Shown here: positions 1 through 62,486 of the stretch, one piece after another
How the letters are laid out: the number at the start of each line of letters is the position of its first letter
How positions within the stretch are numbered: position 1 is the stretch's first letter
Origin: Planctomycetota bacterium
Lineage (GTDB): Bacteria; Planctomycetota; Planctomycetia; Pirellulales; Pirellulaceae
Length of the DNA: 62,486 nucleotides
NCBI GenBank assembly: GCA_023430365.1
Contig: JAEZAS010000509.1
Coordinates: forward strand, 1 to 62,486
Direction: 5' to 3'
Notes under the pieces: generated by a model
Seen by the model: only the letters and a program-made list of their open reading frames with translations
Told to the model about the DNA's origin: nothing
Database searches by the model: none
Translations under genes and position numbers: made by a program

Positions 1-48
1 TTTTTCGGCCGGTCCGTGTTCAAGTGGTGGACGCGCCGGCCGAAAAAT
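1..48. terminator. Possible bidirectional stem-loop at the window edge
   Basis: TTTTTCGGCCGG ... CCGGCCGAAAAA inverted repeat with T/A runs on both sides; the loop is long (about 23 nt). Confidence 0.3.
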
Positions 49-176
49 GATCCCGACCCCTTTTCGTTTGCGTCTGCGCGCGGGGCTGGAACGGCACGGA
101 GGCCGTTCCCTACAGAGGACGCGGAGCGTCCAAGGGGGGCGTTACGACGCAGAGCGTCGTAACGAGCATCGACCGG

Positions 177-806
177 CTATTCGCCGGCCATTTCTACCGG
201 CGGCGTGATGCGGGGGAGGGGTTGGAGTTCGCAGGTGATCAGGCCGGCGAGAAGCGTTAGCCCGATCACCGTGTAGAACACGCCGCGGACCGGCCGGCGC
301 TCGGCGGGGGGATCGGTGGGTGGTTCCCGCCAGCGGCTGTAGATCCAAATGGCGGCCGACACGCCGGCCGAGGCCATCAGGCCGGGCAGAGCATCGCCGA
401 ATCCCGCCAGGAGCAGGCGCGACGTCGGCCCGCGCAGGACGACCGCCACGGCGACCGCCGCAACCGCCAGGTCGAGGAGGATTCGCAGGGCGTAGGTCCA
501 ACGGGCGGCAGGGGCCCCGTCCGCGCCCCGCCACGCCTCGCCCAAGTGGCTGAAGGCGAGGGCGAGCAGGTAAAGGGCGGCGACGATCAGCAGCCCCAGG
601 AGCCAGTTCTGCCAGGCCTCGGACCCTGGTTCGCTGCCGAGACCGAACAGACACGCCCCCAGCGGCACGAGCGACATCGCGGCAATGGCGGCGGTCACAA
701 AGTGGGCCAGCTCAGCGTGGTGCGGTGGGGCGTCGGGTAGCGGTTCGTCAGCCAAGATGCTGCTCGCCTCTTTCGGAAACGGGGCTCTAGGGGCAGGGGA
801 GGTCAT
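177..806 (-). CDS. Hypothetical polytopic membrane protein
   Basis: ORF 177..1004 trimmed to the internal ATG at 806. It has 5-6 hydrophobic helices (LLGLLIVAALYLLALAF, LLDLAVAAVAVAVVL, VFYTVIGLTLLAGLI). The upstream part of the ORF is the translation of repeat element A. Confidence 0.4.
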   Translation of the reverse strand: MTSPAPRAPFPKEASSILADEPLPDAPPHHAELAHFVTAAIAAMSLVPLGACLFGLGSEPGSEAWQNWLLGLLIVAALYLLALAFSHLGEAWRGADGAPAARWTYALRILLDLAVAAVAVAVVLRGPTSRLLLAGFGDALPGLMASAGVSAAIWIYSRWREPPTDPPAERRPVRGVFYTVIGLTLLAGLITCELQPLPRITPPVEMAGE

Positions 807-910
807 GCAGGCTGGGGCCTCGCGGAAATAGAATAGCAGACGGGCGGCGGAGCGGAGTAGGGACGCGGCGGGTTGCCGACTTGGTTGCCGCTTCGCAAAG
901 GCGCGTGCGT

Positions 911-999
911 CCGGCGAGCGGGAGACGTGAGTCTCCCGGTGAAGTGCGATCGAGAGATTTGCGGAGGACCCGGGACGCTTACGCGTCCCGCTCGCCGGG
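911..999. repeat. Paired GNRA-hairpin palindromic element, copy A
   Basis: GCGAGCG-[GGGAGAC GTGA GTCTCCC]-GGTGAA ... CC-[GGGACGC TTAC GCGTCCC]-GCTCGCC. Two 7-bp-stem hairpins lie in opposite orientation; loops GTGA and GTAA (the latter read on the other strand). Confidence 0.7.
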
Positions 1000-1078
1000 G
1001 CCACAAACTTGACAAAGTCGTCAAGTTTCGTTAAATTGCAACCCAGTCCGTTTTCATCGCCCTGACAGGCTCTTTGCC

Positions 1079-2821
1079 ATGCGTGATTCCCGGTCCGCTT
1101 CGCTGCGACTTACGTCCCACCGTTTCGACGTAAGTGACCGGAGGTCGGCGCGGGAGGGTGTTGAACAACCGACGGGGTATATCAACAAGTATGGGGCCCC
1201 TGCACCCCGGGGGGGCGTTGATAAACCTCGGTGGTTTATCAACACGCGTCCCAGTGCAGCTCGGCGACTTACGTCGATCGCGAGCGTCGTAAGTCTGCTG
1301 CTGGCGGTGGTGGTCGGTGGTTCGGTCGGCTGCGGCGATCGGCCGGTGGCCGCGAAGATTCGCGAGGGCGAAGCGGCGACTGCTCCGACAAAAACCGCAG
1401 AGCCGGGGGCAGTCGCTCCGGCCTCTCCTTCGGTGCGAGCAGAACCGGCCGCAGAGGCGGATGCCGCTCCTGCCGTGGTCCAGGTGGCTCAAGCGCCCCA
1501 GCGCAACCAGTCGCCTGCGTCAGCAGCTCCGCCGACGCGTCGGTCCTTGGCGGACCTGGTTCAGCGGGCGGCGAACGAGGAATTTCGGTTGCCGCAGATC
1601 GACGAGGGCAAAGTTGCCGCGGCTGGGATTCGCAAGCTGGAAGGCAAGCACATCACGATCTACACCGATGTGCCCGCCGGGGACGAAGTGGATCAGCTTC
1701 CCAGGGTCTTTGATGCGGCGGTGCCGCTCTACTGCGAGCATTTTGAGCTCGATCCGGCGCAGGCGGCGGACTGGAAGGTGGTCGGCTATCTGGTGCAGGA
1801 CAAGGAGCGGTTTCAGGGGGCGGGGCTGTTTCCCGACGACCTGCCGCCGTTTCTCAATGGTTACACGCGCGGCTCCGAGTTCTGGTGGTACGAACAACCG
1901 AGCGACTACTATCGCCGGCACCTGATGATTCACGAGGGGGTGCACGCGTTCATGTTCCGCTGGCTCGGCGGGGCCGGGCCGCCGTGGTACACCGAGGGGA
2001 TGGCGGAGCTTCTGGGCACGCACCGGTGGCAGGACGGCAAATTGCAACTCGCCTACATGCCGCAGAACAAGGAAGAGGTCCCGTACTGGGGACGGGTGAA
2101 GATCATCAAGGATCAGTTCGCGGCGAATCAAGGGCTGCAACTGACCGACATCTTTCGCCTCGACGCCCAGGCCCATCTCCGCAACGAGGCCTACGGCTGG
2201 TGCTGGGCTGCGGCTCAGTTTCTCGCAGCCCACCCACTGACCCGCGACGCTTTCCAGAAGCTCAAGGACGATGTCAAGGATCGTTCGATCGACTTCTCCG
2301 TGCGGTTCTACGAGCAGCTCAAGCCACAGTGGCCCCAGATCGCCGAGGACTGGCAGTTGTTCATCGTGAATTGCGATTATGGCTACGACGTCGAGCGGGC
2401 GGCTGTCGCGCGCAAGGAAGCGGCCCCTCTGCCGGCCAGTGGCGGCACGGCGACGATTGCCGCCGATCGGGGTTGGCAATCGAGCGGCTTCCAGGTCGAG
2501 GCAGGGAAGACGTACCGAATTGAAGCGGCGGGGCAGTTCACGATTGGGGGCGACGAGGCGAAACCGTGGCTTTGCGAGCCCAACGGCATTACGCTGCACT
2601 ACCACCGCGGTCAGCCAATCGGGATGCTGATGGCGGGAATCAGCGAGGTGGATAGCACCGTGCGTGGCATGACGCCGCTGTCCCGGCCGGTGGCGATTGG
2701 CGCCCGGGGCGAGTTTCGGCCGGAGCATAGCGGCGTGTTGTATTTCTGCGTGAACGAGTCGCCGGCGGGGCTGGGGGATAATCGCGGGACGGTGGCGGTG
2801 CGGGTGGTGGCGGTGGAGTAG
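1079..2821 (+). CDS. Secreted HExxH (zincin-like) protein with a C-terminal beta-rich domain; the true start is probably near 1250
   Basis: ORF 1079..2821. The first ~170 nt are the translation of the repeat above and have no convincing start. Hydrophobic signal-like segment LTSIASVVSLLLAVVVGGSVGC at residues ~64-86; the motif HLMIHEGVHAF (HExxH); C-terminal GWQSSGFQVEAGKTYRIEAAGQF... domain. Confidence 0.6.
   Translation: MRDSRSASLRLTSHRFDVSDRRSAREGVEQPTGYINKYGAPAPRGGVDKPRWFINTRPSAARRLTSIASVVSLLLAVVVGGSVGCGDRPVAAKIREGEAATAPTKTAEPGAVAPASPSVRAEPAAEADAAPAVVQVAQAPQRNQSPASAAPPTRRSLADLVQRAANEEFRLPQIDEGKVAAAGIRKLEGKHITIYTDVPAGDEVDQLPRVFDAAVPLYCEHFELDPAQAADWKVVGYLVQDKERFQGAGLFPDDLPPFLNGYTRGSEFWWYEQPSDYYRRHLMIHEGVHAFMFRWLGGAGPPWYTEGMAELLGTHRWQDGKLQLAYMPQNKEEVPYWGRVKIIKDQFAANQGLQLTDIFRLDAQAHLRNEAYGWCWAAAQFLAAHPLTRDAFQKLKDDVKDRSIDFSVRFYEQLKPQWPQIAEDWQLFIVNCDYGYDVERAAVARKEAAPLPASGGTATIAADRGWQSSGFQVEAGKTYRIEAAGQFTIGGDEAKPWLCEPNGITLHYHRGQPIGMLMAGISEVDSTVRGMTPLSRPVAIGARGEFRPEHSGVLYFCVNESPAGLGDNRGTVAVRVVAVE
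1095..1300. repeat. MITE-like repeat with internal GTTGATAAACC-N6-GGTTTATCAAC palindrome, copy 1
   Basis: Contains palindrome 1218..1244, extra GTTGA(A/T)(C/A)AACC half-sites, a GGGGCCCCTG motif and several inverted ACTTACGTC modules. A related inverted copy lies at 53935..54130. Confidence 0.55.
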
Positions 2822-2830
2822 GCGCTGGTT

Positions 2831-2926
2831 GGCGAGCGTGACACGTGAGTGTCACGGTCAATCGGCGGTCGATGGTCGAAAACACCGTGACACTGACGTG
2901 TCACGCTCGCCGGTGTTTCACCGGTG
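2831..2926. repeat. Paired GNRA-hairpin palindromic element, copy B
   Basis: GCGAGCG-[GTGACAC GTGA GTGTCAC]-GG ...spacer... CC-[GTGACAC TGAC GTGTCAC]-GCTCGCC-GGTGTTTCACCGG. The stems differ from copies A and C but remain base-paired. Confidence 0.7.
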
Positions 2927-2951
2927 GTTTGTCGGGGATGGGAGCATTCGC

Positions 2952-4082
2952 ATGAGTGAGTGTGCTTCGTCCGGAGGGATCGAATCGCGGCAACTGGCCG
3001 AGTTGCAGCTTTGTTTGGTTTCGGGCGTGGGGCCGCGCACCAGGCAGCAGTTGCTCGAGCACTTCGGCTCGGCGGAGCGGGTGCTTGCGGCTTCGCTCGA
3101 TGAGCTGCGGCAGGTCAGCGGCGTGGGACCGAAGCTGGCGAAGAATATCGCCGCGGCCCGATCATGCGATGCGGCGGCCAAGGAGCTGGAACGCTGCCGG
3201 GCGAGCGGTGTGGCGGTGATGGTGCAGGGAAGCGACGGCTATCCACGGATGCTGGAAGAGATTCCCGATCCGCCGGGCGTTCTGTTCCTGCGGGGTGAGA
3301 TTCAGCCGTGCGACGGTCTGGCGCTGGCGATTGTCGGAACACGCCACGCGACGCCTTATGGCGTTGCCCAGGCGGAGCGGCTCGCCAGTGGTTTGGCGAG
3401 GGCTGGGTACACGATCATCAGCGGACTGGCGCGAGGGATCGATTCGGTTGCCCATCAGGCGGCCCTCGCTGCCGGCGGGCGGACGATCGCGGTGCTCGGC
3501 AGCGGGGTGCTGAACGTCTATCCGCCGGAGAACGACGCCCTGGCGAAGGCAATTGCGAAGAACGGGGCCGTGCTCAGCGAATCGCCTCCGTTGTCGCCGC
3601 CGCTGAGCGGAGCGTTTCCGCAGCGGAACCGGATTGTGACGGGGCTGAGCCTGGGCGTGATCGTGGTCGAGGCCTCGGACCGTTCGGGAGCCCTGATCTC
3701 GGCCCGGCATGCGTCGGAGCAGGGGAGGGAAGTTTTTGCGGTCCCCGGTCGGGTCGACAGCCGAACCTCGAAGGGCTGCCACCGTCTTTTGAAGGAGGGG
3801 GCAAAACTAGTCGAGTCGGTCGATGACGTGCTCGAGGAGCTTGGCCCGCTGGTCGATACGATGCAGGAACCGAGCGGGCGAGAGATTCGTCACCCCGCCG
3901 AGCTGCAACTGAACGAGCAGGAGCGGGCGGTGCTGGAGGCGATCGAAATGGAGCCGACCGGCATCGACCAGGTGGTCGTGGCCAGTCAGCTTGCGGTTTC
4001 GCGCGTTTTGTCGACGCTGAGCGCCCTGGAAGTGCGACGGTTGATCCGCAGAGTGAGCGGGAACCGGGTGGTGAGGGTGTAA
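2952..4082 (+). CDS. dprA: DNA-processing protein DprA (Smf)
   Basis: Rossmann-fold signature LAIVGTRHATPYGVAQAERLASGLARAGYTIISGLARGIDSVAHQAAL, an N-terminal helix-hairpin-helix/SAM-like region and a C-terminal winged-helix-like tail. The start is taken at the ATG at 2952; the upstream ORF part belongs to repeat B. Confidence 0.85.
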   Translation: MSECASSGGIESRQLAELQLCLVSGVGPRTRQQLLEHFGSAERVLAASLDELRQVSGVGPKLAKNIAAARSCDAAAKELERCRASGVAVMVQGSDGYPRMLEEIPDPPGVLFLRGEIQPCDGLALAIVGTRHATPYGVAQAERLASGLARAGYTIISGLARGIDSVAHQAALAAGGRTIAVLGSGVLNVYPPENDALAKAIAKNGAVLSESPPLSPPLSGAFPQRNRIVTGLSLGVIVVEASDRSGALISARHASEQGREVFAVPGRVDSRTSKGCHRLLKEGAKLVESVDDVLEELGPLVDTMQEPSGREIRHPAELQLNEQERAVLEAIEMEPTGIDQVVVASQLAVSRVLSTLSALEVRRLIRRVSGNRVVRV

Positions 4083-4092
4083 TAGGTAGTGG

Positions 4093-4118
4093 TCAGTTTT
4101 CAGTATTCAGTTTTCAGT
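4093..4118. repeat. TCAGTTTTCAGT tandem motif (family e)
   Basis: GGTCAGTTTTCAGTATTCAGTTTTCAGTGG directly after the dprA stop. The same motif is arrayed after cysK (55330..55495). Confidence 0.5.
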
Positions 4119-4373
4119 GGGTGGGGTTGTGATGGGAGGCTCGGGTTTAGGGGCAGGGCTTGGTTGAGCGGGCCACGCTGCGCTTAGGCCCCGGCATCCT
4201 GTGACTCCCGACTCGCGTCTGACACCTGTTTGCTGACTCCTGTCTTCTGCCCCTTGGATTTGCGGTAGTTTTGGCACGCGGGGTGCGTAGAATGAAATCG
4301 GCGACGCGGTTTCTGCCAGGTTGAGCCGGTCGACAAGCGCAGTCGCTTCTTATCTGTTTCGAAAGGAGAGTTC

Positions 4374-4760
4374 GTGGCCAGCACCTTAAGCGCCCAGGCA
4401 ATTCAGTCGGATCCCCAGCACAGCCTCAATCTCGCCCTCGCGGCGGCGCGCAGTGCGGAAGAGAATCGCGGCCAGGACGTGGTCGTGCTCGACATGCGGG
4501 ATCAAACCGCCATCTTCGACTACTTCGTGGTTGCGACTGGCACCAGCCAGCGCCAACTGCGAGCCATGGGGGACGCGATCGACGACGTGCTGCAGAAAGA
4601 ACTCGGCCACACGCGGATGGGTACCGAAGGGTACAAGGACAGCAAGTGGCTATTGCTCGATTACGGCTCGGTCGTGGTGCACCTGTTCGATGGTCCGATG
4701 CGCGAGTACTACGCGATTGAGGACCTGTGGGCAGGGGCGAAGAAGGTCGAGTGGAAGTAG
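4374..4760 (+). CDS. rsfS: Ribosome silencing factor RsfS (Iojap)
   Basis: DVVVLDMRDQTAIFDYFVVATGTSQRQLRAMGDAI...WLLLDYGSVVVHLF is typical RsfS. GTG start preceded by AAGGAG. Confidence 0.85.
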   Translation: MASTLSAQAIQSDPQHSLNLALAAARSAEENRGQDVVVLDMRDQTAIFDYFVVATGTSQRQLRAMGDAIDDVLQKELGHTRMGTEGYKDSKWLLLDYGSVVVHLFDGPMREYYAIEDLWAGAKKVEWK

Positions 4761-4908
4761 GGAAGGGTTCGCAGCCGGGAGATAACATCTCCCGGAGAAC
4801 CGCGAGTGGACATCGCATTGCGGCGCGATTACGCTGACCGTTTTCGTCCCTTGAGTGTCCAATCGCAATTCTCTGGAGCGTGGTTACGCTCCGGCTACGG
4901 AGCTTGCC

Positions 4909-5802
4909 ATGACTGCTCTTTCTCGCCGCAATTTCCTGGCGGCTTCGGCTGCCACTCTTGCCGCGACCTCGTCGCTTTCTGCCATCGAGCCGATCGCGCG
5001 CAACGGTCAGCCAAAGTTCAAGTTCAGCCTGGCAGCCTACAGCTACCGAAGCTTGCTGACCGGCGAGAACCCGCAGCTCACGCTCAACGACTTCGTCGAT
5101 GATTGTGCGAAGTTCGGCCTCGAGGGGACCGAATTGACGTCGTACTACTTTCCCAAGGGCGTCACGCACGACTACCTGCGCTCGCTGAAGCGGCAATGCT
5201 TTCGGTTGGGCTTGGATGTCTCGGGGACGGCGGTGGGGAACGACTTCGGCGTGGCTCCGGGACCAGCGCGAGACAAGCAAATCGCTTCGCTGAAGCAGTC
5301 GATCGACTTCGCCCAGTCGCTCGGGGCTCCGGTGATCCGGGTCTTTGCCGGCCATACGCCCAAGGGGGAAACGGCGCCGGCGGAGGTGCACTCGCGGATG
5401 GTGTCGGCCATCGAGGAGTGCTGCGACTACGCGGGGCAGCGGGGCGTGCACCTGGCGCTCGAAAACCACGGCGGACCGACGGCGACGGCGGAAGGCTTGC
5501 TGAAGTTCGTGCAGGACGTGCAGAGCCCGTGGTTCGGCGTGAACCTGGATACGGGGAACTTCCACTCGGACGACATCTACGGCGAGCTGGAGCGGGTTGC
5601 GCCGTATGCGCTGAATGTGCAGGTGAAAGTGGTCGTGAGCGGTCCCGACAAGAAGAAGCAGCCGACCGACTACAAGCGGATTGCGAAGCTGCTCCGCGAC
5701 TCCAACTACCGCGGCTACGTCGTGCTCGAGTACGAAGAGAAGGGCGATCCGCGGGAAGAGTGCCCGAAGCACCTGCAGGAGCTGCGCGAGGCGTTTGCGT
5801 GA
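4909..5802 (+). CDS. Sugar phosphate isomerase/epimerase (xylose-isomerase-like TIM barrel) with a Tat signal
   Basis: Twin-arginine leader MTALSRRNFLAASAATLAATSSLSA, then a TIM-barrel AP-endonuclease/xylose-isomerase-like region (GLEGTEL..., HLALENHGG, NLDTGNF). Confidence 0.75.
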   Translation: MTALSRRNFLAASAATLAATSSLSAIEPIARNGQPKFKFSLAAYSYRSLLTGENPQLTLNDFVDDCAKFGLEGTELTSYYFPKGVTHDYLRSLKRQCFRLGLDVSGTAVGNDFGVAPGPARDKQIASLKQSIDFAQSLGAPVIRVFAGHTPKGETAPAEVHSRMVSAIEECCDYAGQRGVHLALENHGGPTATAEGLLKFVQDVQSPWFGVNLDTGNFHSDDIYGELERVAPYALNVQVKVVVSGPDKKKQPTDYKRIAKLLRDSNYRGYVVLEYEEKGDPREECPKHLQELREAFA

Positions 5803-6238
5803 GAGGGGGAGAGGGAAGGGAGGAGAGGGACAAGGGACAAGAGATAAGGGATTACGGCGGGAGTTGGTCGAGAACCACGAGCCTCTTGGGTCTGAACTCT
5901 AAGCTCTGCTCTCTGAACTCTCCGGCCCAAACTTTTTATTTCGCGCGAACCTTTGGGGGCTGGCTAGGTCTATTCTGTCGGCCAGCGCGAAATGCCTTTT
6001 CCGAACGCGTTCCCCGCGGCGATTCGACGAGTAACGAGAACGACTGGCGGATGAGAGAAACGTCGAATGCGCAAAACCGGCCAGATTTTCCTCTTGCCAG
6101 AATTGTGCCCCCTGACAATTATGAGATTGACGGGCCGTGCCACGCAGCACGGCAGGACTAGGGCCCGAACTAGATCGCTTCTTCGGCCGCGATCGAACCG
6201 GGGACAACTTAGTTGGAAAGGAGGTGGTCTAGTGAGTT

Positions 6239-6310
6239 ATGTCTGTACCAGCCGAGGTGGCGCCGCTTAAAGAGCCGGCGGGCTGTTTAGGCAGCCACCA
6301 CCCTCGTTGA
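6239..6310 (+). CDS. Candidate 23-aa small ORF (MSVPAEVAPLKEPAGCLGSHHPR)
   Basis: Strong SD AAAGGAGGTG 8 nt upstream of the ATG; stop at 6310; rho-independent terminator 30 nt downstream; sits inside a 500-nt gap that has no other gene. Confidence 0.25.
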   Translation: MSVPAEVAPLKEPAGCLGSHHPR

Positions 6311-6339
6311 GATCACTAGATCTTTTACGAGCTACCTGG

Positions 6340-6374
6340 GACCCGGCCTTCGCAAGAGGGCCGGGTCTTTTTTT
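6340..6374 (+). terminator. Rho-independent terminator
   Basis: GACCCGGCC-ttcgcaagag-GGCCGGGTC followed by TTTTTTT. Confidence 0.65.
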
Positions 6375-6599
6375 GCGCGCTTGGTAGGAGCTTGAGGCGC
6401 TGGGAGACTGCGGCCGGGAGTTAATAGCTCCCGGAGATGGGCGGAGGGCGTATCCACTGCAGAGTGTTGTGGACGAGGGGGCGCGAACGATTGCCGCGAC
6501 GCGTGGGCACCCATTCGGCTTCGAACCGAATTCACTTGGCAGAGTGTCTCGGTGGTTCTCCGGAGCGTGCTACGCTCCGGCTATGGATCGGATGTTCTG

Positions 6600-7478
6600 C
6601 TACTCGGCGCCGGCGGTGACCTGGGTCACGTCGGAGGCGTCGAGCGTCAACTGCATGCCGTTGTAGGCGCTCCCCGCGCGGTGGCTGGCGTGCCAGAGGG
6701 TTTCCATCTCGGCGAGGCCGTTGATGTGGTACACATCGCGGAGGGCTTTGTCGTAGCCGTGCTCCATCGCCCGCTGCACGAACGTGACAAACCGCGAGGG
6801 ATCGTCCCGGCGGGCGAGGAAGCTGACCAGCGAGGCACTCTGACCATAGAAAGCGGGAATGCGTTCGCGAGACGGATAATCGTCGAGCGTCAGCAGCTCC
6901 GCACAGCGGAAGGCGGAGCGGCGTTCGAGGCTGACGATCAGATCGCGCTGATGAAGCTGCTGCTTGGTTTCGTCATCGGCGAGGATGGCCACGCCTTCGT
7001 CGATCCAGCGGGGCGGCTGCCGGCCCTTGAACAGGTCGGCGAAGATCACATGAGTCATCTCGTGGGCCAAGGCCGAGAGGGGCTCTCCGGTTTGGCCCAA
7101 GAGATCGATCCGGCGAAGCGTCACGCGGGCGCCGGAGAACTCGATCGAGCAGGTTCCCAGCGTCTGCACCGCGCCCGTCCCGACGGCAGCCAGGTAATCC
7201 CGGCGAGTGGCGTGGATCACGATTCGACAGCGAGGTTCCCAGGCCGAAGTTTTGGAGCTGCCGCACCAGAACGAGTGCAATCGCTCGCGCCAGCGTTCGC
7301 AATGGACCGCCACATCGCGGGCGTCATGCGCCGAGCAGTTGCTGAACACGGCGAAATTGGTCGATCCGGCGACCCGGGCATCACCAGCAACAGCGGGAGC
7401 GGGCGAAGCAGCGTCTGCACGGGTAGTGCTCGACGTTGCACCGGCAACGACGAGCAATAGAGCGGTCGTCATCCACAC
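6600..7478 (-). CDS. Secreted HExxH zincin-like protein (second paralogous type)
   Basis: Signal peptide MWMTTALLLVVAGATSSTTRADA; ALAHEMTHVIFADL (HExxH) with a downstream WIDEGVA. The reverse strand is chosen over the overlapping + ORF, which lacks motifs. Confidence 0.55.
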   Translation of the reverse strand: MWMTTALLLVVAGATSSTTRADAASPAPAVAGDARVAGSTNFAVFSNCSAHDARDVAVHCERWRERLHSFWCGSSKTSAWEPRCRIVIHATRRDYLAAVGTGAVQTLGTCSIEFSGARVTLRRIDLLGQTGEPLSALAHEMTHVIFADLFKGRQPPRWIDEGVAILADDETKQQLHQRDLIVSLERRSAFRCAELLTLDDYPSRERIPAFYGQSASLVSFLARRDDPSRFVTFVQRAMEHGYDKALRDVYHINGLAEMETLWHASHRAGSAYNGMQLTLDASDVTQVTAGAE

Positions 7479-7893
7479 GGTCGAATTCCCTTCGATCCAA
7501 GGCGGGAGCGCACTCAGTTGCGCTTGATGATCGAGTGCCTAAGTCAAACCGCGCGCCAAAGCGCGCAGTGGCTCTATCCCATCCATCGGCTGGCATATGC
7601 AAAGCAAGGCAGCGTCGAGCCTTGCGAATGTGTGCAAAATGTCGCCATCACAAAGTGCTAGCGATAGTCGCGAGTGGAATGCCCGATTGTGAGGCGGCGT
7701 TTGCCTCGGTTTTCAGCAGATGGCGCAACTTGTGCAAAGCTGGACGCTTCACCGTGGAAGGCGGCGATTTGCACGGTCGGGGAAACTTTGATCAAGGACT
7801 CCCCGCCGATCGGCCGCACGCGGGAATTTGAGATGAGCCGTTTTCAATGGACGGCGCAGGCCCAGGCAAGGCTCTTTCACAGTGAGGTGACTT

Positions 7894-8346
7894 ATGAAGG
7901 CGGGATGGAAAATCGCGCTCGCGATCTTAGTTGCGGCGGCGGGCATGCCACTGGCGGCTAGTGCGGGCCACGGGCGTCATCACCACGGTGGCGGATATGG
8001 GTATGGAGGCGGGTACGGGGGCAACTGCAGTTGTGGCGTGCAGGTGCAGTACGCGCCGCCGGCTCACGCACAGTACGGCGAACCCACTCCAGCCGTGGCG
8101 CAAACGGGAACCGGCTACCGTTCGTTCTCCTATAGCCCGACTCCGACCGAAGGAGTTCAGCAAGCTGCGGCCGTCGCTTCGACCCCGGCGATGATTGCCC
8201 CAAGCTATTACCCAGCCTATGCGGGCTACGGCGCGGGTTACTACGGCGGCGGGTATTCCTACGGCTCGAATTGGGGTGCCCGGGTTTATAACAACGTGTC
8301 GAACAAGACACTTGGCCGCCACGACTATGGCCTGGGCCGTCGCTAG
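7894..8346 (+). CDS. Secreted Gly/Tyr-rich low-complexity protein
   Basis: Signal peptide MKAGWKIALAILVAAAGMPLAASA, then HHHGGGYGYGGGYGG and GYGAGYYGGGYSYG repeats. GTGAGGTGA lies 4 nt before the ATG; a terminator lies downstream. Confidence 0.5.
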   Translation: MKAGWKIALAILVAAAGMPLAASAGHGRHHHGGGYGYGGGYGGNCSCGVQVQYAPPAHAQYGEPTPAVAQTGTGYRSFSYSPTPTEGVQQAAAVASTPAMIAPSYYPAYAGYGAGYYGGGYSYGSNWGARVYNNVSNKTLGRHDYGLGRR

Positions 8347-8376
8347 CTCAAAACCCGTAGTCCAAGAACGCAAAAA

Positions 8377-8409
8377 GCTCCCAGCGACTTTCCGCCTGGG
8401 AGCTTTTTC
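8377..8409. terminator. Bidirectional rho-independent terminator
   Basis: AAAAAGCTCCCAG-cgactttccgc-CTGGGAGCTTTTT, with an A-run before and a T-run after. It lies between the convergent genes 7894..8346(+) and infC(-). Confidence 0.65.
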
Positions 8410-8437
8410 ACTTTTGTCAGAGCATGGAGCGTTTGAG

Positions 8438-8944
8438 CTACCGGGGCATCAAGGTGGCAATCATGCGCTTGGCTTGCTGCTGCGGCGGGAACTCCAGCTT
8501 GCCCACTTCCAGCAGCTCGTTGACCACCTTATCCATCACCTTCCGGCCCTCGTCGATGTGAGCGAGTTCGCGACCGCGGAAGATCACAGAGACCTGCACT
8601 TTGTCTTTGTGCTGCAGGAAGCCCTTCGCCTGCTTGATCTTGAAATCGATATCGTGATCGCCGGTCTTGGGACGAAGGCGGATTTCTTTGGTCTTCGTCT
8701 GATGCGTGGTTTGGTGGGACTTCTTTTTCTTTTCGTACTTGTACTTGCCGAAGTCCATGATGCGGCAAACGGGTGGTCGCTCGTTGGGAGCAACTTCCAC
8801 GAGATCCAAGTCCTCAGCCCGGGCGCGAGCCAACGCATCGTCGGCCGACAGGATGCCCAACTGAGAACCGTCGCTGCCAATCACACGCAGTGGTGAGATA
8901 CGAATCTGCTCGTTCACACGAGTCGTAATCCGGTCGATCGCCAT
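8438..8944 (-). CDS. infC: Translation initiation factor IF-3
   Basis: [24 protein letters not shown]...[24 protein letters not shown]...[21 protein letters not shown] aligns along the whole length with IF-3. Start set at the ATG MAIDR (8944); IF-3 is known to use atypical starts, so the exact start is uncertain. Confidence 0.85.
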
Positions 8945-9332
8945 AACCCCCTTTTTGTGGTCAAGGAAAAGATTGGTAGTACCCCGCTCAGCCGGCCTGC
9001 CATCCATCACAAGCGTAGCATGCGGACAATCGCATAAGTATGACGCTTGGACAGCCCAAACGTCAACAGCTACCTGAGCGACAAGGGTGTCAATTTCGCG
9101 CAATTCGCCGATTCGGTCGCCCTGCACCGGACGCCCAGCGGCGAGGCCGGGAGGTTGCGCTCGCCCCCGTGCTACGTCGGTGGAGTCCAGTCCCCCTCGT
9201 CCCAGGACCGCCGAGCGACCGTGGTACGGGGTTTGCTTCCACGGTGAATGTCGTTGACCCATTTTCTCGGGGGTCTGCGCCGCAGTGTGCGGCGGGCTCC
9301 CGAACGTACAAATCGGCAGAGGAGACTAGGTT

Positions 9333-9629
9333 ATGGAAACCATTTCGACCATTATCGCCTGGGCAGTGTTCGGTCTGATCGTCGGTGCTATCGCTCGCTT
9401 CTTGTATCCCGGACGCCAACCGATGGGCATCCTGATGACCATGGTGCTTGGTATCGTCGGTTCGTTGCTCGGTGGTTTTGTCTCCTGGATGTTTGGATTC
9501 GATCCGCAGGACGGACCGTTCCAGGGCGCCGGATGGATTATGTCCATCATTGGCGCGTTGATTGTGGTTTGGACTGGTCTGTTCATGGCCAGCCGTAGCG
9601 ACACCACCATGACGCGCGAGCGTTTCTAA
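9333..9629 (+). CDS. GlsB/YeaQ/YmgE-family small membrane protein
   Basis: 98 aa with three hydrophobic helices and the FLYPGRQPMGILMTMVLGIVGSLLGGF hallmark; RBS GGAGA. Confidence 0.75.
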   Translation: METISTIIAWAVFGLIVGAIARFLYPGRQPMGILMTMVLGIVGSLLGGFVSWMFGFDPQDGPFQGAGWIMSIIGALIVVWTGLFMASRSDTTMTRERF

Positions 9630-9676
9630 GCAGTTCCTCTCGTATCGACCGAGTTGGAACCTGCCGCGCAATACAA

Positions 9677-9710
9677 ACGCCCCCGGCAAATTACCGGGGG
9701 CGTTTTCGTT
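9677..9710 (+). terminator. Rho-independent terminator
   Basis: ACGCCCCCGG-caaatta-CCGGGGGCGT followed by TTTTCGTTT. Confidence 0.6.
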
Positions 9711-9759
9711 TCTTGGATCGCTCGGACGGCTGGAACCCGCAACTCGCGGAACTTCGGGA

Positions 9760-11391
9760 CTAGGAGTCCTTGCTCACCGCGGCCGCGAGCGGCGCCTTGC
9801 CGTTCGTCGTGACACCTTCTTCCGGACGAACAGTCACTTCCTCGTCCCCCGTGAACTTGACCAGCGATGCAGGCAATTCCACGCCACCGATGTCCTTCAT
9901 CACTTGCATCATCGGCGGCAATGTCTTTGCCATGCCACTCAGGAAGTCGGCCGTCGTGCTGCGGCCATTGGCGCCGCCATTTTCCCAGACCACGACCTTG
10001 TCGAACTTGATGTTCGAGATCGCCCGAGCCGAAGCGTCCGCCAGGTTGTCGAGGTGTTCGAGCATGAGCATCTGGAACGCCTGATTGGCGCCGCCGCAGG
10101 CTTCGACGATCTGCTTCAGACCTTCACCCTTCTTCGCCAGGATCTCGTACTGACCGCGAGCCTCGGCTTCCAGCTTCAGGTAGATCGCTTCCGCCTCAGC
10201 CTTGGCTGCGAGCATGCGCTGCTCGGCGGCGGCTTCGGCGTCGACGATCATCCGAGCCTTTTGGGCCTTGGCGGGAGCTTCGAGCGCGGCGCGCTGTTCG
10301 GCTTCGACCCGTTCCGCCTCGGCGAGAGCCGCTTTAGCCATTGCCCGGTTTTGGATCTCGAGCACGGCCGCCTCCGCCTGTTTGCGGCGGGCTTCACCGC
10401 GCTCGTAGGCTTCGGCCTTCTTCACCGCCAGTTCCGCCTGTGAGGCTGCAATCATCGCGGCCGACTGGTTTTCGCCCGAGATGGCGGCCGCATTGGCTTC
10501 CGCGACCTGGATACGCATCTGACGCTCGGAGTCTTTGGTCTGCGCTTCCGCCTCGAAGGACGCCGACTTCTCGGCAATGAGTTGGTCTTTTTCCAGCGAG
10601 GCGACGCTGACCGCCTGATCGCGCTGCGCAGCGCGGGTTCCGATCGCCTGCTCCTTGCGTGCGGCGGCCACCTGGATGCTCTTATCGCGCTCAGCCGAGG
10701 CGACGCGAGTTTCACCCATCTTCTCGTTGTCGGCGACGTCGCCACGAGCCTGCTGGATGGCAAGCGAAGCGGCTTTCTGACCAATCGCGTCGATATACCC
10801 CGACTCGTCGGTGATATCGGTGATGTTCACGTTGATCAGCTGCAAACCGATCTTGTTCAACTCGGGCTCGAGCGAGTGCTGGATGTGTTCCAGGAACTTA
10901 TCGCGGTCGCGGTTGATCTCCTCGATGTGCATCGAAGCAATCACCTGGCGCAGCTGACCGAAGATGATCTCCTCAGCCTGCTTCCGGATGCTCTGCACCG
11001 GCAGACCCAGCAAGCGGACGGCGGCGTTGGCCATCACTTCGGGCTTGGTATCGATGGCAACGGTGAACACGCTCGGAACGTTGACACGAATGTTCTCGGC
11101 CGAGAGGGCGCCGCGAAGCGGGACTTCGATTTGAATCGGCTCCAGGCTCAGGTAGGCATAGTCCTGAATCACCGGCCAGACAAAGGCGGCGCCGCCGTGA
11201 ATGGTTCGGCTGGCTTGCCCCTTGCCCGTGCGCCCGAAGATCACCAGCACCCGGTTGCTCGGGCAGCGTTTGTAATACTTCAGCAGGATGGCCAACACGA
11301 GGAAGACCACGACGAGGCCGGCGCCCACCATGGCCGCGGTGTACATGGCCACACCCATCAGGTCGGCCAAGGGAAGTGCAGTTAGAGGCAT
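9760..11391 (-). CDS. Flotillin-family SPFH/band-7 protein (YqiK/FloA-like)
   Basis: N-terminal TM segment, SPFH domain (IQIEVPLRGALSAENIRVNV..., VIASMHIEEINRDRDKF) and a long Ala/Glu-rich coiled coil. Confidence 0.85.
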   Translation of the reverse strand: MPLTALPLADLMGVAMYTAAMVGAGLVVVFLVLAILLKYYKRCPSNRVLVIFGRTGKGQASRTIHGGAAFVWPVIQDYAYLSLEPIQIEVPLRGALSAENIRVNVPSVFTVAIDTKPEVMANAAVRLLGLPVQSIRKQAEEIIFGQLRQVIASMHIEEINRDRDKFLEHIQHSLEPELNKIGLQLINVNITDITDESGYIDAIGQKAASLAIQQARGDVADNEKMGETRVASAERDKSIQVAAARKEQAIGTRAAQRDQAVSVASLEKDQLIAEKSASFEAEAQTKDSERQMRIQVAEANAAAISGENQSAAMIAASQAELAVKKAEAYERGEARRKQAEAAVLEIQNRAMAKAALAEAERVEAEQRAALEAPAKAQKARMIVDAEAAAEQRMLAAKAEAEAIYLKLEAEARGQYEILAKKGEGLKQIVEACGGANQAFQMLMLEHLDNLADASARAISNIKFDKVVVWENGGANGRSTTADFLSGMAKTLPPMMQVMKDIGGVELPASLVKFTGDEEVTVRPEEGVTTNGKAPLAAAVSKDS

Positions 11392-11468
11392 CGATCAACA
11401 CTCCGAACGTTAGATGGGTCGCAAAGAGAAAAGAGAAGTTAAAAAGCAGATTCGTGAGCCGCCTTCGG

Positions 11469-12086
11469 CTAGGAGGCAACCGCCTGATGTTCAGGCAATG
11501 GTTCGACCTGCAGCCGACTGCCGATCAGTCCGACCACACGGACTCGGGCTCCCGTGGGCAACGCTTCTTCGGCCGAGGTGACCGCTTCGTACTCCACCAG
11601 CCGGTCTTGCAGTTTCAGATGCACCTTTCCCGCTCGCTTTTGGTGCGGCGCGATCGGCACATAGACGATGGCCTGCTGGCCGATGGCGCGTTCGATCCGA
11701 ACGGTGCCGTCCGATGCCAGGCGGCGCATCGATTGGAGCAACCAGGCGACTCCGTACATCGCTCCACCGCCCGCCGCGAGCGCCAGGATCCACTGAGCCG
11801 CCGGGCGCAGCTCGGCGGCGTCGGCAGCCAGCCCCCCCAGCCCGAAGAACGTCGTGGCCGCGACGAGCGATCGGAAGGACAGCACACTGAAGAACCATGC
11901 CGCATGATGGCCGTCCGGGCTCATCTCACTGACATCGCCGGAACCATCCAACGGATGATCCGTCGCGCCGCCGAGATCCTCGGGGCTGTCCACGGAATCC
12001 ACACCGATTCCGATGAGGGTGAGCGCCATCTGACAGAGCAAGATGGTTCCCCCAGCAACCGCGCAAATCGTGAAAACGTGCAGCAT
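11469..12086 (-). CDS. NfeD-like membrane protein (YqiJ-like partner of flotillin)
   Basis: Start at the ATG at 12086 preceded by GGGAGGG. Two N-terminal TM helices, a second TM pair, then a C-terminal OB-fold-like tail (VHLKLQDRLVEYEAVTSAEEALPTGARVRVVGLIGSRLQVEP). Sits immediately upstream of the flotillin gene, as in the yqiJK arrangement. Confidence 0.6.
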   Translation of the reverse strand: MLHVFTICAVAGGTILLCQMALTLIGIGVDSVDSPEDLGGATDHPLDGSGDVSEMSPDGHHAAWFFSVLSFRSLVAATTFFGLGGLAADAAELRPAAQWILALAAGGGAMYGVAWLLQSMRRLASDGTVRIERAIGQQAIVYVPIAPHQKRAGKVHLKLQDRLVEYEAVTSAEEALPTGARVRVVGLIGSRLQVEPLPEHQAVAS

Positions 12087-12246
12087 GACCAGACCCTCCC
12101 TGAAGTGGGAGTACGACAAGTAAATAATCGCGAGTATTTCGCTGGCTGGCGGGGGATATTGCCGAAAATCGCTCGCCGGTCCCGCCATCTTGGACCGACG
12201 CTTCCCGCAAGTCAAATAAATGGCCCGCCAGCACTTGCGACCCCGG

Positions 12247-12654
12247 CTATGCCAGCACGAAACGGGTCTGCTGGAGGACGCGAGCGGCCACGGTGACATA
12301 CTCGGTTTCGCCAGCCTGTCCGAGCGTCTGTCGGGCAAGCGCATGCGGGTCGATGCGAGGCGGAATGGCATGCCGCAAGGTCAGAGATCCGCCTGGAACC
12401 AAAACTCGTCGGATTTCGAGCAGGGCGGCCCGCGAAAGGGGCGTTCTCTCGACGATAATCTCATCGACGCTCGCATCGGGGAGCGGAATCTGGTCGGCCC
12501 TGCCCGCCAGATGGCGAGGAATCGGCTGGCCGGCGTCGGGCCCGCACGTCTTCACACGACTGCGATTGAGATTCCAGGCCTGCGGGTGGCGTCCCTCGCC
12601 GCCAATATCGAGCACCAGCGGCTTGTCGGGTGGCAGTTGCATGGCCACCAGCAT
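12247..12654 (-). CDS. Possible small SAM-methyltransferase-like protein
   Basis: VLDIGGEGRHP ... VDEIIVERTPLSRAALLEIRRVLVPGGSLTL is reminiscent of the class-I MTase motifs I and post-III, but the Gly motif is atypical. Confidence 0.3.
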   Translation of the reverse strand: MLVAMQLPPDKPLVLDIGGEGRHPQAWNLNRSRVKTCGPDAGQPIPRHLAGRADQIPLPDASVDEIIVERTPLSRAALLEIRRVLVPGGSLTLRHAIPPRIDPHALARQTLGQAGETEYVTVAARVLQQTRFVLA

Positions 12655-12812
12655 AAACGCTCGGGGCCGAGCCGACAGTCGCTACGGCCCGTGGGCTAAA
12701 TCGGCTAGAGCGGCTAAACTAAAGCAGCCAGGACACTTCGCAGAAAGTAACGACTACTTGCTGCGACCTGCTACCAACCAACCGACGGTCACAGCTTGTC
12801 AGGGAGTCAGCC

Positions 12813-13625
12813 TTGCGGGTCATCATCGAATCCAATGCCGAAGAGGCCAGCCGGCGGGCGGCGAGGTTCGTCGCTGAACTGGTGCGTCGCAAACCGGACT
12901 GTGTCTTGGGCCTGGCCACGGGCAGCACGCCGCTGGGCGTTTATCGCGAGCTGATTCGCCTGCACAAAGAAGAAGGACTCGACTTCTCTCAGGTCACGAC
13001 GTTCAATCTGGACGAGTACGTCGGCCTGCCGGCCAGCCACCCGCAGAGCTACCGCTACTTCATGCAGCAGAGCCTGTTCGACCACATCAATATCGACCCG
13101 AAACACACGCACGTGCCCGACGGTCGGGCGCTCGACTTCGAGGTCCACTGTCGCAACTACGAGCAGCAAATCAAGGACGCCGGCGGTATCGATCTGCAAG
13201 TGCTGGGCATCGGATCGGACGGACACATCGCCTTCAATGAACCCGGTTCATCGCTTGGCAGTCGGACTCGCCTGAAGACCCTCGCAAGTGAAACCATCCG
13301 CGACAACGCCCGCTTCTTCGGTGGCGAGGACAAGGTTCCTCGTCTGGCTGTGACGATGGGTGTCGGCACGATCCTGGAATCCCGCCGCTGCCTGCTGCTC
13401 GCCTTTGGTCCACACAAGGCCTTGGCGGTGCGCGATACGGTCGAAGGTCCGATCACAGCCCAGGTCACCGCCTCGGCGCTGCAATTGCATCGCGAAGTGA
13501 TCGGCGTCTTCGACGAAGCGGCAGCCCGCCTGCTGGTTCGACGCGACTACTACGCGGAAGTGGAGAAGGCCCAGACGCTGCTGGAATCGGGGCAGTTGCG
13601 GGCATTGGGCATCGGCAATCAATAG
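12813..13625 (+). CDS. nagB: Glucosamine-6-phosphate deaminase
   Basis: Full-length match to the NagB family: MRVIIESNAEEASRRAARFVAELV, LGLATGSTPLGVY, FNLDEYVGL, LGIGSDGHIAFNEPGSS. Confidence 0.9.
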   Translation: MRVIIESNAEEASRRAARFVAELVRRKPDCVLGLATGSTPLGVYRELIRLHKEEGLDFSQVTTFNLDEYVGLPASHPQSYRYFMQQSLFDHINIDPKHTHVPDGRALDFEVHCRNYEQQIKDAGGIDLQVLGIGSDGHIAFNEPGSSLGSRTRLKTLASETIRDNARFFGGEDKVPRLAVTMGVGTILESRRCLLLAFGPHKALAVRDTVEGPITAQVTASALQLHREVIGVFDEAAARLLVRRDYYAEVEKAQTLLESGQLRALGIGNQ

Positions 13626-13739
13626 GAATCGTCCGCAAATTCCAAGTGCGGTTGGCGTTCACCGATCGCGGCCCAACGTACGACAGTCTGCGCACATCGC
13701 GTGCGGACAACAGGCAAGTAGAAATCGTCGAAACCAACC

Positions 13740-14756
13740 ATGCGACAAGTCGGCCAACTGACGAGTGAGAAGGACGCACGGCGTTTTGTCGCCTGGCTGC
13801 TGACTCAAAACATTGACGCCATCGCCGAGCAAGGAGGCGTCGGCTGGCAAATCTGGGTGCGGGACGAAGACAACCTGACATCGGCCCGGACGGCACTCGG
13901 TGAATTCTCGGCCGATCCAACCAACGAGCGCTACGCAGAAGCCGAAAAGAAAGCCGGCGTCTTGCAGCGTGAGCGTGAAGCCAAGCGCGAGCAAGCCCGC
14001 CGGCAGCAGGTGCAGATGCGCGATAAGTGGGGCGCCGCATCAGGCGTTGCCACGCGCCGCAGCCCGCTGACGATGGTGCTCATCGGGCTCTGTGTCGTGG
14101 TTTCCTTGATGAGCAATTTTGGCCAGAACTCGCGCAGCGCCGTGATGCGAGGTCTGCAATTCAGCGATCATTCGCAGGCCTTGGAACTCATACGGACGGG
14201 GCGACTCAGGATCGACAGCAGCCCAGCCACACCCGACGAGTTGCGCGAGCGGATCGAAAGGAGCGTCACCTGGTACAACATTCGGCGCGGCGAGGTCTGG
14301 CGGATATTCACACCGATGCTTATCCATATGGGCCTCACTCACCTGATCTTCAACATGGTGATGCTGTACTCGTTCGGTGGGCAAATCGAAACGCGCTATG
14401 GCACCCTGCGAATGCTGTTGTTGGTTCTGGTTCTCGCCGGGTTATCGAATATCGCCCAAGCGGCGGCGGTGCATCCCAATTTCGGCGGCATGTCCGGAGT
14501 GATCTATGGACTGTTTGGCTTCGCTTGGATGAGAGCGACATACGACCCAAATTCGGGACTGCACTTGGATCAGGTGACGGTCTTCATGCTGCTGGTTTGG
14601 TTCGTGCTGTGCATCGCAACCGAAGTTCCGGCATTTGAGCCCACGCTGGGACGGTTGTTTGGTGGGCGGGTGGCCAACGTGGCCCACGCGGTCGGCCTGG
14701 TGGCGGGAATGGCGATTGGGGTGCCTTGGCGGCGGTTTTTGACTTCGCGCCAGTGA
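13740..14756 (+). CDS. Rhomboid-family intramembrane serine protease with an N-terminal cytoplasmic domain
   Basis: Rhomboid core with HLIFNMVMLYSFG, catalytic GMSGVIYGLFGFAW (GxSG) and a downstream His-containing TM helix (VANVAHAVGL). Confidence 0.8.
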   Translation: MRQVGQLTSEKDARRFVAWLLTQNIDAIAEQGGVGWQIWVRDEDNLTSARTALGEFSADPTNERYAEAEKKAGVLQREREAKREQARRQQVQMRDKWGAASGVATRRSPLTMVLIGLCVVVSLMSNFGQNSRSAVMRGLQFSDHSQALELIRTGRLRIDSSPATPDELRERIERSVTWYNIRRGEVWRIFTPMLIHMGLTHLIFNMVMLYSFGGQIETRYGTLRMLLLVLVLAGLSNIAQAAAVHPNFGGMSGVIYGLFGFAWMRATYDPNSGLHLDQVTVFMLLVWFVLCIATEVPAFEPTLGRLFGGRVANVAHAVGLVAGMAIGVPWRRFLTSRQ

Positions 14757-14824
14757 AGCCCGGGTACGCCAGGCCGAGACTCGATTGGCGTGAATTCTCT
14801 CTAACGGCCGTTCTCCGGGCGGTG

Positions 14825-15322
14825 TTACCGCCCGGCTGTGGATTCGATCTTCGCCGCAAGTTGCTCGAGCACGGCGAGGGAGACCTTCTTTTGCCGCATT
14901 GCACGATTGTCGGCGGCTGAGCAGCGGATGGACTCGATGGAGCACTCGAGGCGTTTCGCTCGCCGGGCGATTGCGATGTAGACGAGGCCGTCCTTTCCTT
15001 CGGGGGCGTTCGGTCCCAAGTGGCCGGTGACCGCCGCGGCGTAGTCGGCCTCCGGGGTCAGCTTCAGAATCCGCTGGGCCATTTCGCGGGCGATTCGCTC
15101 GCTCACGGCATCGTGCTGGGCCAGCAGGCGGGCCGAAATGCCCAGGTACTGCTGCTTCGTCTCGTTGCGATAGACCACCATGCCGCCACAGTGATGGTTG
15201 GAAATGCCCGGAACCTTGGCGAGGGTGGCCGACGCGAGTCCGGCGGTACAGCTCTCGGCGAAAACAACTTTCAGCCGGCGCTCGACGAGCAGCCGGGCAA
15301 GGCGGGTGTGAATGGCGGTCAC
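14825..15322 (-). CDS. CinA C-terminal domain protein (PncC-like nicotinamide-nucleotide amidohydrolase)
   Basis: LKVVFAESCTAGLASATLAKVPGIS ... GGMVVYRNETKQQYLGI ... YAAAVTGHLGP is diagnostic of CinA-C. Confidence 0.8.
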   Translation of the reverse strand: MTAIHTRLARLLVERRLKVVFAESCTAGLASATLAKVPGISNHHCGGMVVYRNETKQQYLGISARLLAQHDAVSERIAREMAQRILKLTPEADYAAAVTGHLGPNAPEGKDGLVYIAIARRAKRLECSIESIRCSAADNRAMRQKKVSLAVLEQLAAKIESTAGR

Positions 15323-15390
15323 TTGGTCTCCCAGCGGCGGACGAACGGATGGTTCGCCGCCAGGATAGCACCTGCCGATCGGCCTGTCCG

Positions 15391-15960
15391 CTACGATCCG
15401 CTCGGCGGGGGCGGAGGGACATTCGGATTGGGGGCGGTTGCGCCCGTCGCCGAAGATGAGGCCGACGCTCCGGCTGGCGGTTCGATGACGATCGCTTCAG
15501 CCAAGAGCGGTTGCTGCATATTGCGCAGTTCGTCGAACTCCGTTCGATCCACGCTTCGTGCGCTGCCATCCATCATGCCGACGAGAAAACGCTCACCCGT
15601 GGGATTTGCGGGATAGGCAATCATAAAGTTCGATGTGCCGATCGTCGCTTGCGAGAATTCGAGTCCTAGCACGAGCTTGTAGCCCTCGCGCTCAAGCGTC
15701 TGTCGGGCCTCGCCGCTGAGTCCGGCCTCTTGAAGGTGCTCCCAACTCTCGGGCGCCCCCTTCCCCGTTCCACTTTCCCAGTGGGCGTCATGGTAGTTGT
15801 GATAGGCGAGACCCAGCTCTTTGAGATGGCGCATCACGTCTTCCCGCTTCGCGGCATTCTGCGCCTGCTGGATCGCTTCGCCAGGGTTGCAGCCTATTGC
15901 GAATCCAAGTGACACCGTGGCGGAAACCAGCAAAATCAGCGATCGCGATCGACGGAGCAT
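15391..15960 (-). CDS. Hypothetical lipoprotein
   Basis: Signal peptide with lipobox [17 protein letters not shown]; Pro-rich C-terminus; no recognisable domain. Confidence 0.45.
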
Positions 15961-16053
15961 TACAAAGTCCCGGTCTGAGAAGGGGTTCGGTGGACATAGT
16001 AGGAGGCTGAAAACGATACCGAAAACTCACGGTTCCTGTCCACCAAGAAAGAA

Positions 16054-17124
16054 TTGGAACCAACGCAACTCGGTCTCCTCCTGGCTTCTCCGCCTGGCGT
16101 GTCTACAATGGGGCTTTCCCACCTTGGCCGGCCCGCCGCTGTGAATCCAACCCTCTATCCGCCCACTCAGCCGACTCGCTACGGCGTCATCGACCCGGTC
16201 GTGTTCGGCACCCTCTGTGGGCTCGTATCCGCTGCCGTCTATACCGCCGCAAACGCATGTCTGCGGGCGGTGCACGATCTCGACCCGGTCTGGGTCTCGG
16301 CGGTCAAGGCAGTTCCCACCGTGGGGTGCATGATCCCGTGGATGTTGCTGCACTATCGCAACGGCGTGCGGCTGATGCCGCGGGCGAGAGTGCTCGTCGC
16401 CATCGCGGCGGCTGGCCTGTGCGGCCAATTGCTAGGGAACGTCTCGTTCCAGTGGGCCCTGGGTCAGATTGGAATGGCTTTGACGGTTCCACTGACGCTC
16501 GGGGGCATGATCGTTTGCGCTTCGATTTTAGGACGAATTTTCCTTGGCGAACCGGTATCGACTCGGATGGGTGTCGCGGTGAGTGTTCTGCTTGTAGCGA
16601 TGGCAGTGCTCTCGCTGGGAGCGGACGATGCTCGCCGATCGCTCGCTCCGGTCGCGTCGAACCCGTGGTCCTTGGTCGCCGGCGTTGCAGCGGCTGGGGG
16701 ATCGGGGTTGGCCTACTCCGTTTTGAATGTCGTGATTCGTTGGAGCGTCAGCAGACACGCTTCGTTGCCCGTGACCCTCTTTACCGTGTCGATCATGGGC
16801 CTCGTTAGCTTGGGGAGTGTGAGCTTCCTCCGCATCGGCTGGAGCGGCATGGTTGCGACGTCAACCAGCGATTGGTGGATCATGCTCGGCGCGGGGATTT
16901 GCAACGCGATTGCCTTCGTGGCGCTCACCAAGTCTTTGCAGTTGACCAACGTGGTCTACGTGAACGCGCTCAATGCCACCCAGGCGACGATGGCCGCCGT
17001 GGCCGGAGTGCTGATCTTTCAAGAGGCGGTGTCCAAGGCCCTGGTCGCGGGCGTTGGACTTACCATTGTCGGGCTCCTGCTCATGAGGAAGGGCAGAGCA
17101 GGGACCGCTGTGAAACCCGAGTGA
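16054..17124 (+). CDS. DMT-superfamily (EamA-like) transporter
   Basis: Ten predicted TM helices in two EamA-like halves; the start is probably the internal ATG near 16108. Confidence 0.65.
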   Translation: MEPTQLGLLLASPPGVSTMGLSHLGRPAAVNPTLYPPTQPTRYGVIDPVVFGTLCGLVSAAVYTAANACLRAVHDLDPVWVSAVKAVPTVGCMIPWMLLHYRNGVRLMPRARVLVAIAAAGLCGQLLGNVSFQWALGQIGMALTVPLTLGGMIVCASILGRIFLGEPVSTRMGVAVSVLLVAMAVLSLGADDARRSLAPVASNPWSLVAGVAAAGGSGLAYSVLNVVIRWSVSRHASLPVTLFTVSIMGLVSLGSVSFLRIGWSGMVATSTSDWWIMLGAGICNAIAFVALTKSLQLTNVVYVNALNATQATMAAVAGVLIFQEAVSKALVAGVGLTIVGLLLMRKGRAGTAVKPE

Positions 17125-17178
17125 ATAACTGCGGTCGCCCGTCCTCCGAAGATTGCCGAGCAAGGATTCGGCATGTTC

Positions 17179-17209
17179 AAAAAAAGAACGTCGCGAATGC
17201 GACGTTCTC
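17179..17209 (-). terminator. Rho-independent terminator (minus strand)
   Basis: AGAACGTCGC-gaat-GCGACGTTCT preceded on the plus strand by AAAAAAA (a T-run on the minus strand), 55 nt beyond the stop of the small minus-strand ORF. Confidence 0.6.
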
Positions 17210-17263
17210 AAGTAGGGACTCGCTGGCTGCCTTGTACGAGGCAGCCGTGCAACATTTCTAGAC

Positions 17264-17458
17264 TCAGCGGCCGACGCTGGCTCGGACGGCTCGCATCGTC
17301 CAATAAGGGCGAAACCGCTCTTCCATCGCGACCAGTTGGGTGTCCAGCTCGTCGTTAAACTTCACCCAGGCCGAGTTGGTGGCGTCGTAAACGACGCTAA
17401 CTTCCTGTTGGGAAGCCGGCTCGCGGGTTTCGACTTTGTTGGAAGCGTTCGGGATCAT
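17264..17458 (-). CDS. Small hypothetical protein (64 aa)
   Basis: ATG at 17458 with AAGGAAAGG 9 nt upstream; terminator directly after the stop; no recognisable domain. Confidence 0.4.
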   Translation of the reverse strand: MIPNASNKVETREPASQQEVSVVYDATNSAWVKFNDELDTQLVAMEERFRPYWTMRAVRASVGR

Positions 17459-18069
17459 GGCGGACACCCTTTCCTTGGAAGTGCCTCATTGGGTGCGGTC
17501 GTCTCTGTTGTGACGGAACAGAGAGCAACCGTCGTGCCATCCGTGACTGCACGATCCGCTGCGTAGCCTCTAAAGGCTGTGGAGAGTTAGCTTTTGCGTG
17601 CGATCTCGGCCGCCTGTACGTTGAACGGTGATAACGGTTTGTAGCCGATTCGTCCTCAGAATGCGACACCAGCCGTCTCACTTTAGAACGGCACGCGGCT
17701 TAGCCGCCGATCACCGTAAGTCGTTCGGGTCGCAAGATAACGGCTGGACCGGTTGCGCAGGCCCGCTGCCGATTTGGCGACCCACTCGCCGGGCGCTCAC
17801 GAATCTGGCAGTCGGCCGCTCGCCGGGCATTTATCGGCTGCGACATCCGGCCGCCCGTGTACATCCGCAACTCTCAGGAACGGTCCGCTCGGGTCTTGCC
17901 CGCGCCTCCGCGGGGAAACTTGAAATTATTTTCCCTTCCCAGCCAAGAGTTTGCCTATCGCGGCGAAAGACTCCCTATGACCGCGAAATTGCGCGGGCCT
18001 TGTTCCGCATTTGGTTTTCATAGTTCGAGGCTGATCCAAGGCGAAGCCGAGACAACGGAGGGCAGTCAG

Positions 18070-18873
18070 ATGGTGAAAAAGGGGATTGCGATTGGTGGAG
18101 CCGTGCTGCTTCTGCTCGGCTTGTTCTTTGGCCGGGATGCGGCGAGCTACGTCGGCACGACGACCGGCTGGGTCCGCGACTCGGTCCACAACAGCATTCC
18201 GGTCACGTTCGAAATCGAACGGGCCAAGCGGATGATCAAGGATCTCGATCCCGAGGTGCAGCGCAACATGCACCTGATCGCTAAGGAAGAGGTCGAAGTC
18301 AGCAATCTGCGCGAGCAGATCGACGTTGCCGAGCGTCAGCTGGCCAAGAGCAAGTCGGACATCGAACGGCTGACCCGCGACCTGAAGCAGGGTGGCAGCG
18401 AATTCGTGTATGCCGGCAAGAGCTACACGGAAAAGCAGGTCGAAAACGACCTCGCCCGCCGCTTTGAGCAGTTCAAGGTGAAGTCGTCGACATTCGAGAA
18501 GCTCCAGCAGGTGCTGGCTGCCCGCGAGCGGGGCCTGTCGGCTGGCCGCGAGAAGCTGAAGGCGATGCAAGCCGCTCGCCAGCAGCTCGAAGTCGATGTC
18601 GCCAACATGGAAGCCCGGCTGGAGATGGTCCGCGTGGCTCAGTCGACCAGCGAAATCAACTTCGATGACAGCCACCTGGCCCGCACCCGCGACCTGGTGA
18701 AAGACATCGGAGCCCGGATTGACGTAGCCGAGAAGCTGGTGAACGCCGAGACCTCGTACCCAGGACAGATCGACCTGGACGAGACCGAGACGTCGAACAT
18801 CACCGAGCAGATCACCGCGTACTTCCAGCAGTCGGACAAGCACGAAACCGAAACGGTTGTGAAGCTCGACTAA
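18070..18873 (+). CDS. Membrane-anchored coiled-coil protein
   Basis: ATG at 18070 after GGAGGG; one N-terminal TM helix (GIAIGGAVLLLLGLFFG), then heptad-rich segments for about 230 aa. Confidence 0.55.
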   Translation: MVKKGIAIGGAVLLLLGLFFGRDAASYVGTTTGWVRDSVHNSIPVTFEIERAKRMIKDLDPEVQRNMHLIAKEEVEVSNLREQIDVAERQLAKSKSDIERLTRDLKQGGSEFVYAGKSYTEKQVENDLARRFEQFKVKSSTFEKLQQVLAARERGLSAGREKLKAMQAARQQLEVDVANMEARLEMVRVAQSTSEINFDDSHLARTRDLVKDIGARIDVAEKLVNAETSYPGQIDLDETETSNITEQITAYFQQSDKHETETVVKLD

Positions 18874-18876
18874 GGT

Positions 18877-18990
18877 GCGTAGGGTAGGCTTCCAGCCTGC
18901 CCGCGCAGAGAATGACGAATGCTTCAATGACGAATGACCAATGAGGTAACTTGCTTCATTGGTCATTCGGGCTTCGTCATTCGTCATTTT
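18877..18990. repeat. Composite repeat: hairpin family f (CGTAGGGTAGGCTTCCAGCCTGCCCGC) plus family b (AATGACGAATGACCAATGA inverted pair)
   Basis: f: GGGTAGGC-ttcca-GCCTGCCC. b: AATGACGAATGACCAATGAGG ... TTCATTGGTCATTCGGGCTTCGTCATTCGTCATT. Related copies lie at 23950, 24793 and 53736..53843. Confidence 0.65.
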
Positions 18991-19054
18991 CGTAGGCCAA
19001 GGGCCTCTCTACGATAGGGAACGCAGTTCTGCGTTCCCTTTTTCATGGCGAGCA

Positions 19055-20449
19055 ATGGGTTTCATGTTTCAAGCCTGGCGATACAAACTGCGGCAGGCTC
19101 AAGTCGCCCTGGACGACGGGAGACTTGAAGAGGCCAGCCGAATGCTGCAGGAGGGGGATCTGCCGTCCTACCTTCCCGCTCAGCAGATGCTCGGCGAAGT
19201 GGCCGGCCGGATCGGCCAGCGGGGCGTTGAAAAAGCACGCACGGGAGATTGGCAGGCGGCGTGGCGCGACCTCGAAGCCGCCCGGCAGTTGCAGGGAGAA
19301 TCGACCGGCTGGCTGCAATCGCAGCAGGCGATTGTCGATGTCGTGATCGCCGCCGCCGTCAAACACCTTCAGGCTGGCGATGTGTCTGGGGCCGGGACGC
19401 TGCTCGATTCGCTCCACCGCCGCAACCTGGCCGCTTCGGCGGTGCAGGAACTGCGCGAAGTGGCCCGCCGGGTCGAGTCAGCCCAAAAGCTGGCCCAGCG
19501 AGGCAAGTTTTCGGACTGCGAAACGCAACTCGCCGCCGCGGCGCAGCTTCGCCCGGACTTGAAGCAACTCGATGAGCAGCGAGAGCTCTGCCGGCAAAAG
19601 GGAGAACGCTATCGGACTCTCCACGAGCAGCTCCATCGCGCCATGGCCGCCGAAGACTGGACGGAGGTCCTCCGGCGGGCGGATGAGGTTCTGGAACTCG
19701 CCCCTCAATGTCGCGTGTCGCGTGAGGCCCGGCGCAAGGCCTGGAGCCAGGTCGGCGCCAAAGTGCCCGATTCCCAGCGGCTCGGCCTGACGACGCCCTG
19801 GAACGGAGCTCTGGGGGTTCCGACAGCGGATCAAAGGCGCGACGAAGCTCCCCACCGGCGTTCGCCGCGATTCCTGATGTGGATCGACGCGGTCGGCGGC
19901 TACCTGGTCTGCCTCGGAGACGAAGTCGTCATTGGCCAGGCGGGTCCCGCCGGCCGGGCCGATATTCCCGTTCAAGCCGACATTTCCCGGCAGCATGTGA
20001 AGATCGTCCGCCAAGGCGAAGGCTATCTGATCGAGCCTCTCGCCGGCCCGGTTAACCTCAGCGGCAAGCCGATCTCATCCGCCGCCCTCCTCACGGATGG
20101 CGCAGAAATCGAACTCGGAACCGCCGTCCGGCTGCGTTTTCGCAAACCACACGCTCTCAGTGCGTCCGCCCGGCTCGAGATCGTCAGCCGGCATCGGACT
20201 CAGCCCTTCGCGGACGCGATCCTGCTGATGGCTGAGTCGTGCGTCCTGGGCCCGAAACGGCAGAACCACGTCGTCTGCCGCGACTGGTCGGGCGATGTGG
20301 TCCTCTATCGCAACGACGGCAAGCTCTTCTGCCGGGCCATGGAATCAATCGAAATCGACGGTCAGCTGCACACCTCGCGCGGTCCGGTGGAACCAACCTC
20401 GCGCATCGTGGGTACCGACTTTACCGTGAGCCTTGAGCCCCTCGCCTGA
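19055..20449 (+). CDS. FHA-domain protein with an N-terminal helical/TPR-like region
   Basis: C-terminal FHA core YLVCLGDEVVIGQAGPAGRADIPVQADISRQHVKIVRQGEGYLIE ... GAEIELG. Start moved to the ATG at 19055 because the ORF start is the translation of repeat b. Confidence 0.75.
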   Translation: MGFMFQAWRYKLRQAQVALDDGRLEEASRMLQEGDLPSYLPAQQMLGEVAGRIGQRGVEKARTGDWQAAWRDLEAARQLQGESTGWLQSQQAIVDVVIAAAVKHLQAGDVSGAGTLLDSLHRRNLAASAVQELREVARRVESAQKLAQRGKFSDCETQLAAAAQLRPDLKQLDEQRELCRQKGERYRTLHEQLHRAMAAEDWTEVLRRADEVLELAPQCRVSREARRKAWSQVGAKVPDSQRLGLTTPWNGALGVPTADQRRDEAPHRRSPRFLMWIDAVGGYLVCLGDEVVIGQAGPAGRADIPVQADISRQHVKIVRQGEGYLIEPLAGPVNLSGKPISSAALLTDGAEIELGTAVRLRFRKPHALSASARLEIVSRHRTQPFADAILLMAESCVLGPKRQNHVVCRDWSGDVVLYRNDGKLFCRAMESIEIDGQLHTSRGPVEPTSRIVGTDFTVSLEPLA

Positions 20450-20973
20450 CCCCGCAGCCGGGGCGTAACACGCCCCGGAGAAAGGCGGCAGGAGGATTGC
20501 TTCCAGGTAGAGCACAGAGAGGAGAGTTCAGAGAGCAGAGAGCAGAGAGCAGGGGAGGATGACGCCAGAGTTTGAGGGTCGAGGCGCTAGGGCTAGGAGC
20601 ACCCGCTAGCGACACAATTCCGGAGCCCTCGGTTTGGCCGCTGAAAAACTGGCGATTGCGGGGGTGTTATCCGTTGGTTTCGCTTGCGGTAAAGCCCATA
20701 ACCATCCGGGGTTAAGCGCAATCTGGCGAAAACCAGATGAAACTTTCCAAGAAAAACAAGCTGACAACGAAAACCCTTAAGCCCGGCGAGTGTCTAGGCT
20801 GATGGATGATCTTCCAGCCGATTTGCCGAACTTAGGGCTGTGCGACGACATGGCGCCCAGCAGGGGAAACTGGACAAATGATTCGAGATGCCGCTACTTT
20901 AGAAGCAGGCGTCCCGCAACAGGGCGGATCGCCCAACGACTTTTCTCCGCCTGCCGCTCCTCGCGGGGGTGTC

Positions 20974-22953
20974 ATGAAGTTTCTCTATGCCAGTGGCTCG
21001 CGGCCGCTCGACGGATACACGATCAAGCGTGGCATCGGCCGGGGTGGTTTCGGCGAGGTCTACTTTGCGACTAGCGATGCCGGCAAAGAAGTTGCGCTCA
21101 AGCACGTTGAGCGGAACCTCGATGTCGAGCTGCGCGGCGTCGGCCAGTGCCTCAACCTGAAGCACATCAATCTGATCGACCTGTACGACGTCCGTTACGA
21201 CGACCAGGGAGAAGCCTGGGTCGTGATGGAATACGTCGCGGGCGAAAGCCTGAAAGACGTCATCGACCGCAATCCGACCGGCCTGCCGCTCGAAGAGGTC
21301 GATCACTGGTTCCGCGGCGTGGCCGCTGGGGTGCGCTACCTGCACGATCACGGCATCGTGCACCGTGACCTGAAGCCGGGCAACATTTTCGAAGACAGCG
21401 GCATCGTCAAGATTGGCGACTACGGCCTCTCGAAGTTCATCTCCTGCAGCCGGCGGAGCGGTCAGACGGAGAGCGTCGGCACGTTCCACTACATGGCCCC
21501 CGAAATCGGCAAGGGCTCGTACGGCAAAGAGATCGACATCTACGCCCTGGGCATCGTCCTGTACGAAATGATCACCGGCCGGGTTCCCTTCGAGGGGGAG
21601 AGCAGCCAGGAGATCATCATGAAACACCTGACAGCCGATCCTGACCTGTCGGCTGTCCCCGCCGAATATCGTTCGCTGATCCAGCGAGCCATGCAGAAGG
21701 ACCCCGAGAAGCGTTTTCACGACGTTTCGGAGCTCGTCGAGCTGCTGCCGGTTCCGGGAATGGCTCAGCCGGTTGCGGCCGTCGTCACTCCCGTGGCTTC
21801 CGTGGGCGCCGCACGCGCGCAGCGCCGTGAAGCGGAGTTTCGCACGCCGCCGATCTACATCGGCGACGACGAACGCGAAATCCTGATGGGTCCCGTCCGT
21901 CCGGTGGTCAATCCACGTTCGGTCAAGAACGGCGCTCCTCCGCCGCGCGTTGTTTTGGCGCGAAATGCCAAGAATGAAGAGCCGATCGCGAAAGCCTTTA
22001 AAGAGAACTGGTCGAGGCTTTCCGGTTGGTGGAACACCGGCCCGATGGCGATGCCGATCAAGATCGTCGTTCTCGTCGGCGTATTGCTGCTGGGCGTGTT
22101 CCACGCCGCCTGGCTGGTTCCGCTGGCGCTGACGCTCGCCGCCGTTTACGTGGTGTACCTGGGAATTCGGATGGTTGCTGACACGCTCAACGCTTCGCCC
22201 GCCGCTGTGGCGGTTGGGCCGACGCCTCAATATCGCAGCGAAGGCTGGCGCACGCTCTCCGCCGAGCAGCAAGGTCGGGCGGCGCTGCGGATGCGCACCT
22301 TTGGTGATCGGGCCGCGGAACTGAGCGGGTCGATGCTGGCGGCGGCGCTGAATTCGGCGGTGCTGACCGTCATCATGCTGGTCCTGACCAACAACCCGAT
22401 CGACGGCAGCATGTCGACGATTGGCGGAGGGGTCTGGCTGTGGCTGGTCACGACGATGTGCGCTTGGGCCGTCCTCGTTGCCGGCAAATTCATGGAAAGC
22501 TCGTCCGGGGAACAAATCCGCCGGCGTTTTGCGATGCTCGTGGTCGGCATGTTGCTGGCGCTCGTGGCGTTTAGCCTCAGCCAGTATCTGATGGTCGACA
22601 TGGTGACCATGCTCGACAGCGAAGTTGCCCGCTATCCACGCTGGCAGCGAGGCATGCTCGAGTCGGGGACTGGAGCCCCGCTGCTCCCCGCCTACCTGGC
22701 GTTCTTTGGCGCCGTGTTTGGCACGGTCGGCTGGTGGAAACAAACCGATCCACTGCGGAGCTCTCGCCTGGTGGTGGGTCGGCTCATTACGACCGGCGTG
22801 ATTGGCCTGATCTGGATGCAGATCTGGCCGTTCCCTGGTCCGTGGGGATATTTCCTGCCCGTGGCGACTGCCATCGCCGTGCAGCTTTCGTCCCCGTGGT
22901 TGAACAAGCAGGAACGGGCCGCGATGCGGCAGCGTTTTCAGGAGGCAAGGTGA
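20974..22953 (+). CDS. Ser/Thr protein kinase fused to a C-terminal polytopic membrane domain
   Basis: Hanks kinase motifs GIGRGGFGEVYFA, VALK, HRDLKPGNIF, DYGLSK, APE, then 7-8 hydrophobic helices. Confidence 0.85.
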   Translation: MKFLYASGSRPLDGYTIKRGIGRGGFGEVYFATSDAGKEVALKHVERNLDVELRGVGQCLNLKHINLIDLYDVRYDDQGEAWVVMEYVAGESLKDVIDRNPTGLPLEEVDHWFRGVAAGVRYLHDHGIVHRDLKPGNIFEDSGIVKIGDYGLSKFISCSRRSGQTESVGTFHYMAPEIGKGSYGKEIDIYALGIVLYEMITGRVPFEGESSQEIIMKHLTADPDLSAVPAEYRSLIQRAMQKDPEKRFHDVSELVELLPVPGMAQPVAAVVTPVASVGAARAQRREAEFRTPPIYIGDDEREILMGPVRPVVNPRSVKNGAPPPRVVLARNAKNEEPIAKAFKENWSRLSGWWNTGPMAMPIKIVVLVGVLLLGVFHAAWLVPLALTLAAVYVVYLGIRMVADTLNASPAAVAVGPTPQYRSEGWRTLSAEQQGRAALRMRTFGDRAAELSGSMLAAALNSAVLTVIMLVLTNNPIDGSMSTIGGGVWLWLVTTMCAWAVLVAGKFMESSSGEQIRRRFAMLVVGMLLALVAFSLSQYLMVDMVTMLDSEVARYPRWQRGMLESGTGAPLLPAYLAFFGAVFGTVGWWKQTDPLRSSRLVVGRLITTGVIGLIWMQIWPFPGPWGYFLPVATAIAVQLSSPWLNKQERAAMRQRFQEAR

Positions 22954-22958
22954 GCGTC

Positions 22959-23948
22959 ATGTGGTTGGTTGTCACCGTGATTGGATTGCTGGGCTGCATG
23001 GCGTTTGGCGCCTGGCCGCTGGTGGTCTGCCGTCAGCTCGCTCCCGTGTGGCGCGGGGCAGTCGGAACGCTCTGCGTGCTGGTCGGTACGGTCGTGTTCG
23101 CGGGCGTCTGCTCGGCCAATGCTTGGGCGGATAGCGGCGAGGCGAAGGCCGAAAGCGGAGAGCAAAATACGGAAAGCGGCGACGCCAAGGCCGATTCGAA
23201 GGAAGCTGACATTCCTGATTCCGCTCCTTCGTCGGCGAGCGACTCCGATCCGTACAAACCGGGCGCGAAGGTGGCTGAAAAGGAATCGGCTGAAGATGGC
23301 GGCAGTGCTTCCGCAGCCGAGCTCACCCCGTCTGCAAAGACGGTGGTCGAATCGAGCGACGCAATTGAGATCGAAACGGCGCCGGAGGGAGTCATCATCC
23401 CGCCTGGACGGCCGAGCTGGGTGGAAGCTCCGCCGATGCACGTCGGCGAGCTTCACACGACGGCCGTTTCGTCCGGTCCCTTTGCGCGGGCCCAGGACTG
23501 CTGGCGGGAGTTCGACAACCAGCTTGTCGAGGCGACCAACGAGTACATCGCCGAGCACTTGGGGCAGTCGTTCGCGACTCAGTTCATCCGTTACGACGCC
23601 AAAACCATTCGTACGCGTTTGCTCAAGCCCGAGAACATCTACCACGAGCAGATCGTGGTTTCGATCGGTCCCATGCACCAGGTGCACGGCCTGCTGGAAT
23701 TCACACCGGAGTTTCGCAGCGAACTCGACCAGCGCTGGGCGCAGGTCACGCGCTATAGCCGCCTGTCTCAAGTTGGCCTGGGATCGTTTGCGTTGCTGTC
23801 GCTGCTGAGCGTGGTGTTCGGCTATTTCCGCCTCGACAATGCAACGCGAGGCTACTACACGGGACGCTTGCAGTTCCTAACGGCGGCGGCGATACTAGCC
23901 ATCGTTGGTGTGGGAGTCGTTGCCGCCCGCTGGGTGGTGTGGATGTGA
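22959..23948 (+). CDS. Membrane protein with an acidic Ser/Asp/Glu-rich region and a C-terminal TM pair
   Basis: ATG 5 nt after the kinase stop (AGGAGG upstream); two N-terminal TM helices, acidic low-complexity region, conserved-looking C-terminal block with two TM helices. Confidence 0.55.
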   Translation: MWLVVTVIGLLGCMAFGAWPLVVCRQLAPVWRGAVGTLCVLVGTVVFAGVCSANAWADSGEAKAESGEQNTESGDAKADSKEADIPDSAPSSASDSDPYKPGAKVAEKESAEDGGSASAAELTPSAKTVVESSDAIEIETAPEGVIIPPGRPSWVEAPPMHVGELHTTAVSSGPFARAQDCWREFDNQLVEATNEYIAEHLGQSFATQFIRYDAKTIRTRLLKPENIYHEQIVVSIGPMHQVHGLLEFTPEFRSELDQRWAQVTRYSRLSQVGLGSFALLSLLSVVFGYFRLDNATRGYYTGRLQFLTAAAILAIVGVGVVAARWVVWM

Positions 23949-23949
23949 C

Positions 23950-23977
23950 CGTAGGGCAAGCTTCCAGCTTGCCCGCC
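23950..23977. repeat. Hairpin repeat family f, variant copy
   Basis: CCGTAGGGCAAGCTTCCAGCTTGCCCGCC. The stem GGGCAAGC/GCTTGCCC is changed in a compensatory way relative to GGGTAGGC/GCCTGCCC; the loop TTCCA is conserved. Confidence 0.55.
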
Positions 23978-24156
23978 CTCTCCGCTCCCTCTCCTTTGAG
24001 AGAGGGCTGGGTTGAGAAAGGCTCACAGATCTCAGCTCATTCTGCTTCGCAGAGCAAGTCGCGGCTCATACCTCTCTCACCCTGACGCTCTCCCAAGGGG
24101 AGAGGGAACCAGACTCCCAAGCCGCTCATCGCACGTTCCGGGAAGCGTCCAGAGGT

Positions 24157-24798
24157 ATGACCGCTTCGCAAGCCGACTCGCTTCTGATCGCCCGCATTCG
24201 TCAGGGGGACGACGAGGCTTGGAACGACCTGATCGCCCGTTACGAGGGTCGGCTTTTGGCCTTCGTCGAAAGCCGCATTGGCCGGCGCGGCCCGAGCGAA
24301 GACATCGTTCAGGAATCGTTCCTCGGCTTTCTCAACAGCCTGCCGAACTTCGACGGCAAGCGGCCGCTCGAGAGCTATCTGTTCTCGATCTGCGCCTACA
24401 AACTGACCGACCACCTGCGTCGAGAGGGTCGCCGACCTGCGGTGCCCATGTCGACAGCCTCCGACACCTCCGGTGACTGGCAGTTGCCGGGGCAGGGGAG
24501 AGGCGCCAGCAGCATCGCCCGCAGCGGCGAGCGAAAGAAACTCGAAGAGAAGGCCCTGGTCGATGCCCTGAACGAGCAGATCCAGCGCTGGCGGCAGAAG
24601 GGGGAATGGACCAAGCTCCGGTGCGCGGAGCTGCTGTTCGTCCGCGGCTGGGCGAACAAGGACGTGGCCGAAGAACTCGGCCTGACCGAACAACAGGTGG
24701 CGAACTACAAGTTCGATTTCATCGCCCGCCTGCGATCGCTGGTGAAGAAACAGGAACTGTCGGCAGAGGTGTTTCCGGAGTTGTATGAGGGCGAATGA
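24157..24798 (+). CDS. ECF (group 4) sigma-70 family factor
   Basis: Region 2 (DIVQESFLGFLNSL..YLFSICAYKLTDHLRR) and region 4 HTH (LRCAELLFVRGWANKDVAEELGLTEQQVANYKFDFIARLR). Confidence 0.8.
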   Translation: MTASQADSLLIARIRQGDDEAWNDLIARYEGRLLAFVESRIGRRGPSEDIVQESFLGFLNSLPNFDGKRPLESYLFSICAYKLTDHLRREGRRPAVPMSTASDTSGDWQLPGQGRGASSIARSGERKKLEEKALVDALNEQIQRWRQKGEWTKLRCAELLFVRGWANKDVAEELGLTEQQVANYKFDFIARLRSLVKKQELSAEVFPELYEGE

Positions 24799-24876
24799 CG
24801 AGTGACCAAATCCGAATTATCAATCAGGTCGCCGAAGTATCCATTGGTCATTCGTGCTTCGTCATTCGTCATTTCG
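24793..24876. repeat. Family b inverted-repeat element, copy 2
   Basis: GAATGACGAGTGACCAAAT ...spacer... TCCATTGGTCATTCGTGCTTCGTCATTCGTCATTTC, between the ECF sigma gene and the AIM24-like gene. Confidence 0.6.
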
Positions 24877-24907
24877 CCCGAGCTTGCTTAACAGTACAGG
24901 ATCATCC

Positions 24908-25612
24908 ATGTCGCGCTACACCCTCCACGAGTTCGTCAACAAGACGCAGCAACAGGATCGCCAGCATGGGCTCTTCGAGCTCGAAAGCCCGCGAATGCTC
25001 GAGGTGAACCTCAACAACTCGATGGTCTGGATGAAGACGGGCGCCATGAAGGCGTACGTCGGCCAGATCAAGTTCGAGCGCGAGGGGATGCTGGAGCACG
25101 GAATCGGCAAGTTCCTGAAGCGGGCGGTCACCGGCGAAGGCACCAGGCTGACCAAGGCGACCGGAGTTGGACGGATGTACCTGGCCGACGAGGGGAAGAG
25201 CATTCAGATCCTGCAATTGCAGGGTGAATCGCTCTACGTGAACGGCAACGACCTGCTGGCGTTCGAGCCGTCGCTGAAGTGGGACATCACGATGATGAAG
25301 AAGCTTTCGGCGGTGATCGCCGGCGGGCTCTTCAACGTGCGGCTCGAAGGAGTCGGCATGGCGGCGATCACCACGCATCACGAACCGCTCACCCTGATGG
25401 TCACCCCTGGCCAGCCGGTGCGAACCGATCCGAACGCGACGATTGCCTGGTCGGGCACGCTGCAGCCGGAATTCCGCACCGACATTTCGTTCAAGACGCT
25501 GATCGGCCGGGGAAGCGGCGAATCGATTCAGATGGAATTCAACGGCAGCGGTTTCGTCGTGATTCAGCCGTTCGAAGAGACCATCGCCGCCCACGCGACG
25601 GCGGGGGGCTGA
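24908..25612 (+). CDS. AIM24-family (TIGR00266/DUF124) protein
   Basis: Characteristic repeated beta-rich blocks: GQIKFEREG, LTKATGVGRMYLADEG ... LKWDITMMKKLSAVIAGGLFNVRLEGVGMAAITTHHEPLTL, GSGFVVIQP. Confidence 0.7.
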   Translation: MSRYTLHEFVNKTQQQDRQHGLFELESPRMLEVNLNNSMVWMKTGAMKAYVGQIKFEREGMLEHGIGKFLKRAVTGEGTRLTKATGVGRMYLADEGKSIQILQLQGESLYVNGNDLLAFEPSLKWDITMMKKLSAVIAGGLFNVRLEGVGMAAITTHHEPLTLMVTPGQPVRTDPNATIAWSGTLQPEFRTDISFKTLIGRGSGESIQMEFNGSGFVVIQPFEETIAAHATAGG

Positions 25613-25789
25613 GGAGCGGAGTTTTCGCTCGGCGGGGAGTGAGTGGTCACTCACGCTGCTGGCGATGAGCGGAGGCGAGGCGGTGTTGCGTTGCACGCTT
25701 CCCTCCCCCCTGGCCCTCTCCCGAAGGGAGAGGGGATTGAGTTGGTGATTTTCGGCTGTTATTGCAAAAACCTAAGCCCAGCGACTGAC

Positions 25790-26200
25790 ATGGCCCCTCG
25801 CATCACCTCCGCCGATCTCGAAGCGTATCTCGACGAAGTGCTTTCGGCGGCCGAGATGAGCACGATCGAGAGTGCGATCCGGGCCAATCCAGACCTGCTG
25901 AAGCAGCTGGCGATCATCAACGGCCGGCGGGACGCGGGGCTGCATTCGGTCGGAGAGATCTGGCGTCGGCACCGGCTCAGTTGTCCGACGCGTGAGCAGC
26001 TCGGCAGCTATCTGCTGGGCGTGCTCGACAGCGAACATGCCGACTACATCGCCTTCCACTTGGAAAAGATCTCCTGCCGCTTGTGCCAGGCGAATCTCGA
26101 AGACTTGCAACGGCACCAGCAGGAGAGCGGCGAGGTCGTGCAGACCCGCCGGACGAAGTACTTTCAGTCGACCGCCGGGCACTTGCGGCGGGAGCGATAG
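25790..26200 (+). CDS. Small putative zinc-finger regulatory protein (possible anti-sigma zf-HC2-like)
   Basis: HRLSCPTREQL and HLEKISCRLCQ Cys/His pairs; 136 aa; located two genes after the ECF sigma gene. Confidence 0.35.
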   Translation: MAPRITSADLEAYLDEVLSAAEMSTIESAIRANPDLLKQLAIINGRRDAGLHSVGEIWRRHRLSCPTREQLGSYLLGVLDSEHADYIAFHLEKISCRLCQANLEDLQRHQQESGEVVQTRRTKYFQSTAGHLRRER

Positions 26201-26209
26201 GCCTTTCGG

Positions 26210-27457
26210 CTATTTCTTCGCTTTGCCGCTCTTGCTGAGAAAGCCGAGCCAACCGCCACCGCTCTTGGTGGCTGTCGCCGGGGCGGCATTCGGATCGGGA
26301 TTGTCGCGAAGCCGGTCCGATTTTTCTTCGCCGGAGAGCGCCTCGGCGAGCGTGACAATCGCCTGGGTGATGCTCGCCCTCGGGGCCTGCTCAATCAGCG
26401 GCACGCCGTTGTTGCGCACGTCGACCATCGTGCGATAGTCGTTCGGCAACTGCCAGAAGATTTCGCGGCCCATCGTTTCCTGGGCCTTCTTCAGGCTGAT
26501 GGGTCCGCTGTCGAGACCGACGCGGTTGACGACCACCTTGGTCTTGTCCTTCAGGCCGTCCACTTCGTTGAACGACATCATCAATCGCACGACATTGCGC
26601 AAGCAGGGCAAGTCGAGTTGCGATACGAGCAGCACGTGCTTCGACGCCTGCATCGCCACCATGTCAATCGGCGTGTAGCTCTTCGACAGGTCGATGATCA
26701 TGTGCGTGAACGTCGCCTTGAGCAGGCCGAGCACGCGAGTCAGATCCTCGGGCGTGATGTGCGAGGTGTCCTGCAGTTGCACCGGACGGGGCAACAGGTA
26801 CAGGCCCGAGGCGTGCTTCGTGAGCGATCGCTTGAGGAGCGTGAAGTCGAGGCGCGTGATGTTCTGCGCCACATCGACCAGCGTATAGTCGGGAATGGTG
26901 TCGAGGAAGATGTCGGCGTCGCCCAGGGCGAGGTCGAGATCGACGAGCACCACCGAATTGCGCTGATCGGCGGCCAGCACACAGCCGAGGTTCACCGCCA
27001 GGCTCGTGCTACCCACGCCCCCGGTGGCGCCGGCCACGGCGACCACATGACAGCTTCGGCTGCGGCCATCGCCGCCGCCAAACTTCTGATTGCTGATCCG
27101 GTCGAGCGCGGAGACCAGATCTTCGACGCGTACCGGCTGGATCAGAAATTCCTTCGCCCCGGCCCGCATGGCCCGCAGCACGATCTGGCCGTCGGACGAG
27201 CTGCTGACGACCAGCACCGCGCACTCGGGAGAGTTGGCGTGCAGGTTCTCGATCAGCTTCAACCCCTTATCGGGATTGGCGTCGATCGACACGACGCCGA
27301 TGTCGGGCTTCGTCTGGGCGACGACGTCGGCGAAAAACTCGTAACGCGAGCACTCTGCCTCCAGCCAAACGACGTCCATCCCCAGCAACATGTTCTTAAG
27401 CGCGTTGCGGGTCGTGTCGGTTGGGTCGACGATGGCGAGGCGAAGAACGTTGCTCAT
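26210..27457 (-). CDS. cpaE: Tad pilus assembly ATPase-like protein CpaE/TadZ (receiver domain plus MinD/ParA-like domain)
   Basis: N-terminal CheY-like fold (LAIVDPTD...) and deviant Walker A AVAGATGGVGSTSLAVNLG. Confidence 0.8.
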   Translation of the reverse strand: MSNVLRLAIVDPTDTTRNALKNMLLGMDVVWLEAECSRYEFFADVVAQTKPDIGVVSIDANPDKGLKLIENLHANSPECAVLVVSSSSDGQIVLRAMRAGAKEFLIQPVRVEDLVSALDRISNQKFGGGDGRSRSCHVVAVAGATGGVGSTSLAVNLGCVLAADQRNSVVLVDLDLALGDADIFLDTIPDYTLVDVAQNITRLDFTLLKRSLTKHASGLYLLPRPVQLQDTSHITPEDLTRVLGLLKATFTHMIIDLSKSYTPIDMVAMQASKHVLLVSQLDLPCLRNVVRLMMSFNEVDGLKDKTKVVVNRVGLDSGPISLKKAQETMGREIFWQLPNDYRTMVDVRNNGVPLIEQAPRASITQAIVTLAEALSGEEKSDRLRDNPDPNAAPATATKSGGGWLGFLSKSGKAKK

Positions 27458-27550
27458 CGTTACCTGAAGGAAAGGCGGCTGACTTGGAAAGAAGCAAAGG
27501 CCGCGGCAAAAATTGCCACGGCGCAGTCAGGCGAGATTACGCCCCGAAAC

Positions 27551-29251
27551 CTATTTTAGATCGTCATATCCGAGCGGTCCGATCAACGTGGGTTGCCCCA
27601 CTGCAGCGGGTTTCTGAGCCGTCGTGCTGGGTTGGTAGCGGCTAGTCGGATTTTGCGTGGCAGTCGGCCGCATGTCGCCGACCGTGGTCCGCGTCGCCGA
27701 GACCGGTCGAGTCACGGCGCTTCGCATCGGCTGCTGCGCCTGAGTGCCGTAGCCAGGCGTGCGCCGGGCGTTGGCATCGGCGGCTGGAACGGGTTGACCG
27801 GGCGGCAGCGTTTCGTACGCGGGTCCGTGATGCATTTCCGGATAGGCCGGCACACCACCCGGATGGGGACCGCCGCAGTCGCCGTCCTTGCAGGGGCTCT
27901 TCGGCGTTTCGATGTAGCCGCGATAGTAGAGCTCCACGTCGGTGGGCGAGCTGGTCAGCTGACCCGGACCACACGGGGGCACTTCACAGGGGTCCATGGC
28001 TTCCGCGAATTCGGGCGTCACCATGATGACCAATTCCACTTCGTTGTTGCGTTCGGTGACGCGGCGGAACGGGGCGCCGAACCACGGCACATCCGCAATC
28101 CACGGCAAACCCTTGTTCTGCGACTCAGTGCGGTTGTAGACGAGACCGGCGATCGCCAGGGTTTGGCCCGCCTTCATTTCGACGCCCACGTCGGCCCGAC
28201 GCTGACGGAAACCAGGAACCACCGAACCGCCGACCGTCACCGACAGGCTGTTGTCGAGCTCCGTGATCTGCGGGCGGACTTCCAGGCGAACGACGCCGTT
28301 GCCAAGCACGATCGGCACGAAGTCGACTTGCGTACCGAACTCGCGATATTCGATTGTCACGGTGCCAAGGCTCTGCGGCACCAGCACCGGAACTTCACCA
28401 CCGACGTTGAAGCTCGCCGGCCGGCCGTTCAGAGTGGTGAGGGTCGGTTCGGCCAGCAACTTGGCCAGATCGTTCTGCCGCAGGGCTTCGAGGAAGCCGT
28501 AGAACTGCGTGTTTCCGTCGACGATGCCAAAGCGGACGGTCGAGGGTCCGCCGGCCAGGTCGCCCGCGTTGTTGATCAAGCCGCCAACGCCCTGCGAGAA
28601 GAAAGCCTGCTCGCCGAGCACCGCCCAGTCGAAACCGAGGGTCCGCAGCTTCGTGCGAGAAACTTCCATCACCTTCACATGCAACAGGACCTTCTGCACG
28701 CCGCCGACTGTCATGTTGTTGACGATCTTGGGGAAGTAATCTTCCGCGACGCGGACGATGCTGCCGACCATCTCGGCCTTGGGCACGAAGCCCGAGATGT
28801 ACAAGCTGCTATTGAGGGGCCGCAGGCGGAGCGAGGCGTCGGGAAATTCCGTCTTGAGAACGAGCTCCAGTTCCTGAACGTCGCCGAGGATGACCAGGTC
28901 GATCGAGGTCACCTTGCCGTCCATGTCCCAGACGTTGAGCTGCGTAACGCCCGCTTTCACCGCCGAGAGTTGAATCGAGTTCGGCGAGACCGGAATCACC
29001 CGCACGAGGTCGGGGTTGTTCACCAGCATCTTCGGCACGTCGAATTCGAACTCGAGCACCCGGCTGGTGTTCACGGTCATGTCCAGGCGTTCGGCGGGGC
29101 CGTTCACCTTGAACTTGACCGACGGAGGCGCCGCATCCTGGGCGGTCGACCTGGCGACTGGTGCGATGCCGAGCAGCGCGAGGACCAGTGCGGCGATCAG
29201 GGGCCGGCGGCCCATGGGCGATGAGAACAACATCCGTGTAAATCCTTGCAC
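27551..29251 (-). CDS. cpaC: Tad secretin CpaC/RcpA with a Pro/Gln-rich C-terminal extension
   Basis: Signal peptide; BON/secretin-N region; secretin core GQTLAIAGLVYNRTESQNKGLPWIADVPWFGAPFRR ... ELVIMVTPEF; ~150-aa Pro-rich tail. Confidence 0.8.
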   Translation of the reverse strand: MQGFTRMLFSSPMGRRPLIAALVLALLGIAPVARSTAQDAAPPSVKFKVNGPAERLDMTVNTSRVLEFEFDVPKMLVNNPDLVRVIPVSPNSIQLSAVKAGVTQLNVWDMDGKVTSIDLVILGDVQELELVLKTEFPDASLRLRPLNSSLYISGFVPKAEMVGSIVRVAEDYFPKIVNNMTVGGVQKVLLHVKVMEVSRTKLRTLGFDWAVLGEQAFFSQGVGGLINNAGDLAGGPSTVRFGIVDGNTQFYGFLEALRQNDLAKLLAEPTLTTLNGRPASFNVGGEVPVLVPQSLGTVTIEYREFGTQVDFVPIVLGNGVVRLEVRPQITELDNSLSVTVGGSVVPGFRQRRADVGVEMKAGQTLAIAGLVYNRTESQNKGLPWIADVPWFGAPFRRVTERNNEVELVIMVTPEFAEAMDPCEVPPCGPGQLTSSPTDVELYYRGYIETPKSPCKDGDCGGPHPGGVPAYPEMHHGPAYETLPPGQPVPAADANARRTPGYGTQAQQPMRSAVTRPVSATRTTVGDMRPTATQNPTSRYQPSTTAQKPAAVGQPTLIGPLGYDDLK

Positions 29252-29316
29252 TAGCGTGTTGGCATTCCATGCCTACGCCTGCCGCATCCGTGGCAGGCGC
29301 TGTTGCACCCGGGTGG

Positions 29317-30423
29317 TTACCAGGCGCGGAACAACGAGCGCCGGCCGCTCGACTTCGGCGGCGCTTCTCCATTAATCAGCGTATCGGTCTCTGCGGTGTC
29401 TTCTTCAGCCGTGGGCTCGGCGGTCGCCGGGTCAGCGGCGGCCGGAGCCAGGGTGTTCGGGGCGACAGGCGTCAGCGGAGCTCCGCCCATGACCGCCTGC
29501 TCCGTGGGCATCGAATTGCGATCGGTCCACTCGTACTGCTTCACATCCGAGGGGCCGAAGACGGTCATCACGAAACCCGCCTTGGGTGTTTCAGGAGCGG
29601 CTACCGGCGCCGGAGGCGTCTGGACGGCCGACTTGATCGCATCGAGGAAGGAGGGACCGGTGCTGGCGACCTGCGTGTCGGCATCTGGCTCCTCATCGTC
29701 GCCGTTCTTCGACTTGCCGTTGAGGATGTCGGCGAGCGACGTGACGTCTTCTTCGCTGCCGTCGCTCACTTCGCCCGGGTGACGCAGGACGAGGAAGATC
29801 TTGCCGATCTGTCCGGCCATCGCCAGTTCGCGAGCCTGGTCCGGCTTCACGAGCAGCGAGACCGTACGAGCCTGGATTTCCTTGCCCTTGTCATCGACCG
29901 AGCGTTCCGTGTTCGAACCAACCGCGAACACGCGCACGTTGCGAAGGATCGTATGCGTTCCGGTGCGAAGCACTTCTTCGCTGCGCCGCAGGAAGACGTT
30001 CACATCGACGCGATCGCCCGGGGCAATGCCCTTCAGCACGGTGTCTTCTTCAATACGGACCGGCATCACGCGAAAACCTTCGGGAATGCGGGTCGCCGAG
30101 TTGTCGGTGCTGTCGCTGATCTTGGCCTGAATGATCGGCTCGCCCTTATAGAAGCGCTGGAGGGCGAACTTGTTCTCGACGTCGTTCAGGCTGGTGATCG
30201 CCCCTTCGGGGACTTTCATCTTGGGCCATTCCTCGAGCTTCACGTTCGAGGCGTCGAGCTTGGCGTTGATATCGATATCGGAGAGAGCGACAAGGATCTG
30301 AGCCATCTCGAGTTGCGGTGTCGCGCGGGTGCCGCTGCCTTGCAGCACCTGGCTGATGCCGATCGACGCGACGAGGCCGCAGCCCAGGGCGATAAAGATC
30401 AGAATCAGCGATTTCATTCGCAT
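29317..30423 (-). CDS. cpaB: Flp pilus assembly protein CpaB/RcpC (SAF domain)
   Basis: N-terminal TM (LILIFIALGCGLVASIGI), SAF/ChapFlgA region VALSDIDINAKLD..., RcpC-like core RVMPVRIEEDTVLKGIAPGDRVDV; Pro/Ala-rich C-terminus. Confidence 0.8.
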   Translation of the reverse strand: MRMKSLILIFIALGCGLVASIGISQVLQGSGTRATPQLEMAQILVALSDIDINAKLDASNVKLEEWPKMKVPEGAITSLNDVENKFALQRFYKGEPIIQAKISDSTDNSATRIPEGFRVMPVRIEEDTVLKGIAPGDRVDVNVFLRRSEEVLRTGTHTILRNVRVFAVGSNTERSVDDKGKEIQARTVSLLVKPDQARELAMAGQIGKIFLVLRHPGEVSDGSEEDVTSLADILNGKSKNGDDEEPDADTQVASTGPSFLDAIKSAVQTPPAPVAAPETPKAGFVMTVFGPSDVKQYEWTDRNSMPTEQAVMGGAPLTPVAPNTLAPAAADPATAEPTAEEDTAETDTLINGEAPPKSSGRRSLFRAW

Positions 30424-30524
30424 CGCGACGTTCCTAACTCAAAGGCGGTCGTTGTACCTGCGGCCACCCCTCGGATTTGGAGGGGAAACATTCCATCAAT
30501 CCGCCCTGATCCTTGGGCGATCCG

Positions 30525-31040
30525 TTACTGCACGCTCTCGCGGCGCATCACCGTGGAGGCAGTAAGGGTTTTCCCTCCTAAAAACATTGGCGATGGAAGC
30601 CAGCTGACTTGATTAAAAGGAACGGAGACCGTCACGCTCACCGGGTCGCCGAAGGCGGCATTGCTGGGCGGATTTGGACTAACCGTTATCGTCGCACCCT
30701 TGATGGCCCCACTCGTCAGGTAGCTGTTTACGGCATTGCGCACTTCGTTGGTCGTGGCGCCGTCGAGAACCGCCTGCCGAGCCCCCTCGCGGGAGGCGTT
30801 GGTGATGACTTGCTGCACCATCACCATTCGGCCGAACTCGATCATTCCGAACACGAGCAGGAAGAACACCGGGACCACGACCGCAAACTCTACGGTGGCA
30901 GCGCCCAGACGGAATCTTCGGAACGACCGGCAAGGTCGCTCCACCTTCCGCCCCGCATGCGGAACACCTTCGCCAGAATGCCCAGATGGCCGCTCAGCGA
31001 TAATGGTGCGCGAACCCGTCGTGGTATCGAATCGGCTCAT
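30525..31040 (-). CDS. TadE-like pilus assembly protein (pseudopilin-like)
   Basis: TadE motif AATVEFAVVVPVFFLLVFGMIEFGRMVMVQQVITNASREGAR. Start ATG at 31040 overlaps the cpaA stop (ATGA). Confidence 0.6.
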   Translation of the reverse strand: MSRFDTTTGSRTIIAERPSGHSGEGVPHAGRKVERPCRSFRRFRLGAATVEFAVVVPVFFLLVFGMIEFGRMVMVQQVITNASREGARQAVLDGATTNEVRNAVNSYLTSGAIKGATITVSPNPPSNAAFGDPVSVTVSVPFNQVSWLPSPMFLGGKTLTASTVMRRESVQ

Positions 31041-31606
31041 ACCAGCTTCCCCATCCAGATGAAGTAACCAATGGTGCCCATCGCGATCGGAATGCCGTAA
31101 GGCAGGAGCAGCATCGAGCTTTTCCGCTGGGCGGCGATCGTTGCTAGCTGCTCGGGATTTTTGATGACCATGATCTCGTTCAAGATCAGCCAGAACTGTT
31201 CGGTGTGCTTCTTCATCGAGCGACGGTAGAGCACCATGGCGACCGCTAGCACCGCGCCGATGACGGCGGTCCAAGCGAAGGCGTACGTGGTGTCCATCAC
31301 CCAGACCCAGGCGCCGACGCCGGCGAGCAGCTTCACGTCGCCGGCTCCCATGCCGCCGATCGCGTAGGCCGGCATCAGCAGAGCCAGGCCGACGATCGTG
31401 CCCAGCAGGCTCCAGCCGAGACCTTCGAGGCCGAAGGCGGCGAAGCTGTAGACCCAGCCGCTCATGATGAACGGAAACGTGATCCAGTTCGGAACCTTCA
31501 GTTCAAATCCGTCGATCACTGCCGCGACGATCAAGGTGATAGTCACCAGCCAGATCGGCCAGTTCTCAACAATGGCAGTGCCGAAAGCGGCAGCAAGATC
31601 GAACAT
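31037..31606 (-). CDS. cpaA: A24-family prepilin peptidase CpaA/TadV
   Basis: ATG at 31606 preceded by GGAGAG. 5-6 TM helices with conserved Asp in AAVIDGFELKVPN and GGMGAGDVKLLAGVGAW. Confidence 0.75.
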   Translation of the reverse strand: MFDLAAAFGTAIVENWPIWLVTITLIVAAVIDGFELKVPNWITFPFIMSGWVYSFAAFGLEGLGWSLLGTIVGLALLMPAYAIGGMGAGDVKLLAGVGAWVWVMDTTYAFAWTAVIGAVLAVAMVLYRRSMKKHTEQFWLILNEIMVIKNPEQLATIAAQRKSSMLLLPYGIPIAMGTIGYFIWMGKLV

Positions 31607-31898
31607 CGGAACTCTCTCCCCGTTTAAAACCTTTCGCCCTGGCGGCCGGCGATCATGCCGGCCAGGTCTTAGCGCAGTGCGAACAAATAGCTCAGTAATG
31701 CAACGACCATCGTGCAACCGTAGCACACCATTTCCCACCCGCCCGCAAGCGAGTCGATTGGCAGCGCTGTGTACATCTGTGGTCAGCTCCAGCGAACGTT
31801 CATGGGATCGAGAAAGCGGCCTTAGCGCCGGCACGGGGCCGACCGCTCGCGCACCTTCTACGCAAGACTAGGTCACGTTTTTGCGCGCGGCCTGCAAC

Positions 31899-32049
31899 TC
31901 TCCGTCCCAGGCTCCCGCCTGGGAGGGAACTAGCCGGTGGCTCAGCCTCCGAGCACCGCGAGGACGGATTGCAGCGGATGCTCCGCTCGCAGGGCGGGCG
32001 AGGCGGAGCCTCGCGTTAGTTTCGTCCAAGGCTGGAGCCTGGGACGGAG
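31899..32049. mobile_element. MITE-like element (family c), copy 1, about 150 bp with 25-bp terminal inverted repeats
   Basis: Left end CTCCGTCCCAGGCTCCCGCCTGGGA, right end TCCAAGGCTGGAGCCTGGGACGGAG; internal GCGAGGCGGAGCCTCGC hairpin. Confidence 0.6.
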
Positions 32050-32208
32050 CGGTAGAAGCAGCAATTGCCGGTTTCTTGCGGTCCGCGCAGCGATGCCCCC
32101 TCGACAAATGCAGCCGGTCGGCTGAAATCGGTCGAGGGGAGCATGGATGTCAATCGCCAGCCGCAGCCATCAGGCATACGGCTGGCGAAATGTCGACGTC
32201 GCGAGCGA

Positions 32209-32388
32209 CTAGGCGCCTGGCAGCTTCTTGGCGACGCTGTCGAACGTAATGTTCGCGTTCGTGCCGATGGCCTGAATGGCCGTCAAGCAGACGATCACGA
32301 TGAGGGCCAGCATCACGGCGTATTCCACCGCGGTCGGGCCATCTTCAGAAGCCAGGAAACGTTGCACTTTCGAAGCGAAGCTCTTCAT
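32209..32388 (-). CDS. flp: Flp/Fap-family pilin
   Basis: ATG at 32388 with GGAGGAG upstream. MKSFASKVQRFLASEDGPTAVEYAVMLALIVIVCLTAIQAIG is the Flp prepilin motif (G/XXXXEY) plus a hydrophobic helix. Confidence 0.75.
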   Translation of the reverse strand: MKSFASKVQRFLASEDGPTAVEYAVMLALIVIVCLTAIQAIGTNANITFDSVAKKLPGA

Positions 32389-32985
32389 GTTTACTCCTCC
32401 AGTCGTGCCTGCTGCCGCGTGTGCAGCAGACAGTAGCCGACCAAACAAAGGACCGACCGAGTCATAGTCCGCCGCTGACGGTTGGTTCCGTCGGCCTGCC
32501 TTGCGAAGGACCGCGACTCAACTAGGTAATAGCTCGCCTCGCCATCGTCTTCCCGTGTGCAGGTAACCGCGAATCCACCGGAGCGGATTCAGCGGAACAC
32601 CCCTTCGGTAGCTCGGCTTCCGACATGAACCTCGCAGCTCATGGCGGCCCGTGGCTTTGCGCACTCGGCATTGCTGCCGGTTTGCCCTTATCGGGGATGT
32701 GAGGCGGCAGGCCATCACAGGATCCGTCAGCCACATTCCGGCGAAGCAGCTAGTGCTTCGTGTTTTCCGGAGGCGGCTGACGCTCCCACGGTCAGCGTCA
32801 CTTCGATGTCTAAGCACCGCAGTGAACCCTGACACCGCAAACCTAGGTCAACTTTGCCGGGTGTCAAATTTGGGGCTTTAGGGAATTCAGAAGATTCTTT
32901 GCGGTTTTTCGCCCGCGCATCTCATGCAGCAGCGGAGCAACCGGCAGAATCGTTAGAAGCAGGCCCCGGGGGGCGTTCCCAACGT

Positions 32986-33144
32986 CCGAATCTCCGTCCC
33001 CGGCTGCCCGCCTGGGACGAAATGGACGCGAGGCTCCTGCCTCGCCAGGCCCGATAGCTGGGCTTTGCGTGGCAGCCCGCCTTTGCGGGGCTCGGAGGCG
33101 GAGCCTCCGGTTGATTTCGTCCCAGGCTGGAGCCTGGGACGGAG
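32986..33144. mobile_element. MITE-like element (family c), copy 2
   Basis: CTCCGTCCCCGGCTGCCCGCCTGGGA ... GGAGGCGGAGCCTCC ... TCCCAGGCTGGAGCCTGGGACGGAG, in the same orientation and architecture as copy 1. Confidence 0.6.
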
Positions 33145-33271
33145 GATTTCTGGATCAGGGGCCGAAGTCCGGCCAAGACGCTCAACCCTAGCTTCGCACA
33201 GGCGTGGGCTGGCTGTTAGCGCAAAAGAAAACCCACCGCTTGCAGCAGTGGGCAATCGATTCTTCCAGAAG

Positions 33272-33355
33272 TGCGGGTGAGAGGACTTGAACCTCCACGA
33301 CCTTGCGGCCACAAGAACCTGAATCTTGCGCGTCTGCCAATTCCGCCACACCCGC
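33272..33355 (-). tRNA. tRNA-Leu (anticodon CAG)
   Basis: Reverse complement reads GCGGGTG-TG-GCGGAATTGGCAGACGC-G-CAAGA-TTCAGGT-TCTTG-TGGCCGCAAGGTCGTG-GAGGTTCAAGTCCTC-TCACCCGC-A: 7-bp acceptor stem, D-arm, CAG anticodon loop, long variable arm typical of Leu, T-arm GGTTCAAGTCC. Confidence 0.85.
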
Positions 33356-33511
33356 GTGTGCCAGGCAGCCGTGAAACTGCCTAGAGTTCCATTTATAGGC
33401 CAAACTCCCGGTAACGGGCAAGGGGACCCGGGGAGGGGGAATTCAGATTTCAGATTTAGGATTTCTGATTTGGGACGCGGCCGATTCTGGATCCGCTTTC
33501 CGAATTCCGCC

Positions 33512-33853
33512 TTAATACCGCGGTACGGCCGGGTCGATTTCCTGCGACCAGGCGTCGATGCCGCCGGTCATGTTTTGGACCTGGGTGAAGCCCTGTTGCT
33601 GGAGCCAGGCCTGGACTCGGGCGCTGCGGCCCCCGTGGTGGCAATGAACGACGATCCGCTCGTTCTTGTGCGGTTCGAGTTCCTGGAGGCGGGTGGGAAT
33701 TTGCTGCATCGGGATGCGGACGGTTCCGTCGATCGCCGCGGTGGCGATTTCGCCCGGCTCGCGCACGTCGAGCAGCACGAACTTCTCTCCCTGATCTTGC
33801 AGTTGCTTGACGCCTTTGACGTCGATTTCGGCAGGCAATGGCTGGTTGGTCAT
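33512..33853 (-). CDS. Rhodanese-domain sulfurtransferase
   Basis: Single rhodanese domain with active-site loop VVHCHHGGRSARVQAWLQQQGF (CxxGxR). Confidence 0.8.
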   Translation of the reverse strand: MTNQPLPAEIDVKGVKQLQDQGEKFVLLDVREPGEIATAAIDGTVRIPMQQIPTRLQELEPHKNERIVVHCHHGGRSARVQAWLQQQGFTQVQNMTGGIDAWSQEIDPAVPRY

Positions 33854-33941
33854 GGTCTGGATTGTTTTGGTTGAAGTTGTCTCGGAGTCGGCGCCCGGCG
33901 GGTTCGCAGCCCAATGGCTGTCAGCAACGCGTGCCGCTGGC

Positions 33942-34598
33942 TTACGCCGCCTGGGCCGCTTTCAGCCGCAGGTAGGGGCGCATTTTAAACACTGCCAGGG
34001 CGAACAGGCCGATGAGCGTACCGCGAATCACAAGAGTCACCAGAGCCCCCACCAGGAAGGTGGCCTGCTGTTCGGCATTCAGGGTCCGCGACACGATAAA
34101 CAACTGCCACAGCGCCACGGCGAGGCTGAATAGCGACGAAATAAGCGTCAGAAAGCCGAGGACGACGCCCCAACGCCGTTGCCTCAGCATGCCGATGTTG
34201 CCCGCAATGCCAAAGAGCACAATCGCCGCCCCGGAAAGGATCTCGAACGGGGCCGTCAGAAAAATCGGATTCCCCATGAACTCCGGAGGAATTCGGATCC
34301 AGTTCATCGTGCCGTAAATCACTATGGGGATGCGCAGCACAGCCAGGATCAGGCTGATAATGAACATGACCACGCAGAACGTGGGCATCTTCAGCGTGGT
34401 CTCAGGCAACGGAGCGTACGCCTGCAAGGGAGTGGCGTACGGGTTCAGCGGCGGCAGCGACGAATGGGACATGAGCAAGGCCAGCCATGTGAAATTGGGG
34501 AAAACTGCCGAAACCGAATACTGTTGTGACCGCACGCCGGAAACAACACAACCCACCCGTTGGGGGTATTGTAGGTTTCGAAGCCCAAAAGGCTGCAA
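33942..34598 (-). CDS. Hypothetical polytopic membrane protein
   Basis: 4-5 hydrophobic helices; the start is probably internal (MSHSSLPP... or MPTFCVVMFIISL). Confidence 0.4.
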   Translation of the reverse strand: MQPFGLRNLQYPQRVGCVVSGVRSQQYSVSAVFPNFTWLALLMSHSSLPPLNPYATPLQAYAPLPETTLKMPTFCVVMFIISLILAVLRIPIVIYGTMNWIRIPPEFMGNPIFLTAPFEILSGAAIVLFGIAGNIGMLRQRRWGVVLGFLTLISSLFSLAVALWQLFIVSRTLNAEQQATFLVGALVTLVIRGTLIGLFALAVFKMRPYLRLKAAQAA

Positions 34599-35598
34599 CC
34601 GATTGCCGAATTTGGGTTTAGGGCCGATTCCTTGTCCTTCCTCCCCCTAGTAAGCCGCACTGCAGATACAACCGGTGTGTCGGCCGAAATATTTTTTTCG
34701 TCTCGCGCGAACCTTCCGGTCGATAGCCCGTCTTAGCGGTATCGACGTTCTGACCGAGCGGGCGCTCAGACTGTTCTCTGCTGGTGACAGCGGGAATAAT
34801 GAGCGTTGCGACTGGATCAGTTCAGTCGTAAGCTTGCTCTAGAGCGGTTGACTCCACCAACGGGGTGGAGCGCAAGCCTGAGTGGGATGAGTTCTCGGCC
34901 TCGCCGGCCGGACTCCGCATCGCCTGGCGATCGGTTCCCCTCTATCTCAACCGCCTTGTTGTAGTCTCTCTCGCACTGCGCGGAAAACGCAGCGGAGGAA
35001 TGTGTCATGCGTAACGTCAATCGTGCCCAGGTCAACAACGTCGTCGCGAACGTCGTCGTCGTGGATCGCCAGGACCGTCAGGTCATGGTCGGCATGATTA
35101 CGGTGCGCGAACACCTCCCGACATTTCCGCGCCTTCATCGACCGCGCTTCTTGGAAGCGGGCTCGGGTTATTGGCTAGGCGGCGGAGCGCTTCCATCGAA
35201 GCGCTCAGCAGCAGCCAGTAAACCGGCTATTCGGCCCGGCAGTGACCAAACGTGTCACATGACCGGGCGATGCTCCGGCGGTCGGCGTCTGCCGTGTTTC
35301 AGGAGCGAGTGCAGGAGGGGGTAATCCCTCGAGGCCGAGTCGCGGTGAAATCACCCGACGACTCAAAATAGCCTCGAGAAACCCATCTCTGCATTCTCTC
35401 CGACGAAAGCGGACGCCTCAGCCGAGCCTGGCCAGTGGGACTGCGTATGCACGCGTCTCCGCTCAGCCACTCGCCGCTGCCGGTTCGCTTCTCGGTCCAC
35501 ATGCACAGTGCCCGGTCCGCTTGCAGCAAAGCGCCCTCGTAGCAGGTGCGCTTGCTCGGCAAGGCGGGCCAGGTCAGGCGAGAGAGAATCTTCACCCA

Positions 35599-36171
35599 AT
35601 GGCTACTATCACCTTCACTGACGAAAAGACTGAACTGATCTGCCTTGTTGAAGCCGCCCAGTTGGGCGACCGCGAGGCCTTTGGCGAGCTGTTCGCTCGG
35701 TTCGAGCGGCACGTGCTGGCGATCGCGATCCGTCGGCTGGGCGACTATGGCGAGGCGCAGGAACTGTGCCAGGACGTGTTCATCCAGGCGATGGAGAAGA
35801 TCGATCAGCTGCGGACTCCGGAGGCGTTTCCGGGCTGGCTCCGGTCGATCACCAATCGGATGGCGATCAACCGGATCGTCCGCCGGACTCCGGATCAGGC
35901 GATGGAGAGCGGCGCGCTCGAGCTCAACTGCGTTGAGACCGAGACTCCGCTCGACACCGCCCTGGGCGAGGAGCGTCAGAACCACGTTCGCGCGGGACTG
36001 AAGCGGCTCGGCCGGCTGGACCGCGAGACGCTGGTGGCCTTCTACGTCGATGGCCGCAGCCTGAACGAGATGGCGGACGAGTTTGAGGCTCCGGTGGGAA
36101 CCATCAAGCGTCGTCTGCACGTTGCGCGGAAGCGGCTGGCGAAGCAGGTCGAGGACCTGGTGGCGATCTAG
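35599..36171 (+). CDS. ECF sigma-70 family factor
   Basis: Start at MATITF. Region 2 (ELCQDVFIQAMEKIDQLRTPEAFPGWLRSITNRMAINR) and region 4 (LVAFYVDGRSLNEMADEFEAPVGTIKRRLHVARKRL). Confidence 0.8.
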   Translation: MATITFTDEKTELICLVEAAQLGDREAFGELFARFERHVLAIAIRRLGDYGEAQELCQDVFIQAMEKIDQLRTPEAFPGWLRSITNRMAINRIVRRTPDQAMESGALELNCVETETPLDTALGEERQNHVRAGLKRLGRLDRETLVAFYVDGRSLNEMADEFEAPVGTIKRRLHVARKRLAKQVEDLVAI

Positions 36172-36337
36172 GCTCCGGGCCCTGGTCGCAACTCGGATGT
36201 TTTGACTTCTGGACAGTAACGGGGGCGGCCGCAGCGATGGCTGCGGCCGCATAAAAAGAGTTGTTGGCGTCATGATCCGGTTGCAGCAGTCTGTTGGCTG
36301 CGATCAGCTGGATTGCGACGACACGCTCGACCTATCA

Positions 36338-36392
36338 AGAGCGGTCGACGGTCTGCGTTCTGGGACGCGGGCGGTCGGCCGCTCTTTTTCTT
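36338..36392 (+). terminator. Putative rho-independent terminator
   Basis: AGAGCGGTCGAC ... GTCGGCCGCTCT followed by TTTTTCTTT; preceded at 36222..36250 by a perfect 29-bp palindrome GCGGCCGCAGCGATGGCTGCGGCCGC. Confidence 0.4.
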
Positions 36393-36619
36393 TGCAATTT
36401 TGTTTGACCGCGGTTTGCAAACCGGTTTAGGATCAAAAGCGCTCCTCTGAAACGACCTCTTCGAATGCCAGCGTTCGTTCGACCGCTGCGGGATGGGCGG
36501 TTGGTTCATGGCTACCTTGGGTAGCGACACGCGACAGGTCCGGCACACGAAGTCGGGCTTGGAGCTCCGCCAGACGCCTGGTGTGGTGTACGTCCATGCC
36601 TCGCGAGGGAGACGCATTC

Positions 36620-37099
36620 ATGGCTGGAGTTACGAGCACGCGCACGGTGACCCTCAACCCGGCGTTTCTGCAGGAAATCAAAGAGGTCAACGAAGAGCTG
36701 TGGCAATTGCTCGACGAGTTGCGTCAGTGTGTCCGCCGACCGATCGGACCGGCACAGTGCCGGCTGATCGTGGAGCGGTTGGCCACGCTGCGAGACCAGT
36801 TGGCGTTGCACTTCGCCCTGGAGGAAGCGTTTGGCTATTTCGAGGATCCAGCCTACGTGTCGCCGGGGATTAGCGAGTCGGCCGAGAAGCTGCGGCAGGA
36901 GCATCGCACGCTGTATGTGCGGCTGAACGATCTGGTCGAGCGGGCCGAGGATTTGTCGTACGACCTGCAGCTGACGGCGCTCGCACGGTGGATCGGTCCG
37001 CAGTTCGAGCAATTCGACGCGGCGTTTCGCCAGCATGAATCGCGCGAGAATGAACTGATCATGGACGCGCTCGAAGTGGACCTCGGCGGCGAACACTAA
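36620..37099 (+). CDS. Hemerythrin-like metal-binding domain protein (tentative)
   Basis: H/E-rich pairs LALHFALEEAFGYFE and FRQHESRENELIMDALE resemble hemerythrin HHE cation-binding motifs. Confidence 0.4.
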   Translation: MAGVTSTRTVTLNPAFLQEIKEVNEELWQLLDELRQCVRRPIGPAQCRLIVERLATLRDQLALHFALEEAFGYFEDPAYVSPGISESAEKLRQEHRTLYVRLNDLVERAEDLSYDLQLTALARWIGPQFEQFDAAFRQHESRENELIMDALEVDLGGEH

Positions 37100-37114
37100 A
37101 GCGTGCGTGACAGG

Positions 37115-37864
37115 CTACAGCGCAGCGACGGCTTCGCAGTCGTCGCGCGTGATTCGACCGTCGTGCAAGGCGGAGGCAACCAAAGCGGCCGAGCAACCGG
37201 CCTCGGCCAACTCGCGCAAATCGCCCATGTGTCGAACGCCGCCGCCGGAGATGAACTCGATGCGAGGGAACTCGCTCTTCAGCTGGCGACAGAGATCGAG
37301 CGTGCGCGAACCATGCCCGGTCCCTACGTCGGCCAGATCGAGCACGATGATCCGGTGAAACCCCGCTCGCACGGCCGCCGTCGCCCAGTCGAAGGATGAC
37401 AGCGATTGATCCGCGGTATTGCGGGCCAGCGGAACTCCCTCGCGCAGATCGAGGCTAAAAATCGAATCGGCGCCGGCCGCCTGATGCAATTCGGAAAGCA
37501 GCTTGAGAGAGCCGACCGATTCGAGCCCGATGACCGGCGATCCCTTGATCGCAGCCCGCTGCAAGGTCTCGCACACGAAGCGGGCGCGCTGCGCGCTGCC
37601 GATTCCGGCATCGAGCCAGAGCGGAACGCCCGCGTCGGCAATCGCCCGCCAGCACGCGATATCCGGCTCGCCGGTCTCGATGGCGTCGAGATCCGCGACA
37701 TAGAGAAACGGGGGCGAGAAGGTCGTGGAAAGTGCTGCCGCAACGGCCTCCGGCTCGGAACCGCTGACGAGCGAACTCACCAGCGGCCGATAGTCCTCTC
37801 GCCGTCCGCCAATGCCGCGAACGACCTGACCGCGGCGCAGATCAATGACCGGGACGATTCGCAT
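37115..37864 (-). CDS. HisA/HisF-family (beta/alpha)8 barrel protein
   Basis: MRIVPVIDLRRGQVVRG ... GGGVRHMGDLRELAEAGCSAALVASALH; the phosphate-binding motifs match HisA/HisF-like enzymes. Confidence 0.65.
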   Translation of the reverse strand: MRIVPVIDLRRGQVVRGIGGRREDYRPLVSSLVSGSEPEAVAAALSTTFSPPFLYVADLDAIETGEPDIACWRAIADAGVPLWLDAGIGSAQRARFVCETLQRAAIKGSPVIGLESVGSLKLLSELHQAAGADSIFSLDLREGVPLARNTADQSLSSFDWATAAVRAGFHRIIVLDLADVGTGHGSRTLDLCRQLKSEFPRIEFISGGGVRHMGDLRELAEAGCSAALVASALHDGRITRDDCEAVAAL

Positions 37865-37869
37865 CGCCG

Positions 37870-39051
37870 CTACCGGTCCGACTTCTCGAACTTGTACGCA
37901 TGATCGCGTTTGCGAAGCACTTCGGCTTTGACGATGCGATCCGGTTCCGGCTGGTTCGGACGGGTCGGCTCGCGGCGCTGGATCTTGGCCAGCACGTCGT
38001 GTCCTTCGATTACCCGGCCGAAGCAGGTGTGCAGATTGTCGAGATTGGGCGTCGGGCGGAAGGTGAGAAAGAATTGCGAGCCGCCCGTGTCGCGTCCGGC
38101 GTGAGCCATGCTCAGGCTGCCGCGGAAATGGTGGCGATAGTCGTCGCGATAACACTCACACGGAATGTGGTACCCCGGGCCACCGCGGCCGGTGCCCGTG
38201 GGATCGCCCCCTTGAGCCATGAAGTTCGAAAGCACCCGGTGGAACGGGGTGCCGTCGTAGTGCTTCTTCTCCACGAGGGTGATGAAGTTGGCCACCGTGT
38301 TGGGCGCCTGGTTCTCGAAGAGTTCGAGGACGATCTCTCCCTTGTCGGTCGTGAACTTCACGCGCGGCAGGTCGTCGGCCGCGGCTTCCTGGTCGCGAAT
38401 CGCCTTCTCCGCCTGCCAGAGTTGCTTGCGCTCGGGCGCCTCGAGCAGGAAACGTTCTCCCTGATCGACCAGGCGGCCCGCCTTATGGGCGATCGTCAGA
38501 TACTTTTCGGCAGCGTCGTACTCGTCGACGCAGTACGCCGCGCAGCCGGCGTAGGCGTAGAGCGTGGGGTCTTCGCAGCCGGCCTCGAACATCTGGCGAG
38601 CGAGACGAAGGGCTTCGTCATTGCGATCTCGGCGATAATCGTTCGCCACGATGCCGACGAGGACGCCAGTGGCCTGCTTGTCTTGCGGGTTGTTTTGAAA
38701 GGCCGTCAGCGCCGCTTGCTGCAGCGCCGGCATCAGGTCCTCGAGTCGCGTGGTGAGAGCGATGTACTTGTCACGCAGCCGCTCTCGCTCGGCGGGATCG
38801 GTTGCCGATCCATAGGCGCCGCCGATTTCGCGAAGCTGCTTATCCAGCTCGGCGTAGCGGGCCATGGCGGCCGGGAAATCCAAGTTGGCATTGGAAGCGG
38901 CTTCGGCCGGCTCATCGTCGCTGATCTTGGCTCGTGCGGGGGGCTGCGGACTGCCCTGGCCGTCCGGCCCTTGGGCAAACGCCCGGCAGCCGGACACGAC
39001 AGTGAGCAAAGCGGCGAGCACCAGGCCGCGGCGGAGGCAAGTCAGACACAT
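37870..39051 (-). CDS. Secreted TPR-repeat plus cyclophilin-type peptidyl-prolyl isomerase (paralog 1)
   Basis: Signal peptide; TPR-like helical region; C-terminal cyclophilin core [25 protein letters not shown] ... [20 protein letters not shown]. Confidence 0.8.
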   Translation of the reverse strand: MCLTCLRRGLVLAALLTVVSGCRAFAQGPDGQGSPQPPARAKISDDEPAEAASNANLDFPAAMARYAELDKQLREIGGAYGSATDPAERERLRDKYIALTTRLEDLMPALQQAALTAFQNNPQDKQATGVLVGIVANDYRRDRNDEALRLARQMFEAGCEDPTLYAYAGCAAYCVDEYDAAEKYLTIAHKAGRLVDQGERFLLEAPERKQLWQAEKAIRDQEAAADDLPRVKFTTDKGEIVLELFENQAPNTVANFITLVEKKHYDGTPFHRVLSNFMAQGGDPTGTGRGGPGYHIPCECYRDDYRHHFRGSLSMAHAGRDTGGSQFFLTFRPTPNLDNLHTCFGRVIEGHDVLAKIQRREPTRPNQPEPDRIVKAEVLRKRDHAYKFEKSDR

Positions 39052-39155
39052 GGAATGGGTCCGGTACGAAGTGAGGCAAGCAAAACGCCAAGACAGTACA
39101 ACGAGCAAGGGGCCGAGACGAGTCTCGACCCCATCTGCAACTAAAAACGTCGCCG

Positions 39156-40346
39156 CTATTCGACCTTCCGCGGCTCGTAGGAGTGATCGCGTTTGCGGAT
39201 CACTTCGGCCGAGAGAATGCGATCGGGCTCCGGCAGCGGCGGCTGGCCCTGCGGGTCGCGACGCTGGATCTTGGCGAGCACATCCATGCCTTCGATCACA
39301 CGTCCGAACGCCGTGTGCTTGCCGTCGAGTTCGGGCGTCTGGCGGAACGTGATGAAGAACTGGCTGCCGCCGGTGTCCTTGCCGGCGTGGGCCATGCTGA
39401 GAGTGCCGCGGAAGTGGCGGCGATACTCGGGCTTATAGCATTCGCAGAAAATCTGATAGCCGGGACCGCCGGTGCCGTCCCCCTTGGGATCGCCCCCTTG
39501 AGCCATAAAGTTCTGCAGTACGCGGTGGAAGGTCAGGCCGTCGTAGAACTTGTCCTCCACAAGCTTGACGAAGTTGCCGACCGTGTCGGGAGCCTCGTTC
39601 TCGAAGAGTTCGAGGACGATCTCACCCTTGTTGGTCGTCAGCTTCACGCGAGGCAGGTCGTTGGCCTCTTCCTCGGCCTTGCGGATTTCCTGCTCCTTTT
39701 CCCATAGCTGCTTTTCGATATCGACGCTGGAGGCCAGCTGCATGCCGTAGGACGACAGAGCGCCGGCTTCCTGGGCTTTGGTGAAGTATTCCTTCGCCTT
39801 GTCGTAGTCGTTCATCACGAAAGCGGCGACGCCGGCCGAGTCGTAGACCGACTTATCGTCGGCTTCGTTCTCGATGAGCGTCTGCGAGATCTCGGCGGCG
39901 GCTTCGTAGTCGTCACGGGCGACGGCGTCGGAGGCCATCTTCGTCAGGAAGCGGGCAAGTTCGAGGTCGGCGTTGGGAGACTCAACGTAGGCCTTGCGAG
40001 CCGCCTCGGTCAGCTTGGGAAGCAGTTCGGTGCCGCTTTTAACCCGGGCGGTCCACTGCTCGTTGAGTTGCTTTTGATCCGCCGACGAGGCAGTGACGTA
40101 CTGAGCTTTCAGCTTGCGCATGTCCTTGAGCAGCGTTTTCCACTGCGTGAACAGCTGGTCGAACTCGGCAGCGGCCGGTTTATCGGCGTTGCCTTTCTCG
40201 GCAGCCGGAGGAGCTTTTGCAGCCGGCGGCTGGGTGGGAGGCTGAGCGGGATTGGGCTGAGCAAAAACCAAAGCGGGCATACCGACGCAGGCAACCGCAC
40301 CCAGGACGGCTGCCCGGGTCAGGAAGTGCGAGAACCAGGCTTGCAT
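39156..40346 (-). CDS. Secreted TPR-repeat plus cyclophilin-type peptidyl-prolyl isomerase (paralog 2)
   Basis: Same architecture; cyclophilin core [25 protein letters not shown] ... [20 protein letters not shown]. Tandem duplicate of the previous gene. Confidence 0.8.
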
Positions 40347-40570
40347 GAGCGAATGCTCCGGAATGATGAATCGTTTGCCTAAAGTGTAACACCTTAGCAT
40401 GTTCGGGCCTGTCCGTGGAACCGCCGCAGGGCACCTGGGGGCGAAACGGACCAGCCGCCTTGTCGAATTGGGCAAGGGCGGCAAAACTTCTTTACGCAGC
40501 TTGCCGGGGCGATGGTTCGCTCCAGGGGTCGTTGCGAGAGGCAAATTCCGTCCTATCGGAAGGCGAAGAC

Positions 40571-41260
40571 GTGGCAAAACGGCGGCGAACCGAGCGACGA
40601 CGCAAAGAGTCCGAGGAATTGGACTCCGCCGACGCCTCGAAGCGGGAGGATGAGGGGCGTAAAGGTCCTGCCGACGAGCGGGCGCCCGTCGGCTTGCGCA
40701 TCATCGGCGGCAAGCATCGCGGCCGGACGCTGCAGTACAGCGGCGACATGCGCACCCGGCCGATGAAGGATCGCGTGCGGGAAGCGGTGTTCAACCTGGT
40801 TGGTCCGGACATCAAAGGGATGCACGCGATCGACCTGTTCGCCGGCACCGGGGCGCTCGGACTCGAGGCGATGAGCCGAGGCGCGGTAGGGGTGACGCTC
40901 ATCGAACGCCATCTGCCCACCACCAAGATTATCGAACAGAACGCCGCCGTCATTGGGGTCGAAGCGCAAACCAACGTCATCTTCGGCGACGCCTTTCGCT
41001 GGGCGAAGAACCCCACGGCGCCGGGCGATGTGCCGTGGGTCGTCTTTTGCTGCCCACCTTATGAGTTCTATGTCAGCCGGCAGCAGGACATGCTCGACCT
41101 CGTGAGTCGCCTGATGGAAAAAGCGCCGGCCGGCAGCGTGTTCGTTGTCGAAGCGGACGAACAATTTGACATGAGCCTATTGCCCGGCGGCGAGATCTGG
41201 GATGTCCGCAGATACCTGCCCGCCGTGGTGGCCATCGCGAGCAAGGAACAGCCGAAATGA
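40571..41260 (+). CDS. rsmD: 16S rRNA (guanine966-N2)-methyltransferase RsmD-like
   Basis: [37 protein letters not shown] ... [18 protein letters not shown] ... VFCCPPY. Start uncertain (GTG at 40571; the ORF extends to 40415). Confidence 0.7.
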
Positions 41261-42195
41261 ATCAGACCGCAAATCAACACTTTGCCGACCGCCTCTGCCG
41301 CGAAATCCAGCGCAAGGGAAACCCGGTGCTGGTGGGCCTCGACCCGCGCACGCAGTCGCTGCCGGCCGGCCTGATCCAGGGCGAGGGCTATCAGGCAATT
41401 GCCCGCGGCTATTCTGCCTTCTGTCGCGGGGTGATCGACGTGGTGTCGCCGCTGGTTGCCGCAGTGAAGCCGCAGGCTGCCTTCTTCGAACAACTGGGCC
41501 CCGCAGGATGCACGGCGCTCGCGGAAGTGATCCAGTACGCCTCCCGCATAGGACTGCTCGTCATCGTCGATGGCAAGCGGAACGACATCGGCACCACTGC
41601 GGCCGCCTACGCCGAAGCGTACCTGGGCCCGGGTGAAACAAGCCCCTGGGGCGGCGACGCTTTGACGGTCAGCCCTTACCTCGGGGACGATAGCCTTACG
41701 CCGTTTATCGACACCGCGAAGCAGCGAGGGGCCGGCATCTTCGTCCTCGTGAAGACCTCGAATCCGGGCGGGCGAACGTTTCAGGATCTGCTCGTCGACG
41801 AACTGCCGCTCTATCGCCACGTGGCGACGCTCGTCGAAGGACTCTCGAAAGAAACGGCCGGCGAGTTTGGCTACGGAATCGCCGGCGCGGTGGCGGGAGC
41901 AACCTACCCGCAGCAACTGGGTGAAATCCGTCAGGCGATGCCCCACTCGCTGCTTCTGATACCAGGCTATGGCGCTCAAGGCGGCACCGCGAAGGACTGC
42001 GCCCCTGCGTTCGACGAGCGAGGTTTGGGGGCCATCGTGAACAATTCGCGCGGGATCATCTTCGCCCATCAAAAGGCGGAGTATAAGGAGCGGTTTGGTG
42101 AGAGTCGGTGGCAGGAAGCCGTGGAAGCCGCCACACGCGACATGATCGATCAATTGGCCGCCGAAACCACGGCGGGTCGGTTGCAACGGTCGTAG
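41257..42195 (+). CDS. pyrF: Orotidine-5'-phosphate decarboxylase (type 2)
   Basis: VLVGLDPR, VKPQAAFFE, VIVDGKRNDIGTTAAAY and LIPGYGAQGG are hallmarks of long-form PyrF. ATGA overlap with the rsmD stop. Confidence 0.85.
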   Translation: MNQTANQHFADRLCREIQRKGNPVLVGLDPRTQSLPAGLIQGEGYQAIARGYSAFCRGVIDVVSPLVAAVKPQAAFFEQLGPAGCTALAEVIQYASRIGLLVIVDGKRNDIGTTAAAYAEAYLGPGETSPWGGDALTVSPYLGDDSLTPFIDTAKQRGAGIFVLVKTSNPGGRTFQDLLVDELPLYRHVATLVEGLSKETAGEFGYGIAGAVAGATYPQQLGEIRQAMPHSLLLIPGYGAQGGTAKDCAPAFDERGLGAIVNNSRGIIFAHQKAEYKERFGESRWQEAVEAATRDMIDQLAAETTAGRLQRS

Positions 42196-42345
42196 CGGCT
42201 ACGACGAGGGCGGCGGACGCGGAGTTACTGCGAGGCGGGTGCTAAACTTGCCAGTGGTTCCAACTCCGTGGCGAATGACCATGCCTGAATCCCAATGACT
42301 TAAGTCTTTGGGACCTCGGCTTGGCCGTTTTGCACCTGATCGACT

Positions 42346-43245
42346 TTGCGAAGGCCCTCTCGCATGCGCAGCTTTGTTTTTGGATTGCTTGTCTTCGGCC
42401 TGACTTCCTCATCGCTGGCGATCGACATCTTTGTCGACAATCGCAACGGCGACGATCGGCGAAACGGTCGCACGCCGACTTCGCAGGGAGCGGCGAGCGG
42501 GCCGGTGCGCTCGATCGAGAAGGCGATCCGCCTCTGCAGCGGCGGGGGCGATCGGATCATCCTGATCAACTCGGGCGAACCGTACCGCGAGCAGGTCGCC
42601 ATCCAGGGTCCTCGCTGCAGCGGCACCGCGGATCTGCCGTTTGAGATCATCGGCAACGGCTGCGTGCTCGACGGCCGAACGTCGCTCGTCGAAGCCCAGT
42701 GGGAGCATCACCGCGGCGACATCTTCCGCGTGCGTCCTGGCTACATGAGCTATCAGCAGGTGTTCCTCGGCGACGCTCCTCTCGTGCGGCGTTATTCGGT
42801 CGACGGCCTGGTTCCCCAGCTAAAGCCGCTGGAGTGGTGCCTGCTCGACGGCTACATCTACTTCCGCACGGAGTCGGACCGGCTGCCGGAGTCGTATGAC
42901 CTTTTCTGCTGCGGCGGCAAGACGGGCATCACGCTTTACAACGTCCACGATGTTGTGATTTTGGACCTGACGATCCGCGGTTTTCACCTCGACGGTCTGA
43001 ACGCTCACGACAACGTCCGGCGGACCGACATTCTGGGGGTCACGAGCCAGCACAATGGCCGGAGTGGCTTCAGCGTCGGCGGCGCTTCGCGGGTGCGCAT
43101 CGAAGACTGTGCCGCGGCAGGCAACGGCGAGGCCCAGGTGCGGACCGAGGGCTATTCGATCACGCAGTTGAACCGCGGCGCCTTTGATGCGGCTTCGGCC
43201 CCCGCCTTGGTGCAAGACGGCGGCCGAGTGATTTCGAAGAAGTAG
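42346..43245 (+). CDS. Secreted right-handed parallel beta-helix repeat protein
   Basis: Signal peptide MRRPSRMRSFVFGLLVFGLTSSSLA; repeated GxxGxxV turns (ILINSGEPY, VVILDLTIRGFHLDGLNAHDN, GVTSQHNGRSGFSVGGAS). Confidence 0.6.
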   Translation: MRRPSRMRSFVFGLLVFGLTSSSLAIDIFVDNRNGDDRRNGRTPTSQGAASGPVRSIEKAIRLCSGGGDRIILINSGEPYREQVAIQGPRCSGTADLPFEIIGNGCVLDGRTSLVEAQWEHHRGDIFRVRPGYMSYQQVFLGDAPLVRRYSVDGLVPQLKPLEWCLLDGYIYFRTESDRLPESYDLFCCGGKTGITLYNVHDVVILDLTIRGFHLDGLNAHDNVRRTDILGVTSQHNGRSGFSVGGASRVRIEDCAAAGNGEAQVRTEGYSITQLNRGAFDAASAPALVQDGGRVISKK

Positions 43246-43264
43246 AGAACCCGGCGAGCTACGT

Positions 43265-43906
43265 CTAGTCCCGGACCAGCGGTACAAACCGGCAGAGCGT
43301 GAGCGCCTGCCCCTCGGCCTTGCCCGCCACCTTGTGAAAGGCGTAGAGCGTCTGTTCTTCGGACGTTCCCAGCGGAGCAACGAGAATCCCGCCTTCGCGC
43401 ATTTGCTTCCAGACTTCCTCGGGAACTTCCGGGGCCGCCGCTGCGATCAGGCAGCGGTCGAACGGAGCCGCCTCCGGCCAGCCGAGCCCCCCGTCGCCGA
43501 CACGAAGATGGACGTTGCGATAGTCGAGCCGCTCCAGCCGTTCCGCCGCCTGCTGAGAGAGCGGCGCGTGACGCTCAATGCTGTAAACCTCCGCAGACAG
43601 CTCAGCGAGCACCGCGGTCTGATAGCCACTGCCGGTGCCGATCTCCAGCACCCGCTCGCGGCCGGTGAGTTGCAACGCCTCGGTCATCAGCGCGACGATA
43701 TATGGCTGGCTGATCGTCTGGTGGCAATCGATCTGGAGGGCGCGATCGGAGTACGCTTCGTCGCGCACGGCTTCCGGAACGAAGCTTTCGCGCGGCACGC
43801 GCTCCATGGCGGCAAGGACCGCCGACGAGCGGATCCCTCGACGACGTAAATGCTGATTGAGCATCTCGGCGCGGGCGGAATCGAACTCACTCGACGGCTG
43901 TCTCAT
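43265..43906 (-). CDS. pcm: Protein-L-isoaspartate O-methyltransferase
   Basis: QTISQPYIVALMTEAL, VLEIGTGSGYQTAVLA and DRCLIAAAAPEVPEEVWKQMREGGILVAPLG are typical PCMT motifs. Confidence 0.85.
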   Translation of the reverse strand: MRQPSSEFDSARAEMLNQHLRRRGIRSSAVLAAMERVPRESFVPEAVRDEAYSDRALQIDCHQTISQPYIVALMTEALQLTGRERVLEIGTGSGYQTAVLAELSAEVYSIERHAPLSQQAAERLERLDYRNVHLRVGDGGLGWPEAAPFDRCLIAAAAPEVPEEVWKQMREGGILVAPLGTSEEQTLYAFHKVAGKAEGQALTLCRFVPLVRD

Positions 43907-43940
43907 GGCGGAAAGGGCGAGCTATTGACGTGCCGATGGG

Positions 43941-44681
43941 TCAGAAATCGATCTGTTGGTCGTCGAAGCCGATCTCGATTCTGGGAAAGATGTTTTTCAC
44001 CTCGTCCAGTGGCAGCGGCTCCATCGACCGCTCCAACGGATTGGTGTGCACCAGCACGAGGCGACCGACCTGGGCTTCCGCGGCCAGGCGGGCCACGGGG
44101 GTCAGGCAACTGTGCCCCGTTTTCTCGGCCCAGGGTCCCCAGTCGTCGGTGAAGTAGCACTCGTGCACTAGCACATCGACGCCGCGAATGTGCTCCCGGT
44201 ATTCGATCCCGCTCCCGGCCGTCGTATCGGTGACGTAGGCGAGCGAGCGGCCCGGCCAATCGAGGCGATAGCCGACCGCTCCCCCCGGGTGCGTAAGTGG
44301 AAACGAGCGCAGCACGCCGCCGTCGCGCAGCGGCACTTCGCGTTCGAGCGGCCGCCAGTCGATCGGCGGCATTGCGGGAAAGAGTTCCTGGGCAAACAGA
44401 TGCTTTTGAATCGCCGCCAGCTTCTGAGGCTCGCCATGAACCACGGCCCGTTCGACCGCTTGCTGGTAGAGGATGTCGAACAAATAGGTCAGGCCGATGA
44501 CGTGGTCGAGGTGCGCATGGGTCAGGAAGATATCGAGCCCGCCGGGGCGCAGGTGCTCGCGCACGCGGTACAAGGCGGTCCCCGCATCGAGGACGACGCC
44601 GATTTCCGGCAGCATCAAACACGAGGTCTGCCGACGATCGGTCGGATGGTAGCCCGAGGTACCCAGCAGGAGGAGTTTCAT
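43941..44681 (-). CDS. MBL-fold metallo-hydrolase
   Basis: THAHLDHVIGL (HxHxDH) and downstream Asp/His ligands (AYVTDT, VHEC). Confidence 0.75.
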   Translation of the reverse strand: MKLLLLGTSGYHPTDRRQTSCLMLPEIGVVLDAGTALYRVREHLRPGGLDIFLTHAHLDHVIGLTYLFDILYQQAVERAVVHGEPQKLAAIQKHLFAQELFPAMPPIDWRPLEREVPLRDGGVLRSFPLTHPGGAVGYRLDWPGRSLAYVTDTTAGSGIEYREHIRGVDVLVHECYFTDDWGPWAEKTGHSCLTPVARLAAEAQVGRLVLVHTNPLERSMEPLPLDEVKNIFPRIEIGFDDQQIDF

Positions 44682-44838
44682 GGCGTCAAGGTAACGGCCC
44701 GCCGAGCGGCGGACAATTGATGCCGGCGGGTGGCGAGAAGAATTGCCGCCGTAGCTGGATTCGCCAGAATTCAGACAAACCAGGCCCTCAACTCGCAGGG
44801 CGTCTGAATTCTGGCGAATTCAGCTACGGGGAGACTCT

Positions 44839-46008
44839 TTATCGTTCGAGCATTTTGAACGCTTCGAGGACCTTACCGCGGTGCTGGCTGCCGAAGACCA
44901 GAACCATCAGCTGGGTCATGATCTGCCGCTGGTCGGTGGTGAGAAACGCCTCGCCGCCGCCCGCCATGGCGATTTCGTAGAACTCGGGGAGCGGTTCCGA
45001 GTCGCGGCAGGTCACCGTGCTGACGATTCCTTTGTTCTGGCCGCGGAACGCCCGGGCATAGTCGACGCAGGTCTTCGTTTTCTCGGGATGCGGAGGAGCG
45101 TCGCCGAAGATGAGGATCATCTTGCGGGCGTTAGGGCGAAACCGATTGTTGTGCATCGACCAGTAAAGTCCTTCCTCGACCGCTTCGGGATGATCGCCGC
45201 CGCCGCCGGCTTCGACCTTTTCGAGAAAGGCTTTCAAATCCTGCACGTTGCTCGTGAGCGGAATGCCGCGGACGACATAATCGTCGTCGGTGTCGCGATA
45301 GGTGCAGAGGCTGATGCGGGCCTTGGGGACGAGGGTCAGCAGCGTGGTGCCGATGCGATCGATCTGGTCGGTCACCTGGTCGATTTCGCCCGACATACTG
45401 CCGGTGCTGTCAAAGCAGATGACAATGTCGAGCCCATTGCGGCGGAGCGACTGCAGCATGCCGTCCCAACTGCCGCCGCCCATCGAACCGCCGATTTGCA
45501 CGGAGCCAAGGTCGAATGCGCCGGCGCTGGCGCCGCTCGGCGACGGGGTCGCGAGCGTCAGGTCGGTGGCCCCTTCGGAGGTGGAACCACCGAACGCCGC
45601 GGGGGACTCGATCTCGAGCATCGGCTCGAGTTCTTCGCGAGGATGATCGCTGACGACCTCGTCGGTGACCAGCTGTTCTTCCTGCCGATCGGTCAGCGTT
45701 TCGGAGGGGAGGATGCCGACGAGCACATCGTCGGTCGTTCCTTCGCCGCTTCCCCCTTCGGTCTGCATGAGCGCGATCACGACCAGAATGGTCATGTGGA
45801 TCAGCAGCGAGCCGATGCCGGAGATGGAGTTCTCCAGCCAACCGCTCGGAGCGCGGCGCGGCGGGGCTCCTTGCGCGGCCACCGACGGGGCGGGTTCCGC
45901 CCGCGGAATGGTGACCGGCTTGCGGCAGTGGGGGCAGAGACCACGCGTGCCGAGTTGCTCGGGCGTGATGACGAACCGGCCACCGCAATGAACGCAGACA
46001 ATCTTCAT
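44839..46008 (-). CDS. Membrane-anchored vWA-domain protein with an N-terminal zinc ribbon
   Basis: CVHCGGRF...CPHCRKP zinc ribbon; one TM helix; vWA/MIDAS VICFDSTGSMSGEI ... ISLCTYRDTDDDY. Confidence 0.7.
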   Translation of the reverse strand: MKIVCVHCGGRFVITPEQLGTRGLCPHCRKPVTIPRAEPAPSVAAQGAPPRRAPSGWLENSISGIGSLLIHMTILVVIALMQTEGGSGEGTTDDVLVGILPSETLTDRQEEQLVTDEVVSDHPREELEPMLEIESPAAFGGSTSEGATDLTLATPSPSGASAGAFDLGSVQIGGSMGGGSWDGMLQSLRRNGLDIVICFDSTGSMSGEIDQVTDQIDRIGTTLLTLVPKARISLCTYRDTDDDYVVRGIPLTSNVQDLKAFLEKVEAGGGGDHPEAVEEGLYWSMHNNRFRPNARKMILIFGDAPPHPEKTKTCVDYARAFRGQNKGIVSTVTCRDSEPLPEFYEIAMAGGGEAFLTTDQRQIMTQLMVLVFGSQHRGKVLEAFKMLER

Positions 46009-46087
46009 ACGCTTATTGTCCGTGCGGGGAGCGGGCGGGTCAACAAAAGAGCGGAGGCGAGCGGGCAGGGTCGCAACATTGCTGCAC

Positions 46088-46176
46088 CGGCGAGCGGGAC
46101 GCGTGAGCGTCCCGGGTGCTCGCGGCGACGAGTGGTTCGCGTTTCACCGGGAGACTTACGTCTCCCGTTCGCCGGA
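46088..46176. repeat. Paired GNRA-hairpin palindromic element, copy C
   Basis: GCGAGCG-[GGGACGC GTGA GCGTCCC]-GGGTGCTCGC ... GTTTCACC-[GGGAGAC TTAC GTCTCCC]-GTTCGCC. Confidence 0.7.
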
Positions 46177-46365
46177 GGCCCAGGCGTTTTTCAGCAAAAC
46201 TCGTCGGCGAAAGTAGTAGGCACACCCCGTGTGCCGTGACTCACACGGACGACGGCAGAGGGCGTGTGCCTACTACTTAGCTGTCGCATGGTGTTATCAT
46301 GGGCGGCCGAGCGGCGAACCGATTTGCCGCGGTTCCTTGTTTGCGTTTCCCGATTGATCCCACCT

Positions 46366-47196
46366 ATGAAATTTGCAATCTGCAACGAGACGTTTGTCGA
46401 CTGGCCGTTCGAGAAGGCGTTCGCCCTGGCGCGCGAGGTCGGTTACACGGGCATTGAGATCGCTCCATTCACGATGGCCACCGATGTGCGAACCATCTCG
46501 GCCGCCCAGCGGGACGAAGTTCGCCGGCAGGCCGAGGCGGCTGAGCTCGAAGTGATCGGCCTGCACTGGCTCTTGGCCAAGACCGAAGGGTTTTATCTCA
46601 CCACGCCCGACGACACGGTTCGCCAGGCGACGGCTGGATACATCGGCGACCTGGCCCGGCTGTGCCGCGACCTCGGTGGGCGGGTGATGGTGCTCGGTTC
46701 GCCGAAGCAGCGCAACTTGCTGCCGGGCGTGTCGCACGAGCGAGCGATGGAACTGGCGGCCGATTGCCTGCGGCAGGCGGTCCCCGTGCTCGAAGAGTGC
46801 AACGTGACGATCGCCGTCGAGCCGCTTGGCCCGATGGATGGCGACTTTCTCACGACGGCCGATCAAGGCGTCCAATTGCTCGAGATGATCGGTTCGCCGC
46901 ATTGCCGGCTGCACCTGGACGTCAAAGCGATGGACAGCGAGCCGACTCCCATTCCGCAGATCATCGAGCGGCATGCAAACGTGATGGAACACTTCCATGC
47001 AAACGACCCAAACCTGAAGGGGCCGGGCATGGGAGAAATGGATTTTCTGCCCATCTTTCAGTCGCTGGCCAAGGTAGACTATCGCGGCTGGGTGTCGGTG
47101 GAAGTTTTCGACTATAGCCCCGGGCCTGAAACGATCGCCCGCGAAAGCATCGAGTACATGCGAGATTGCCTCGCCCGCCTGGCGGATGGCGAATAG
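46366..47196 (+). CDS. Sugar phosphate isomerase/epimerase (xylose-isomerase-like TIM barrel)
   Basis: MKFAICNETF ... GYTGIEIAPF ... TIAVEPLGP ... HCRLHLDV ... FHANDPN; TIM-barrel metal-ligand pattern. Confidence 0.75.
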   Translation: MKFAICNETFVDWPFEKAFALAREVGYTGIEIAPFTMATDVRTISAAQRDEVRRQAEAAELEVIGLHWLLAKTEGFYLTTPDDTVRQATAGYIGDLARLCRDLGGRVMVLGSPKQRNLLPGVSHERAMELAADCLRQAVPVLEECNVTIAVEPLGPMDGDFLTTADQGVQLLEMIGSPHCRLHLDVKAMDSEPTPIPQIIERHANVMEHFHANDPNLKGPGMGEMDFLPIFQSLAKVDYRGWVSVEVFDYSPGPETIARESIEYMRDCLARLADGE

Positions 47197-47214
47197 CACA
47201 GAGGAGCGGCAAGC

Positions 47215-48111
47215 GTGAGCAACCAAGCGTTGACGAGCACTCGGCGGGTATTTTTGCGGGACGGATCGCTGCTGCTCCTGGGCGCCGGCACCACGCTGGC
47301 TTCGGCGAAGCAATTGATCGCCGACGAATCGAAACCGGGAGCTCGACTGGGCCTGGTGACCGACCTGCACTATGCCGACAAGCCGCCGGCCGGAACGCGG
47401 TACTACCGCGAGACGCTGGCGAAGTTCCAGGAAGCGGCCGGCGAATTCACGAAGGCAAAGATCGACGCGGTCGTGAGCCTGGGCGATTTGATCGACTCAG
47501 CCGACACGCTCGAAGCCGAAACCGAATATCTCGCACGCATCCAGAAAGAATTCGCCGCCCTGCCATGCGACCGGCACTACGTGCTGGGCAACCACTGCGT
47601 GACGACGCTCACCAAGAAGGAATTTCTCCAGGAGGTGGGTCAGCAGCAGCCGCACTATTCGTTCGATCTCGGCGGCTATCACTTCATTGTGCTCGACGCC
47701 TGTTTTCGCTCCGATTGCCAGCCGTACGGTCGCAACAACTTCGTGTGGACCGACTGCAATCTGCCGCCGGATCAGATCGAGTGGCTGCGCGAGGACTTGA
47801 AGGATACGAGCAAACCGACGATCGTCTTCGTCCACCAGCGGCTCGACGTCGAGAACCACTATGGCGTGCAGCAGGCGAAGCAGATTCGCGAGCTGCTGGA
47901 GCAATCGCAGAAGGTGCTCGCGGTGTTTCAGGGGCACAGCCACAAGAACGACCTCAAGACCATCAACGGCATCCACTACTGCACGCTGGTCGCGATGATC
48001 GAGGGGTCGGGAAAAGAAAACAGCGGCTATTCGCTGCTCGACCTGCACGAGCCCGGTGTGCTCCGACTGTCGGGATTCCGCAAGCAAGCAAACTACGCGT
48101 GGGCAACATGA
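47215..48111 (+). CDS. Tat-secreted calcineurin-like metallophosphoesterase
   Basis: Tat leader STRRVFLRDGSLLLLGAGTTLASA; phosphoesterase motifs GLVTDLHY, SLGDLID, GNHC, FVHQ. Confidence 0.75.
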   Translation: MSNQALTSTRRVFLRDGSLLLLGAGTTLASAKQLIADESKPGARLGLVTDLHYADKPPAGTRYYRETLAKFQEAAGEFTKAKIDAVVSLGDLIDSADTLEAETEYLARIQKEFAALPCDRHYVLGNHCVTTLTKKEFLQEVGQQQPHYSFDLGGYHFIVLDACFRSDCQPYGRNNFVWTDCNLPPDQIEWLREDLKDTSKPTIVFVHQRLDVENHYGVQQAKQIRELLEQSQKVLAVFQGHSHKNDLKTINGIHYCTLVAMIEGSGKENSGYSLLDLHEPGVLRLSGFRKQANYAWAT

Positions 48112-48905
48112 AAACGCTTTTAGCTTGGACGGGCTTTTGCCTGGCACTTGGTCTTTTCGTAGCGTGCGCGAACGCGGCAGACGCAACGTCTGCGTTTCAG
48201 CCGGTGACCTGCGAGGGAACCTATCGGCATCACCTGCAGGGAGTCTGCACGGACGAAAAAGAGGCCATCTTCTGGTCGTTCACGACCCAACTGGTGAAAA
48301 CCGATCGCCAGGGGAAGGTGCTGCGGAAAATCGAAGTCGGCAATCATCACGGCGACCTTTGCTATCGCGATGGCAAGGTCTACGTCGCGGTGAATTTCGG
48401 CAAGTTCAACGACGCCCAGGGGAATGCGAACTCGTGGATCTATGTCTACGACGCCGCAAGCCTTGACCTGGTCGCGAAGCACGAAGTGCAGCAGGTGGCG
48501 CATGGCGCGGGAGGCATCGCCTGGCATGACGGGCGATTTCTCGTCGTCGGTGGCTTGCCCGTCGGAGCGGAAGCGAACCTGGTGTATGAATTCGACGACA
48601 AGTTCACGCTCGTGAAGGAGCACAAACTGGCCGGAGGCTTTACCCTGATGGGCATTCAGACCGCCGCGTTTGCAGATGGACGCTGGTGGTTCGGTTGCTA
48701 CGGTAAGCCGGAAAGCTTGCTGATTGCGGACGCAGATATTGGAAAAGTCGAGCGGTACGAGTTTAGTTGCTCGCTCGGGATCGTGCCGCTGGGGGGCGGA
48801 AAGTTCCTGATCGGTCGCGACCGAAAGACTGCCGATATGCAGCACATCGGCAGCCTGGTGCTCGCCGAAGCCGATCCGCAGCAGGGTATGCGACTGGTGA
48901 AATAG
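48108..48905 (+). CDS. Secreted hypothetical protein, translationally coupled to the metallophosphoesterase
   Basis: ATGA overlap at 48108..48111; signal peptide MKTLLAWTGFCLALGLFVACANA; beta-rich with four Cys. Confidence 0.55.
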   Translation: MKTLLAWTGFCLALGLFVACANAADATSAFQPVTCEGTYRHHLQGVCTDEKEAIFWSFTTQLVKTDRQGKVLRKIEVGNHHGDLCYRDGKVYVAVNFGKFNDAQGNANSWIYVYDAASLDLVAKHEVQQVAHGAGGIAWHDGRFLVVGGLPVGAEANLVYEFDDKFTLVKEHKLAGGFTLMGIQTAAFADGRWWFGCYGKPESLLIADADIGKVERYEFSCSLGIVPLGGGKFLIGRDRKTADMQHIGSLVLAEADPQQGMRLVK

Positions 48906-48955
48906 GCTGGCGATGGACAAAGCGCCGGCTGGGGGCCCGTTCAAGGAGTGTCGCC

Positions 48956-49471
48956 ATGTCAGCGCCGGAAAGCGTCCCGCCGATCGATCCCGGCGTTTGC
49001 ATAGGCCACGTTCACTTGAAGGTGGCCGACCTCGAGCGATCGCTACGGTTCTATTGCGGCGTGCTGGGGTTCGAGCTCACGCAGCGCTACGGCAGCCAGG
49101 CGGCGTTCATCTCGGCAGGGGGTTACCACCATCACCTGGGGCTCAACACCTGGGAAAGCCGAGGAGGCTCGCCGCCGGCGCGAGGCACGACTGGGCTGTA
49201 CCACGTCGCCATTCTGTATCCAACGCGACGCAGCCTGGCCGATGCGCTCCAGCGGCTGGTCACGGCAGGCATTCCGCTCGATGGCGCGAGCGATCACGGC
49301 GTGAGCGAAGCCTTATACCTGCGCGATCCCGACGAGAACGGGCTTGAACTCTACTGGGATCGCCCGCGCGACGTATGGCCGCGAACGGCGGATGGGCAGA
49401 TCGAGATGTACACGCATCGACTCGACCTGCAAGGTCTGCTCGGCGAACTTCAATCGCCGGCGGGCGAGTGA
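48956..49471 (+). CDS. VOC-family (glyoxalase/bleomycin-resistance/extradiol dioxygenase) protein
   Basis: AAGGAG RBS; IGHVHLKVADLERSLRFYCGVLGFEL ... HHHLGLNTWES ... YLRDPDENGLELY. Confidence 0.75.
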   Translation: MSAPESVPPIDPGVCIGHVHLKVADLERSLRFYCGVLGFELTQRYGSQAAFISAGGYHHHLGLNTWESRGGSPPARGTTGLYHVAILYPTRRSLADALQRLVTAGIPLDGASDHGVSEALYLRDPDENGLELYWDRPRDVWPRTADGQIEMYTHRLDLQGLLGELQSPAGE

Positions 49472-49494
49472 GCGGCTGAATAAATCGCGAGCGA

Positions 49495-50151
49495 CTACCA
49501 ACCGTCGCGATAGCGCTGCTCGCGCCACGGATCACCCAACATGTGATAGCCCCCTTGCTCCCAGTAGCCGGGACGATCCTCGGATGTGAGCTCGATCGCC
49601 GCGACCCACTTCGCGCTCTTCCAGGCGTAAAGCCGCGGGACCATGCCGCGGACCGGGCCGCCGTGGTCGGCAGAGATCGGTTGGCCGTCGTGCGTGTCGG
49701 CCAGAAGGGCGTCTTCGGCGACGAACTCGCCCAGCGGCAAGTTGGTCGTCCAGCCACGGTCGTAGGCATGGCAGACGACGAACCTGGCCTCCGGCAGCAC
49801 ACCCGCTCGCTCGAGCAACACGCGGGTGGAAACGCCCTCCCACAGATTGCCCAGCCGAGACCAGGCAGTCACGCAGTGGAAGTCGGCAAACACCTTCACC
49901 CGCGGCAGGGCTTGGAACTCGGCGAGCGTCAGCACATACGGCCGCTCGACGAGGCCAAAGACGCGAAGCTGCCAGAGGTCGAGCGGAATCTGAGGAGTGC
50001 CGAAGGCGTCGAGCACCGGCCATTTGCGGGTGCGCGATTGGCCGGGCGGGATGCGGTTGCTGCGACGCGTATCGGGACTGACGATCACATCCTCCGGCAA
50101 CGCATCGGGGGTCGATGGCTCGCCGGTTTGATACTTCGGATCACTCAGCAT
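49495..50151 (-). CDS. Sulfite-oxidase-fold molybdopterin oxidoreductase (soluble, YedY/MsrP-like catalytic domain)
   Basis: Moco-domain pattern WQLRVFGLVERPYVLTLAEFQALP ... HCVTAWSRLGNLWEGVSTRVLL ... ADHGGPVRGMVPRLYAWKSAKWV. Starts at MLSDPKY; no signal peptide. Its start overlaps the stop of the PafA-like gene. Confidence 0.7.
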   Translation of the reverse strand: MLSDPKYQTGEPSTPDALPEDVIVSPDTRRSNRIPPGQSRTRKWPVLDAFGTPQIPLDLWQLRVFGLVERPYVLTLAEFQALPRVKVFADFHCVTAWSRLGNLWEGVSTRVLLERAGVLPEARFVVCHAYDRGWTTNLPLGEFVAEDALLADTHDGQPISADHGGPVRGMVPRLYAWKSAKWVAAIELTSEDRPGYWEQGGYHMLGDPWREQRYRDGW

Positions 50152-51910
50152 CTTCTTCCTGAGCCTCGGCTGCCGAGGAGTGGGCTTTGCCCGTGACGAT
50201 GCGTCGATAGTCGCGGAGGCGGATCGTCTTGGCCTTTCGACCCTGGCCGATGAAGACACATTTCCAGTTGGCGGCCACCGGTTCGTCGCCGCAGGCGAAC
50301 TCGCGAATGTAGCGGCCGCGGGCGGAGGCGGGAGTGCCGACCGGCGGGTTGCGACGGGCCAGTTCGATCTCGCTCGGCTCCAGAATCTGTTCCGTTACGC
50401 CGGCCGCGTTCAATTGTTGGAAGTAGCCCTGCGGCGAGAGCTCGTGATAGCGGAGGTCGATCTTCTTCTGGGCTTCCCAGCGGGCATCGCTGCCAGCCGA
50501 CTGGAGCACGAACCGCTTCGTCACCCAGTCGAGCGAACCAACGAGCGAATCGGGATCGTCCTGCAAGGCGTCGAGCGTCGCTTCCCAGCGTCGCACCAGC
50601 TCGCGGGCTTCGCGCGGGGCTTCAGGGCGACGGTCGAGAAACCGCCGACAGGCTTCCAGGTAGAACCGTTGCAACTCCAGGGCGCTCGCGTCCTGGCCAC
50701 CCGCCAGAGCTACGCGGGCACTCAGCGAGGGATCGGCGCAGATCGCTCGCAGCGCTCGCAGCGGCCGGCGGATTCGCGGCGGGCGGGGCATTTCCCCCGC
50801 TTCGATGCAGTCGATCACCAGCAGCGTCGTGCCGATGCGCAGGTACTCGGCTGGCTCCGCGAGATTGGAGTCCCCCAAGGCGATCTGCAACCGGTGCGTG
50901 CCGGCAAAGAGCCGCAAGTACTCGCGCGGCGCCATCCAGGCGTCGGCATAGACGGTCTTGAAGAAATGGCCGAACGTGAAGATCGGTCGGTCGCCGAGCA
51001 AACCGCCGTAGCCGGTCAGGCAGTTCATCGCCGGCGCCGTATCGGCGAGGTGGAACCGGCCGGCGTCGTCGAGCATGCCGCTGCCGCAGAGGATCGAGCG
51101 GCTCACAAGGAACGGCAAAATCTCTCGCCGCACGCGCGTGAACGCCGTTCCCCAGAGCAGCAAGTAGAACGCAGCCGCCAGCGGACCGGTCAGCACGCGG
51201 GTGATCGCCGAGAGCCAGGCCTCCAACCAGGCTGGCCCGGTCGGCGCCGCGTGGCCAAGTTGGTCGAACTCGCAGCCGAACAAAAACCGAGCCAGCGCAT
51301 CGGGCCGGCGGGTGAAGCGTTCACCCACCAGATAGACGAGGGAGGCAGCGATCGTGTAGAGGACGATCAGCAGGGCGAGCATCCAGAGCAGCGCCCAACT
51401 GACGAGGACCAGCGGCATCATCAGCACGAGGCCCACGCGCCAGGCCGCCAGCCGCCAACCCGTGGCAAAGGTCGCCTCGTAGTTCTCCTGAGCGCCGTAG
51501 ACATTGCCGCGGGCGTCGCGGTCGTTCTTGAGCAGACGGACCTGTCGGCCGAAGGCCCGATGGGCGGCCTCGGCGAGCAGTTCGTCCTGGGCCCGCTGCC
51601 AGGTGAGCAATTGTCGCGGACTGCGACACTCGGGCGTGGCGCCTTCGACCAGACCGCCGCCGGCCGCGGGGCGTTCGGTCTCGAACCAAACAGCACCGCC
51701 CGACGCATGAAAGACCCCTTCTTTCATATGCCGGGCGTCGACGACGGGAGTGATGCAGCGGAGCGCTGTCACCAGTTCCCGAAAGAGTTGGTAGCGACCG
51801 CCGGACCGCTTCACGGCGCCGGCGGGCAATTGCAAGGCGTATTCGGTCTCGAGGCCGATCAGCCGTTCGAAGACCTCGCCGCTAGGGACAGTGCCACTAC
51901 TACTCGCCAC
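50141..51910 (-). CDS. Pup-ligase family protein (PafA/Dop homolog) with a ~130-aa transmembrane insertion
   Basis: Recognised by eye, not searched: RLIGLETEYA, GGAVWFETERP..GATPEC, NDRDARGNVYGAQENY and ILPFLVSRSILCGSGML, which resemble the Pup-ligase motifs as I recall them. A hydrophobic multi-helix insert (WRLAAWRVGLVLMMPLVLVSWALLWMLALLIVLYTIAASLVYLV ... LTGPLAAAFYLLLWGTAF) lies between the ENY and LPFLV motifs. Start probably the GTG at ~51910 overlapping the stop of the Pup-like ORF; the track ORF extends to 52018. Confidence 0.7.
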   Translation of the reverse strand: MASSSGTVPSGEVFERLIGLETEYALQLPAGAVKRSGGRYQLFRELVTALRCITPVVDARHMKEGVFHASGGAVWFETERPAAGGGLVEGATPECRSPRQLLTWQRAQDELLAEAAHRAFGRQVRLLKNDRDARGNVYGAQENYEATFATGWRLAAWRVGLVLMMPLVLVSWALLWMLALLIVLYTIAASLVYLVGERFTRRPDALARFLFGCEFDQLGHAAPTGPAWLEAWLSAITRVLTGPLAAAFYLLLWGTAFTRVRREILPFLVSRSILCGSGMLDDAGRFHLADTAPAMNCLTGYGGLLGDRPIFTFGHFFKTVYADAWMAPREYLRLFAGTHRLQIALGDSNLAEPAEYLRIGTTLLVIDCIEAGEMPRPPRIRRPLRALRAICADPSLSARVALAGGQDASALELQRFYLEACRRFLDRRPEAPREARELVRRWEATLDALQDDPDSLVGSLDWVTKRFVLQSAGSDARWEAQKKIDLRYHELSPQGYFQQLNAAGVTEQILEPSEIELARRNPPVGTPASARGRYIREFACGDEPVAANWKCVFIGQGRKAKTIRLRDYRRIVTGKAHSSAAEAQEEDAE

Positions 51911-52067
51911 CGTAAGGGACTTCCGTCTCGCGGAGATAAGCCTCCGGAGCAGCCTTCGCGTCGACGGCGATTGCCGACAGCACCTGGTCAAGCGACGGGG
52001 CTTCCGGCCGGGCGACAACCGGCGTGGCGGCTTCCGGGGCTGTGGGAGTTTTCAGGTTCGTGGGCAT
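51900..52067 (-). CDS. Pup-like small protein (C-terminal GGE)
   Basis: 55 aa from the ATG at 52067 (AAGGTG 8 nt upstream): MPTNLKTPTAPEAATPVVARPEAPSLDQVLSAIAVDAKAAPEAYLRETEVPYGGE. Low complexity, C-terminal GGE, directly upstream of and overlapping the PafA-like gene. Confidence 0.45.
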   Translation of the reverse strand: MPTNLKTPTAPEAATPVVARPEAPSLDQVLSAIAVDAKAAPEAYLRETEVPYGGE

Positions 52068-52284
52068 GGGCAGACACCTTGCGCCAGAGGAATCAAGTGA
52101 AAGGCTTTCGCCGCCCCTCATGGGCCGGCACATTCATCCTAATCAGGCCCCGGAGCAGCGGCAAGCGCAGGCAGCGCCCGCGCTCGGTTCCGACCGCGTT
52201 TTGCCGGGCAAATATCCGGCCAAAGTCGCAGCCGGTGGCATAACGATGTTTGCACCGGGACGCCTATTCACCCGGCGCCCAACC

Positions 52285-52325
52285 TAGTAGGCCGGGTGGC
52301 ATGCCGTCGCGGTACTCCGCGTCGG
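52285..52325. repeat. REP palindrome (5' flank of RAYT)
   Basis: GGGTGGCATGCCGTCGCGGTACTCCGCGTCGGCATGG; imperfect palindrome CATGCCGTCGCG-GTACTC-CGCGTCGGCATG. Confidence 0.7.
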
Positions 52326-52434
52326 CATGGAGCCGGGCTCGCGTGCTACCCGACTCGCCGTCCGGCGTCGTTAGGGGACCGCCCTGGTCACTGCTGCGTG
52401 ACATATTTGCGCCAGTGAAGTAACAATTGCCAGA

Positions 52435-53028
52435 ATGAACGATGGCATCCCCAGGCGGACGAAGCACAAGACTTGTCGGCGGTTCAATGAGCCGGGACAT
52501 GCTCATGCTCTGACGTTCTCCTGCTTTCAAGGACGGCCGTTCCTAAGTAAAGATCGAACGCGGCAGTGGTTCGTGAATTCACTGGACGCGGCACGTAGGC
52601 GACTGGCTTTTGACGTGTGGGCCTATGTCATCATGCCGAATCATTGCCACGTGTTGGTTTGGCCTCGAAGTCCGATCTATTCGATCAGCGAGATCCTGAC
52701 GTCGATTAAGTTGCCCGTCGCTCGTCGCGCGGTGGCTTGGGTGAAACAAAACTCACCCGACAACCTCCAACTCATGCGGGACAACCAGCCGAGCGGCGCC
52801 GCGGTCCATCGATTCTGGCAGCGCGGGGGCGGGTTCGACCAAAACCTGGTCGAGGAGAAGTTGATTTACGCGACGATCGACTACCTTCATTTGAATCCGG
52901 TTCGGCGTGGACTGGTCGAGCGTGCGGAAGACTGGAAATGGTCCTCGGCTGGGTACTTCGCGGGAGCGGCCGATGTTCCTTTGAAACCGGATTCGGGTTC
53001 GCTGCCCACGCCGGTGGATGAAACTTGA
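52435..53028 (+). CDS. REP-associated tyrosine transposase (RAYT; IS200/IS605-like Y1 transposase)
   Basis: HuH motif VIMPNHCHVLVWP, catalytic Tyr region YATIDYLHLNPVRRGLV, N-terminal GHAHALTFSCFQGRPFL; flanked by inverted REP copies. Confidence 0.8.
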   Translation: MNDGIPRRTKHKTCRRFNEPGHAHALTFSCFQGRPFLSKDRTRQWFVNSLDAARRRLAFDVWAYVIMPNHCHVLVWPRSPIYSISEILTSIKLPVARRAVAWVKQNSPDNLQLMRDNQPSGAAVHRFWQRGGGFDQNLVEEKLIYATIDYLHLNPVRRGLVERAEDWKWSSAGYFAGAADVPLKPDSGSLPTPVDET

Positions 53029-53057
53029 CACGTTTAGCGTATTACGACTGGTGACCG

Positions 53058-53100
53058 AATTGCATGCCGACGCGGAGTACCGCGACGGCATGCCACCCGA
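53058..53100. repeat. REP palindrome (3' flank of RAYT, inverted relative to the 5' copy)
   Basis: Reverse complement reads GGTCGGGTGGCATGCCGTCGCGGTACTCCGCGTCGGCATGCAATTC, identical over 36 nt to the upstream copy. Confidence 0.7.
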
Positions 53101-53195
53101 CCAAGGTCCGACGCTCGGTAGCACGCCGTGGGCTCACGCCCACGGCTAATCAATGCCGCCGCTGCGCGGCTTTCCTCTTGCCCTTGGGTGGCGCA

Positions 53196-53678
53196 TCAAT
53201 GCTTGGGCACGCTGATCTCGACGCCGTACTTGGGTGCGATCGCGAGTAGCTTTTCGATCTCTTCCTTCGTCGGCGGCCCTGCCGTTTCGCCGGGGGCTAG
53301 GATTCGGCCTGCTTCGAAGAACATTTGTTCGAAGCCGGCTGGGGCGCAGGAGATGATCATGCGGGCGGGCTTGGCGGTGGCGTTGCGGAAGCTGTGCAGG
53401 CTGCCGAGGGGCATGCTCGCGAACGTGCCGGGGCCCGCCGAAAAGGTTTCGCCTTCGACCGTGAATGTGACCTCCCCTTCGAGGACATAGAACGACTCCT
53501 CCTCGCGGCTGTGGGTGTGCGGAGGAGGTCCGCCGCCGGGCGGGACCAGGGCGTCCCACATGGCGTAGCGGCCGCCGGTTTCTTTGCCGGTGACGAGGAT
53601 GCGATAGGTGTCGCCGACGATGGCGATGACCGGGCCTTCGCCGCCGTGACGGATTGTGGCGGGGTAAGGGAGGGGCAT
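53196..53678 (-). CDS. Cupin-domain protein
   Basis: Start at MPLPYPA. Cupin motifs GGRYAMWDALVPPGGGPPPHTHSREEESFYVLEGEV ... PLGSLHSFRN. Confidence 0.7.
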   Translation of the reverse strand: MPLPYPATIRHGGEGPVIAIVGDTYRILVTGKETGGRYAMWDALVPPGGGPPPHTHSREEESFYVLEGEVTFTVEGETFSAGPGTFASMPLGSLHSFRNATAKPARMIISCAPAGFEQMFFEAGRILAPGETAGPPTKEEIEKLLAIAPKYGVEISVPKH

Positions 53679-53735
53679 GGGGGTTTTCCAGGGATATGAG
53701 GCGTGGCGGTCTGGATTAGGTCGCGGGGATTTGGA

Positions 53736-53843
53736 AATGACGAATGACGAAGTCCGAATGACCAATGGATTTGGGCAGGGAGGGTTGGTCCGTTTGTCAG
53801 GTGGCGCTTTTTACGGGCAGGCTGGAAGCCTACCCTACGGTGG
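53736..53843. repeat. Composite repeat b plus f, copy 3 (mirror orientation of 18877..18990)
   Basis: AAATGACGAATGACGAAGTCCGAATGACCAATGGA ... GGGCAGGCTGGAAGCCTACCCTACGG. Confidence 0.6.
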
Positions 53844-53934
53844 TGTTTGACGAACTCGAGCCGGCACGATACAATACTCAATAGTTTTTAACGACAATAG
53901 GGCTGCGAGGACAAGCTGGGTTTGGCGTCAGGGC

Positions 53935-54130
53935 GAAGAATCGCTTGCCACTTACGGCGACCGTCGCTCGCGGAGGTGTTGATAAACCCGGGAGGTTTAT
54001 CAACTAGTTGGGGGCCCCTGGGGGGCCGGTTTGTGTTGCAAAACCGGTGGAGTAAATCAACAGGCAGCTCGCGGGTCGTTGATGTAAGTCGTCAAGCGCG
54101 GGGCGGGCCCGCGTCACCCTGGGCCTCTCC
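53935..54130. repeat. MITE-like repeat with the GTTGATAAACC-N6-GGTTTATCAAC palindrome, copy 2 (inverted relative to copy 1)
   Basis: Palindrome 53978..54004, GGGGCCCCTGGGGGG, TAAATCAAC/GTTGATGTAAG half-sites, CGCGAGCG...CGTAAGT modules shared with 1095..1300. Confidence 0.55.
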
Positions 54131-54350
54131 TGGAGGGGAAGGGGGAGGGGACTTCGGCATTACGTTTTCGACATGGAAGGGACTTGCTGCTTGTTTTCCG
54201 GCGGATGTGATCCGCCGGCTGTGGTAGTACGAGGGGACGAGGGGCGGCTGGGCTTCGCTAAGCGCTCGCGTTGACCCATTTTGCCGCGAAGGGGTATACT
54301 TCGGCTCGCAATTTCCGCACATTTCTGCTGCACGGAAGGAAACTGGTTTC

Positions 54351-55316
54351 ATGTCGACTGCCGCTCTCCCTGCTGGGGTAAAGAAGGACATCACGCAGTG
54401 CGTGGGAAACACGCCGCTCATCCATGTGCGCCGGATCACCGAAGGCTGTGTCGGAACGGTGCTCGCGAAGATGGAAAACTTCAACCCGCTGTGGAGCGTC
54501 AAGGACCGCATCGCCCGGGCGATGGTCGACGCTGCCGAGCGCGAAGGCAAGATCAAGCCAGGCGTCACGATCATTGAACCAACGAGCGGCAACACGGGCA
54601 TCGGCCTGGCCTACGTTTGTGCGGCCCGCGGCTACAAGTTGAAGGTGACGATGCCCGAGAGCATGACGCTCGAACGTCGCCGCCTGCTCAAGGCCCTGGG
54701 GGCCGAGATCGTGCTCACCCCGGCCGCCGAAGGCATGCCGGGCGCCGTCCGCCGGGCCGAAGCGATCATCGCCGAAGCGCCCGACAAGTACTACATGCCC
54801 CAGCAGTTCAACAACCCAGCCAATCCCGAAATCCACCGCAAGACGACGGCCGAAGAGATCTGGCGCGACACGGAAGGCAAGGTCGACATCCTGATCTCGG
54901 GTGTTGGCACGGGCGGAACGATCACGGGCGTTGCCGAAGTGCTCAAGCAGCGCAAACCGACGTTCCAGGCCATCGCTGTGGAACCGGTCAACAGCCCAGT
55001 GATCACGCAGAAGCGGGCTGGCCAAGAGTTGAAGCCGGGCCGGCACACGATTCAAGGCATCGGCGCCGGTTTCATTCCGCAGAACCTGAACCTGGACATC
55101 ATCGACGACGTGGTGCAGGTGAAGGACGAGGACGCCGCGGAGACGGCCCGCCAGATGGCCACCAAGGAAGGCCTGTTCGGCGGCATCAGCTGCGGCGCCG
55201 CGATGTGGGCTGGCATCGAAGTGGCGAAGCGTCCCGAGAACAAGGGGAAAGTGATCGTCGTGATCTGCCCGGACCTCGGCGAGCGTTATCTGTCGACGCA
55301 GCTCTATCCGGAATAA
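54351..55316 (+). CDS. cysK: Cysteine synthase A (O-acetylserine sulfhydrylase)
   Basis: [18 protein letters not shown] (PLP-lysine), [25 protein letters not shown]: full-length CysK. Confidence 0.9.
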
Positions 55317-55329
55317 CGCCCGGGCGGTT

Positions 55330-55495
55330 ATCAGTTTTCAGTAGTCAGTTTTCAGTTCTTAGTAGACAGTAGACAGTTCACAGTTGGTCGATTGAACTTT
55401 CTGGCCGCTCGCGGTTGTTTCTGGCCGTGGGCGGTTTTTTGTGCGCGAGGGCAAGCTCGTCTTACTGAGAACTGACTACTGACAGCTGAAAACTC
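55330..55495. repeat. TCAGTTTTCAGT-type arrays forming a long inverted repeat around an internal T-run (family e)
   Basis: Left arm CAGTTTTCAGTAGTCAGTTTTCAGTTCTTAGTAGACAGTAGACAGTTCACAGTTGG; right arm CTGAGAACTGACTACTGACAGCTGAAAACTC (reverse complement of a related array); GGCCGTGGGCGGTTTTTT between. Confidence 0.5.
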
Positions 55496-55501
55496 GCTCC
55501 C

Positions 55502-56296
55502 ATGCGCAACCGCTCCTCAACCACGACTTGTTCTGCCGCTGCCTTGCAGGCGGCGTTGCGGCGGATTGCTCGGCCGAAGGTCGCGAAAACGTCGGCCTGG
55601 TTCTTCAAGACGGGGCCGGGCGAGTATGGCGAGGGAGACCAGTTCATTGGCGTGAAGGTGCCCGAGGTTCGTCGCGTGGCGCGGGACTTTCGGGCGTTGC
55701 CGCTTGCAGAAATTGGTCAGCTCTTGGAGTCGCCGATTCACGAGGACCGACTGGCGGGCCTGGTGGTGCTGGTCCATCAGTTCGAGCGCGCGGACGAAGC
55801 GGGACAGAAGCGGATTTTTGACTTCTACCTGGCGAGCACTAGGCGGATCAACAATTGGGACCTGGTCGACGTCTCGGCGCCGCAGATCGCCGGCGGCTGG
55901 CTGGCGGAGCGGAGTCGCAAACCGCTGCTGAAGCTCGCCAAGTCGGCGAGTCTGTGGGAGCGGCGGACCGCGATCGTCGCCACGCTGCACTTCATCCGCC
56001 GCGGTGACTTCGGCGAGACATTGACGATCGCCGAGATGCTGCTTGGTGACCGGCATGACCTGATCCATAAGGCAACCGGCTGGATGCTCCGCGAGGTCGG
56101 CAAGCGCGACGAGGCCGTGCTCGAGGGATTTCTCGATCCGTTCGCCCCGCGAATGCCCCGGACGATGTTGCGCTATGCGATTGAGCGAATGGATGAAGCC
56201 AAACGGATGCGATACCTGTCCGCCGGCAAATGCGAAGCGGTTGCAGCTCGCGAGAAGAAAAAGAAAGAGCCACGAGTGGCGACTCGTGGCTCTTGA
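55502..56296 (+). CDS. DNA alkylation repair enzyme (AlkC/AlkD-like HEAT-repeat glycosylase family)
   Basis: AWFFKTGPGEYGEGDQFIGVKVPEVRRVA ... WDLVDVSAPQIAGGWL ... WERRTAIVATLHFIRRGDF ... ATGWMLREVGKRD, typical of the DNA_alkylation family. Confidence 0.7.
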   Translation: MRNRSSTTTCSAAALQAALRRIARPKVAKTSAWFFKTGPGEYGEGDQFIGVKVPEVRRVARDFRALPLAEIGQLLESPIHEDRLAGLVVLVHQFERADEAGQKRIFDFYLASTRRINNWDLVDVSAPQIAGGWLAERSRKPLLKLAKSASLWERRTAIVATLHFIRRGDFGETLTIAEMLLGDRHDLIHKATGWMLREVGKRDEAVLEGFLDPFAPRMPRTMLRYAIERMDEAKRMRYLSAGKCEAVAAREKKKKEPRVATRGS

Positions 56297-56364
56297 GAGT
56301 TTGGCAGTTATCTGCCGCAACTCAATTGAGCGAGTTGCAGCGAGCCAGCGACTGCAATCGGCTG

Positions 56365-58149
56365 TCAGTTCTTGGCCTTCAGCCGGGCGAGAGCCTCCTG
56401 GATCTGTTTCGCCTTGTCGCTGTTCTTGCTCTTCGATTTCGACGTTGAGACCTTGGATGTCGCTTTGCCGACAGTCAAACCTTTGAGTTTTGAATCCAAG
56501 AGTTCAAAATCCGAGACGTCCAAGATCTCCGGGCCTTTGTCATCCGCCGCAATGAACTCGGTGGCCTCCGAGGCATCGAACAAGTCCAGCCGCTGCTCGT
56601 CGACATCGACGCCCACGACGTACGTGCCTTCGGTCAGGACTTTGCGAGCCGGCTTACCGCCGTCCCCCCGGTCGAACTCAATCACGATCGGCAACTGCGA
56701 ACTCAGGTCGGCCGCCTGTCCGGGTTGCAGGACCGCGTGCTTGCCGTCGACCAGGTAGTTGAACGTCCCTTCGTACTGCGAATTGTCGATGGTCACTTCG
56801 ACCTTGACCGTCTTAAGTTCCCAGCCGCCGTCCTTGAGGACGAACTTGTACGTGCCGGTGCCGAGCGTGTACTTCTTGATCGCGCCTCCGTTGCCGGGGT
56901 CGAACGAGATGACGTAGCTCTTCTCCAGCCGCTGGCTCTGCCCCGGCCCGATGGTGTAGGGATACGGCCCGAGGTTGTAGTTGATCGTCTGTCCATTCTC
57001 TTCGGGATTGAGAATGACGGTGGTCGCCGTGCCGCTCGCGGTGCTATCGCTGAGCGGATCTTCCATCATTGGCATCCCGCTCACCTCGGCCAGGAAGCTG
57101 ACGGGATAGCCTGCGTTCTGACAGCCTTCCCACATGACGTCCCAAGGGTTTCCCGAATCCTGCGCGAGCTCCGAGAGCTTTCCGAGCTCATTGAATTTGT
57201 CCATCTGGGCGAGGTTGTCCTCCAAGCTCATTTTGAGCGGGGTGTCGCCCATCGCATCGAACTGGGCGGTGATCTCTTCCAGCCGCTTGTCCTTGCCGGG
57301 TCCTGTCAGCAGACCACTGGCAACATCGCGTTCGTACTCACCGAGGGCAATCCGCATATCGAGGGCCTTCTTGCCTTCGTCCGAGAGCTTGCCGCCATGC
57401 TTCTCTTTGAATTCCTTCATCTTCTCCGGATCGCCGGAGAGGACGGCTTCCGAAAAATCCTGCTCGGCTTGGGGGTCGGGCGGCTGCAACTTGGAAAGTT
57501 CGCTTTCAAGAGCCGCGTCGATCTTGCCGGATCCCTTCGAAGCTTCGTTTGCCTGGCGGGCATCGAATTCGGCGCTCATTCCGGACAATTCGTACGCGAC
57601 ACGCTCATTCGCTTTTGGAGTGGGACGCTGCTGGCGGACCACATTGCGCGCTGGAGTCGGCGCCGGCTTGCTAACGACGGGCCGCGGCTGTGGATTCTGT
57701 GGGTACTGGGGATACTGGGGTGTCGTGTATTGAGGTGGGTAGGTTCGATTGTCTTCTCGCCATCCGCGCGGGGGACGCTGCGGTCGATCTGGAGGTGGAA
57801 TTCGCGTGGCGATGTCGATGAGATCGACTACCAAAGGAGCCCACGGGAAGGGATCAGCGGGTTTGGTGGGCTTGCTCGGAGGCCGAGGCGGACGAGGCGG
57901 ACGAGGCGGCCAGTTTCCGACATCTCCCGCGTCACCACCGTCACTGGCATCGAGCGAGCCTCGGCGGAAACCGTTGTTCGGTCGACCGAAACTATTACGA
58001 TTGCCGCCCGAGTTCCATGAACTGTTATTGTTTCCTTGGTTGGAGAGTCCGCGAAAGAGATCGCCCAAGTTCTGTGCGTTGGCTAAGCGATCGGTTGCTA
58101 GAATCGCTATGGCCGTGACGGCCAGTAGCAATACTCGAGAGTGTGTCAT
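56365..58149 (-). CDS. Secreted protein with Pro-rich linker (PPRPPRPPRPPSKP) and a C-terminal beta-rich region
   Basis: Signal peptide MTHSRVLLLAVTAIAILATDRLANA; low-complexity N/G/S and Pro-rich segments; no assignable domain. Confidence 0.5.
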   Translation of the reverse strand: MTHSRVLLLAVTAIAILATDRLANAQNLGDLFRGLSNQGNNNSSWNSGGNRNSFGRPNNGFRRGSLDASDGGDAGDVGNWPPRPPRPPRPPSKPTKPADPFPWAPLVVDLIDIATRIPPPDRPQRPPRGWREDNRTYPPQYTTPQYPQYPQNPQPRPVVSKPAPTPARNVVRQQRPTPKANERVAYELSGMSAEFDARQANEASKGSGKIDAALESELSKLQPPDPQAEQDFSEAVLSGDPEKMKEFKEKHGGKLSDEGKKALDMRIALGEYERDVASGLLTGPGKDKRLEEITAQFDAMGDTPLKMSLEDNLAQMDKFNELGKLSELAQDSGNPWDVMWEGCQNAGYPVSFLAEVSGMPMMEDPLSDSTASGTATTVILNPEENGQTINYNLGPYPYTIGPGQSQRLEKSYVISFDPGNGGAIKKYTLGTGTYKFVLKDGGWELKTVKVEVTIDNSQYEGTFNYLVDGKHAVLQPGQAADLSSQLPIVIEFDRGDGGKPARKVLTEGTYVVGVDVDEQRLDLFDASEATEFIAADDKGPEILDVSDFELLDSKLKGLTVGKATSKVSTSKSKSKNSDKAKQIQEALARLKAKN

Positions 58150-58351
58150 GGCAAAGATTCCTCGACAGGGGTGAGACACAGTTTGGCCGGCCGACGCGTT
58201 GCGTGCGTGTCGCCAGACCACGATACTGGGGGGGCCCGCCCAATGTATACAGCCTCATGGCGTCTCGCAACGGTTGAAAAGTGCCCGGAAGGGTATTCAC
58301 CAGACTTACCCTCCGTTCCCGGGTCTCGTTCTTAGCCTCCTTCAGCTTCCC

Positions 58352-59995
58352 ATGACCGTTCCTGTAGTGAATCGTCGCTCTGCAACTAGCCGTTTCGCTA
58401 CCGAATGGTTGCGCCCCCTTCTCGCGATCGATACACGCAGCCTGGCGGCCTTCCGAATTGCCCTTGGCATACTGCTCCTTCTGGATTTGTGCGTTCGCGG
58501 CACGGATATCCTCTCGCACTACACGGACGTGGGAGTGCTGCCGCGCCCCGCGCGCATCACTTTGTATGAGTTTCGTGGCGAGACTTCGGCCCGTTTCTGG
58601 TGGTCGCTGCACATGATCAATGGGACGGGCTGGTTCCAGCTTGGGCTATTTTCCCTTGCTGCGTGCGTTGCCACCTGCCTGACACTCGGCTATCGCACGC
58701 GCATGGCGACATTCATGAGTTGGGCGCTATTGGTGTCGCTGCATAGCCGATTGCCGGGTGTGAACCAGGGAGGAGACATCCTCCTGCGGATGCTGCTGTT
58801 TTGGAGCATGTTCCTTCCCCTGGGCGCGACCGCGAGCGTCGATCGCTTCCGTTGGCCGGCCGATCGCGATCAACCGTCGCAGACGATTGCCTCACTGGGA
58901 AGCTTTGCAATGCTCGTACAAGTTCTGCTGGTCTATTGGTGTACGGCCTATGCCAAATTGGAACCGACCTGGACCCGCGACTTTTCTGCGATCTACTATG
59001 CCTTAGAGTTCGATATGTATGTGCGCCCTGTGGGGATCGTTCTACGCGAATACCCCGTCATCTGCCGCGTGCTTACGGGCATGACGCTGTGTCTTGAATT
59101 CTTCGGTCCCTTACTGCTACTGATTCCGGTCCGGACTTGGATATTTCGCTTGGTCGCGGTTGCATTGTTTTGGTCGTTTCATCTAGGCCTTGCTCTCTGC
59201 CTCGAACTGGGACTGTTTTCGTATGTTTCGATGACGGCCTGGTTGTTGTTCCTGCCAGGTCAGTTTTGGGATGGACTCTCGGCCCTGCTTCGCCGGGCGA
59301 GAGATTCGAGTGCGCTACTGCAATCAGTTCGGCTACAAGGAGCACTTGGCCTACTGAACCTGCTGCGACGTCCGGCCGCCCCCGTTTTCAAACTATCCTG
59401 GCCCGGCAATGTCTTTGTCGCATGCTGCCTGGCGATTGTGCTTCAAATCAACTTCGCATCGTTGCACAACCTGGAAGATCGACAGCGGACGATCGACGGT
59501 CCAGGGTGGATGCATGCGGTCACCGCCATCCTTCGGATCGAGCAGCGGTGGCTCATGTTCGCTCCGCGACCAGCACGGGCAGACGGCTGGTGCTTGATGC
59601 GCGGTGTGCTCATGGACGGAACCGAGGTAAATCTTTGGCAGCCTGAGCAACCATTGCCCTTCACCAAACCCACCTCAGTTCGCCGGCAATTTCCCAATCA
59701 CCGCTGGCGGAAATATGTCGTTCACCTCTGCTGGGATGCCGATGGCGAGCAACTGAGTTGTTTCTCCGACTGGCTTAGTTGGCGGTGGAATCTCTTCTAC
59801 AGCAATGGCCAGCCGGAACGCCAGGTACGCATGGTTGAAATCGTTTTCTACCACGAGGAAACCCCGCCCCCCGGGGAACCCGCGAAGCCGGTCCAAGCTT
59901 TCCTGCTCTGGAACTGGGATTACCTCGAAGGCAGAACACTAATGCCCGACGGAGAACCGGGAGAAATGCCGGAAGGTCGGCCGGAGGAACGCTGA
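58352..59995 (+). CDS. HTTM-domain protein (vitamin K-dependent gamma-carboxylase homolog)
   Basis: N-terminal HTTM signature SLAAFRIALGILLLLDLCVRGTDILSHYTDVGVLPR ... WWSLHMI ... LGYRTRMATFMSWALLVSLHSRLPGVNQGGDILLRMLLFW, then a ~250-aa C-terminal domain. Confidence 0.7.
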   Translation: MTVPVVNRRSATSRFATEWLRPLLAIDTRSLAAFRIALGILLLLDLCVRGTDILSHYTDVGVLPRPARITLYEFRGETSARFWWSLHMINGTGWFQLGLFSLAACVATCLTLGYRTRMATFMSWALLVSLHSRLPGVNQGGDILLRMLLFWSMFLPLGATASVDRFRWPADRDQPSQTIASLGSFAMLVQVLLVYWCTAYAKLEPTWTRDFSAIYYALEFDMYVRPVGIVLREYPVICRVLTGMTLCLEFFGPLLLLIPVRTWIFRLVAVALFWSFHLGLALCLELGLFSYVSMTAWLLFLPGQFWDGLSALLRRARDSSALLQSVRLQGALGLLNLLRRPAAPVFKLSWPGNVFVACCLAIVLQINFASLHNLEDRQRTIDGPGWMHAVTAILRIEQRWLMFAPRPARADGWCLMRGVLMDGTEVNLWQPEQPLPFTKPTSVRRQFPNHRWRKYVVHLCWDADGEQLSCFSDWLSWRWNLFYSNGQPERQVRMVEIVFYHEETPPPGEPAKPVQAFLLWNWDYLEGRTLMPDGEPGEMPEGRPEER

Positions 59996-60122
59996 ACCTA
60001 GCGAACGACTACCAGGAGTTGAAGGAACCACCACGGATTCCATGGAGGGGAACGAAGACCCCGCGAGTTCCCAATTGGATGTACCGCTGGACGAAAGCAT
60101 CCATGGCTGTCACAACATCGCT

Positions 60123-61127
60123 ATGCCGGCCGAATCCCCTCCGCAATTATCCTCACCAGGACACGACGCCACGGCCCGATTTCGGGGTCGGGTGCTCGTT
60201 GCGATCGCGGCGCTGCTGTGGAGCACCAGCGGGCTGTTTGCCAAGGCGCCGTACTTCGCGGGTTGGCCCGGACCGACGCTGGCGTTCTGGCGGGCCCTGT
60301 TTGCTTGCGTGATTCTGGTGCCGCTCGCGCTCTGGCATGTTTGCAACCGGCGCAGCGGCGAGCATCCGCTGTGGTCCTGGGCGCTGATTCCGATGACGCT
60401 GCTCTTTGCGGCGATGAACTACACCTATTTGACGGCGATGGCCGAGGGAAGCGCGGCGAACGCCATTTGGCTGCAGTGCACGGCGCCGGTGTGGGTGTTA
60501 CTGGTGGGGGTGTTTGTGTTTGGCGAACATTCATCCTGGCGCGACTGGGTGCTGATCGCCTTCGTGGCTGCGGGAGTGGGGCTGATCCTGATTTATGAGT
60601 CGCGCGGGGCGTCGTTGCCGGCGGTCCTGTGGGGACTAGCCGCGGGGGTGATGTATGCCGGCGTGGTTCTCTCGCTGCGGCAACTGCGGGCCTTCGATTC
60701 CGCGTGGCTCGCGATGCTGAACCACACGGTGACGGTGGCGGTCCTCATGCCGCTCGCCCTGCAGTGGATCGCCGATCCCCTGATCGCCGAGCGGGCTGCC
60801 TCGACGACCGCCGCTCCGCGACTCTTTCCGCAGGGGATACAATGGGTTTTGCTGGCGGCGTTCGGCATTTTGCAGATGGGGCTCCCCTATGTTCTGTTCG
60901 CCCGTGGCCTGCGGCACATTCCCGGGCACGAGGCGACGGCGATCGGCTTGCTCGAACCGATCGTGATGCCGATCTGGGTGCTGCTGGTTTGGGACCAGGC
61001 TCCGCGCTGGTGGACGATTGCCGGGGGCGGGCTCATCCTGGCGGGTCTTGCGCTGCGTTACGTGTTTGTTCCCCCCGCTCCCACCTTGCTGCCGCCCGAG
61101 GCGGTCGGGCTCGAAGACCCCAGTTGA
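60123..61127 (+). CDS. DMT-superfamily (EamA) transporter
   Basis: Ten TM helices with duplicated EamA halves (ALLWSTSGLFAK ..., LLEPIVMPIWVLLVW). Confidence 0.65.
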   Translation: MPAESPPQLSSPGHDATARFRGRVLVAIAALLWSTSGLFAKAPYFAGWPGPTLAFWRALFACVILVPLALWHVCNRRSGEHPLWSWALIPMTLLFAAMNYTYLTAMAEGSAANAIWLQCTAPVWVLLVGVFVFGEHSSWRDWVLIAFVAAGVGLILIYESRGASLPAVLWGLAAGVMYAGVVLSLRQLRAFDSAWLAMLNHTVTVAVLMPLALQWIADPLIAERAASTTAAPRLFPQGIQWVLLAAFGILQMGLPYVLFARGLRHIPGHEATAIGLLEPIVMPIWVLLVWDQAPRWWTIAGGGLILAGLALRYVFVPPAPTLLPPEAVGLEDPS

Positions 61128-61133
61128 CCGACG

Positions 61134-62210
61134 ATGGCTGAGAAACCGTTTCGCAACTTCCACGTCGGCGACGAGTCGCGCAGCCAAACGCTTTCGACCG
61201 CCCTACGGCGATTTCTGCCCGATAAGTCCTGGAACCAGGTGAAAAAGCTGATCGGCGGTCGGCAGGTGCAGGTGAACGGCAATCTCTGCCTCGACGAAAA
61301 CCGCAAGGTGAAGGCTGGAGATGTCGTCAAAGTCTGGGATCATCCGCTGGCCAAACCTGCCGATGAGCGGGATGTGCGGATTCGTTACGTCGACGCCCAT
61401 CTGGTCGTCATCGAGAAGCCTGCCGGAGTCACCACGTTGCGACACGCCGAGGAGCGTCATTGGCCCGCCCGGCGAAAGCAACTCCAGCCGACGCTCGATG
61501 AACTGCTGCCGCTCGCACTGGCCCGCTACTTAGGTTGGAACACCAGTGAATCGACTTCGCCAACACGGCAGGCAGCGCCCCGACGGGGCCGCTCGTCCTC
61601 TCGCCGAGGGAGTCATAACGAAGCGGACCAACGAAGCCCCAAGCTGCCCACCGTGCGAGCCGTCCATCGCCTGGACCGCGACACGAGCGGCCTGATGGTG
61701 TTCGCTCGGACCACCGCGGCTGAACATGCTCTGATTGGCCTGTTCAGCAAGCACAAGATCCAGAGGGCCTACGTCGCAGTGGTCCATGGCCAGCCCCGGC
61801 CGCAGACGATCGAGTCCTACCTGGTCCGCGACCGAGGAGACGGTCTTCGTGGGAGCAGCCCGCAAGGAGCATCAGCCGAGGGAGCACAGCGGGCGATCAC
61901 GCATGTCGAGCCCCTGAAGGATCTCGGGGAATACAGCATCGTCCGCTGCCGACTCGAAACCGGCAGGACCCACCAGATCCGCATCCACTTGAGCGAGAAG
62001 GGACACATGCTCTGCGGGGAAAAGACCTACACCCATCCGCTGGGCGGCAAACCAGCCGTAGATAAGAGTGGTGCTCCGCGGCAGGCGCTGCACGCGGCGG
62101 AACTGGGCTTCGTTCACCCGATCACCGGCGAGACTCTGGCGTTTCGCACACCGGTGCCGCAAGACCTTGCCTCGTGGCTAAAACGTCTCAGGTCAACCAA
62201 GCACGACTAA
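61134..62210 (+). CDS. RluA-family pseudouridine synthase (RluD-like, S4 domain plus catalytic domain)
   Basis: S4-like N-terminus; catalytic VHRLDRDTSGLMVFART (Asp) and HQIRIHLSEKGHMLCGEKTY; the basic low-complexity insert is unusual. Confidence 0.85.
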   Translation: MAEKPFRNFHVGDESRSQTLSTALRRFLPDKSWNQVKKLIGGRQVQVNGNLCLDENRKVKAGDVVKVWDHPLAKPADERDVRIRYVDAHLVVIEKPAGVTTLRHAEERHWPARRKQLQPTLDELLPLALARYLGWNTSESTSPTRQAAPRRGRSSSRRGSHNEADQRSPKLPTVRAVHRLDRDTSGLMVFARTTAAEHALIGLFSKHKIQRAYVAVVHGQPRPQTIESYLVRDRGDGLRGSSPQGASAEGAQRAITHVEPLKDLGEYSIVRCRLETGRTHQIRIHLSEKGHMLCGEKTYTHPLGGKPAVDKSGAPRQALHAAELGFVHPITGETLAFRTPVPQDLASWLKRLRSTKHD

Positions 62211-62486
62211 CGCTGCCGTGCGAGTTTGGCGGAAAACAAACAGTTACCTTTGGTGCAGGAAATGCAGTATAGTGCGGGCCGGGCAACTGGGACGCGCGCT
62301 AAGCGACGCCCTGTCAGACAGTTGCGTCGATTTATCGTCATCCGCAGAATCTGTTGGAGCGCTCGGGCTCTGGCCGTTCGGTGGCGGCCTGATGACCGGT
62401 CCGGTCGTCCAAGGCCCGGTCGATCGGGGGTGCGCGGTTAGGCCTTTCGAGTCACGTCTGCACGAAGTCGGTTCATGAACGCAATC

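Follow-up and report, generated by a model that had tools for sequence, protein, structure and literature searches.

What kind of element is a pair of facing hairpins that recurs, with different stems, in the intergenic DNA of a planctomycete: a structured RNA or a DNA repeat? The window analyzed here, the whole 62,486-nucleotide stretch from a Planctomycetota bacterium, had been described in a first-pass annotation as carrying three copies of such an element, and we found exactly three, at 913-996, 2831-2911 and 46089-46173. The covariance-model scan proposed in that annotation, run with a model of the single hairpin unit over the whole window with filters off, recovered only the six units of these copies at 36-43 bits; the next-best match scored 18.5 bits. 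Whole copies fold much better than shuffled versions of themselves (z of -4.9 to -8.7).

Hairpin doublets in the window

The copies, their units and their neighbors are as follows.

about 177-805, minus strand: membrane-protein gene, divergent from the gene at 1079
913-996, unstranded: copy c1, a doublet; flanking CC/GG extend the palindrome to 911-998; fold z = -6.3
913-940, plus strand: c1 left unit, GGCGAGCG GGAGAC GTGA GTCTCC CGGT; unit model 43.2 bits
941-968: c1 spacer
969-996, minus strand: c1 right unit, GGCGAGCG GGACGC GTAA GCGTCC CGGG; unit model 39.9 bits
1079, plus strand: start of a 580-aa gene, with its stop codon at 2821
2831-2911, unstranded: copy c2, both stems TGACAC/GTGTCA, loops GTGA and GTCA, 27-nt spacer; fold z = -7.7 and -8.7
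2831-2858, plus strand, and 2884-2911, minus strand: c2 units; unit model 36.3 and 37.2 bits
2911-2926, unstranded: small palindrome CCGGTGTTTCACCGG, adjoining c2
2952: ATG of dprA
44839-46008, minus strand: VWA gene, divergent from the gene at 46264
46089-46173, unstranded: copy c3, of the same subfamily as c1 and inverted relative to it
46089-46116, plus strand: c3 first unit, stem GGACGC, loop GTGA; unit model 39.6 bits
46146-46173, minus strand: c3 second unit, foot GGCGAACG, stem GGAGAC, loop GTAA; unit model 41.7 bits
46264, plus strand: start of a xylose-isomerase-like gene

All three copies are intergenic, as had been noted, with c1 and c3 lying between divergent genes and c2 between a stop codon and dprA. 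Their spacing is irregular, two copies falling within 2 kb and being followed by 43 kb with none. The plus strand of c1 aligns with the minus strand of c3, with the stem order GGGAGAC...GGGACGC in both; these two copies therefore represent one subfamily in opposite orientations, and the six hairpins of the window comprise three stem types. Because c1 and c3 have unrelated spacers, they did not simply arise as recent copies from a single master doublet. Among the loops, GTGA occurs three times, GTAA twice and GTCA once. The peptide THVSRSP, previously flagged as a product of misleading ORF extensions, is present.

An adjacent mini-palindrome had also been assigned to every copy. It lies outside the element only at c2 (2911-2926), where it may be the remaining tail (CCGGTGAA) of a third unit since lost; at c1 and c3, CCGGTGAA flanks one unit on its inner side. 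This sequence is not enriched in the window (4 occurrences against 2.7 expected).

The hairpin is conserved while stems vary

In the family as a whole, a copy consists of two inverted 28-nt units of the form GGCGA(G/A)CG-G-NNNN-Y-GTNA-R-NNNN-C-CGG-T, with the conserved "feet" pointing outward. Each unit comprises an unpaired 5' foot GGCGA(G/A), an 8-bp stem with six freely varying inner pairs, a GTNA loop and a 3' GT, and the usual arrangement is two foot-out units around a poorly conserved spacer of 15-45 nt. The stem is thus 8 bp (CG plus six variable pairs) rather than the 7 bp first described. The T following CGG is 97% conserved, although the search pattern left it free. Across 248 half-sites nothing is conserved outside GGCGAGCG, and the palindrome CCGGTGTTTCACCGG is not a constant part of the family.

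On loci found by a pattern that leaves the stems free, 131 of the 262 hairpins had full complementarity over the 6-nt free stem and a further 111 had a single mismatch. Over the 86 distinct stems, 92.6% of cells were paired, against 74% in shuffled stems and 25-54% when partners were slid; none of 500 shuffles reached the observed values, and all six free pairs covary, with changes on both sides. The earlier claim that pairing survives stem substitution thus holds well beyond the window. Given that the stem takes over 80 forms and that 92.6% of its positions pair, it is structure that is conserved and not stem sequence, which supports the view that the hairpin is what selection, or some copying mechanism, maintains.

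Such covariation, very stable predicted folds and the intergenic position of the window copies upstream of three genes would suit a structured RNA with two tetraloop hairpins (a small RNA, or a cis-regulatory element in a 5' or 3' UTR), which was the main reading of the first-pass annotation. Wobbles compatible with G.U pairing are also in excess on one strand of each unit (44 G.T against 17 A.C on the foot strand). The loops argue otherwise: among the 262 hairpins they are GTCA (115), GTGA (64), GTAA (58) and GTTA (25), so that the family loop is GTNA, most commonly GTCA, and 53% (GTCA and GTTA) are not of the GNRA type that had been claimed. The element is symmetric on both strands, with the conserved feet of its two units on opposite strands, so that of the two units any given transcript would include just one in its conserved orientation. 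At the copy sites no Rfam family reaches threshold, the hairpins are not followed by T-run terminators, and c1 lies upstream of the downstream gene's -35 box (TTGACA, conserved), ending 13 nt before that box. Further counterevidence comes from the absence of c1 and c2 in syntenic relatives and from in-frame copies in many unrelated genes in both orientations (both below). We therefore regard a GNRA-capped or cis-regulatory RNA as very unlikely, and the alternative offered alongside it, a cruciform, as the better half of the original proposal. The loop, strand, Rfam, -35 box, synteny and coding-copy evidence also implies that the link drawn to the three downstream genes (an HExxH secreted protein, dprA and a sugar-phosphate isomerase) is probably incidental.

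Distribution and arrangement of the family

The free-stem pattern, applied to 185,579 species, matched at least 117 loci, which come from about 50 assemblies. Among the matches listed, all but one were labeled Planctomycetota, the exception being an unclassified 'Bacterium' record. One Frigoriglobus MAG carries the element on at least 16 separate contigs, and the window has three doublets in 62 kb. In 914 kb of related loci the unit pattern matched 290 times and, in the same sequences reversed, not once. In our sample of listed matches, the family, probably one of short, non-autonomous palindromic DNA repeats, occurred in Planctomycetota alone.

All six units of the window, located by an unbiased model scan, lie in foot-out doublets. 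The related loci contain 109 foot-out doublets among about 154 clusters, arrangement counts that are biased by having been obtained from loci picked with a doublet-demanding pattern; units also occur there singly, in tandem and in clusters of three to five. Flanking direct repeats of 2-9 nt were at chance level around 124 copies, and hence there is no target-site duplication.

These features bear on whether the element is an ordinary MITE, whose 26-nt terminal inverted repeats would be bound as double-stranded DNA by the DDE transposase of an insertion sequence elsewhere in the genome. Its length of about 80-100 bp, its 26-nt terminal inverted repeats and its dispersal, with presence and absence between relatives, fit that description. 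The absence of target-site duplications does not, nor do the single, tandem and clustered units, and no full-length element with these ends was found in the 914 kb. Most of the repeat, moreover, is stem that varies freely provided that it pairs with itself, a freedom that would be at odds with recognition by a protein that reads double-stranded sequence. A MITE of this kind thus seems quite unlikely.

Copies differ between relatives and occur in-frame within genes

We compared the sites of the copies in related genomes. Three syntenic relatives (L206-L208) lack copy c1 in the orthologous spacer, and two of them (L206 and L208) lack c2; the HExxH protein of the relatives lacking them is 61-79% identical. 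In a leucyl-tRNA synthetase (LeuRS) gene, site 1 is filled in one locus (L059) and empty in orthologues that are about 90% identical, with a 78-nt gap that matches the 81-nt doublet. At two LeuRS loops, recognizable units persist across orthologues of 65-90% identity and their spacers have diverged. Over the same range of identity, LeuRS length varies from 884 to 1088 aa.

Outside the window, 19 of 106 doublets (about 18%) lie in coding-like ORFs, in either orientation. Fourteen host proteins, with 16 doublets between them, were confirmed by Pfam, and Pfam domains flank the element on both sides in UvrA, AcrB, ValRS, LeuRS, MetH, DnaA and others. The family as a whole, whose hosts include essential genes, is therefore not confined to extragenic DNA, as the window's three copies are. 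The repeats matter for annotation, since they give rise to spurious ORF extensions and account for unusual peptide insertions and differing lengths among planctomycete proteins. The in-frame copies in DnaA, aminoacyl-tRNA synthetases and UvrA also offer a natural experiment in which selfish palindromes seed new surface loops.

Rickettsia palindromic elements (RPEs) are about 100-150 bp long and have no foot-plus-tetraloop unit. As Ogata et al. reportedly described in 2000, they lie in-frame inside protein-coding genes, including housekeeping genes, and add short peptides without destroying the protein. The likeness is one of behavior only, in that the copies here are in-frame in functional genes with Pfam domains on either side. 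Unlike RPEs, the present elements occur in free-living hosts with GC-rich genomes and are mostly intergenic, and no sequence kinship is expected.

The persistence of units in the two LeuRS loops, and the retention of foot and loop across several planctomycete families while stems drift, could instead reflect a structural DNA site maintained by the host and no longer mobile, such as a site bound by a nucleoid, topoisomerase or recombination protein, or a hairpin that stabilizes mRNA. Chromosomal or mRNA-stabilizing roles have been proposed for the BIMEs of Escherichia coli. Positions are not conserved between close relatives, however, copies lie in coding loops of unrelated proteins and the window shows no positional regularity, all of which make this reading unlikely. 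It is compatible with a mobile origin and so is not a strict alternative.

Probable affinity with REP-type repeats and a proposed mechanism

The anatomy of the element (unpaired foot, 8-bp stem, 4-nt loop, inverted doublets and clusters) places it with the REP/BIME/REPIN repeats, which are known with their RAYT transposases from E. coli and Pseudomonas (Nunvar 2010, Bertels & Rainey 2011, Ton-Hoang 2012, Di Nocera 2013 PMC3733652). Shared with these are a short hairpin whose conserved 5' foot is unpaired (here the unit is 28 nt, the stem 8 bp and the loop 4 nt), inverted doublets able to fold as one long hairpin, clusters of units, dispersed and apparently numerous copies without target duplication, and a single-locus RAYT encoded in the same genome. 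The foot differs, being (GG)CGAG with CGAG next to the stem rather than the GT[AG]G or CGTC of REPs. In addition, foot and loop are common here to several families of a phylum although the stems are variable; about 18% of copies lie within genes, a departure from classical REPs; and no RAYT flanked by these units was found, the RAYT of the window having another REP. On balance, we think that the element is probably a selfish DNA repeat of the REP/BIME/REPIN type rather than a regulatory RNA.

As proposed, each unit would fold, in single-stranded DNA, into a hairpin on the strand that bears the foot. The excess of G.T over A.C wobbles on the foot strand, 44 against 17, speaks for this reading as well. 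A structure-specific HUH-Y1 tyrosine nuclease or transposase acting in trans would read foot, stem shape and loop, cut beside the doublet and re-join it into new single-stranded targets, the inverted units serving as left and right ends without target duplication. Insertions that cost the host little would persist, whether in intergenic spacers (the situation in the window) or in-frame at protein loops and linkers that tolerate them. Stem covariation would then arise because the hairpin, and not the stem sequence, must be kept, and repair within the hairpin may add to it.

The ends of IS200/IS605 elements, which are moved by TnpA-Y1, carry subterminal hairpins that are recognized as single-stranded DNA in a strand-specific manner and produce no target duplication. 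They served as the mechanistic model for our proposal. They differ in flanking a transposase gene and in having unlike left and right ends; here the units are near-identical and inverted, with no gene between them.

Class 3 TnpA-Y1 genes have been reported mainly from Planctomycetes and Acidobacteria and are flanked by high-copy repeats that have a non-GTAG foot, "CnGA" (Quentin, Siguier, Chandler & Fichant 2018, PMC6006769). The examples from Solibacter usitatus, among them CCGAG CCGCGACT GTCA AGGAGCGG (Table S1, PMC6006769), have the layout of our unit, namely ...GAG, an 8-nt stem arm and a GTNA loop, and thereby the more general arrangement NNAG + 8 bp + GTNA. Aligned on the stem, the foot reads G-C-G-A-G here and C-n-G-A-G in S. 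usitatus, differing in the first base; the stems here are fully paired, whereas those of Solibacter contain tandem G.A. That study presents no repeat sequence from a planctomycete and describes neither a doublet architecture nor insertions into coding sequence (PMC6006769).

Tentatively, the family might represent an ancient, Planctomycetota-wide REPIN-like lineage with a GGCGAG foot, a GTNA loop and a putative Y1-type mover, possibly a class 3 TnpA-Y1, that routinely colonizes essential genes in-frame and drives length variation in housekeeping proteins such as LeuRS; we hold this to be possible but somewhat short of probable. If it were true, DnaA, UvrA, LeuRS, ValRS and MetH would gain peptide loops of the ASGGRQPPG...TGGLTPPAR type, and the lineage would be a counterpart of RPEs in free-living hosts with large genomes. 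If the affinity is with REPs, the range of REP/REPIN systems would widen to include a phylum in which they have hardly been described, and a different foot, with recognition features that last across families, bears on how long such replicators survive. The elements are also a concrete way to study class 3 HUH-Y1 proteins, which are uncharacterized.

A RAYT gene in the window and the search for a cognate enzyme

The window encodes one RAYT, flanked by features of its own.

52290-52329 and 53063-53102: 40-nt inverted repeat flanking the RAYT gene and belonging to another REP (foot GTGG, stem 13 bp)
52435-53028, plus strand: REP-associated tyrosine transposase (RAYT, HUH-Y1) gene; NCBIfam NF047646, 88.8 bits (cutoff 80)
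53126-53171: full match to Acido-Lenti-1 (RF01687), about 100 nt downstream of the RAYT gene

The protein matches E. coli RayT (1.5e-5, phmmer) and has the motifs NHCH, WQ and YLHLNP; as judged from sequence, it is only a candidate for the enzyme acting in trans on GGCGAGCG units. No such unit was found near RAYT homologues in 80 loci (245 kb), and the 914 kb around the elements contained no Y1-like ORF. Nor did the window, the 914 kb of loci or the 80 RAYT-homologue loci contain a Y1 gene flanked by GGCGAGCG units, and motif scans of the element loci found no class 3 TnpA-Y1 motif (NHVH ... Y----Q). Beside RAYT homologues at two loci (L164 and L186), hairpins with the layout NNAG + 8 bp + GTNA recur.

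On its opposite strand, the first hairpin of Acido-Lenti-1 has the geometry of our unit (TTAG, an 8-bp stem and a GT(C/G)A loop). The c2 units match this family at a sub-threshold 18-19 bits, and GGCGAGCG units fall below its gathering score. Acido-Lenti-1 differs in its foot and in having a second small hairpin, and it has been described as an sRNA. Covarying hairpins can be DNA elements, a caution for RNA motif discovery that may apply to the Acido-Lenti-1 "sRNA" itself, which here adjoins a RAYT.

Three paired hairpin elements and their fold

Reading of the sequence placed all three element copies where the first-pass annotation had put them, and the gene context of the window bore out that each is intergenic.

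913-996 (copy c1), between a divergent membrane-protein gene and the gene for a 580-aa HExxH protein
2831-2911 (copy c2), between the stop codon of the 580-aa gene and dprA
46089-46173 (copy c3), between a divergent VWA gene and a xylose-isomerase-like gene

Each copy consists of two inverted units of 26-28 nt, every unit itself a hairpin. The 5' part reads CC-GGCGAGCG-(6 nt)-GTRA-(6 nt, complementary)-CGG and is followed, after a spacer of 27-31 nt, by CCG-(6 nt)-TYAC-(6 nt, complementary)-CG(C/T)TCGCC-GG. Because the CG that ends GGCGAGCG is base-paired to that in CGG, the stem is 8 bp long and not 7 bp as first described. When single-stranded, a copy could adopt two foldings, either paired small hairpins or one long hairpin, and predicted fold energies were 4.9-8.7 SD lower than those of shuffled sequences. 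The plus strand of c1 aligns with the minus strand of c3, both having GGGAGAC as the first stem, GGGACGC as the second and an inner CGGTGAA, and the stem GTGACAC is present in both arms of c2. Scanned over the entire window with filters off, a unit covariance model recovered only the six units of c1-c3 (36-43 bits), the next match scoring 18.5 bits.

A covarying family in Planctomycetota

We searched 185,579 species, each represented by one genome, using a pattern in which the feet, GTNA/TNAC and CGG/CCG were fixed and all 24 stem positions were free. This yielded at least 117 loci from about 50 assemblies. Among the matches listed, locus labels were Gemmataceae/Gemmata/Frigoriglobus, Pirellulaceae/Pirellulales, Planctomycetaceae/Planctomyces, Planctomycetia and Planctomycetota, with one locus labelled just "Bacterium" and another a Kuenenia MAG. 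The free 6-nt stem was perfectly complementary in 131 of 262 hairpins, for which the chance expectation is 1 in 4096, and carried one mismatch in a further 111; loops were GTCA (115), GTGA (64), GTAA (58) or GTTA (25). Alignment of 248 half-sites gave the consensus GGCGA(G/a)CG-G-NNNN-Y-GTNA-R-NNNN-C-CGG-T, in which the final T after CGG is 97% conserved despite being free in the search pattern. No conservation extends beyond GGCGAGCG in these half-sites, and the element therefore ends there.

In a set of 86 units that all differ in stem, 92.6% of cells were paired, compared with 74% after shuffling and 25-54% when partners were slid, and double changes occurred at all six free pairs; none of 500 shuffles reached the observed values. 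This confirms the original proposal that structure, not sequence, is what is maintained. A tolerant scan detected 290 units in 914 kb and zero in the same sequences reversed. Foot-out doublets number 109 and single units 17, and there are a few dozen clusters of two to five units; outside the window, the search pattern biases these counts toward doublets. A fixed-length pattern misses subfamilies such as a variant at about 1430-1560 of locus L125 (LeuRS site 2), which has a 7-nt variable stem arm (GGCGAGCG GCAGGGC GTCA GCCCTCC GAG) and is translated as ASGRASALR...GGLTPNRSP, and the counts therefore underestimate the family. In a Gemmatales MAG (L054, 4420-6529), nine units are packed into 2.1 kb, two of them in tandem and in frame within an aldehyde:ferredoxin oxidoreductase gene; there is no transposase between the unit clusters in this interval.

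Evidence against an RNA function

Structured RNA with tetraloop hairpins, acting in cis or as a small RNA, was the main interpretation offered by the first-pass annotation. We reject it as very improbable: over half of the loops depart from GNRA, and the two units of one copy have their conserved foot on opposite strands. On the foot strand, G.T wobbles are 2.6-fold commoner than A.C (44 versus 17); therefore each unit seems to matter on its own strand, and one transcript cannot serve both. No Rfam family matched at threshold; searches at gathering and permissive thresholds returned nothing but generic long-hairpin microRNA models and sub-threshold matches to Acido-Lenti-1. Placement relative to genes is neither conserved nor oriented, and terminator features are absent. 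An intrinsic terminator was rejected, as no T-runs follow the hairpins and two of the three copies have divergent gene starts on either side. An integron attC, a dif-like site and a dimeric regulator operator were likewise rejected on sequence grounds, the ends not being RYYYAAC/GTTRRRY and the half-sites (stems) differing between copies.

Gain and loss between genes and within them

Homologues of the 580-aa protein are annotated Pirellulaceae and Anatilimnocola, and the protein is also encoded by a contig of MAG GCA_023428825.1. In relatives with an HExxH protein of 61-79% identity, the order of genes is conserved (membrane protein, HExxH protein, dprA, rsfS, xylose-isomerase-like gene), and neither the c1 nor the c2 spacer contains a unit. 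Landmarks common to the window and these relatives (syntenic loci L206-L208) bracket the c1 site, and c1 ends 13 nt upstream of the TTGACA -35 box.

828-840, TAGAATAGCA motif upstream of the HExxH gene, common to L206-L208
1009-1037, promoter-like site TTGACA-17-TAAATT upstream of the HExxH gene, common to L206-L208

The relatives' c1/c2-type spacers hold other palindromes, a long inverted repeat CTACGGAGCTGAATTCGCCAGAA...TTCTGGCGAATTCAGCTCCGT in L206 (4625-4712) and GGTGAAAAAC/GTTTTTCACC pairs in L207 (2690-2790), and such spacers apparently accumulate repeats of various kinds. Around 124 copies, flanking direct repeats of 2-9 nt occurred at chance level; the element therefore lacks a target-site duplication.

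Of the 106 doublets with enough flank in other genomes, 19 were located within coding-like ORFs that run on for 240 nt or more to each side. Pfam domains flank the insert on both sides in all host proteins listed.

Host proteins of in-frame copies, identified by Pfam (L-numbers are retrieved loci)
UvrA, two doublets, L013 2724-2818 and 3423-3517
AcrB-family pump, L032 1523-1612
ValRS, L037 5567-5645
MetH, L091 3016-3104
DnaA, L072 3477-3559, insert in the linker that joins the N-terminal domain to the ATPase domain
LeuRS, two copies (example gene L059 2267-5167, minus strand; also L102)
Ser/Thr kinase
AddB-like helicase-nuclease
VWA protein
PSCyt2/PSD1 proteins, three
Aldehyde:ferredoxin oxidoreductase
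FAD oxidase

The DnaA, UvrA, MetH, ValRS and AcrB-family hosts all come from different planctomycete MAGs. In translation, one end of the element gives ASGGRQPPG or RAGGVSPPV, and the other end gives TGGLTPPAR, DTGRSP or GLRPPLA; the peptide THVSRSP, noted earlier in the window, is of the latter kind. LeuRS of Planctomycetaceae (P0001-P0120) ranges from 884 to 1088 aa among relatives 65-90% identical, with two hot-spot loops; some relatives have intact element peptides at these loops, others decayed inserts and others no insert. In the DNA of L059, site 1 is occupied by an 81-nt doublet, whereas two orthologues of about 90% identity are empty there and show a 78-nt gap. For one LeuRS with inserts, the AlphaFold model had a mean pLDDT of 62, insufficient for placing them. 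Empty spacers in relatives, coding copies and a LeuRS site filled or empty indicate that the element is DNA that comes and goes.

Likeness to REP elements and a candidate enzyme class

REP, BIME and REPIN elements are handled by REP-associated HUH-Y1 transposases (RAYTs). The planctomycete element resembles them in its conserved unpaired foot, its hairpin, its inverted doublets and clusters and its lack of target duplication. It differs from known REPs in its foot, in that one foot and loop are common to several families of the phylum, and in often lying in frame within essential genes, a behaviour that resembles that of Rickettsia palindromic elements. We consider it reasonably likely that this is a REP/REPIN-like DNA repeat, found here in Planctomycetota only, and prefer this to an RNA, GNRA or regulatory reading. 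We found no specific description of a planctomycete REP, REPIN or RPE-like element in the literature, which is absence of evidence only.

Quentin et al. 2018 described a small "class 3" of Y1 proteins, reported mainly from Planctomycetes and Acidobacteria, whose genes are flanked by atypical CnGA-foot hairpins that can reach about 600 copies in a genome (PMC6006769). Their Table S1 repeats of Solibacter usitatus include CCGAG-CCGCGACT-GTCA-AGGAGCGG, with loops GTCA, GTAA and GTTA (PMC6006769). Their geometry is that of our unit: GAG, an 8-nt stem arm and GTNA.

The window itself encodes a RAYT, a single locus found with the same neighbours in five assemblies.

52435-53028, plus strand, RAYT gene, 197 aa (NF047646, 88.8 bits, cutoff 80; motifs NHCH, WQ, YLHLNP)
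52290-52329 and 53063-53102, perfect 40-nt inverted repeat around the RAYT gene, only two copies in the window
53126-53171, plus strand, full Rfam match to Acido-Lenti-1, about 100 nt downstream of the RAYT gene

Both flanking arms are canonical REPs distinct in type from the GGCGAGCG units: the foot is GTGG, the 13-bp stem has a T.T mismatch and the loop is TACT. The opposite strand of the Acido-Lenti-1 match reads TTAG, an 8-bp stem and GTGA, which is REP geometry, and this "sRNA" motif may be a REP; it was present in just 1 of 20 RAYT loci scanned. At L128, two inverted Acido-Lenti-1 copies (477-522, minus; 722-767, plus) precede a RAYT homologue by about 1.7 kb.

A strict regex for the class 3 motif gave no Y1 gene near the elements. 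The window RAYT was the sole match of a looser regex and of phmmer searches in which E. coli RayT and the window RAYT were the queries. ORFs between neighbouring elements (L006, L013, L027, L054, L059, L060, L094, L102) were ordinary genes carrying or flanked by elements. There were no GGCGAGCG units in 80 metagenomic RAYT-homologue loci (245 kb), and just two of the 80 had CGAG + 8 bp + GTNA hairpins beside the RAYT gene, for example CGAG-CCGCGAAC-GTAA-GTTCGCGG.

L164 about 1780-1810, CGAG (or CCAG) + 8-bp stem + GTGA/GTAA hairpins beside a RAYT homologue
L186 about 523-560, 647-680 and 2660-2730, CGAG (or CCAG) hairpins beside a RAYT homologue

These have CGAG-CCGCG in common with the Solibacter class 3 repeats and seem to be a family that is sister to the GGCGAGCG units. 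Their position beside RAYT homologues thus links the architecture to Y1 enzymes in general.

Two other window features were detected at the Rfam gathering threshold.

32604-32696, minus strand, c-di-GMP-I riboswitch (49.1 bits)
33272-33355, minus strand, 84-nt tRNA gene

Follow-up and report, generated by a model that had tools for sequence, protein, structure and literature searches.

The stretch analysed here (the window; 62,486 nt of a Pirellulaceae contig) carries an flp pilin gene on its minus strand, preceded by a long leader and a tRNA-Leu(CAG) gene and followed by a short conserved ORF and the assembly block cpaA-tadE-cpaB-secretin-tadZ (Table 1). Two imperfect palindromes of ~150 nt, delimited by repeat search and alignment, bracket flp and its leader: E1 (150 nt), downstream of which cpaA is the first gene of the assembly block, and E2 (153 nt), which lies 126 nt from the tRNA-Leu gene. 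The original prediction had placed two ~150-bp elements around flp essentially at these positions, with tRNA-Leu(CAG) ~130 bp further on and with flp set apart by a repeat from the assembly block, and all of this was borne out; its coordinates were essentially right for E1, but the start it gave for E2 (32986) lies 6 nt too far left.

Table 1. Features of the flp locus, with positions in the window, strand, and basis of assignment.
Feature	Position	Strand	Basis
cpaA, prepilin peptidase	31037..31606	-	Pfam Peptidase_A24; gene call in L011
35-aa ORF, between flp gene(s) and cpaA	31669..31776	-	translation; conserved; not part of the repeat
flp2 remnant, 3' end and stop region	31861..31877	-	alignment to relatives
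E1, probable REPIN-type REP doublet, at the flp2 position of relatives	31900..32049	.	repeat search, fold, nhmmer, synteny
E1 module 1	31900-31961	minus	nhmmer
E1 module 2	31986-32049	plus	nhmmer
Hairpin CCCCTCGAC...GTCGAGGGG, just downstream of flp	32096..32139	-	sequence; conserved in L103/L104
flp pilin, 59 aa, ortholog of relatives' flp1	32209..32388	-	translation; Pfam Flp_Fap 1.8e-8
Predicted c-di-GMP-I riboswitch aptamer, flp leader	32603..32696	-	RF01051, GGC-variant model
E2, probable REPIN-type REP doublet	32992..33144	.	repeat search, fold, nhmmer
E2 module 1	32992-33055	minus	nhmmer
E2 module 2	33084-33144	plus	nhmmer
Intrinsic terminator of tRNA-Leu, on the tRNA side of E2	33231-33253	-	terminator scan
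tRNA-Leu(CAG)	33271..33355	-	ARAGORN, Rfam; conserved in L103, L109

The pilin is 95% identical to flp1 of the related locus L103, versus 80% to flp2 of the same locus. Its ~550-nt leader is long because a predicted c-di-GMP-I (GEMM-I) riboswitch lies within it: RF01051 matches positions 32604-32696 of the minus strand at 49.1 bits (gathering score 35), and the GGC-variant model at 53.1 bits (E 6e-11). The aptamer is 215 nt upstream of the flp ATG and is conserved upstream of flp1 in L103, L107, L109, L110, and L012; of these five orthologous matches, two exceed the gathering score of the GGC-variant model. The hairpin just downstream of flp is the native 3' structure of flp1, is upstream of E1 in the direction of transcription, and may serve as a terminator. 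The 35-aa ORF is called in L011, L103-L105, L107, and L109, and was also aligned in Pirellula staleyi.

E1 and E2 are imperfectly palindromic along their whole length, which goes beyond a mere pair of 25-bp terminal inverted repeats. Three occurrences of the 25-nt terminus with at most one mismatch were found in the window (0 expected, 100 shuffles), and the fourth element end, at 32992, is a one-indel variant; the recurrence of the originally described termini was thereby confirmed, but what had been taken for a terminal inverted repeat is a ~55-nt double-hairpin REP module. Each element is composed of two inverted copies of this module (~55-62 nt), which nhmmer scored at 44 and 57 bits in E1, where a 24-nt spacer separates them, and at 39 and 53 bits in E2. 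Both elements fold into one long hairpin (E1, -110/-96 kcal/mol, z -8.3/-6.7; E2, -115/-111 kcal/mol, z about -8.7), and across the two (-96 to -115 kcal/mol, z = -6.7 to -8.9) none of 200 shuffles folded as well. DNA folds gave two hairpins in each of the four half-elements, and the predicted internal GCGAGGCGGAGCCTCGC-type hairpin was present in all four. The two elements had also been described as lying in the same orientation, which is not assertable from an identity of 75% in the direct and 78% in the inverted sense. Each half shares 94-95% identity with copies in other genomes versus at most 84% with the other halves in the window, where E1 and E2 are the only copies of the family within 62 kb. 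A search of positions 31000-34500 and of five transposase loci (see below) against Rfam (E ≤ 1) placed no known RNA family over the repeats.

The module has the form of two hairpins, CGAGGC-NGA-GCCTCG and, after ~9 nt, CGTCCCAGGC-NGGA-GCCTGGGACG-GAG, and conservation ends exactly at ...GGAG; beyond this point there is a weak target bias of A/T followed by T/G. Across 97 distinct modules, 96.3% of cells were paired, with 72 double-sided changes, a value reached in 0 of 500 shuffles; compensatory pairs occur at the base of both module stems, so that both hairpins are preserved by these changes. The stem, of 10-11 bp, starts with CGTC, which here is base-paired. Upstream of the stem, always at 3 nt, TAG is present in 49 of the 97 modules and GTAG in 18, whereas the copies in the window have TTAG, CTAG, TTGA, and TCCA; the classical GTAG tag is thus only partly conserved.

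Copies of the module were identified in seven Pirellulaceae-type MAG loci and 73 metagenome loci, ~20 of which come from one sample with large contigs, with up to three copies within 2 kb (L032). Over the fetched loci, nhmmer recovered 74 singlets and 18 inverted doublets (about 4:1), and eight of the 18 doublets measure 148-153 nt. Many modules abut stop or start codons; copies occur in both orientations relative to genes, beside gene starts as well as gene ends, and E1 and E2 are themselves intergenic. Open frames covering module sites have a median length of 627 nt versus 1233 nt at random sites, and 33% of module sites versus 71% of random sites fall within an open frame of at least 900 nt; this test discriminates weakly, because a GC content of 62% yields long spurious frames. 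In Pirellulaceae, the module forms a dispersed extragenic repeat, found as singlets and as ~150-nt inverted doublets. The flanks of E1, E2, and 16 other doublets were inspected for direct repeats, which the original prediction had proposed as a check at the element ends; none of the 18 has any, so that target-site duplications are absent.

Inverted copies of this module surround a gene for a 177-aa REP-associated tyrosine transposase (RAYT) at five independent loci; this gene is the only one found between the shared termini, with no DDE parent insertion sequence. At L037, modules at 7226-7249 (minus) and 7895-7918 (plus) surround an ORF that matches the NCBIfam equivalog NF047646 (“REP-associated tyrosine transposase”) at 89.7 bits (cut-off 80); a Pfam search of the same protein returned nothing at 0.01, Y1_Tnp not being reached. 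The module is present on both sides of the gene in L037, L094/L095, L096-L098, and L099/L100, and on the left side in L101/L102. Among the orthologs of the L037 protein, P0001 (82% identity), P0004, and P0018 have the module on both sides, and P0111 has the left copy only because the contig ends there. No variation was seen in the HUH (NHxH) and Tyr (YxHxNP) motifs, and the best PDB match of the RAYT profile is 4ER8, TnpA-REP of E. coli (3e-7); phmmer with P0001 alone found nothing in the PDB, and 4ER8 was reached by the profile alone. On these sequence criteria, the protein found with the module is a predicted Y1/HUH enzyme of the RAYT type. Module scores drop with RAYT protein divergence, that is, REP sequence and RAYT diverge together. 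P0001 belongs to the metagenome series that also yielded contigs matching the window, and its left REP ranks among the closest matches to the right half of E2 (94%).

The window contains a different RAYT gene (52435-53028), flanked by its own, different REP. A search for this REP across the window and every locus turned up just the two copies beside the gene, and this RAYT was therefore rejected as the mobiliser of E1 and E2. A tblastn search of the window with the L037 RAYT returned only this distant protein (23% identity), and the cognate RAYT is thus absent from these 62 kb; it would presumably be encoded elsewhere in the source genome.

Comparison with related genomes, which the original prediction had suggested, recovered the same locus without the repeats. 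Four relatives, including P. staleyi, have a syntenic locus with two tandem flp genes: L103, L107, L109, and L110 (CpaA 89-74% identical) all carry flp1-flp2-ORF35-cpaA, and a search at E ≤ 1 detected no module there, both E1 and E2 being absent. E1 is likewise absent from the syntenic loci L103-L110. In the alignment with L103/L104, E1 is located between the 3' hairpin of flp1 and the flp2 stop remnant; in the window lineage, flp2 is missing exactly at the position of E1, and its stop region alone remains. The flp2 stop codons of the four relatives align to this remnant, where CGTGACCTAGTCTTGCG in the window corresponds to CGTAACCTAAGCTTGCG in L103 (14 of 17 identical, collinear). E2 occupies a poorly conserved spacer, with the tRNA-Leu terminator on one side and a conserved flp promoter/leader block on the other; the interval is 319 nt in the window versus 145 nt in L103 and L109, without E2, from which the spacer is too diverged for the insertion point to be placed to the nucleotide. 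L011 (99.9% identical) and L012 (96.8%) are collinear with the window and have the same arrangement: the 97-98%-identical lineage of L012 has E2 as well, together with the initial 6-20 nt of E1, and E2 shows ~5% divergence between these two lineages, which are ~3% apart overall. The insertions are thus dated by their presence in the window lineage and in one 97% identical, and by their absence from the closest relative found (~82% DNA identity); E1 and E2 would have arrived after the split from relatives with a CpaA 89% identical. In the sister lineage L111 (CpaA 96%), the unitig begins 22 nt outside E1 and does not extend over its left half. The termini also recur in other Pirellulaceae genomes and metagenomes. 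Since they are found in other genomes and relatives lack the elements, the evidence that the original prediction named against itself (termini found nowhere else in the genome, and an identical, uninterrupted arrangement in relatives) was not encountered.

Based on the directly observed family, covarying hairpins, extragenic bias, doublet form, RAYT linkage, empty sites, and flp2 loss, E1 and E2 are very probably REPIN-type REP doublets of a Pirellulaceae family, likely copied by a RAYT, with E2 in the tRNA-flp spacer and E1 replacing flp2. Like a REP, the unit is short, imperfectly palindromic, and capable of folding into a stem-loop, and two such inverted units with a short spacer fold into one hairpin in both E1 and E2, as in a REPIN (PMC3116915; PMC5581495). 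By analogy with IS200/IS605 and with E. coli TnpA-REP, the RAYT would recognise the hairpin in single-stranded DNA, then cut and rejoin it without target-site duplications; a single-copy RAYT gene, which appears between two inverted copies of the same module in related genomes, would most likely copy the family in trans. One copy (E2) would have landed in the spacer that separates the tRNA-Leu terminator from the promoter/riboswitch leader of flp, and another (E1) would now stand in place of the second pilin gene, flp2. The family is likely mobilised by the RAYT, for which the evidence is indirect: the empty orthologous sites in relatives and the joint divergence of REP and RAYT. The loci compared showed neither a transposition intermediate nor an insertion that varies among very close strains.

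These elements share with the REPINs of Pseudomonas fluorescens SBW25 inverted REP doublets with a poorly conserved spacer that fold as one long hairpin, an extragenic, dispersed distribution as singlets and doublets, the absence of target-site duplications, and a cognate single-copy RAYT gene flanked by the same REPs (Bertels & Rainey 2011; PMC3116915). They differ in that the host is a planctomycete, the REP unit is longer (~55-62 nt with two hairpins versus ~20-25 nt) and so is the doublet (~150 nt versus 71-110 nt; PMC3116915), and singlets predominate in the loci sampled here, whereas doublets dominate in Pseudomonas REPINs; the module-linked RAYT is only ~23% identical to the other RAYT of the window. 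The E. coli REP/BIME system and TnpA-REP (4ER8) likewise combine an HUH/Y1 enzyme (judged here by profile and NF047646) with hairpin REPs that have a (G)TAG-like motif 5' of the stem; in contrast, the tag of the present family is degenerate and 3 nt from the stem, and a second, upstream hairpin belongs to the conserved unit. GTAG-tagged REPs and “REPtrons” were catalogued by Di Nocera et al. (2013), and that report (PMC3733652) describes several REP families in the Pirellulaceae member Rhodopirellula baltica, as well as many genes for tyrosine transposases with corresponding repeats at their flanks; head-to-head dimers are frequent there as well, and its CGTC superfamily has an unpaired CGTC tag, unlike the paired CGTC of our module. 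REP/RAYT systems have thus already been reported in Rhodopirellula, and the present analysis adds a well-documented Pirellulaceae family with an unusually long two-hairpin REP unit and cognate RAYT orthologs. REPIN biology has so far been worked out almost entirely in Proteobacteria; in the window, a REP doublet is found just where a structural gene, flp2, has been lost.

A mobile origin is compatible with the elements having since been selected by the host as cis-acting structures, E1 as a transcriptional attenuator or a stabiliser of 3' ends by which the balance between pilin and assembly-gene expression would be set, and E2 as an insulator between tRNA and flp. On the transcribed strand, E1 does separate flp from cpaA (RNA fold -96 kcal/mol) and may affect read-through from flp to cpaA, E2 separates the tRNA terminator from the conserved leader block, and E. 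coli REPs have known roles of this kind, which PMC3733652 lists too. However, relatives do without both elements and have retained a conserved hairpin of their own behind flp1, family copies are found in both orientations at gene starts and gene ends, the hairpins are not followed by a U-tract on the flp strand, and the ~5% divergence of E2 against ~3% overall does not suggest constraint; we regard such a role as doubtful.

As a conjectural route for the loss of flp2, recombination or RAYT excision between two flanking REP doublets might have deleted the gene and left E1 as a hybrid, with the riboswitch-flp segment still occasionally excisable or invertible. Phase variation, or variation in the copy number of pilin genes, would in that case be driven by REPINs in a planctomycete; we consider this improbable. 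The original prediction proposed that the repeats would allow recombination-mediated excision, inversion, or replacement of flp; phase or antigenic variation would follow, and this reading is very unlikely. E1 and E2 do bracket flp with its leader, five short contigs begin and end in repeats, and the loss of flp2 exactly at E1 could be the recombination scar of two earlier repeat copies. However, E1 and E2 match exactly over at most 21 nt in direct and 16 nt in inverted sense, which is at or below the requirement for RecA-dependent recombination. Compared with each other inside the window, the halves show no greater similarity than they do to copies elsewhere, there is no adjacent recombinase gene, and the family is found in many unrelated extragenic contexts. 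All assemblies that span the locus, L011 and L012 included, are collinear with the window, and nothing found here speaks for an inverted or swapped pilin cassette.

The elements were originally termed MITE-like, and this was apt inasmuch as they belong to a non-autonomous, dispersed family. As classical MITEs they would be deletion derivatives of DDE insertion sequences, moved by cut-and-paste via the 25-bp terminal inverted repeats and leaving target-site duplications; terminal inverted repeats, a size of ~150 nt, non-coding content, and dispersal would all suit this origin. Bacterial MITEs such as the Correia elements (CREE/NEMIS) of Neisseria are similarly ~100-150 nt long, with ~25-nt terminal inverted repeats and long hairpins, and are intergenic and often co-transcribed with their neighbours. 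Correia elements show a TA target-site duplication and are not accompanied by a Y1 transposase, whereas here target-site duplications are lacking (0 of 18 doublets with direct repeats at the flanks) and a RAYT gene lies between the same termini. Moreover, the conserved unit is a ~55-nt double hairpin that is mostly single, and the same termini surround a Y1/HUH RAYT, rather than a DDE transposase, in five loci. The lack of target-site duplications and the module around the RAYT therefore identify REPIN-type REP doublets instead of classical MITEs, an origin that is highly improbable and already largely refuted. An integron attC site, a CRISPR array, and an intrinsic-terminator family were also rejected, as there is neither an array nor an integrase, copies are found in both orientations relative to genes, and a U-tract is lacking on the flp strand.

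A correct label for E1 and E2 avoids their annotation as four spurious ORFs or as a pilin-switching cassette. The four ORFs, which the original prediction had already set aside, are very probably artefacts: they overlap non-coding repeats and, in one case, the tRNA, no gene is called there in the 23-kb contig L011, and relatives without the repeats cannot encode them. Contigs break at E1 and E2 in five assemblies, which fits a multi-copy repeat and could equally reflect poor coverage of GC-rich hairpins. The repeats coincide with contig ends in several metagenome assemblies, and therefore probably fragment assemblies at such loci.

The flp pilin gene in the window is bracketed by two repeats, E1 and E2, as originally noted and as confirmed in the sequence 31600-33700 and by a repeat search; the gene context was also correctly described, with flp followed by cpaA (prepilin peptidase), tadE, cpaB/rcpC, secretin and tadZ/cpaE, and with tRNA-Leu(CAG) nearby. 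The repeats begin with CTCCGTCCCAGGC and end with GCCTGGGACGGAG; allowing one mismatch or fewer, the 25-nt terminus occurs at three sites in the 62-kb window (none in 100 shuffles), and the fourth element end is a one-indel variant. Alignment of both strands of both elements revealed that each is imperfectly palindromic over its full length, beyond the termini, and either element, folded as a single strand, yields one long hairpin (MFE -96 to -115 kcal/mol, z -6.7 to -8.9, matched by no shuffle). Because both are palindromic, their relative orientation is undefined (75% identity direct, 78% inverted), and a shared orientation cannot be asserted.

All four half-elements of E1 and E2 contain one module of ~55-62 nt that, oriented with GGAG at its 3' end, comprises a hairpin CGAGGC-NGA-GCCTCG, about nine bases often including TAG, a second hairpin CGTCCCAGGC-NGGA-GCCTGGGACG, and GAG; a two-hairpin DNA fold was obtained for each half. 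This module is a dispersed repeat of the Pirellulaceae. Scanning one genome per species with its 20-base core returned 10 loci, seven with the whole module (six of them labelled Pirellulaceae), and a scan of metagenome contigs with the 24-nt terminal hairpin returned 73 loci (~20 from a single sample, on contigs up to 236 kb), in every one of which conservation stops exactly at GGAG. The 168 hits of an nhmmer profile were sorted into 74 singlets and 18 inverted doublets. Within a doublet, as in E1 and E2, the minus-strand copy precedes the plus-strand one; the spacers are unconserved, and 8 of the 18 measure 148-153 nt. Across 97 distinct modules, 96.3% of cells in the two proposed helices are paired, and double-sided changes number 72 against 24 expected, a count reached in 0 of 500 shuffles, and slid controls collapse. 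At the foot of each stem the compensatory pairs stand out clearly (CG 37/GC 32, CG 76/GC 18, CG 82/GC 10, GC 89/UA 7). Module copies adjoin stop codons and also start codons in either orientation, and open frames over them are shorter than over random positions of the same loci. Two loci, L070 and L080, have an identical module plus ~35 nt of inner flank (AAAGTAGTAGGCTCACTCCGTGTGCCGTCGGTTCAG) downstream of two different genes, which points either to a mobile unit of greater length or to an assembly chimera formed at the repeat.

At another locus, L037, a 177-aa ORF lies between two inverted modules spaced 650 nt apart; it scores 89.7 bits (cut-off 80) against NCBIfam NF047646, the REP-associated tyrosine transposase (RAYT) equivalog. 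Homologs of this ORF number 3296 at E<=1e-10, many called RayT by their sources and most on single short contigs. Among four orthologs looked up, P0001 (82% identical), P0004 and P0018 have a minus-strand module at left and a plus-strand module at right, as in L037; in P0111 the left module alone is visible, because the contig stops before a right one could be seen. Module scores drop from 52-55 to 24-30 bits with growing RAYT divergence. The P0001 contigs belong to the same metagenome series as the window-matching contigs, and the left REP of P0001 ranks among the sequences most similar to E2's right half (94%). The NHxH (HUH) and YxHxNP motifs are invariant in the module-linked RAYTs, whose profile matched one solved structure convincingly, E. 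coli TnpA-REP (4ER8, 3e-7). In L037 and L094 the RAYT lies upstream of the same gene (products beginning MAEPFLIDDDDRYSRLRLISWWDQ and MAEPLLIDDDDRYGRLRLIAWWD), and P0004 and P0018 share another neighborhood (DUF6807 upstream, PQQ_2 downstream); such synteny would be consistent with a vertically inherited RAYT.

A RAYT gene between inverted REPs is the defining layout of REP/RAYT systems, and the ~150-nt doublets correspond to REPINs, inverted REP doublets (PMC3116915; PMC5581495). Of the earlier MITE-like label, real palindromic elements with dispersed termini survive, whereas the elements are reclassified as REPIN-type REP doublets belonging to a RAYT-linked family; target-site duplications were looked for as direct repeats at the flanks of the 18 doublets, and none was found. 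Di Nocera et al. had earlier described REP families in Rhodopirellula baltica, together with a plethora of tyrosine transposase genes and corresponding flanking repeats (PMC3733652), so the REP/RAYT kind is already known, Pirellulaceae included.

An identical flp protein is encoded by 11 contigs, and 10 of these were read. Identity to the window is 99.9% for L011 (23 kb) and 96.8% for L012, which carries E2 and the initial 20 nt of E1. Five ~1.1-kb contigs run from 33144-33124 to 31997-32044, so that independent assemblies break off within the repeats; this is in keeping with a multi-copy repeat, although poor coverage of strong hairpins could also be responsible. Syntenic loci of more distant relatives, reached via CpaA homologs (L103, 89% identical; L107, 81%; L109, 76%; L110, 74%, which shares its CpaA sequence with Pirellula staleyi DSM 6068), have neither repeat, the module being absent at E<=1, and in each of them a tandem pair of flp genes is followed by a 35-aa ORF and then by cpaA. 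The flp gene of the window is orthologous to flp1 (95% identical to flp1 vs 80% to flp2). In alignment with L103/L104, homology continues through a conserved hairpin after flp1, ends ~25 nt before E1, and restarts in the flp2 stop region, 22 nt past E1 (CGTGACCTAGTCTTGCG in the window, CGTAACCTAAGCTTGCG in L103); E1 thus stands in place of flp2. In this comparison (window 31861-32095 vs L103 2458-2945), the window lineage has lost flp2, with the stop region its sole remnant. From the tRNA terminator to the conserved leader block, the E2 interval measures 319 nt in the window and 145 nt in L103, and the spacer has diverged too far for the insertion point to be placed.

E1 would be co-transcribed with flp unless the conserved hairpin upstream terminates transcription, and could then reduce read-through from flp to cpaA or shield the 3' end of flp; against such a selected role, relatives do without E1, the flp strand has no U-tract after it, and E2 is ~5% diverged between two lineages only ~3% apart overall. 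Recombination of the pilin cassette between E1 and E2, as first proposed, is not supported: the one fact that fits repeat-associated rearrangement is that flp2 has been lost where E1 stands, but the longest E1-E2 identity is 21 bases in direct and 16 in inverted register, and all three region-spanning sequences (window, L011, L012) are collinear with no sign of inversion or excision of the flp segment, short contigs leaving room for rare variants. Each half is 94-95% identical to copies in other metagenomes and <=84% to other window halves; together with the short shared identity, this indicates that E1 and E2 inserted independently of each other and are ill suited to homologous recombination.

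The long flp leader contains a predicted c-di-GMP-I riboswitch (49.1 bits, gathering score 35; GGC-variant model, 53.1 bits vs 59). Because it is kept upstream of flp1 in all relatives examined (L103, L107, L109, L012 and L110), regulation of Flp pilin expression by c-di-GMP across the Pirellulaceae is suggested. The conserved hydrophobic 35-aa ORF (MYTALPIDSLAGGWEMVCYGCTMVVALLSYLFALR) between the flp gene(s) and cpaA occurs in every relative (in L110 as an aligned homolog uncalled as a gene), belongs to no Pfam family, and may be a small Tad-locus component that annotation has missed.

Coordinates of features in the window and in compared loci
Feature	Sequence	Position	Strand	Detail
E1	window	31900-32049
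E2	window	32992-33144
flp	window	32209-32388	minus	59 aa, Flp_Fap
flp2 stop region	window	31861-31877
c-di-GMP-I aptamer (predicted)	window	32603-32696	minus	RF01051
tRNA-Leu(CAG)	window	33271-33355	minus
35-aa ORF	window	31669-31776	minus
35-aa ORF	L103	2959-3066
35-aa ORF	L107	1471-1578
35-aa ORF	L109	2543-2650
Second RAYT gene	window	52435-53028	+	NF047646, 88.8 bits (cut-off 80)
REP pair of second RAYT	window	52290-52329 / 53063-53102		inverted
Acido-Lenti-1 RNA motif	window	53126-53171	+	RF01687, 54.7 bits (gathering score 37)
Two short repeat families	window	897-1011, 2885-2915, 46074-46189; 18957-18989, 24839-24875, 53734-53770
Heptamer tandem runs	window	4074-4118, 33437-33475, 55326-55384		CAGTTTT / CAGATTT
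Module plus inner flank	L070	272-325
Module plus inner flank	L080	1471-1528
Synteny at module-linked RAYT	L037	7921-8050
Synteny at module-linked RAYT	L094	731-1531

The window also encodes a second RAYT, only ~23% identical to the RAYT linked with the E1/E2 family, with its own, different pair of GTAG-tagged 40-nt REPs (98% complementary), of which no further copies were found in the window or any fetched locus. An Acido-Lenti-1 motif, a type first described from Acidobacteria and Lentisphaerae, lies 24 nt past the right-hand REP and was not found beside the other RAYT loci examined. Several further palindromic repeat families are present; of two more short families, one is palindromic (CCGGCGAGCGGGA..CGT.AG..TCCCGG) and the other AT-richer (CATTGGTCATTCG.GCTTCGTCATTCGTCATTT). 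Heptamer tandem runs occur between genes, one of them just past tRNA-Leu.

What the first reader, a model, noticed from the sequence alone, without database searches (positions are those of the whole stretch)
49495..52133. Pupylation-like module: GGE-terminated small ORF, membrane-inserted PafA/Dop-family ligase and a translationally coupled sulfite-oxidase-fold enzyme, with no proteasome in sight
Read directly from the sequence, the 50141..~51910(-) protein matches the Pup-ligase family at every motif position I could check. RLIGLETEY corresponds to RIMGIETEF, GATPEC to ATAEC, NVYGAQENY to NSYGCHENY, and ILPFLVSRSILCGSG to LLPFLVTRQLICGAG.

Between the ENY and LPFLV motifs, where characterised PafA/Dop have about a dozen residues, this protein carries about 130 residues. 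These contain 3-4 very hydrophobic helices, so the ligase would be an integral membrane protein.

The ORF immediately upstream (51900..52067) is 55 aa, low complexity, and ends ...EAYLRETEVPYGGE. A C-terminal Gly-Gly-Glu is what Pup carries in lineages that do not need Dop deamidation. Its stop overlaps the ligase GTG start (GTGGCGAGTAG).

Downstream, the ligase stop overlaps the start of a cytoplasmic sulfite-oxidase-fold Moco protein.

No 20S proteasome subunits, no Mpa/ARC AAA ATPase and no second Pup-ligase paralog occur anywhere in the 62 kb. If this is genuine it would be proteasome-independent, membrane-localised protein tagging, perhaps coupled to a redox enzyme. I am not aware of this architecture having been described.
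Basis: partly seen in the sequence, partly recalled or inferred. Interest (0 to 1): 0.8.

Follow-up and report, generated by a model that had tools for sequence, protein, structure and literature searches.

The report
Membrane-anchored Pup-like protein-tagging gene pair
This is a real two-gene module, a 55-residue protein ending in Gly-Gly-Glu plus a membrane-inserted relative of the mycobacterial Pup ligase. This architecture was already predicted by computer in 2008, it has never been tested in the lab as far as I could find, and the neighbouring molybdenum enzyme is only a lineage-specific neighbour.

Summary
On the minus strand lie a 55-aa ORF ending ...VPYGGE (51900-52067), a 589-aa Pup_ligase-family protein (50141-51910; Pfam E=1.5e-85), and a 218-aa sulfite-oxidase-fold protein (49495-50151). 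Each junction overlaps by 11 nt. The ligase carries a ~115-residue hydrophobic insert between its ENY and LPFLxSR motifs.

The GGE-ending small ORF precedes the ligase in 76 of 79 evaluable related loci (Planctomycetota, Myxococcota, Oligoflexales); one more ends AGE. So the pair is a conserved module. Forty further ORFs across the 62 kb show no proteasome or AAA ATPase domain, and tblastn finds no second Pup-ligase.

Two parts of the interpretation fail. The molybdenum enzyme follows the ligase only in one Pirellulaceae subclade (6 of 19 evaluable loci there, plus one close relative; none elsewhere). The architecture is also not new. Iyer, Burroughs and Aravind (2008) described Pup plus a Pup ligase with inserted TM segments and no proteasome linkage in Rhodopirellula and Plesiocystis. 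Hecht et al. (2020) used the planctomycete enzyme as a PafA/Dop outgroup.

New here:
- The family is a third branch, neither PafA nor Dop.
- Glu replaces the catalytic Asp, and Gln replaces two active-site His.
- The small protein belongs to no Pfam family.
- No neighbouring gene is conserved across the family.

The parts
51900..52067 (-). Small modifier-like gene, 55 aa. The N-terminal half is variable and rich in Pro/Ala/Thr. The C-terminal ~28 residues are conserved and end ...YLRETEVPYGGE.
   Evidence: ORF and sequence. A public gene call has the same 55-aa product (P0217). 352 homologues are in the protein database, all 'hypothetical' and without a Pfam domain. A GGE-ending ORF sits directly upstream of the ligase in 76 of 79 evaluable loci, and one more ends AGE. 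Family consensus: I-x-x-D-[SA]-x3-P-x2-Y-L-x-E-T-x-V-P-H-G-G-E. Invariant residues are D36, G53, G54, E55.
50141..51910 (-). Pup-ligase-family enzyme (589 aa, GTG start) from a third branch that is neither PafA nor Dop.
   Evidence: Pfam PF03136: 288 bits, E=1.5e-85, full length. NCBIfam Dop scores 176 bits against a cutoff of 492, and PafA 169 bits against 551. PDB phmmer: Dop 159 bits, PafA 103 bits. AF2 model: pLDDT 83.8, pTM 0.86. Foldseek: Dop 4b0r E=1.6e-24, PafA 4bjr E=8e-22, YbdK 1e-4. More than 1100 homologues at 90% clustering. At 50% clustering there are 380 clusters with E<=1e-30.
51125..51469 (-). Hydrophobic membrane insert of the ligase (residues ~148-262), flanked by the active-site motifs QENY (141-144) and R271.
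   Evidence: Kyte-Doolittle 19-window maximum is 2.6 for 153-199. The family-averaged profile is at or above 1.6 over 161-189 and 241-248. The maximum outside the insert is 0.96. The AF2 model shows helices 151-196, 203-211 and 227-255. The insert is present in all 138 representatives (88-242 aa), and 137 of them have a window of at least 1.6. Conserved residues include W157, R158, P166, W172, P243 (82 of 82), F257 and R261.
49495..50151 (-). Sulfite-oxidase-fold molybdopterin-binding protein, 218 aa, with no signal peptide. It is a lineage-specific downstream neighbour, not a conserved part of the module.
   Evidence: Pfam PF00174 E=2e-39. Only weak NCBIfam hits to MsrP/SoxC/SorA, 55 bits or less against cutoffs of at least 207. 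Best PDB match is sulfite oxidase 6y0k, E=5e-11. It follows the ligase in L007, L010, L025, L036, L081 (P. staleyi, 76% identical) and L082 only, all in one subclade.

Best explanation
This is a self-contained two-gene conjugation module of the kind Iyer et al. predicted in 2008.

Proposed mechanism:
1. The 55-aa, largely disordered protein binds the ligase through its conserved C-terminal ~28 residues.
2. The ligase uses glutamine-synthetase-fold chemistry, as PafA does. [quoted passage not shown]
3. It then transfers the acyl group to an amine, most likely the epsilon-amino group of lysines.
4. The hydrophobic insert sits between two active-site elements (QENY and R271), so the active site is held at the cytoplasmic face of the membrane. 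The targets should therefore be membrane or membrane-proximal proteins.
5. The tag already ends in Glu, so no Dop-type deamidation is needed. There is no proteasome or Mpa nearby, so the tag is probably regulatory or feeds another pathway.

Shown: gene structure, family membership, fold, the hydrophobic insert, conservation of the gene pair, and absence of proteasome genes in the window.

Inferred: ligase rather than hydrolase activity, the cytoplasmic-face topology, and the nature of the acceptors.

The downstream Moco enzyme is co-transcribed here but is not part of the conserved system.
For: - Pup_ligase HMM, fold and GhExE motif.
- Metal- and ATP-binding acidic residues are conserved over 82 loci sequences: E21, E23, E89, E94, E142, plus K128, N129, D132, R271, R340.
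- A GGE-ending small ORF lies directly upstream in 76 of 79 evaluable loci across three phyla, and one more ends AGE. None ends in Gln.
- The small protein resembles Pup in size (family mode 50-60 aa), in having a variable N-terminus and a conserved C-terminus, and in layout. The hhalign match to the Pup helix region is in register but weak.
- The hydrophobic insert is universal in the family.
- No other neighbouring gene is conserved across the family.
- No proteasome, AAA ATPase or second ligase is in the 62 kb.
- The same prediction appears in PMC2588565.
Against: - There is no biochemical evidence for this branch, and none was found in the searchable literature.
- The small protein has no statistically supported homology to Pup.
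- The enzyme scores slightly closer to the hydrolase Dop than to the ligase PafA.
- The catalytic Asp of PafA/Dop is replaced by Glu (E77), and two conserved His by Gln (Q141, Q342). The alpha-loop Thr-Thr that matters in PafA and Dop is not conserved. The chemistry could therefore differ.
- The AF2 model draws 151-196 as one 46-residue helix, so the topology is uncertain.
- Whether the genome has a proteasome or Mpa elsewhere could not be checked.
Confidence: 0.6

Rival explanations
1. Redox-coupled tagging. The sulfite-oxidase-fold Moco enzyme would be an integral partner, either a target or a regulator of the tagging reaction, which would explain the translational coupling.
For: - The ligase stop and the Moco start overlap by 11 nt in this window.
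- The same gene order is found in P. staleyi, L082, L007, L010, L025 and L036, across ligase identities of 49-88%.
- The Moco protein is better conserved than the ligase: 76% against 56% identity to P. staleyi.
Against: - Outside one Pirellulaceae subclade it is absent from within 6 kb of the ligase, apart from one weak opposite-strand hit in L045. Inside that subclade it is absent from most evaluable loci, being present in about 6 of 19.
- It is absent from all Myxococcota and Oligoflexales loci.
- The overlap is not conserved: the gaps are 13 nt in L082 and 124 nt in P. staleyi.
Confidence: 0.1
2. The acceptor is not a protein. The membrane-held active site would ligate the small protein's terminal Glu to an amine-bearing lipid head group such as phosphatidylethanolamine or an ornithine lipid, or to a small amine. 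That would resemble Atg8 lipidation or gamma-glutamyl-amine synthesis.
For: - The active site is flanked by the membrane insert.
- The wider superfamily (GS, GCS2) ligates small amines (PMC2588565).
- The active site is remodelled relative to PafA/Dop, with E77, Q141, Q342 and a changed alpha-loop.
- No partner or target gene is conserved.
Against: There is no direct evidence. All characterised Pup-ligase-family enzymes act on protein lysines. The insert could simply be an anchor.
Confidence: 0.08
3. The enzyme is mainly a Dop-like amidase or hydrolase, or a bifunctional ancestral-type enzyme, rather than a dedicated ligase.
For: - It scores slightly higher to Dop than to PafA by sequence and by structure.
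- Hecht et al. place the planctomycete enzyme outside the PafA/Dop duplication and argue that the ancestor was promiscuous.
Against: - Of 77 neighbouring small ORFs, 76 end in GGE, one in AGE and none in Gln, so there is nothing to deamidate.
- There is only one family member in the window, and Hecht et al. report a single copy per genome. A hydrolase alone would have no substrate.
- There is no Dop-loop: the region between strand 1 and the NG/GG strand is about 8 residues longer than in PafA, against about 40 in Dop.
Confidence: 0.1
4. The tag is a degradation signal after all, delivered to a membrane AAA protease such as FtsH or to an unlinked unfoldase encoded elsewhere in the genome.
For: - In actinobacteria Pup is a degron; its disordered N-terminus is threaded by Mpa (this is my own knowledge of the family).
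- The small protein here also has a variable, disordered-looking N-terminal half.
- Membrane localisation would suit FtsH.
Against: - No protease or AAA gene is linked in any of the 80 loci or in the window.
- The N-terminal half is not conserved in sequence.
Confidence: 0.12

Closest known systems
TM-inserted Pup ligase plus Pup pair of Rhodopirellula and Plesiocystis (Iyer, Burroughs and Aravind 2008, Biol Direct 3:45; computational prediction)
   Same: The architecture is the same: a small G[EQ]-terminated protein directly upstream of a Pup-ligase homologue, hydrophobic segments inserted after core strand 4 (the ENY strand), and no linkage to proteasome genes. It occurs in the same phyla.
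   Different: [quoted passage not shown] Across 80 loci no neighbour is conserved, and small membrane proteins follow only in subsets.
- They called four TM segments. Here the count is unresolved.
- The Moco neighbour, the E77/Q141/Q342 signature and the size of the family were not described in the text I read.
PafA, the actinobacterial Pup-protein ligase (PDB 4B0T, 4BJR)
   Same: - Same Pfam family and fold.
- GhExE motif, ENY strand and LPFLxxR helix.
- No Dop-loop.
- A partner ending in Gly-Gly-Glu, as in Corynebacterium Pup.
- Presumably the same ATP-dependent gamma-glutamyl ligation.
   Different: - Only 18-20% identity in the structural alignment.
- It fails the PafA equivalog model, 169 bits against a cutoff of 551.
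- It has a ~115-residue membrane insert.
- Glu replaces the catalytic Asp, Gln replaces two His, and the alpha-loop differs.
- No proteasome, Mpa or Dop context.
Dop, the depupylase/deamidase (PDB 4B0R, 5LRT, 7OXV)
   Same: It is the best sequence and structure match: 159 bits, and Foldseek E=1.6e-24 with TM-score 0.79 on the target. Pro is kept in the TPE motif, as in Dop (table, compared).
   Different: - No ~40-residue Dop-loop.
- It fails the Dop equivalog model, 176 bits against 492.
- The partner ends in Glu, so deamidation is not needed.
- It is a single copy.
Proteasome-free pupylation in Corynebacterium
   Same: Pup-type tagging without a 20S proteasome, and a Pup that ends in Glu. 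This rests on my own knowledge, apart from the C. glutamicum PafA-Pup structure 4BJR.
   Different: Corynebacteria keep Dop and the ARC/Mpa unfoldase, and their PafA is soluble. Here neither is linked, and the ligase is membrane-inserted.
GCS2/YbdK carboxylate-amine ligases
   Same: Same glutamine-synthetase fold and GhExE motif. They are the next-best structural hits (1tt4 and 1r8g, E about 1e-4).
   Different: They score about 20 orders of magnitude weaker than Dop/PafA. They have no Pfam hit here and no small-protein partner.

Membership tests
Pup_ligase family (Pfam PF03136; PafA/Dop superfamily) | Full-length HMM match above the gathering threshold | tested here: met
   288.3 bits against a cutoff of 25, profile positions 1-440 of 441, E=1.5e-85.
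Pup_ligase family (Pfam PF03136; PafA/Dop superfamily) | Glutamine-synthetase-type fold with the GhExE motif; closest structures are PafA and Dop rather than other carboxylate-amine ligases | tested here: met
   GLETEY at residues 19-24. The AF2 model (pLDDT 83.8) hits Dop at E=1.6e-24 and PafA at 8e-22, against YbdK/GCS2 at 1e-4.
PafA (NCBIfam TIGR03686 equivalog) | Score at or above the equivalog cutoff | tested here: not met
   169.4 bits against a cutoff of 551.3.
PafA / Dop active site | Catalytic Asp at the end of the NGxRLY(L/V)D strand, and His in GCHENY and RLHV | tested here: not met
   MAFFT aligns the Asp to E77 (GGAVWFE). The His positions align to Q141 (QENY) and Q342 (RLQI). E77 is present in 80 of 82 loci sequences and 137 of 138 representatives. 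Q141 is present in 82 of 82 and 120 of 138. Q342 is present in 82 of 82 and 127 of 138.
Dop (NCBIfam TIGR03688 equivalog) | Score at or above the equivalog cutoff, and presence of the ~40-residue Dop-loop | tested here: not met
   176.3 bits against a cutoff of 492.3. The segment between strand 1 and the GG(A)VWFE strand is only about 8 residues longer than in PafA. [quoted passage not shown]
Pup (Pfam PF05639) | Sequence homology to Pup | tested here: not met
   None of 49 family members hits PF05639 at E<=10. The family profile does not find the Pup chains in the PDB, although M. tuberculosis Pup finds them at E=3.5e-36 as a control. hhalign against a Pup alignment gives E=0.064 and probability below 1%, though the match is in register with the Pup helix region. 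The Pup alignment had low diversity (at least 80% identity), so distant homology is not excluded.
Pup (functional definition) | Small (50-90 aa) protein with a C-terminal Gly-Gly-Glu/Gln, encoded next to a Pup-ligase gene | tested here: met
   55 aa, ending GGE and overlapping the ligase start. The same arrangement is found in 76 of 79 evaluable loci, and one more ends AGE.
Pup (functional definition) | Isopeptide bond from the terminal Glu gamma-carboxylate to substrate lysines | not testable with these tools
   This needs proteomics or in vitro ligation.
TM-inserted Pup-ligase systems (Iyer et al. 2008) | Hydrophobic/TM insertion immediately after core strand 4 of the ligase | tested here: met
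   The insert spans residues ~148-262, directly after QENY. Its hydropathy is well above the rest of the protein, and it is present in all 138 representatives. Membrane insertion itself is a prediction.
TM-inserted Pup-ligase systems (Iyer et al. 2008) | No linkage to proteasome subunits or Mpa | tested here: met
   No Proteasome or AAA Pfam domain in 40 further ORFs across the 62-kb window. No such gene family recurs in the 80 loci.
Sulfite-oxidase-fold Moco enzymes (Pfam PF00174) | Oxidored_molyb domain match; membership of a named subfamily (MsrP, SoxC, SorA/T) | tested here: inconclusive
   The domain is present (135 bits, E=2e-39). All named equivalogs fall far below their cutoffs, 55 bits or less against at least 207. 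There is no dimerisation domain and no signal peptide, and a candidate Mo-ligand Cys lies in DFHCVTAWS (sequence). The subfamily function is unknown.

The most novel reading that the evidence does not exclude
The membrane-held ligase does not tag proteins. Instead it attaches the 55-aa protein through its terminal Glu to an amine-bearing membrane lipid such as phosphatidylethanolamine or an ornithine lipid. That would be a bacterial counterpart of Atg8/LC3 lipidation built on glutamine-synthetase chemistry. A less radical version is also open: this could be a third functional class of Pup-ligase enzyme, with a Glu/Gln/Gln active site, that tags membrane proteins without any proteasome, Mpa or Dop.
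Probability: 0.08. Interest if true: 0.85.

Novelty: new member of a known kind. Interest (0 to 1): 0.35.

Why it matters
Pupylation is the only known bacterial counterpart of ubiquitin-type degradation tagging, and it is studied almost entirely in actinobacteria, where it works with a proteasome.

This branch is large:
- about 380 clusters at 50% identity score E<=1e-30, out of about 2100 Pup-ligase-family clusters at E<=1e-10;
- more than 1100 clusters at 90% identity.

It is spread over Planctomycetota, Myxococcota and Oligoflexales. It is membrane-inserted, single-copy and has no proteasome link. It lies outside the PafA/Dop duplication according to Hecht et al.

If the system is active, it would show what Pup-type tagging does without degradation machinery, and possibly what the ancestral enzyme did. 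The idea has been in print since 2008, so this window adds a clean, well-conserved example and some sharper family features. It does not add a new kind of system.

Tried and rejected
1. Small ORF as a recognisable Pup. The single sequence had no Pfam or NCBIfam hit. All 49 family members scanned against Pfam gave no PF05639 hit. The family profile did not find the Pup chains in the PDB. hhalign against M. tuberculosis Pup and against a 25-sequence Pup alignment gave E=0.086 and 0.064, not significant.

2. A conserved third gene. All ORFs of at least 90 aa from the 80 loci were clustered by all-against-all BLAST. Apart from shadow ORFs inside the ligase gene, no cluster outside it reaches more than 15 loci, and those are clade-limited. 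The 'membrane protein' of Iyer et al. could correspond to the DUF456-like or GlsB/YeaQ-like small membrane proteins seen downstream in a few loci. I did not confirm this.

3. Moco as a core component. Rejected on distribution.

4. Anti-phage defence system. No PADLOC hit for any of the three proteins.

5. Promoter and terminator scan of 49200-52500. Nothing above the shuffle expectation.

6. Exact look-up of the window's ligase in the contig index. Not on record.

7. Resolving the topology from the AF2 model. No coordinates are available, only secondary structure, and the 46-residue helix 151-196 may be a modelling artefact.

8. Retrieving PafA or Dop sequences from the representative search. 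The top 150 hits all belong to the insert-bearing family. I used the PDB alignment print-outs instead.

9. Literature search for experimental work on this branch. None found.

Full report
**What is there**

Three genes lie head to tail on the minus strand.
- A 55-aa ORF runs from ATG 52067 to TAG 51900: MPTNLKTPTAPEAATPVVARPEAPSLDQVLSAIAVDAKAAPEAYLRETEVPYGGE.
- A 589-aa ORF runs from GTG 51910 to TGA 50141.
- A 218-aa ORF runs from ATG 50151 to 49495.

Both junctions overlap by 11 nt: GGTGGCGAGTAG at the first and ATGCTGAGTGA at the second. Public gene calls give exactly the same 589-aa and 55-aa products (P0001; P0217).

The window has about 62% G+C. The nearest relatives of the ligase are all Pirellulaceae (Planctomycetota).

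**The ligase**

Pfam Pup_ligase (PF03136) matches end to end at 288 bits, E=1.5e-85.

The NCBIfam equivalog models for Dop and PafA both hit, but far below their cutoffs: 176 against 492 bits and 169 against 551 bits. Against PDB sequences, Dop scores 159 bits and PafA 103 bits.

An AlphaFold2 model built on 33 homologues has pLDDT 83.8 and pTM 0.86. Foldseek places it with:
- Dop (4b0r, E=1.6e-24, target TM-score 0.79);
- PafA (4bjr, E=8e-22);
- GCS2/YbdK only at about 1e-4.

That does not happen.

**A third branch, not PafA or Dop**

I aligned the N-terminal halves, with the insert removed, against C. glutamicum PafA, M. tuberculosis PafA and A. cellulolyticus Dop. Those sequences came from the PDB alignment print-outs. 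The alignment shows the following.
- The catalytic Asp of NGxRLY(L/V)D aligns with Glu77 of GGAVWFE.
- A 9-residue insertion follows it.
- The His of GCHENY is Gln141.
- There is no ~40-residue Dop-loop.
- The His of RLHVI(I/V)GD is Gln342.
- The Thr-Thr of the alpha-loop is not conserved. Hecht et al. show that this pair matters in both PafA and Dop.

These substitutions are family features.
- E77 occurs in 80 of 82 sequences from the loci and 137 of 138 representatives at 50% clustering.
- Q141 occurs in 82 of 82 and 120 of 138.
- Q342 occurs in 82 of 82 and 127 of 138.

The metal- and nucleotide-binding acidic residues and R271/R340 are invariant or nearly so. This argues for an active enzyme.

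Hecht et al. 2020 reached the same placement. They found a single-copy planctomycete homologue, 29-31% identical to both PafA and Dop, and used it as the outgroup to the PafA/Dop duplication.

**The insert**

PafA and Dop have about a dozen residues between ENY and the LPFLxxR helix. This protein has 126 between residues 144 and 271.
- Residues 159-196 form a 38-residue uncharged, strongly hydrophobic stretch, with a Kyte-Doolittle 19-window maximum of 2.6.
- Residues 228-257 are moderately hydrophobic, with conserved R238 and invariant P243.
- The loop 197-226 between them is rich in Arg.
- Outside the insert the family-averaged profile never exceeds 0.96.

All 138 representatives have an insert of 88-242 residues, and 137 of them have a window of at least 1.6.

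The AF2 model draws helices at 151-196, 203-211 and 227-255. I could not get coordinates, so the topology stays open.
- Both ends of the insert join one soluble domain, so the number of passes must be even.
- The positive-inside rule, the mid-stretch Trp172/176 and the invariant P243 favour a hairpin of two TM helices plus a second (re-entrant or TM) hairpin. That agrees with the four TM segments called by Iyer et al.
- The AF2 secondary structure would fit two long helices instead.

Either way the insert is flanked by active-site elements (QENY and R271). By inference, the catalytic cradle must sit close to the membrane surface.

**The small ORF**

I fetched 80 related loci from species-representative genomes, and 79 of them can be evaluated.
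- In 76, an ORF ending GGE stops at or within a few tens of bases of the ligase start.
- One more ends AGE (L067).
- L071 and L072 have none.
- L028 is cut by the contig end.

The set includes Myxococcota (Haliangiales, Enhygromyxa) and Oligoflexales at 35-41% ligase identity. P. staleyi has the ORF too, ending ...ENYLAESIVPFGGE.

Typical length is 50-60 aa. The N-terminal half is unalignable and rich in Pro/Thr/Ala/Glu. The C-terminal ~28 residues follow the pattern h-x2-h-h-x2-I-x-x-D-[SA]-x3-P-x2-Y-L-x-E-T-x-V-P-H-G-G-E, with D36, G53, G54 and E55 invariant.

A profile search finds 352 such proteins. All are annotated 'hypothetical' and none has a Pfam domain. The second refutation test (not conserved, or lacking a GG[EQ] end in orthologues) also fails.

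Homology to actinobacterial Pup is not demonstrable with the tools used.
- No PF05639 hit.
- No hit to the Pup chains in the PDB, although M. tuberculosis Pup finds them easily.
- hhalign E=0.064. It does align QVLSAIAVDAKAAPEAYLRE with DLLDEIDDVLEENAEDFVRA, the expected register.

I therefore call it Pup-like by function and layout, not a proven Pup family member. Iyer et al. did count the planctomycete and Plesiocystis proteins as Pup orthologues from PSI-BLAST/HMM searches.

**The Moco gene**

It is a bare Oxidored_molyb domain (E=2e-39). It has no signal peptide and no dimerisation domain, and it is far below every named NCBIfam subfamily cutoff.

A close homologue directly follows the ligase in:
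- L007, L010, L025 and L036;
- P. staleyi, with a 124-nt gap and 76% identity;
- an 85%-identical relative, with a 13-nt gap.

On a neighbour-joining tree of the ligases these all fall in one Pirellulaceae subclade, where about 6 of 19 evaluable loci have it. Outside that subclade no locus has it next to the ligase. The only other hit is a weak (41.6-bit) match on the opposite strand, 2.2 kb from the ligase in L045.

This is retained or patchy synteny in one lineage, not a component of the system. The tight overlap is peculiar to this window.

Adjacency that survives down to 49% ligase identity leaves some room for a lineage-specific functional link. I give that 0.1.

**Context**

No other gene family recurs next to the pair across the 80 loci. 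Small membrane proteins follow in a few loci.

Pfam scans of 40 further ORFs covering the 62 kb found no proteasome subunit and no AAA ATPase of the Mpa type. What they did find includes:
- DprA, IF3, an SPFH protein, a rhomboid protease and a Ser/Thr kinase;
- an ECF sigma factor, Tad pilus genes and a cyclophilin;
- PCMT, glyoxalase, a cupin, cysteine synthase and others.

tblastn finds no second Pup-ligase. None of the three proteins hits PADLOC. I could not scan the rest of the genome.

**Prior art and novelty**

Iyer, Burroughs and Aravind (Biol Direct 2008, PMC2588565) state that in Plesiocystis and Rhodopirellula the Pup/Pup-ligase genes are not linked to proteasome genes. I found no experimental follow-up in the searchable literature.

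The finding is therefore a new member of a known, computationally predicted kind.
- the near-universal GGE partner across 79 loci;
- the absence of any conserved third gene;
- the Glu/Gln/Gln active-site signature and the missing Dop-loop;
- the scale of the family, with 380 clusters at 50% identity at E<=1e-30;
- the demotion of the Moco gene to a lineage-specific neighbour.

**Most likely mechanism**

I put 0.6 on ATP-dependent activation of the terminal Glu gamma-carboxylate of the 55-aa protein, followed by transfer to lysines of membrane or membrane-proximal proteins at the cytoplasmic face, independent of Dop, Mpa and the proteasome.

Shown: genes, family, fold, insert, pairing.

Inferred: ligase activity, topology, acceptors, and the consequence of tagging.

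Noticed in passing
window 52290-53102: An IS200-like/Y1-transposase-like gene (52435-53028, + strand) has only a weak Pfam Y1_Tnp hit (E=9.6e-4, below the cutoff). It is flanked by a 40-nt, 98% complementary inverted repeat (arms 52290-52329 and 53063-53102). Each arm is itself an imperfect palindrome, and these are the only two copies in the window. It looks like a REP/RAYT-type unit and lies about 220 nt upstream of the small GGE ORF.
   Followed up: partly
window 51680-51682, 51488-51490, 50885-50887 (codons for E77, Q141, Q342 of the ligase): This whole branch has Glu where PafA and Dop have the catalytic Asp, and Gln where they have two conserved active-site His. A minority of distant representatives (17 of 138) keep His at the QENY position.
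   Followed up: yes
L071 (Fuerstiella sp. MAG) and L072 ('Proteobacteria bacterium' MAG), about 5750-6050: These two loci have the insert-bearing ligase but no GGE- or GE-terminated ORF directly upstream. L067 has a variant ending ...VVVPREAGE. The small gene may be displaced or lost there, or may have diverged.
   Followed up: partly
L014 2609-3161, L013 8084-8627 and their clusters (L015, L018, L024; L020, L027, L037): Small multi-pass membrane proteins lie just downstream of the ligase in some marine Pirellulaceae loci. By eye they look DUF456-like and GlsB/YeaQ/YmgE-like. They may be the 'membrane protein' linkage mentioned by Iyer et al. They are not conserved across the family.
   Followed up: partly
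window 50180-52243 (+): A 687-aa open frame runs antisense across the whole ligase gene, and similar shadow ORFs recur in the related loci (the clusters). I take this to be a by-product of high G+C and a conserved sense frame, not a gene.
   Followed up: no
window ~26200-31850: A Tad/Flp-type pilus gene set lies on the minus strand: a response-regulator/ParA-like CpaE, a secretin, RcpC/CpaB and a prepilin peptidase. It is unrelated to the finding.
   Followed up: no
window 49495-50151 compared with L081 11882-12544: The Moco protein is more conserved between this window and Pirellula staleyi (76% identity) than the ligase next to it (56%). It matches no named sulfite-oxidase-fold subfamily, so its function is unknown.
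   Followed up: partly
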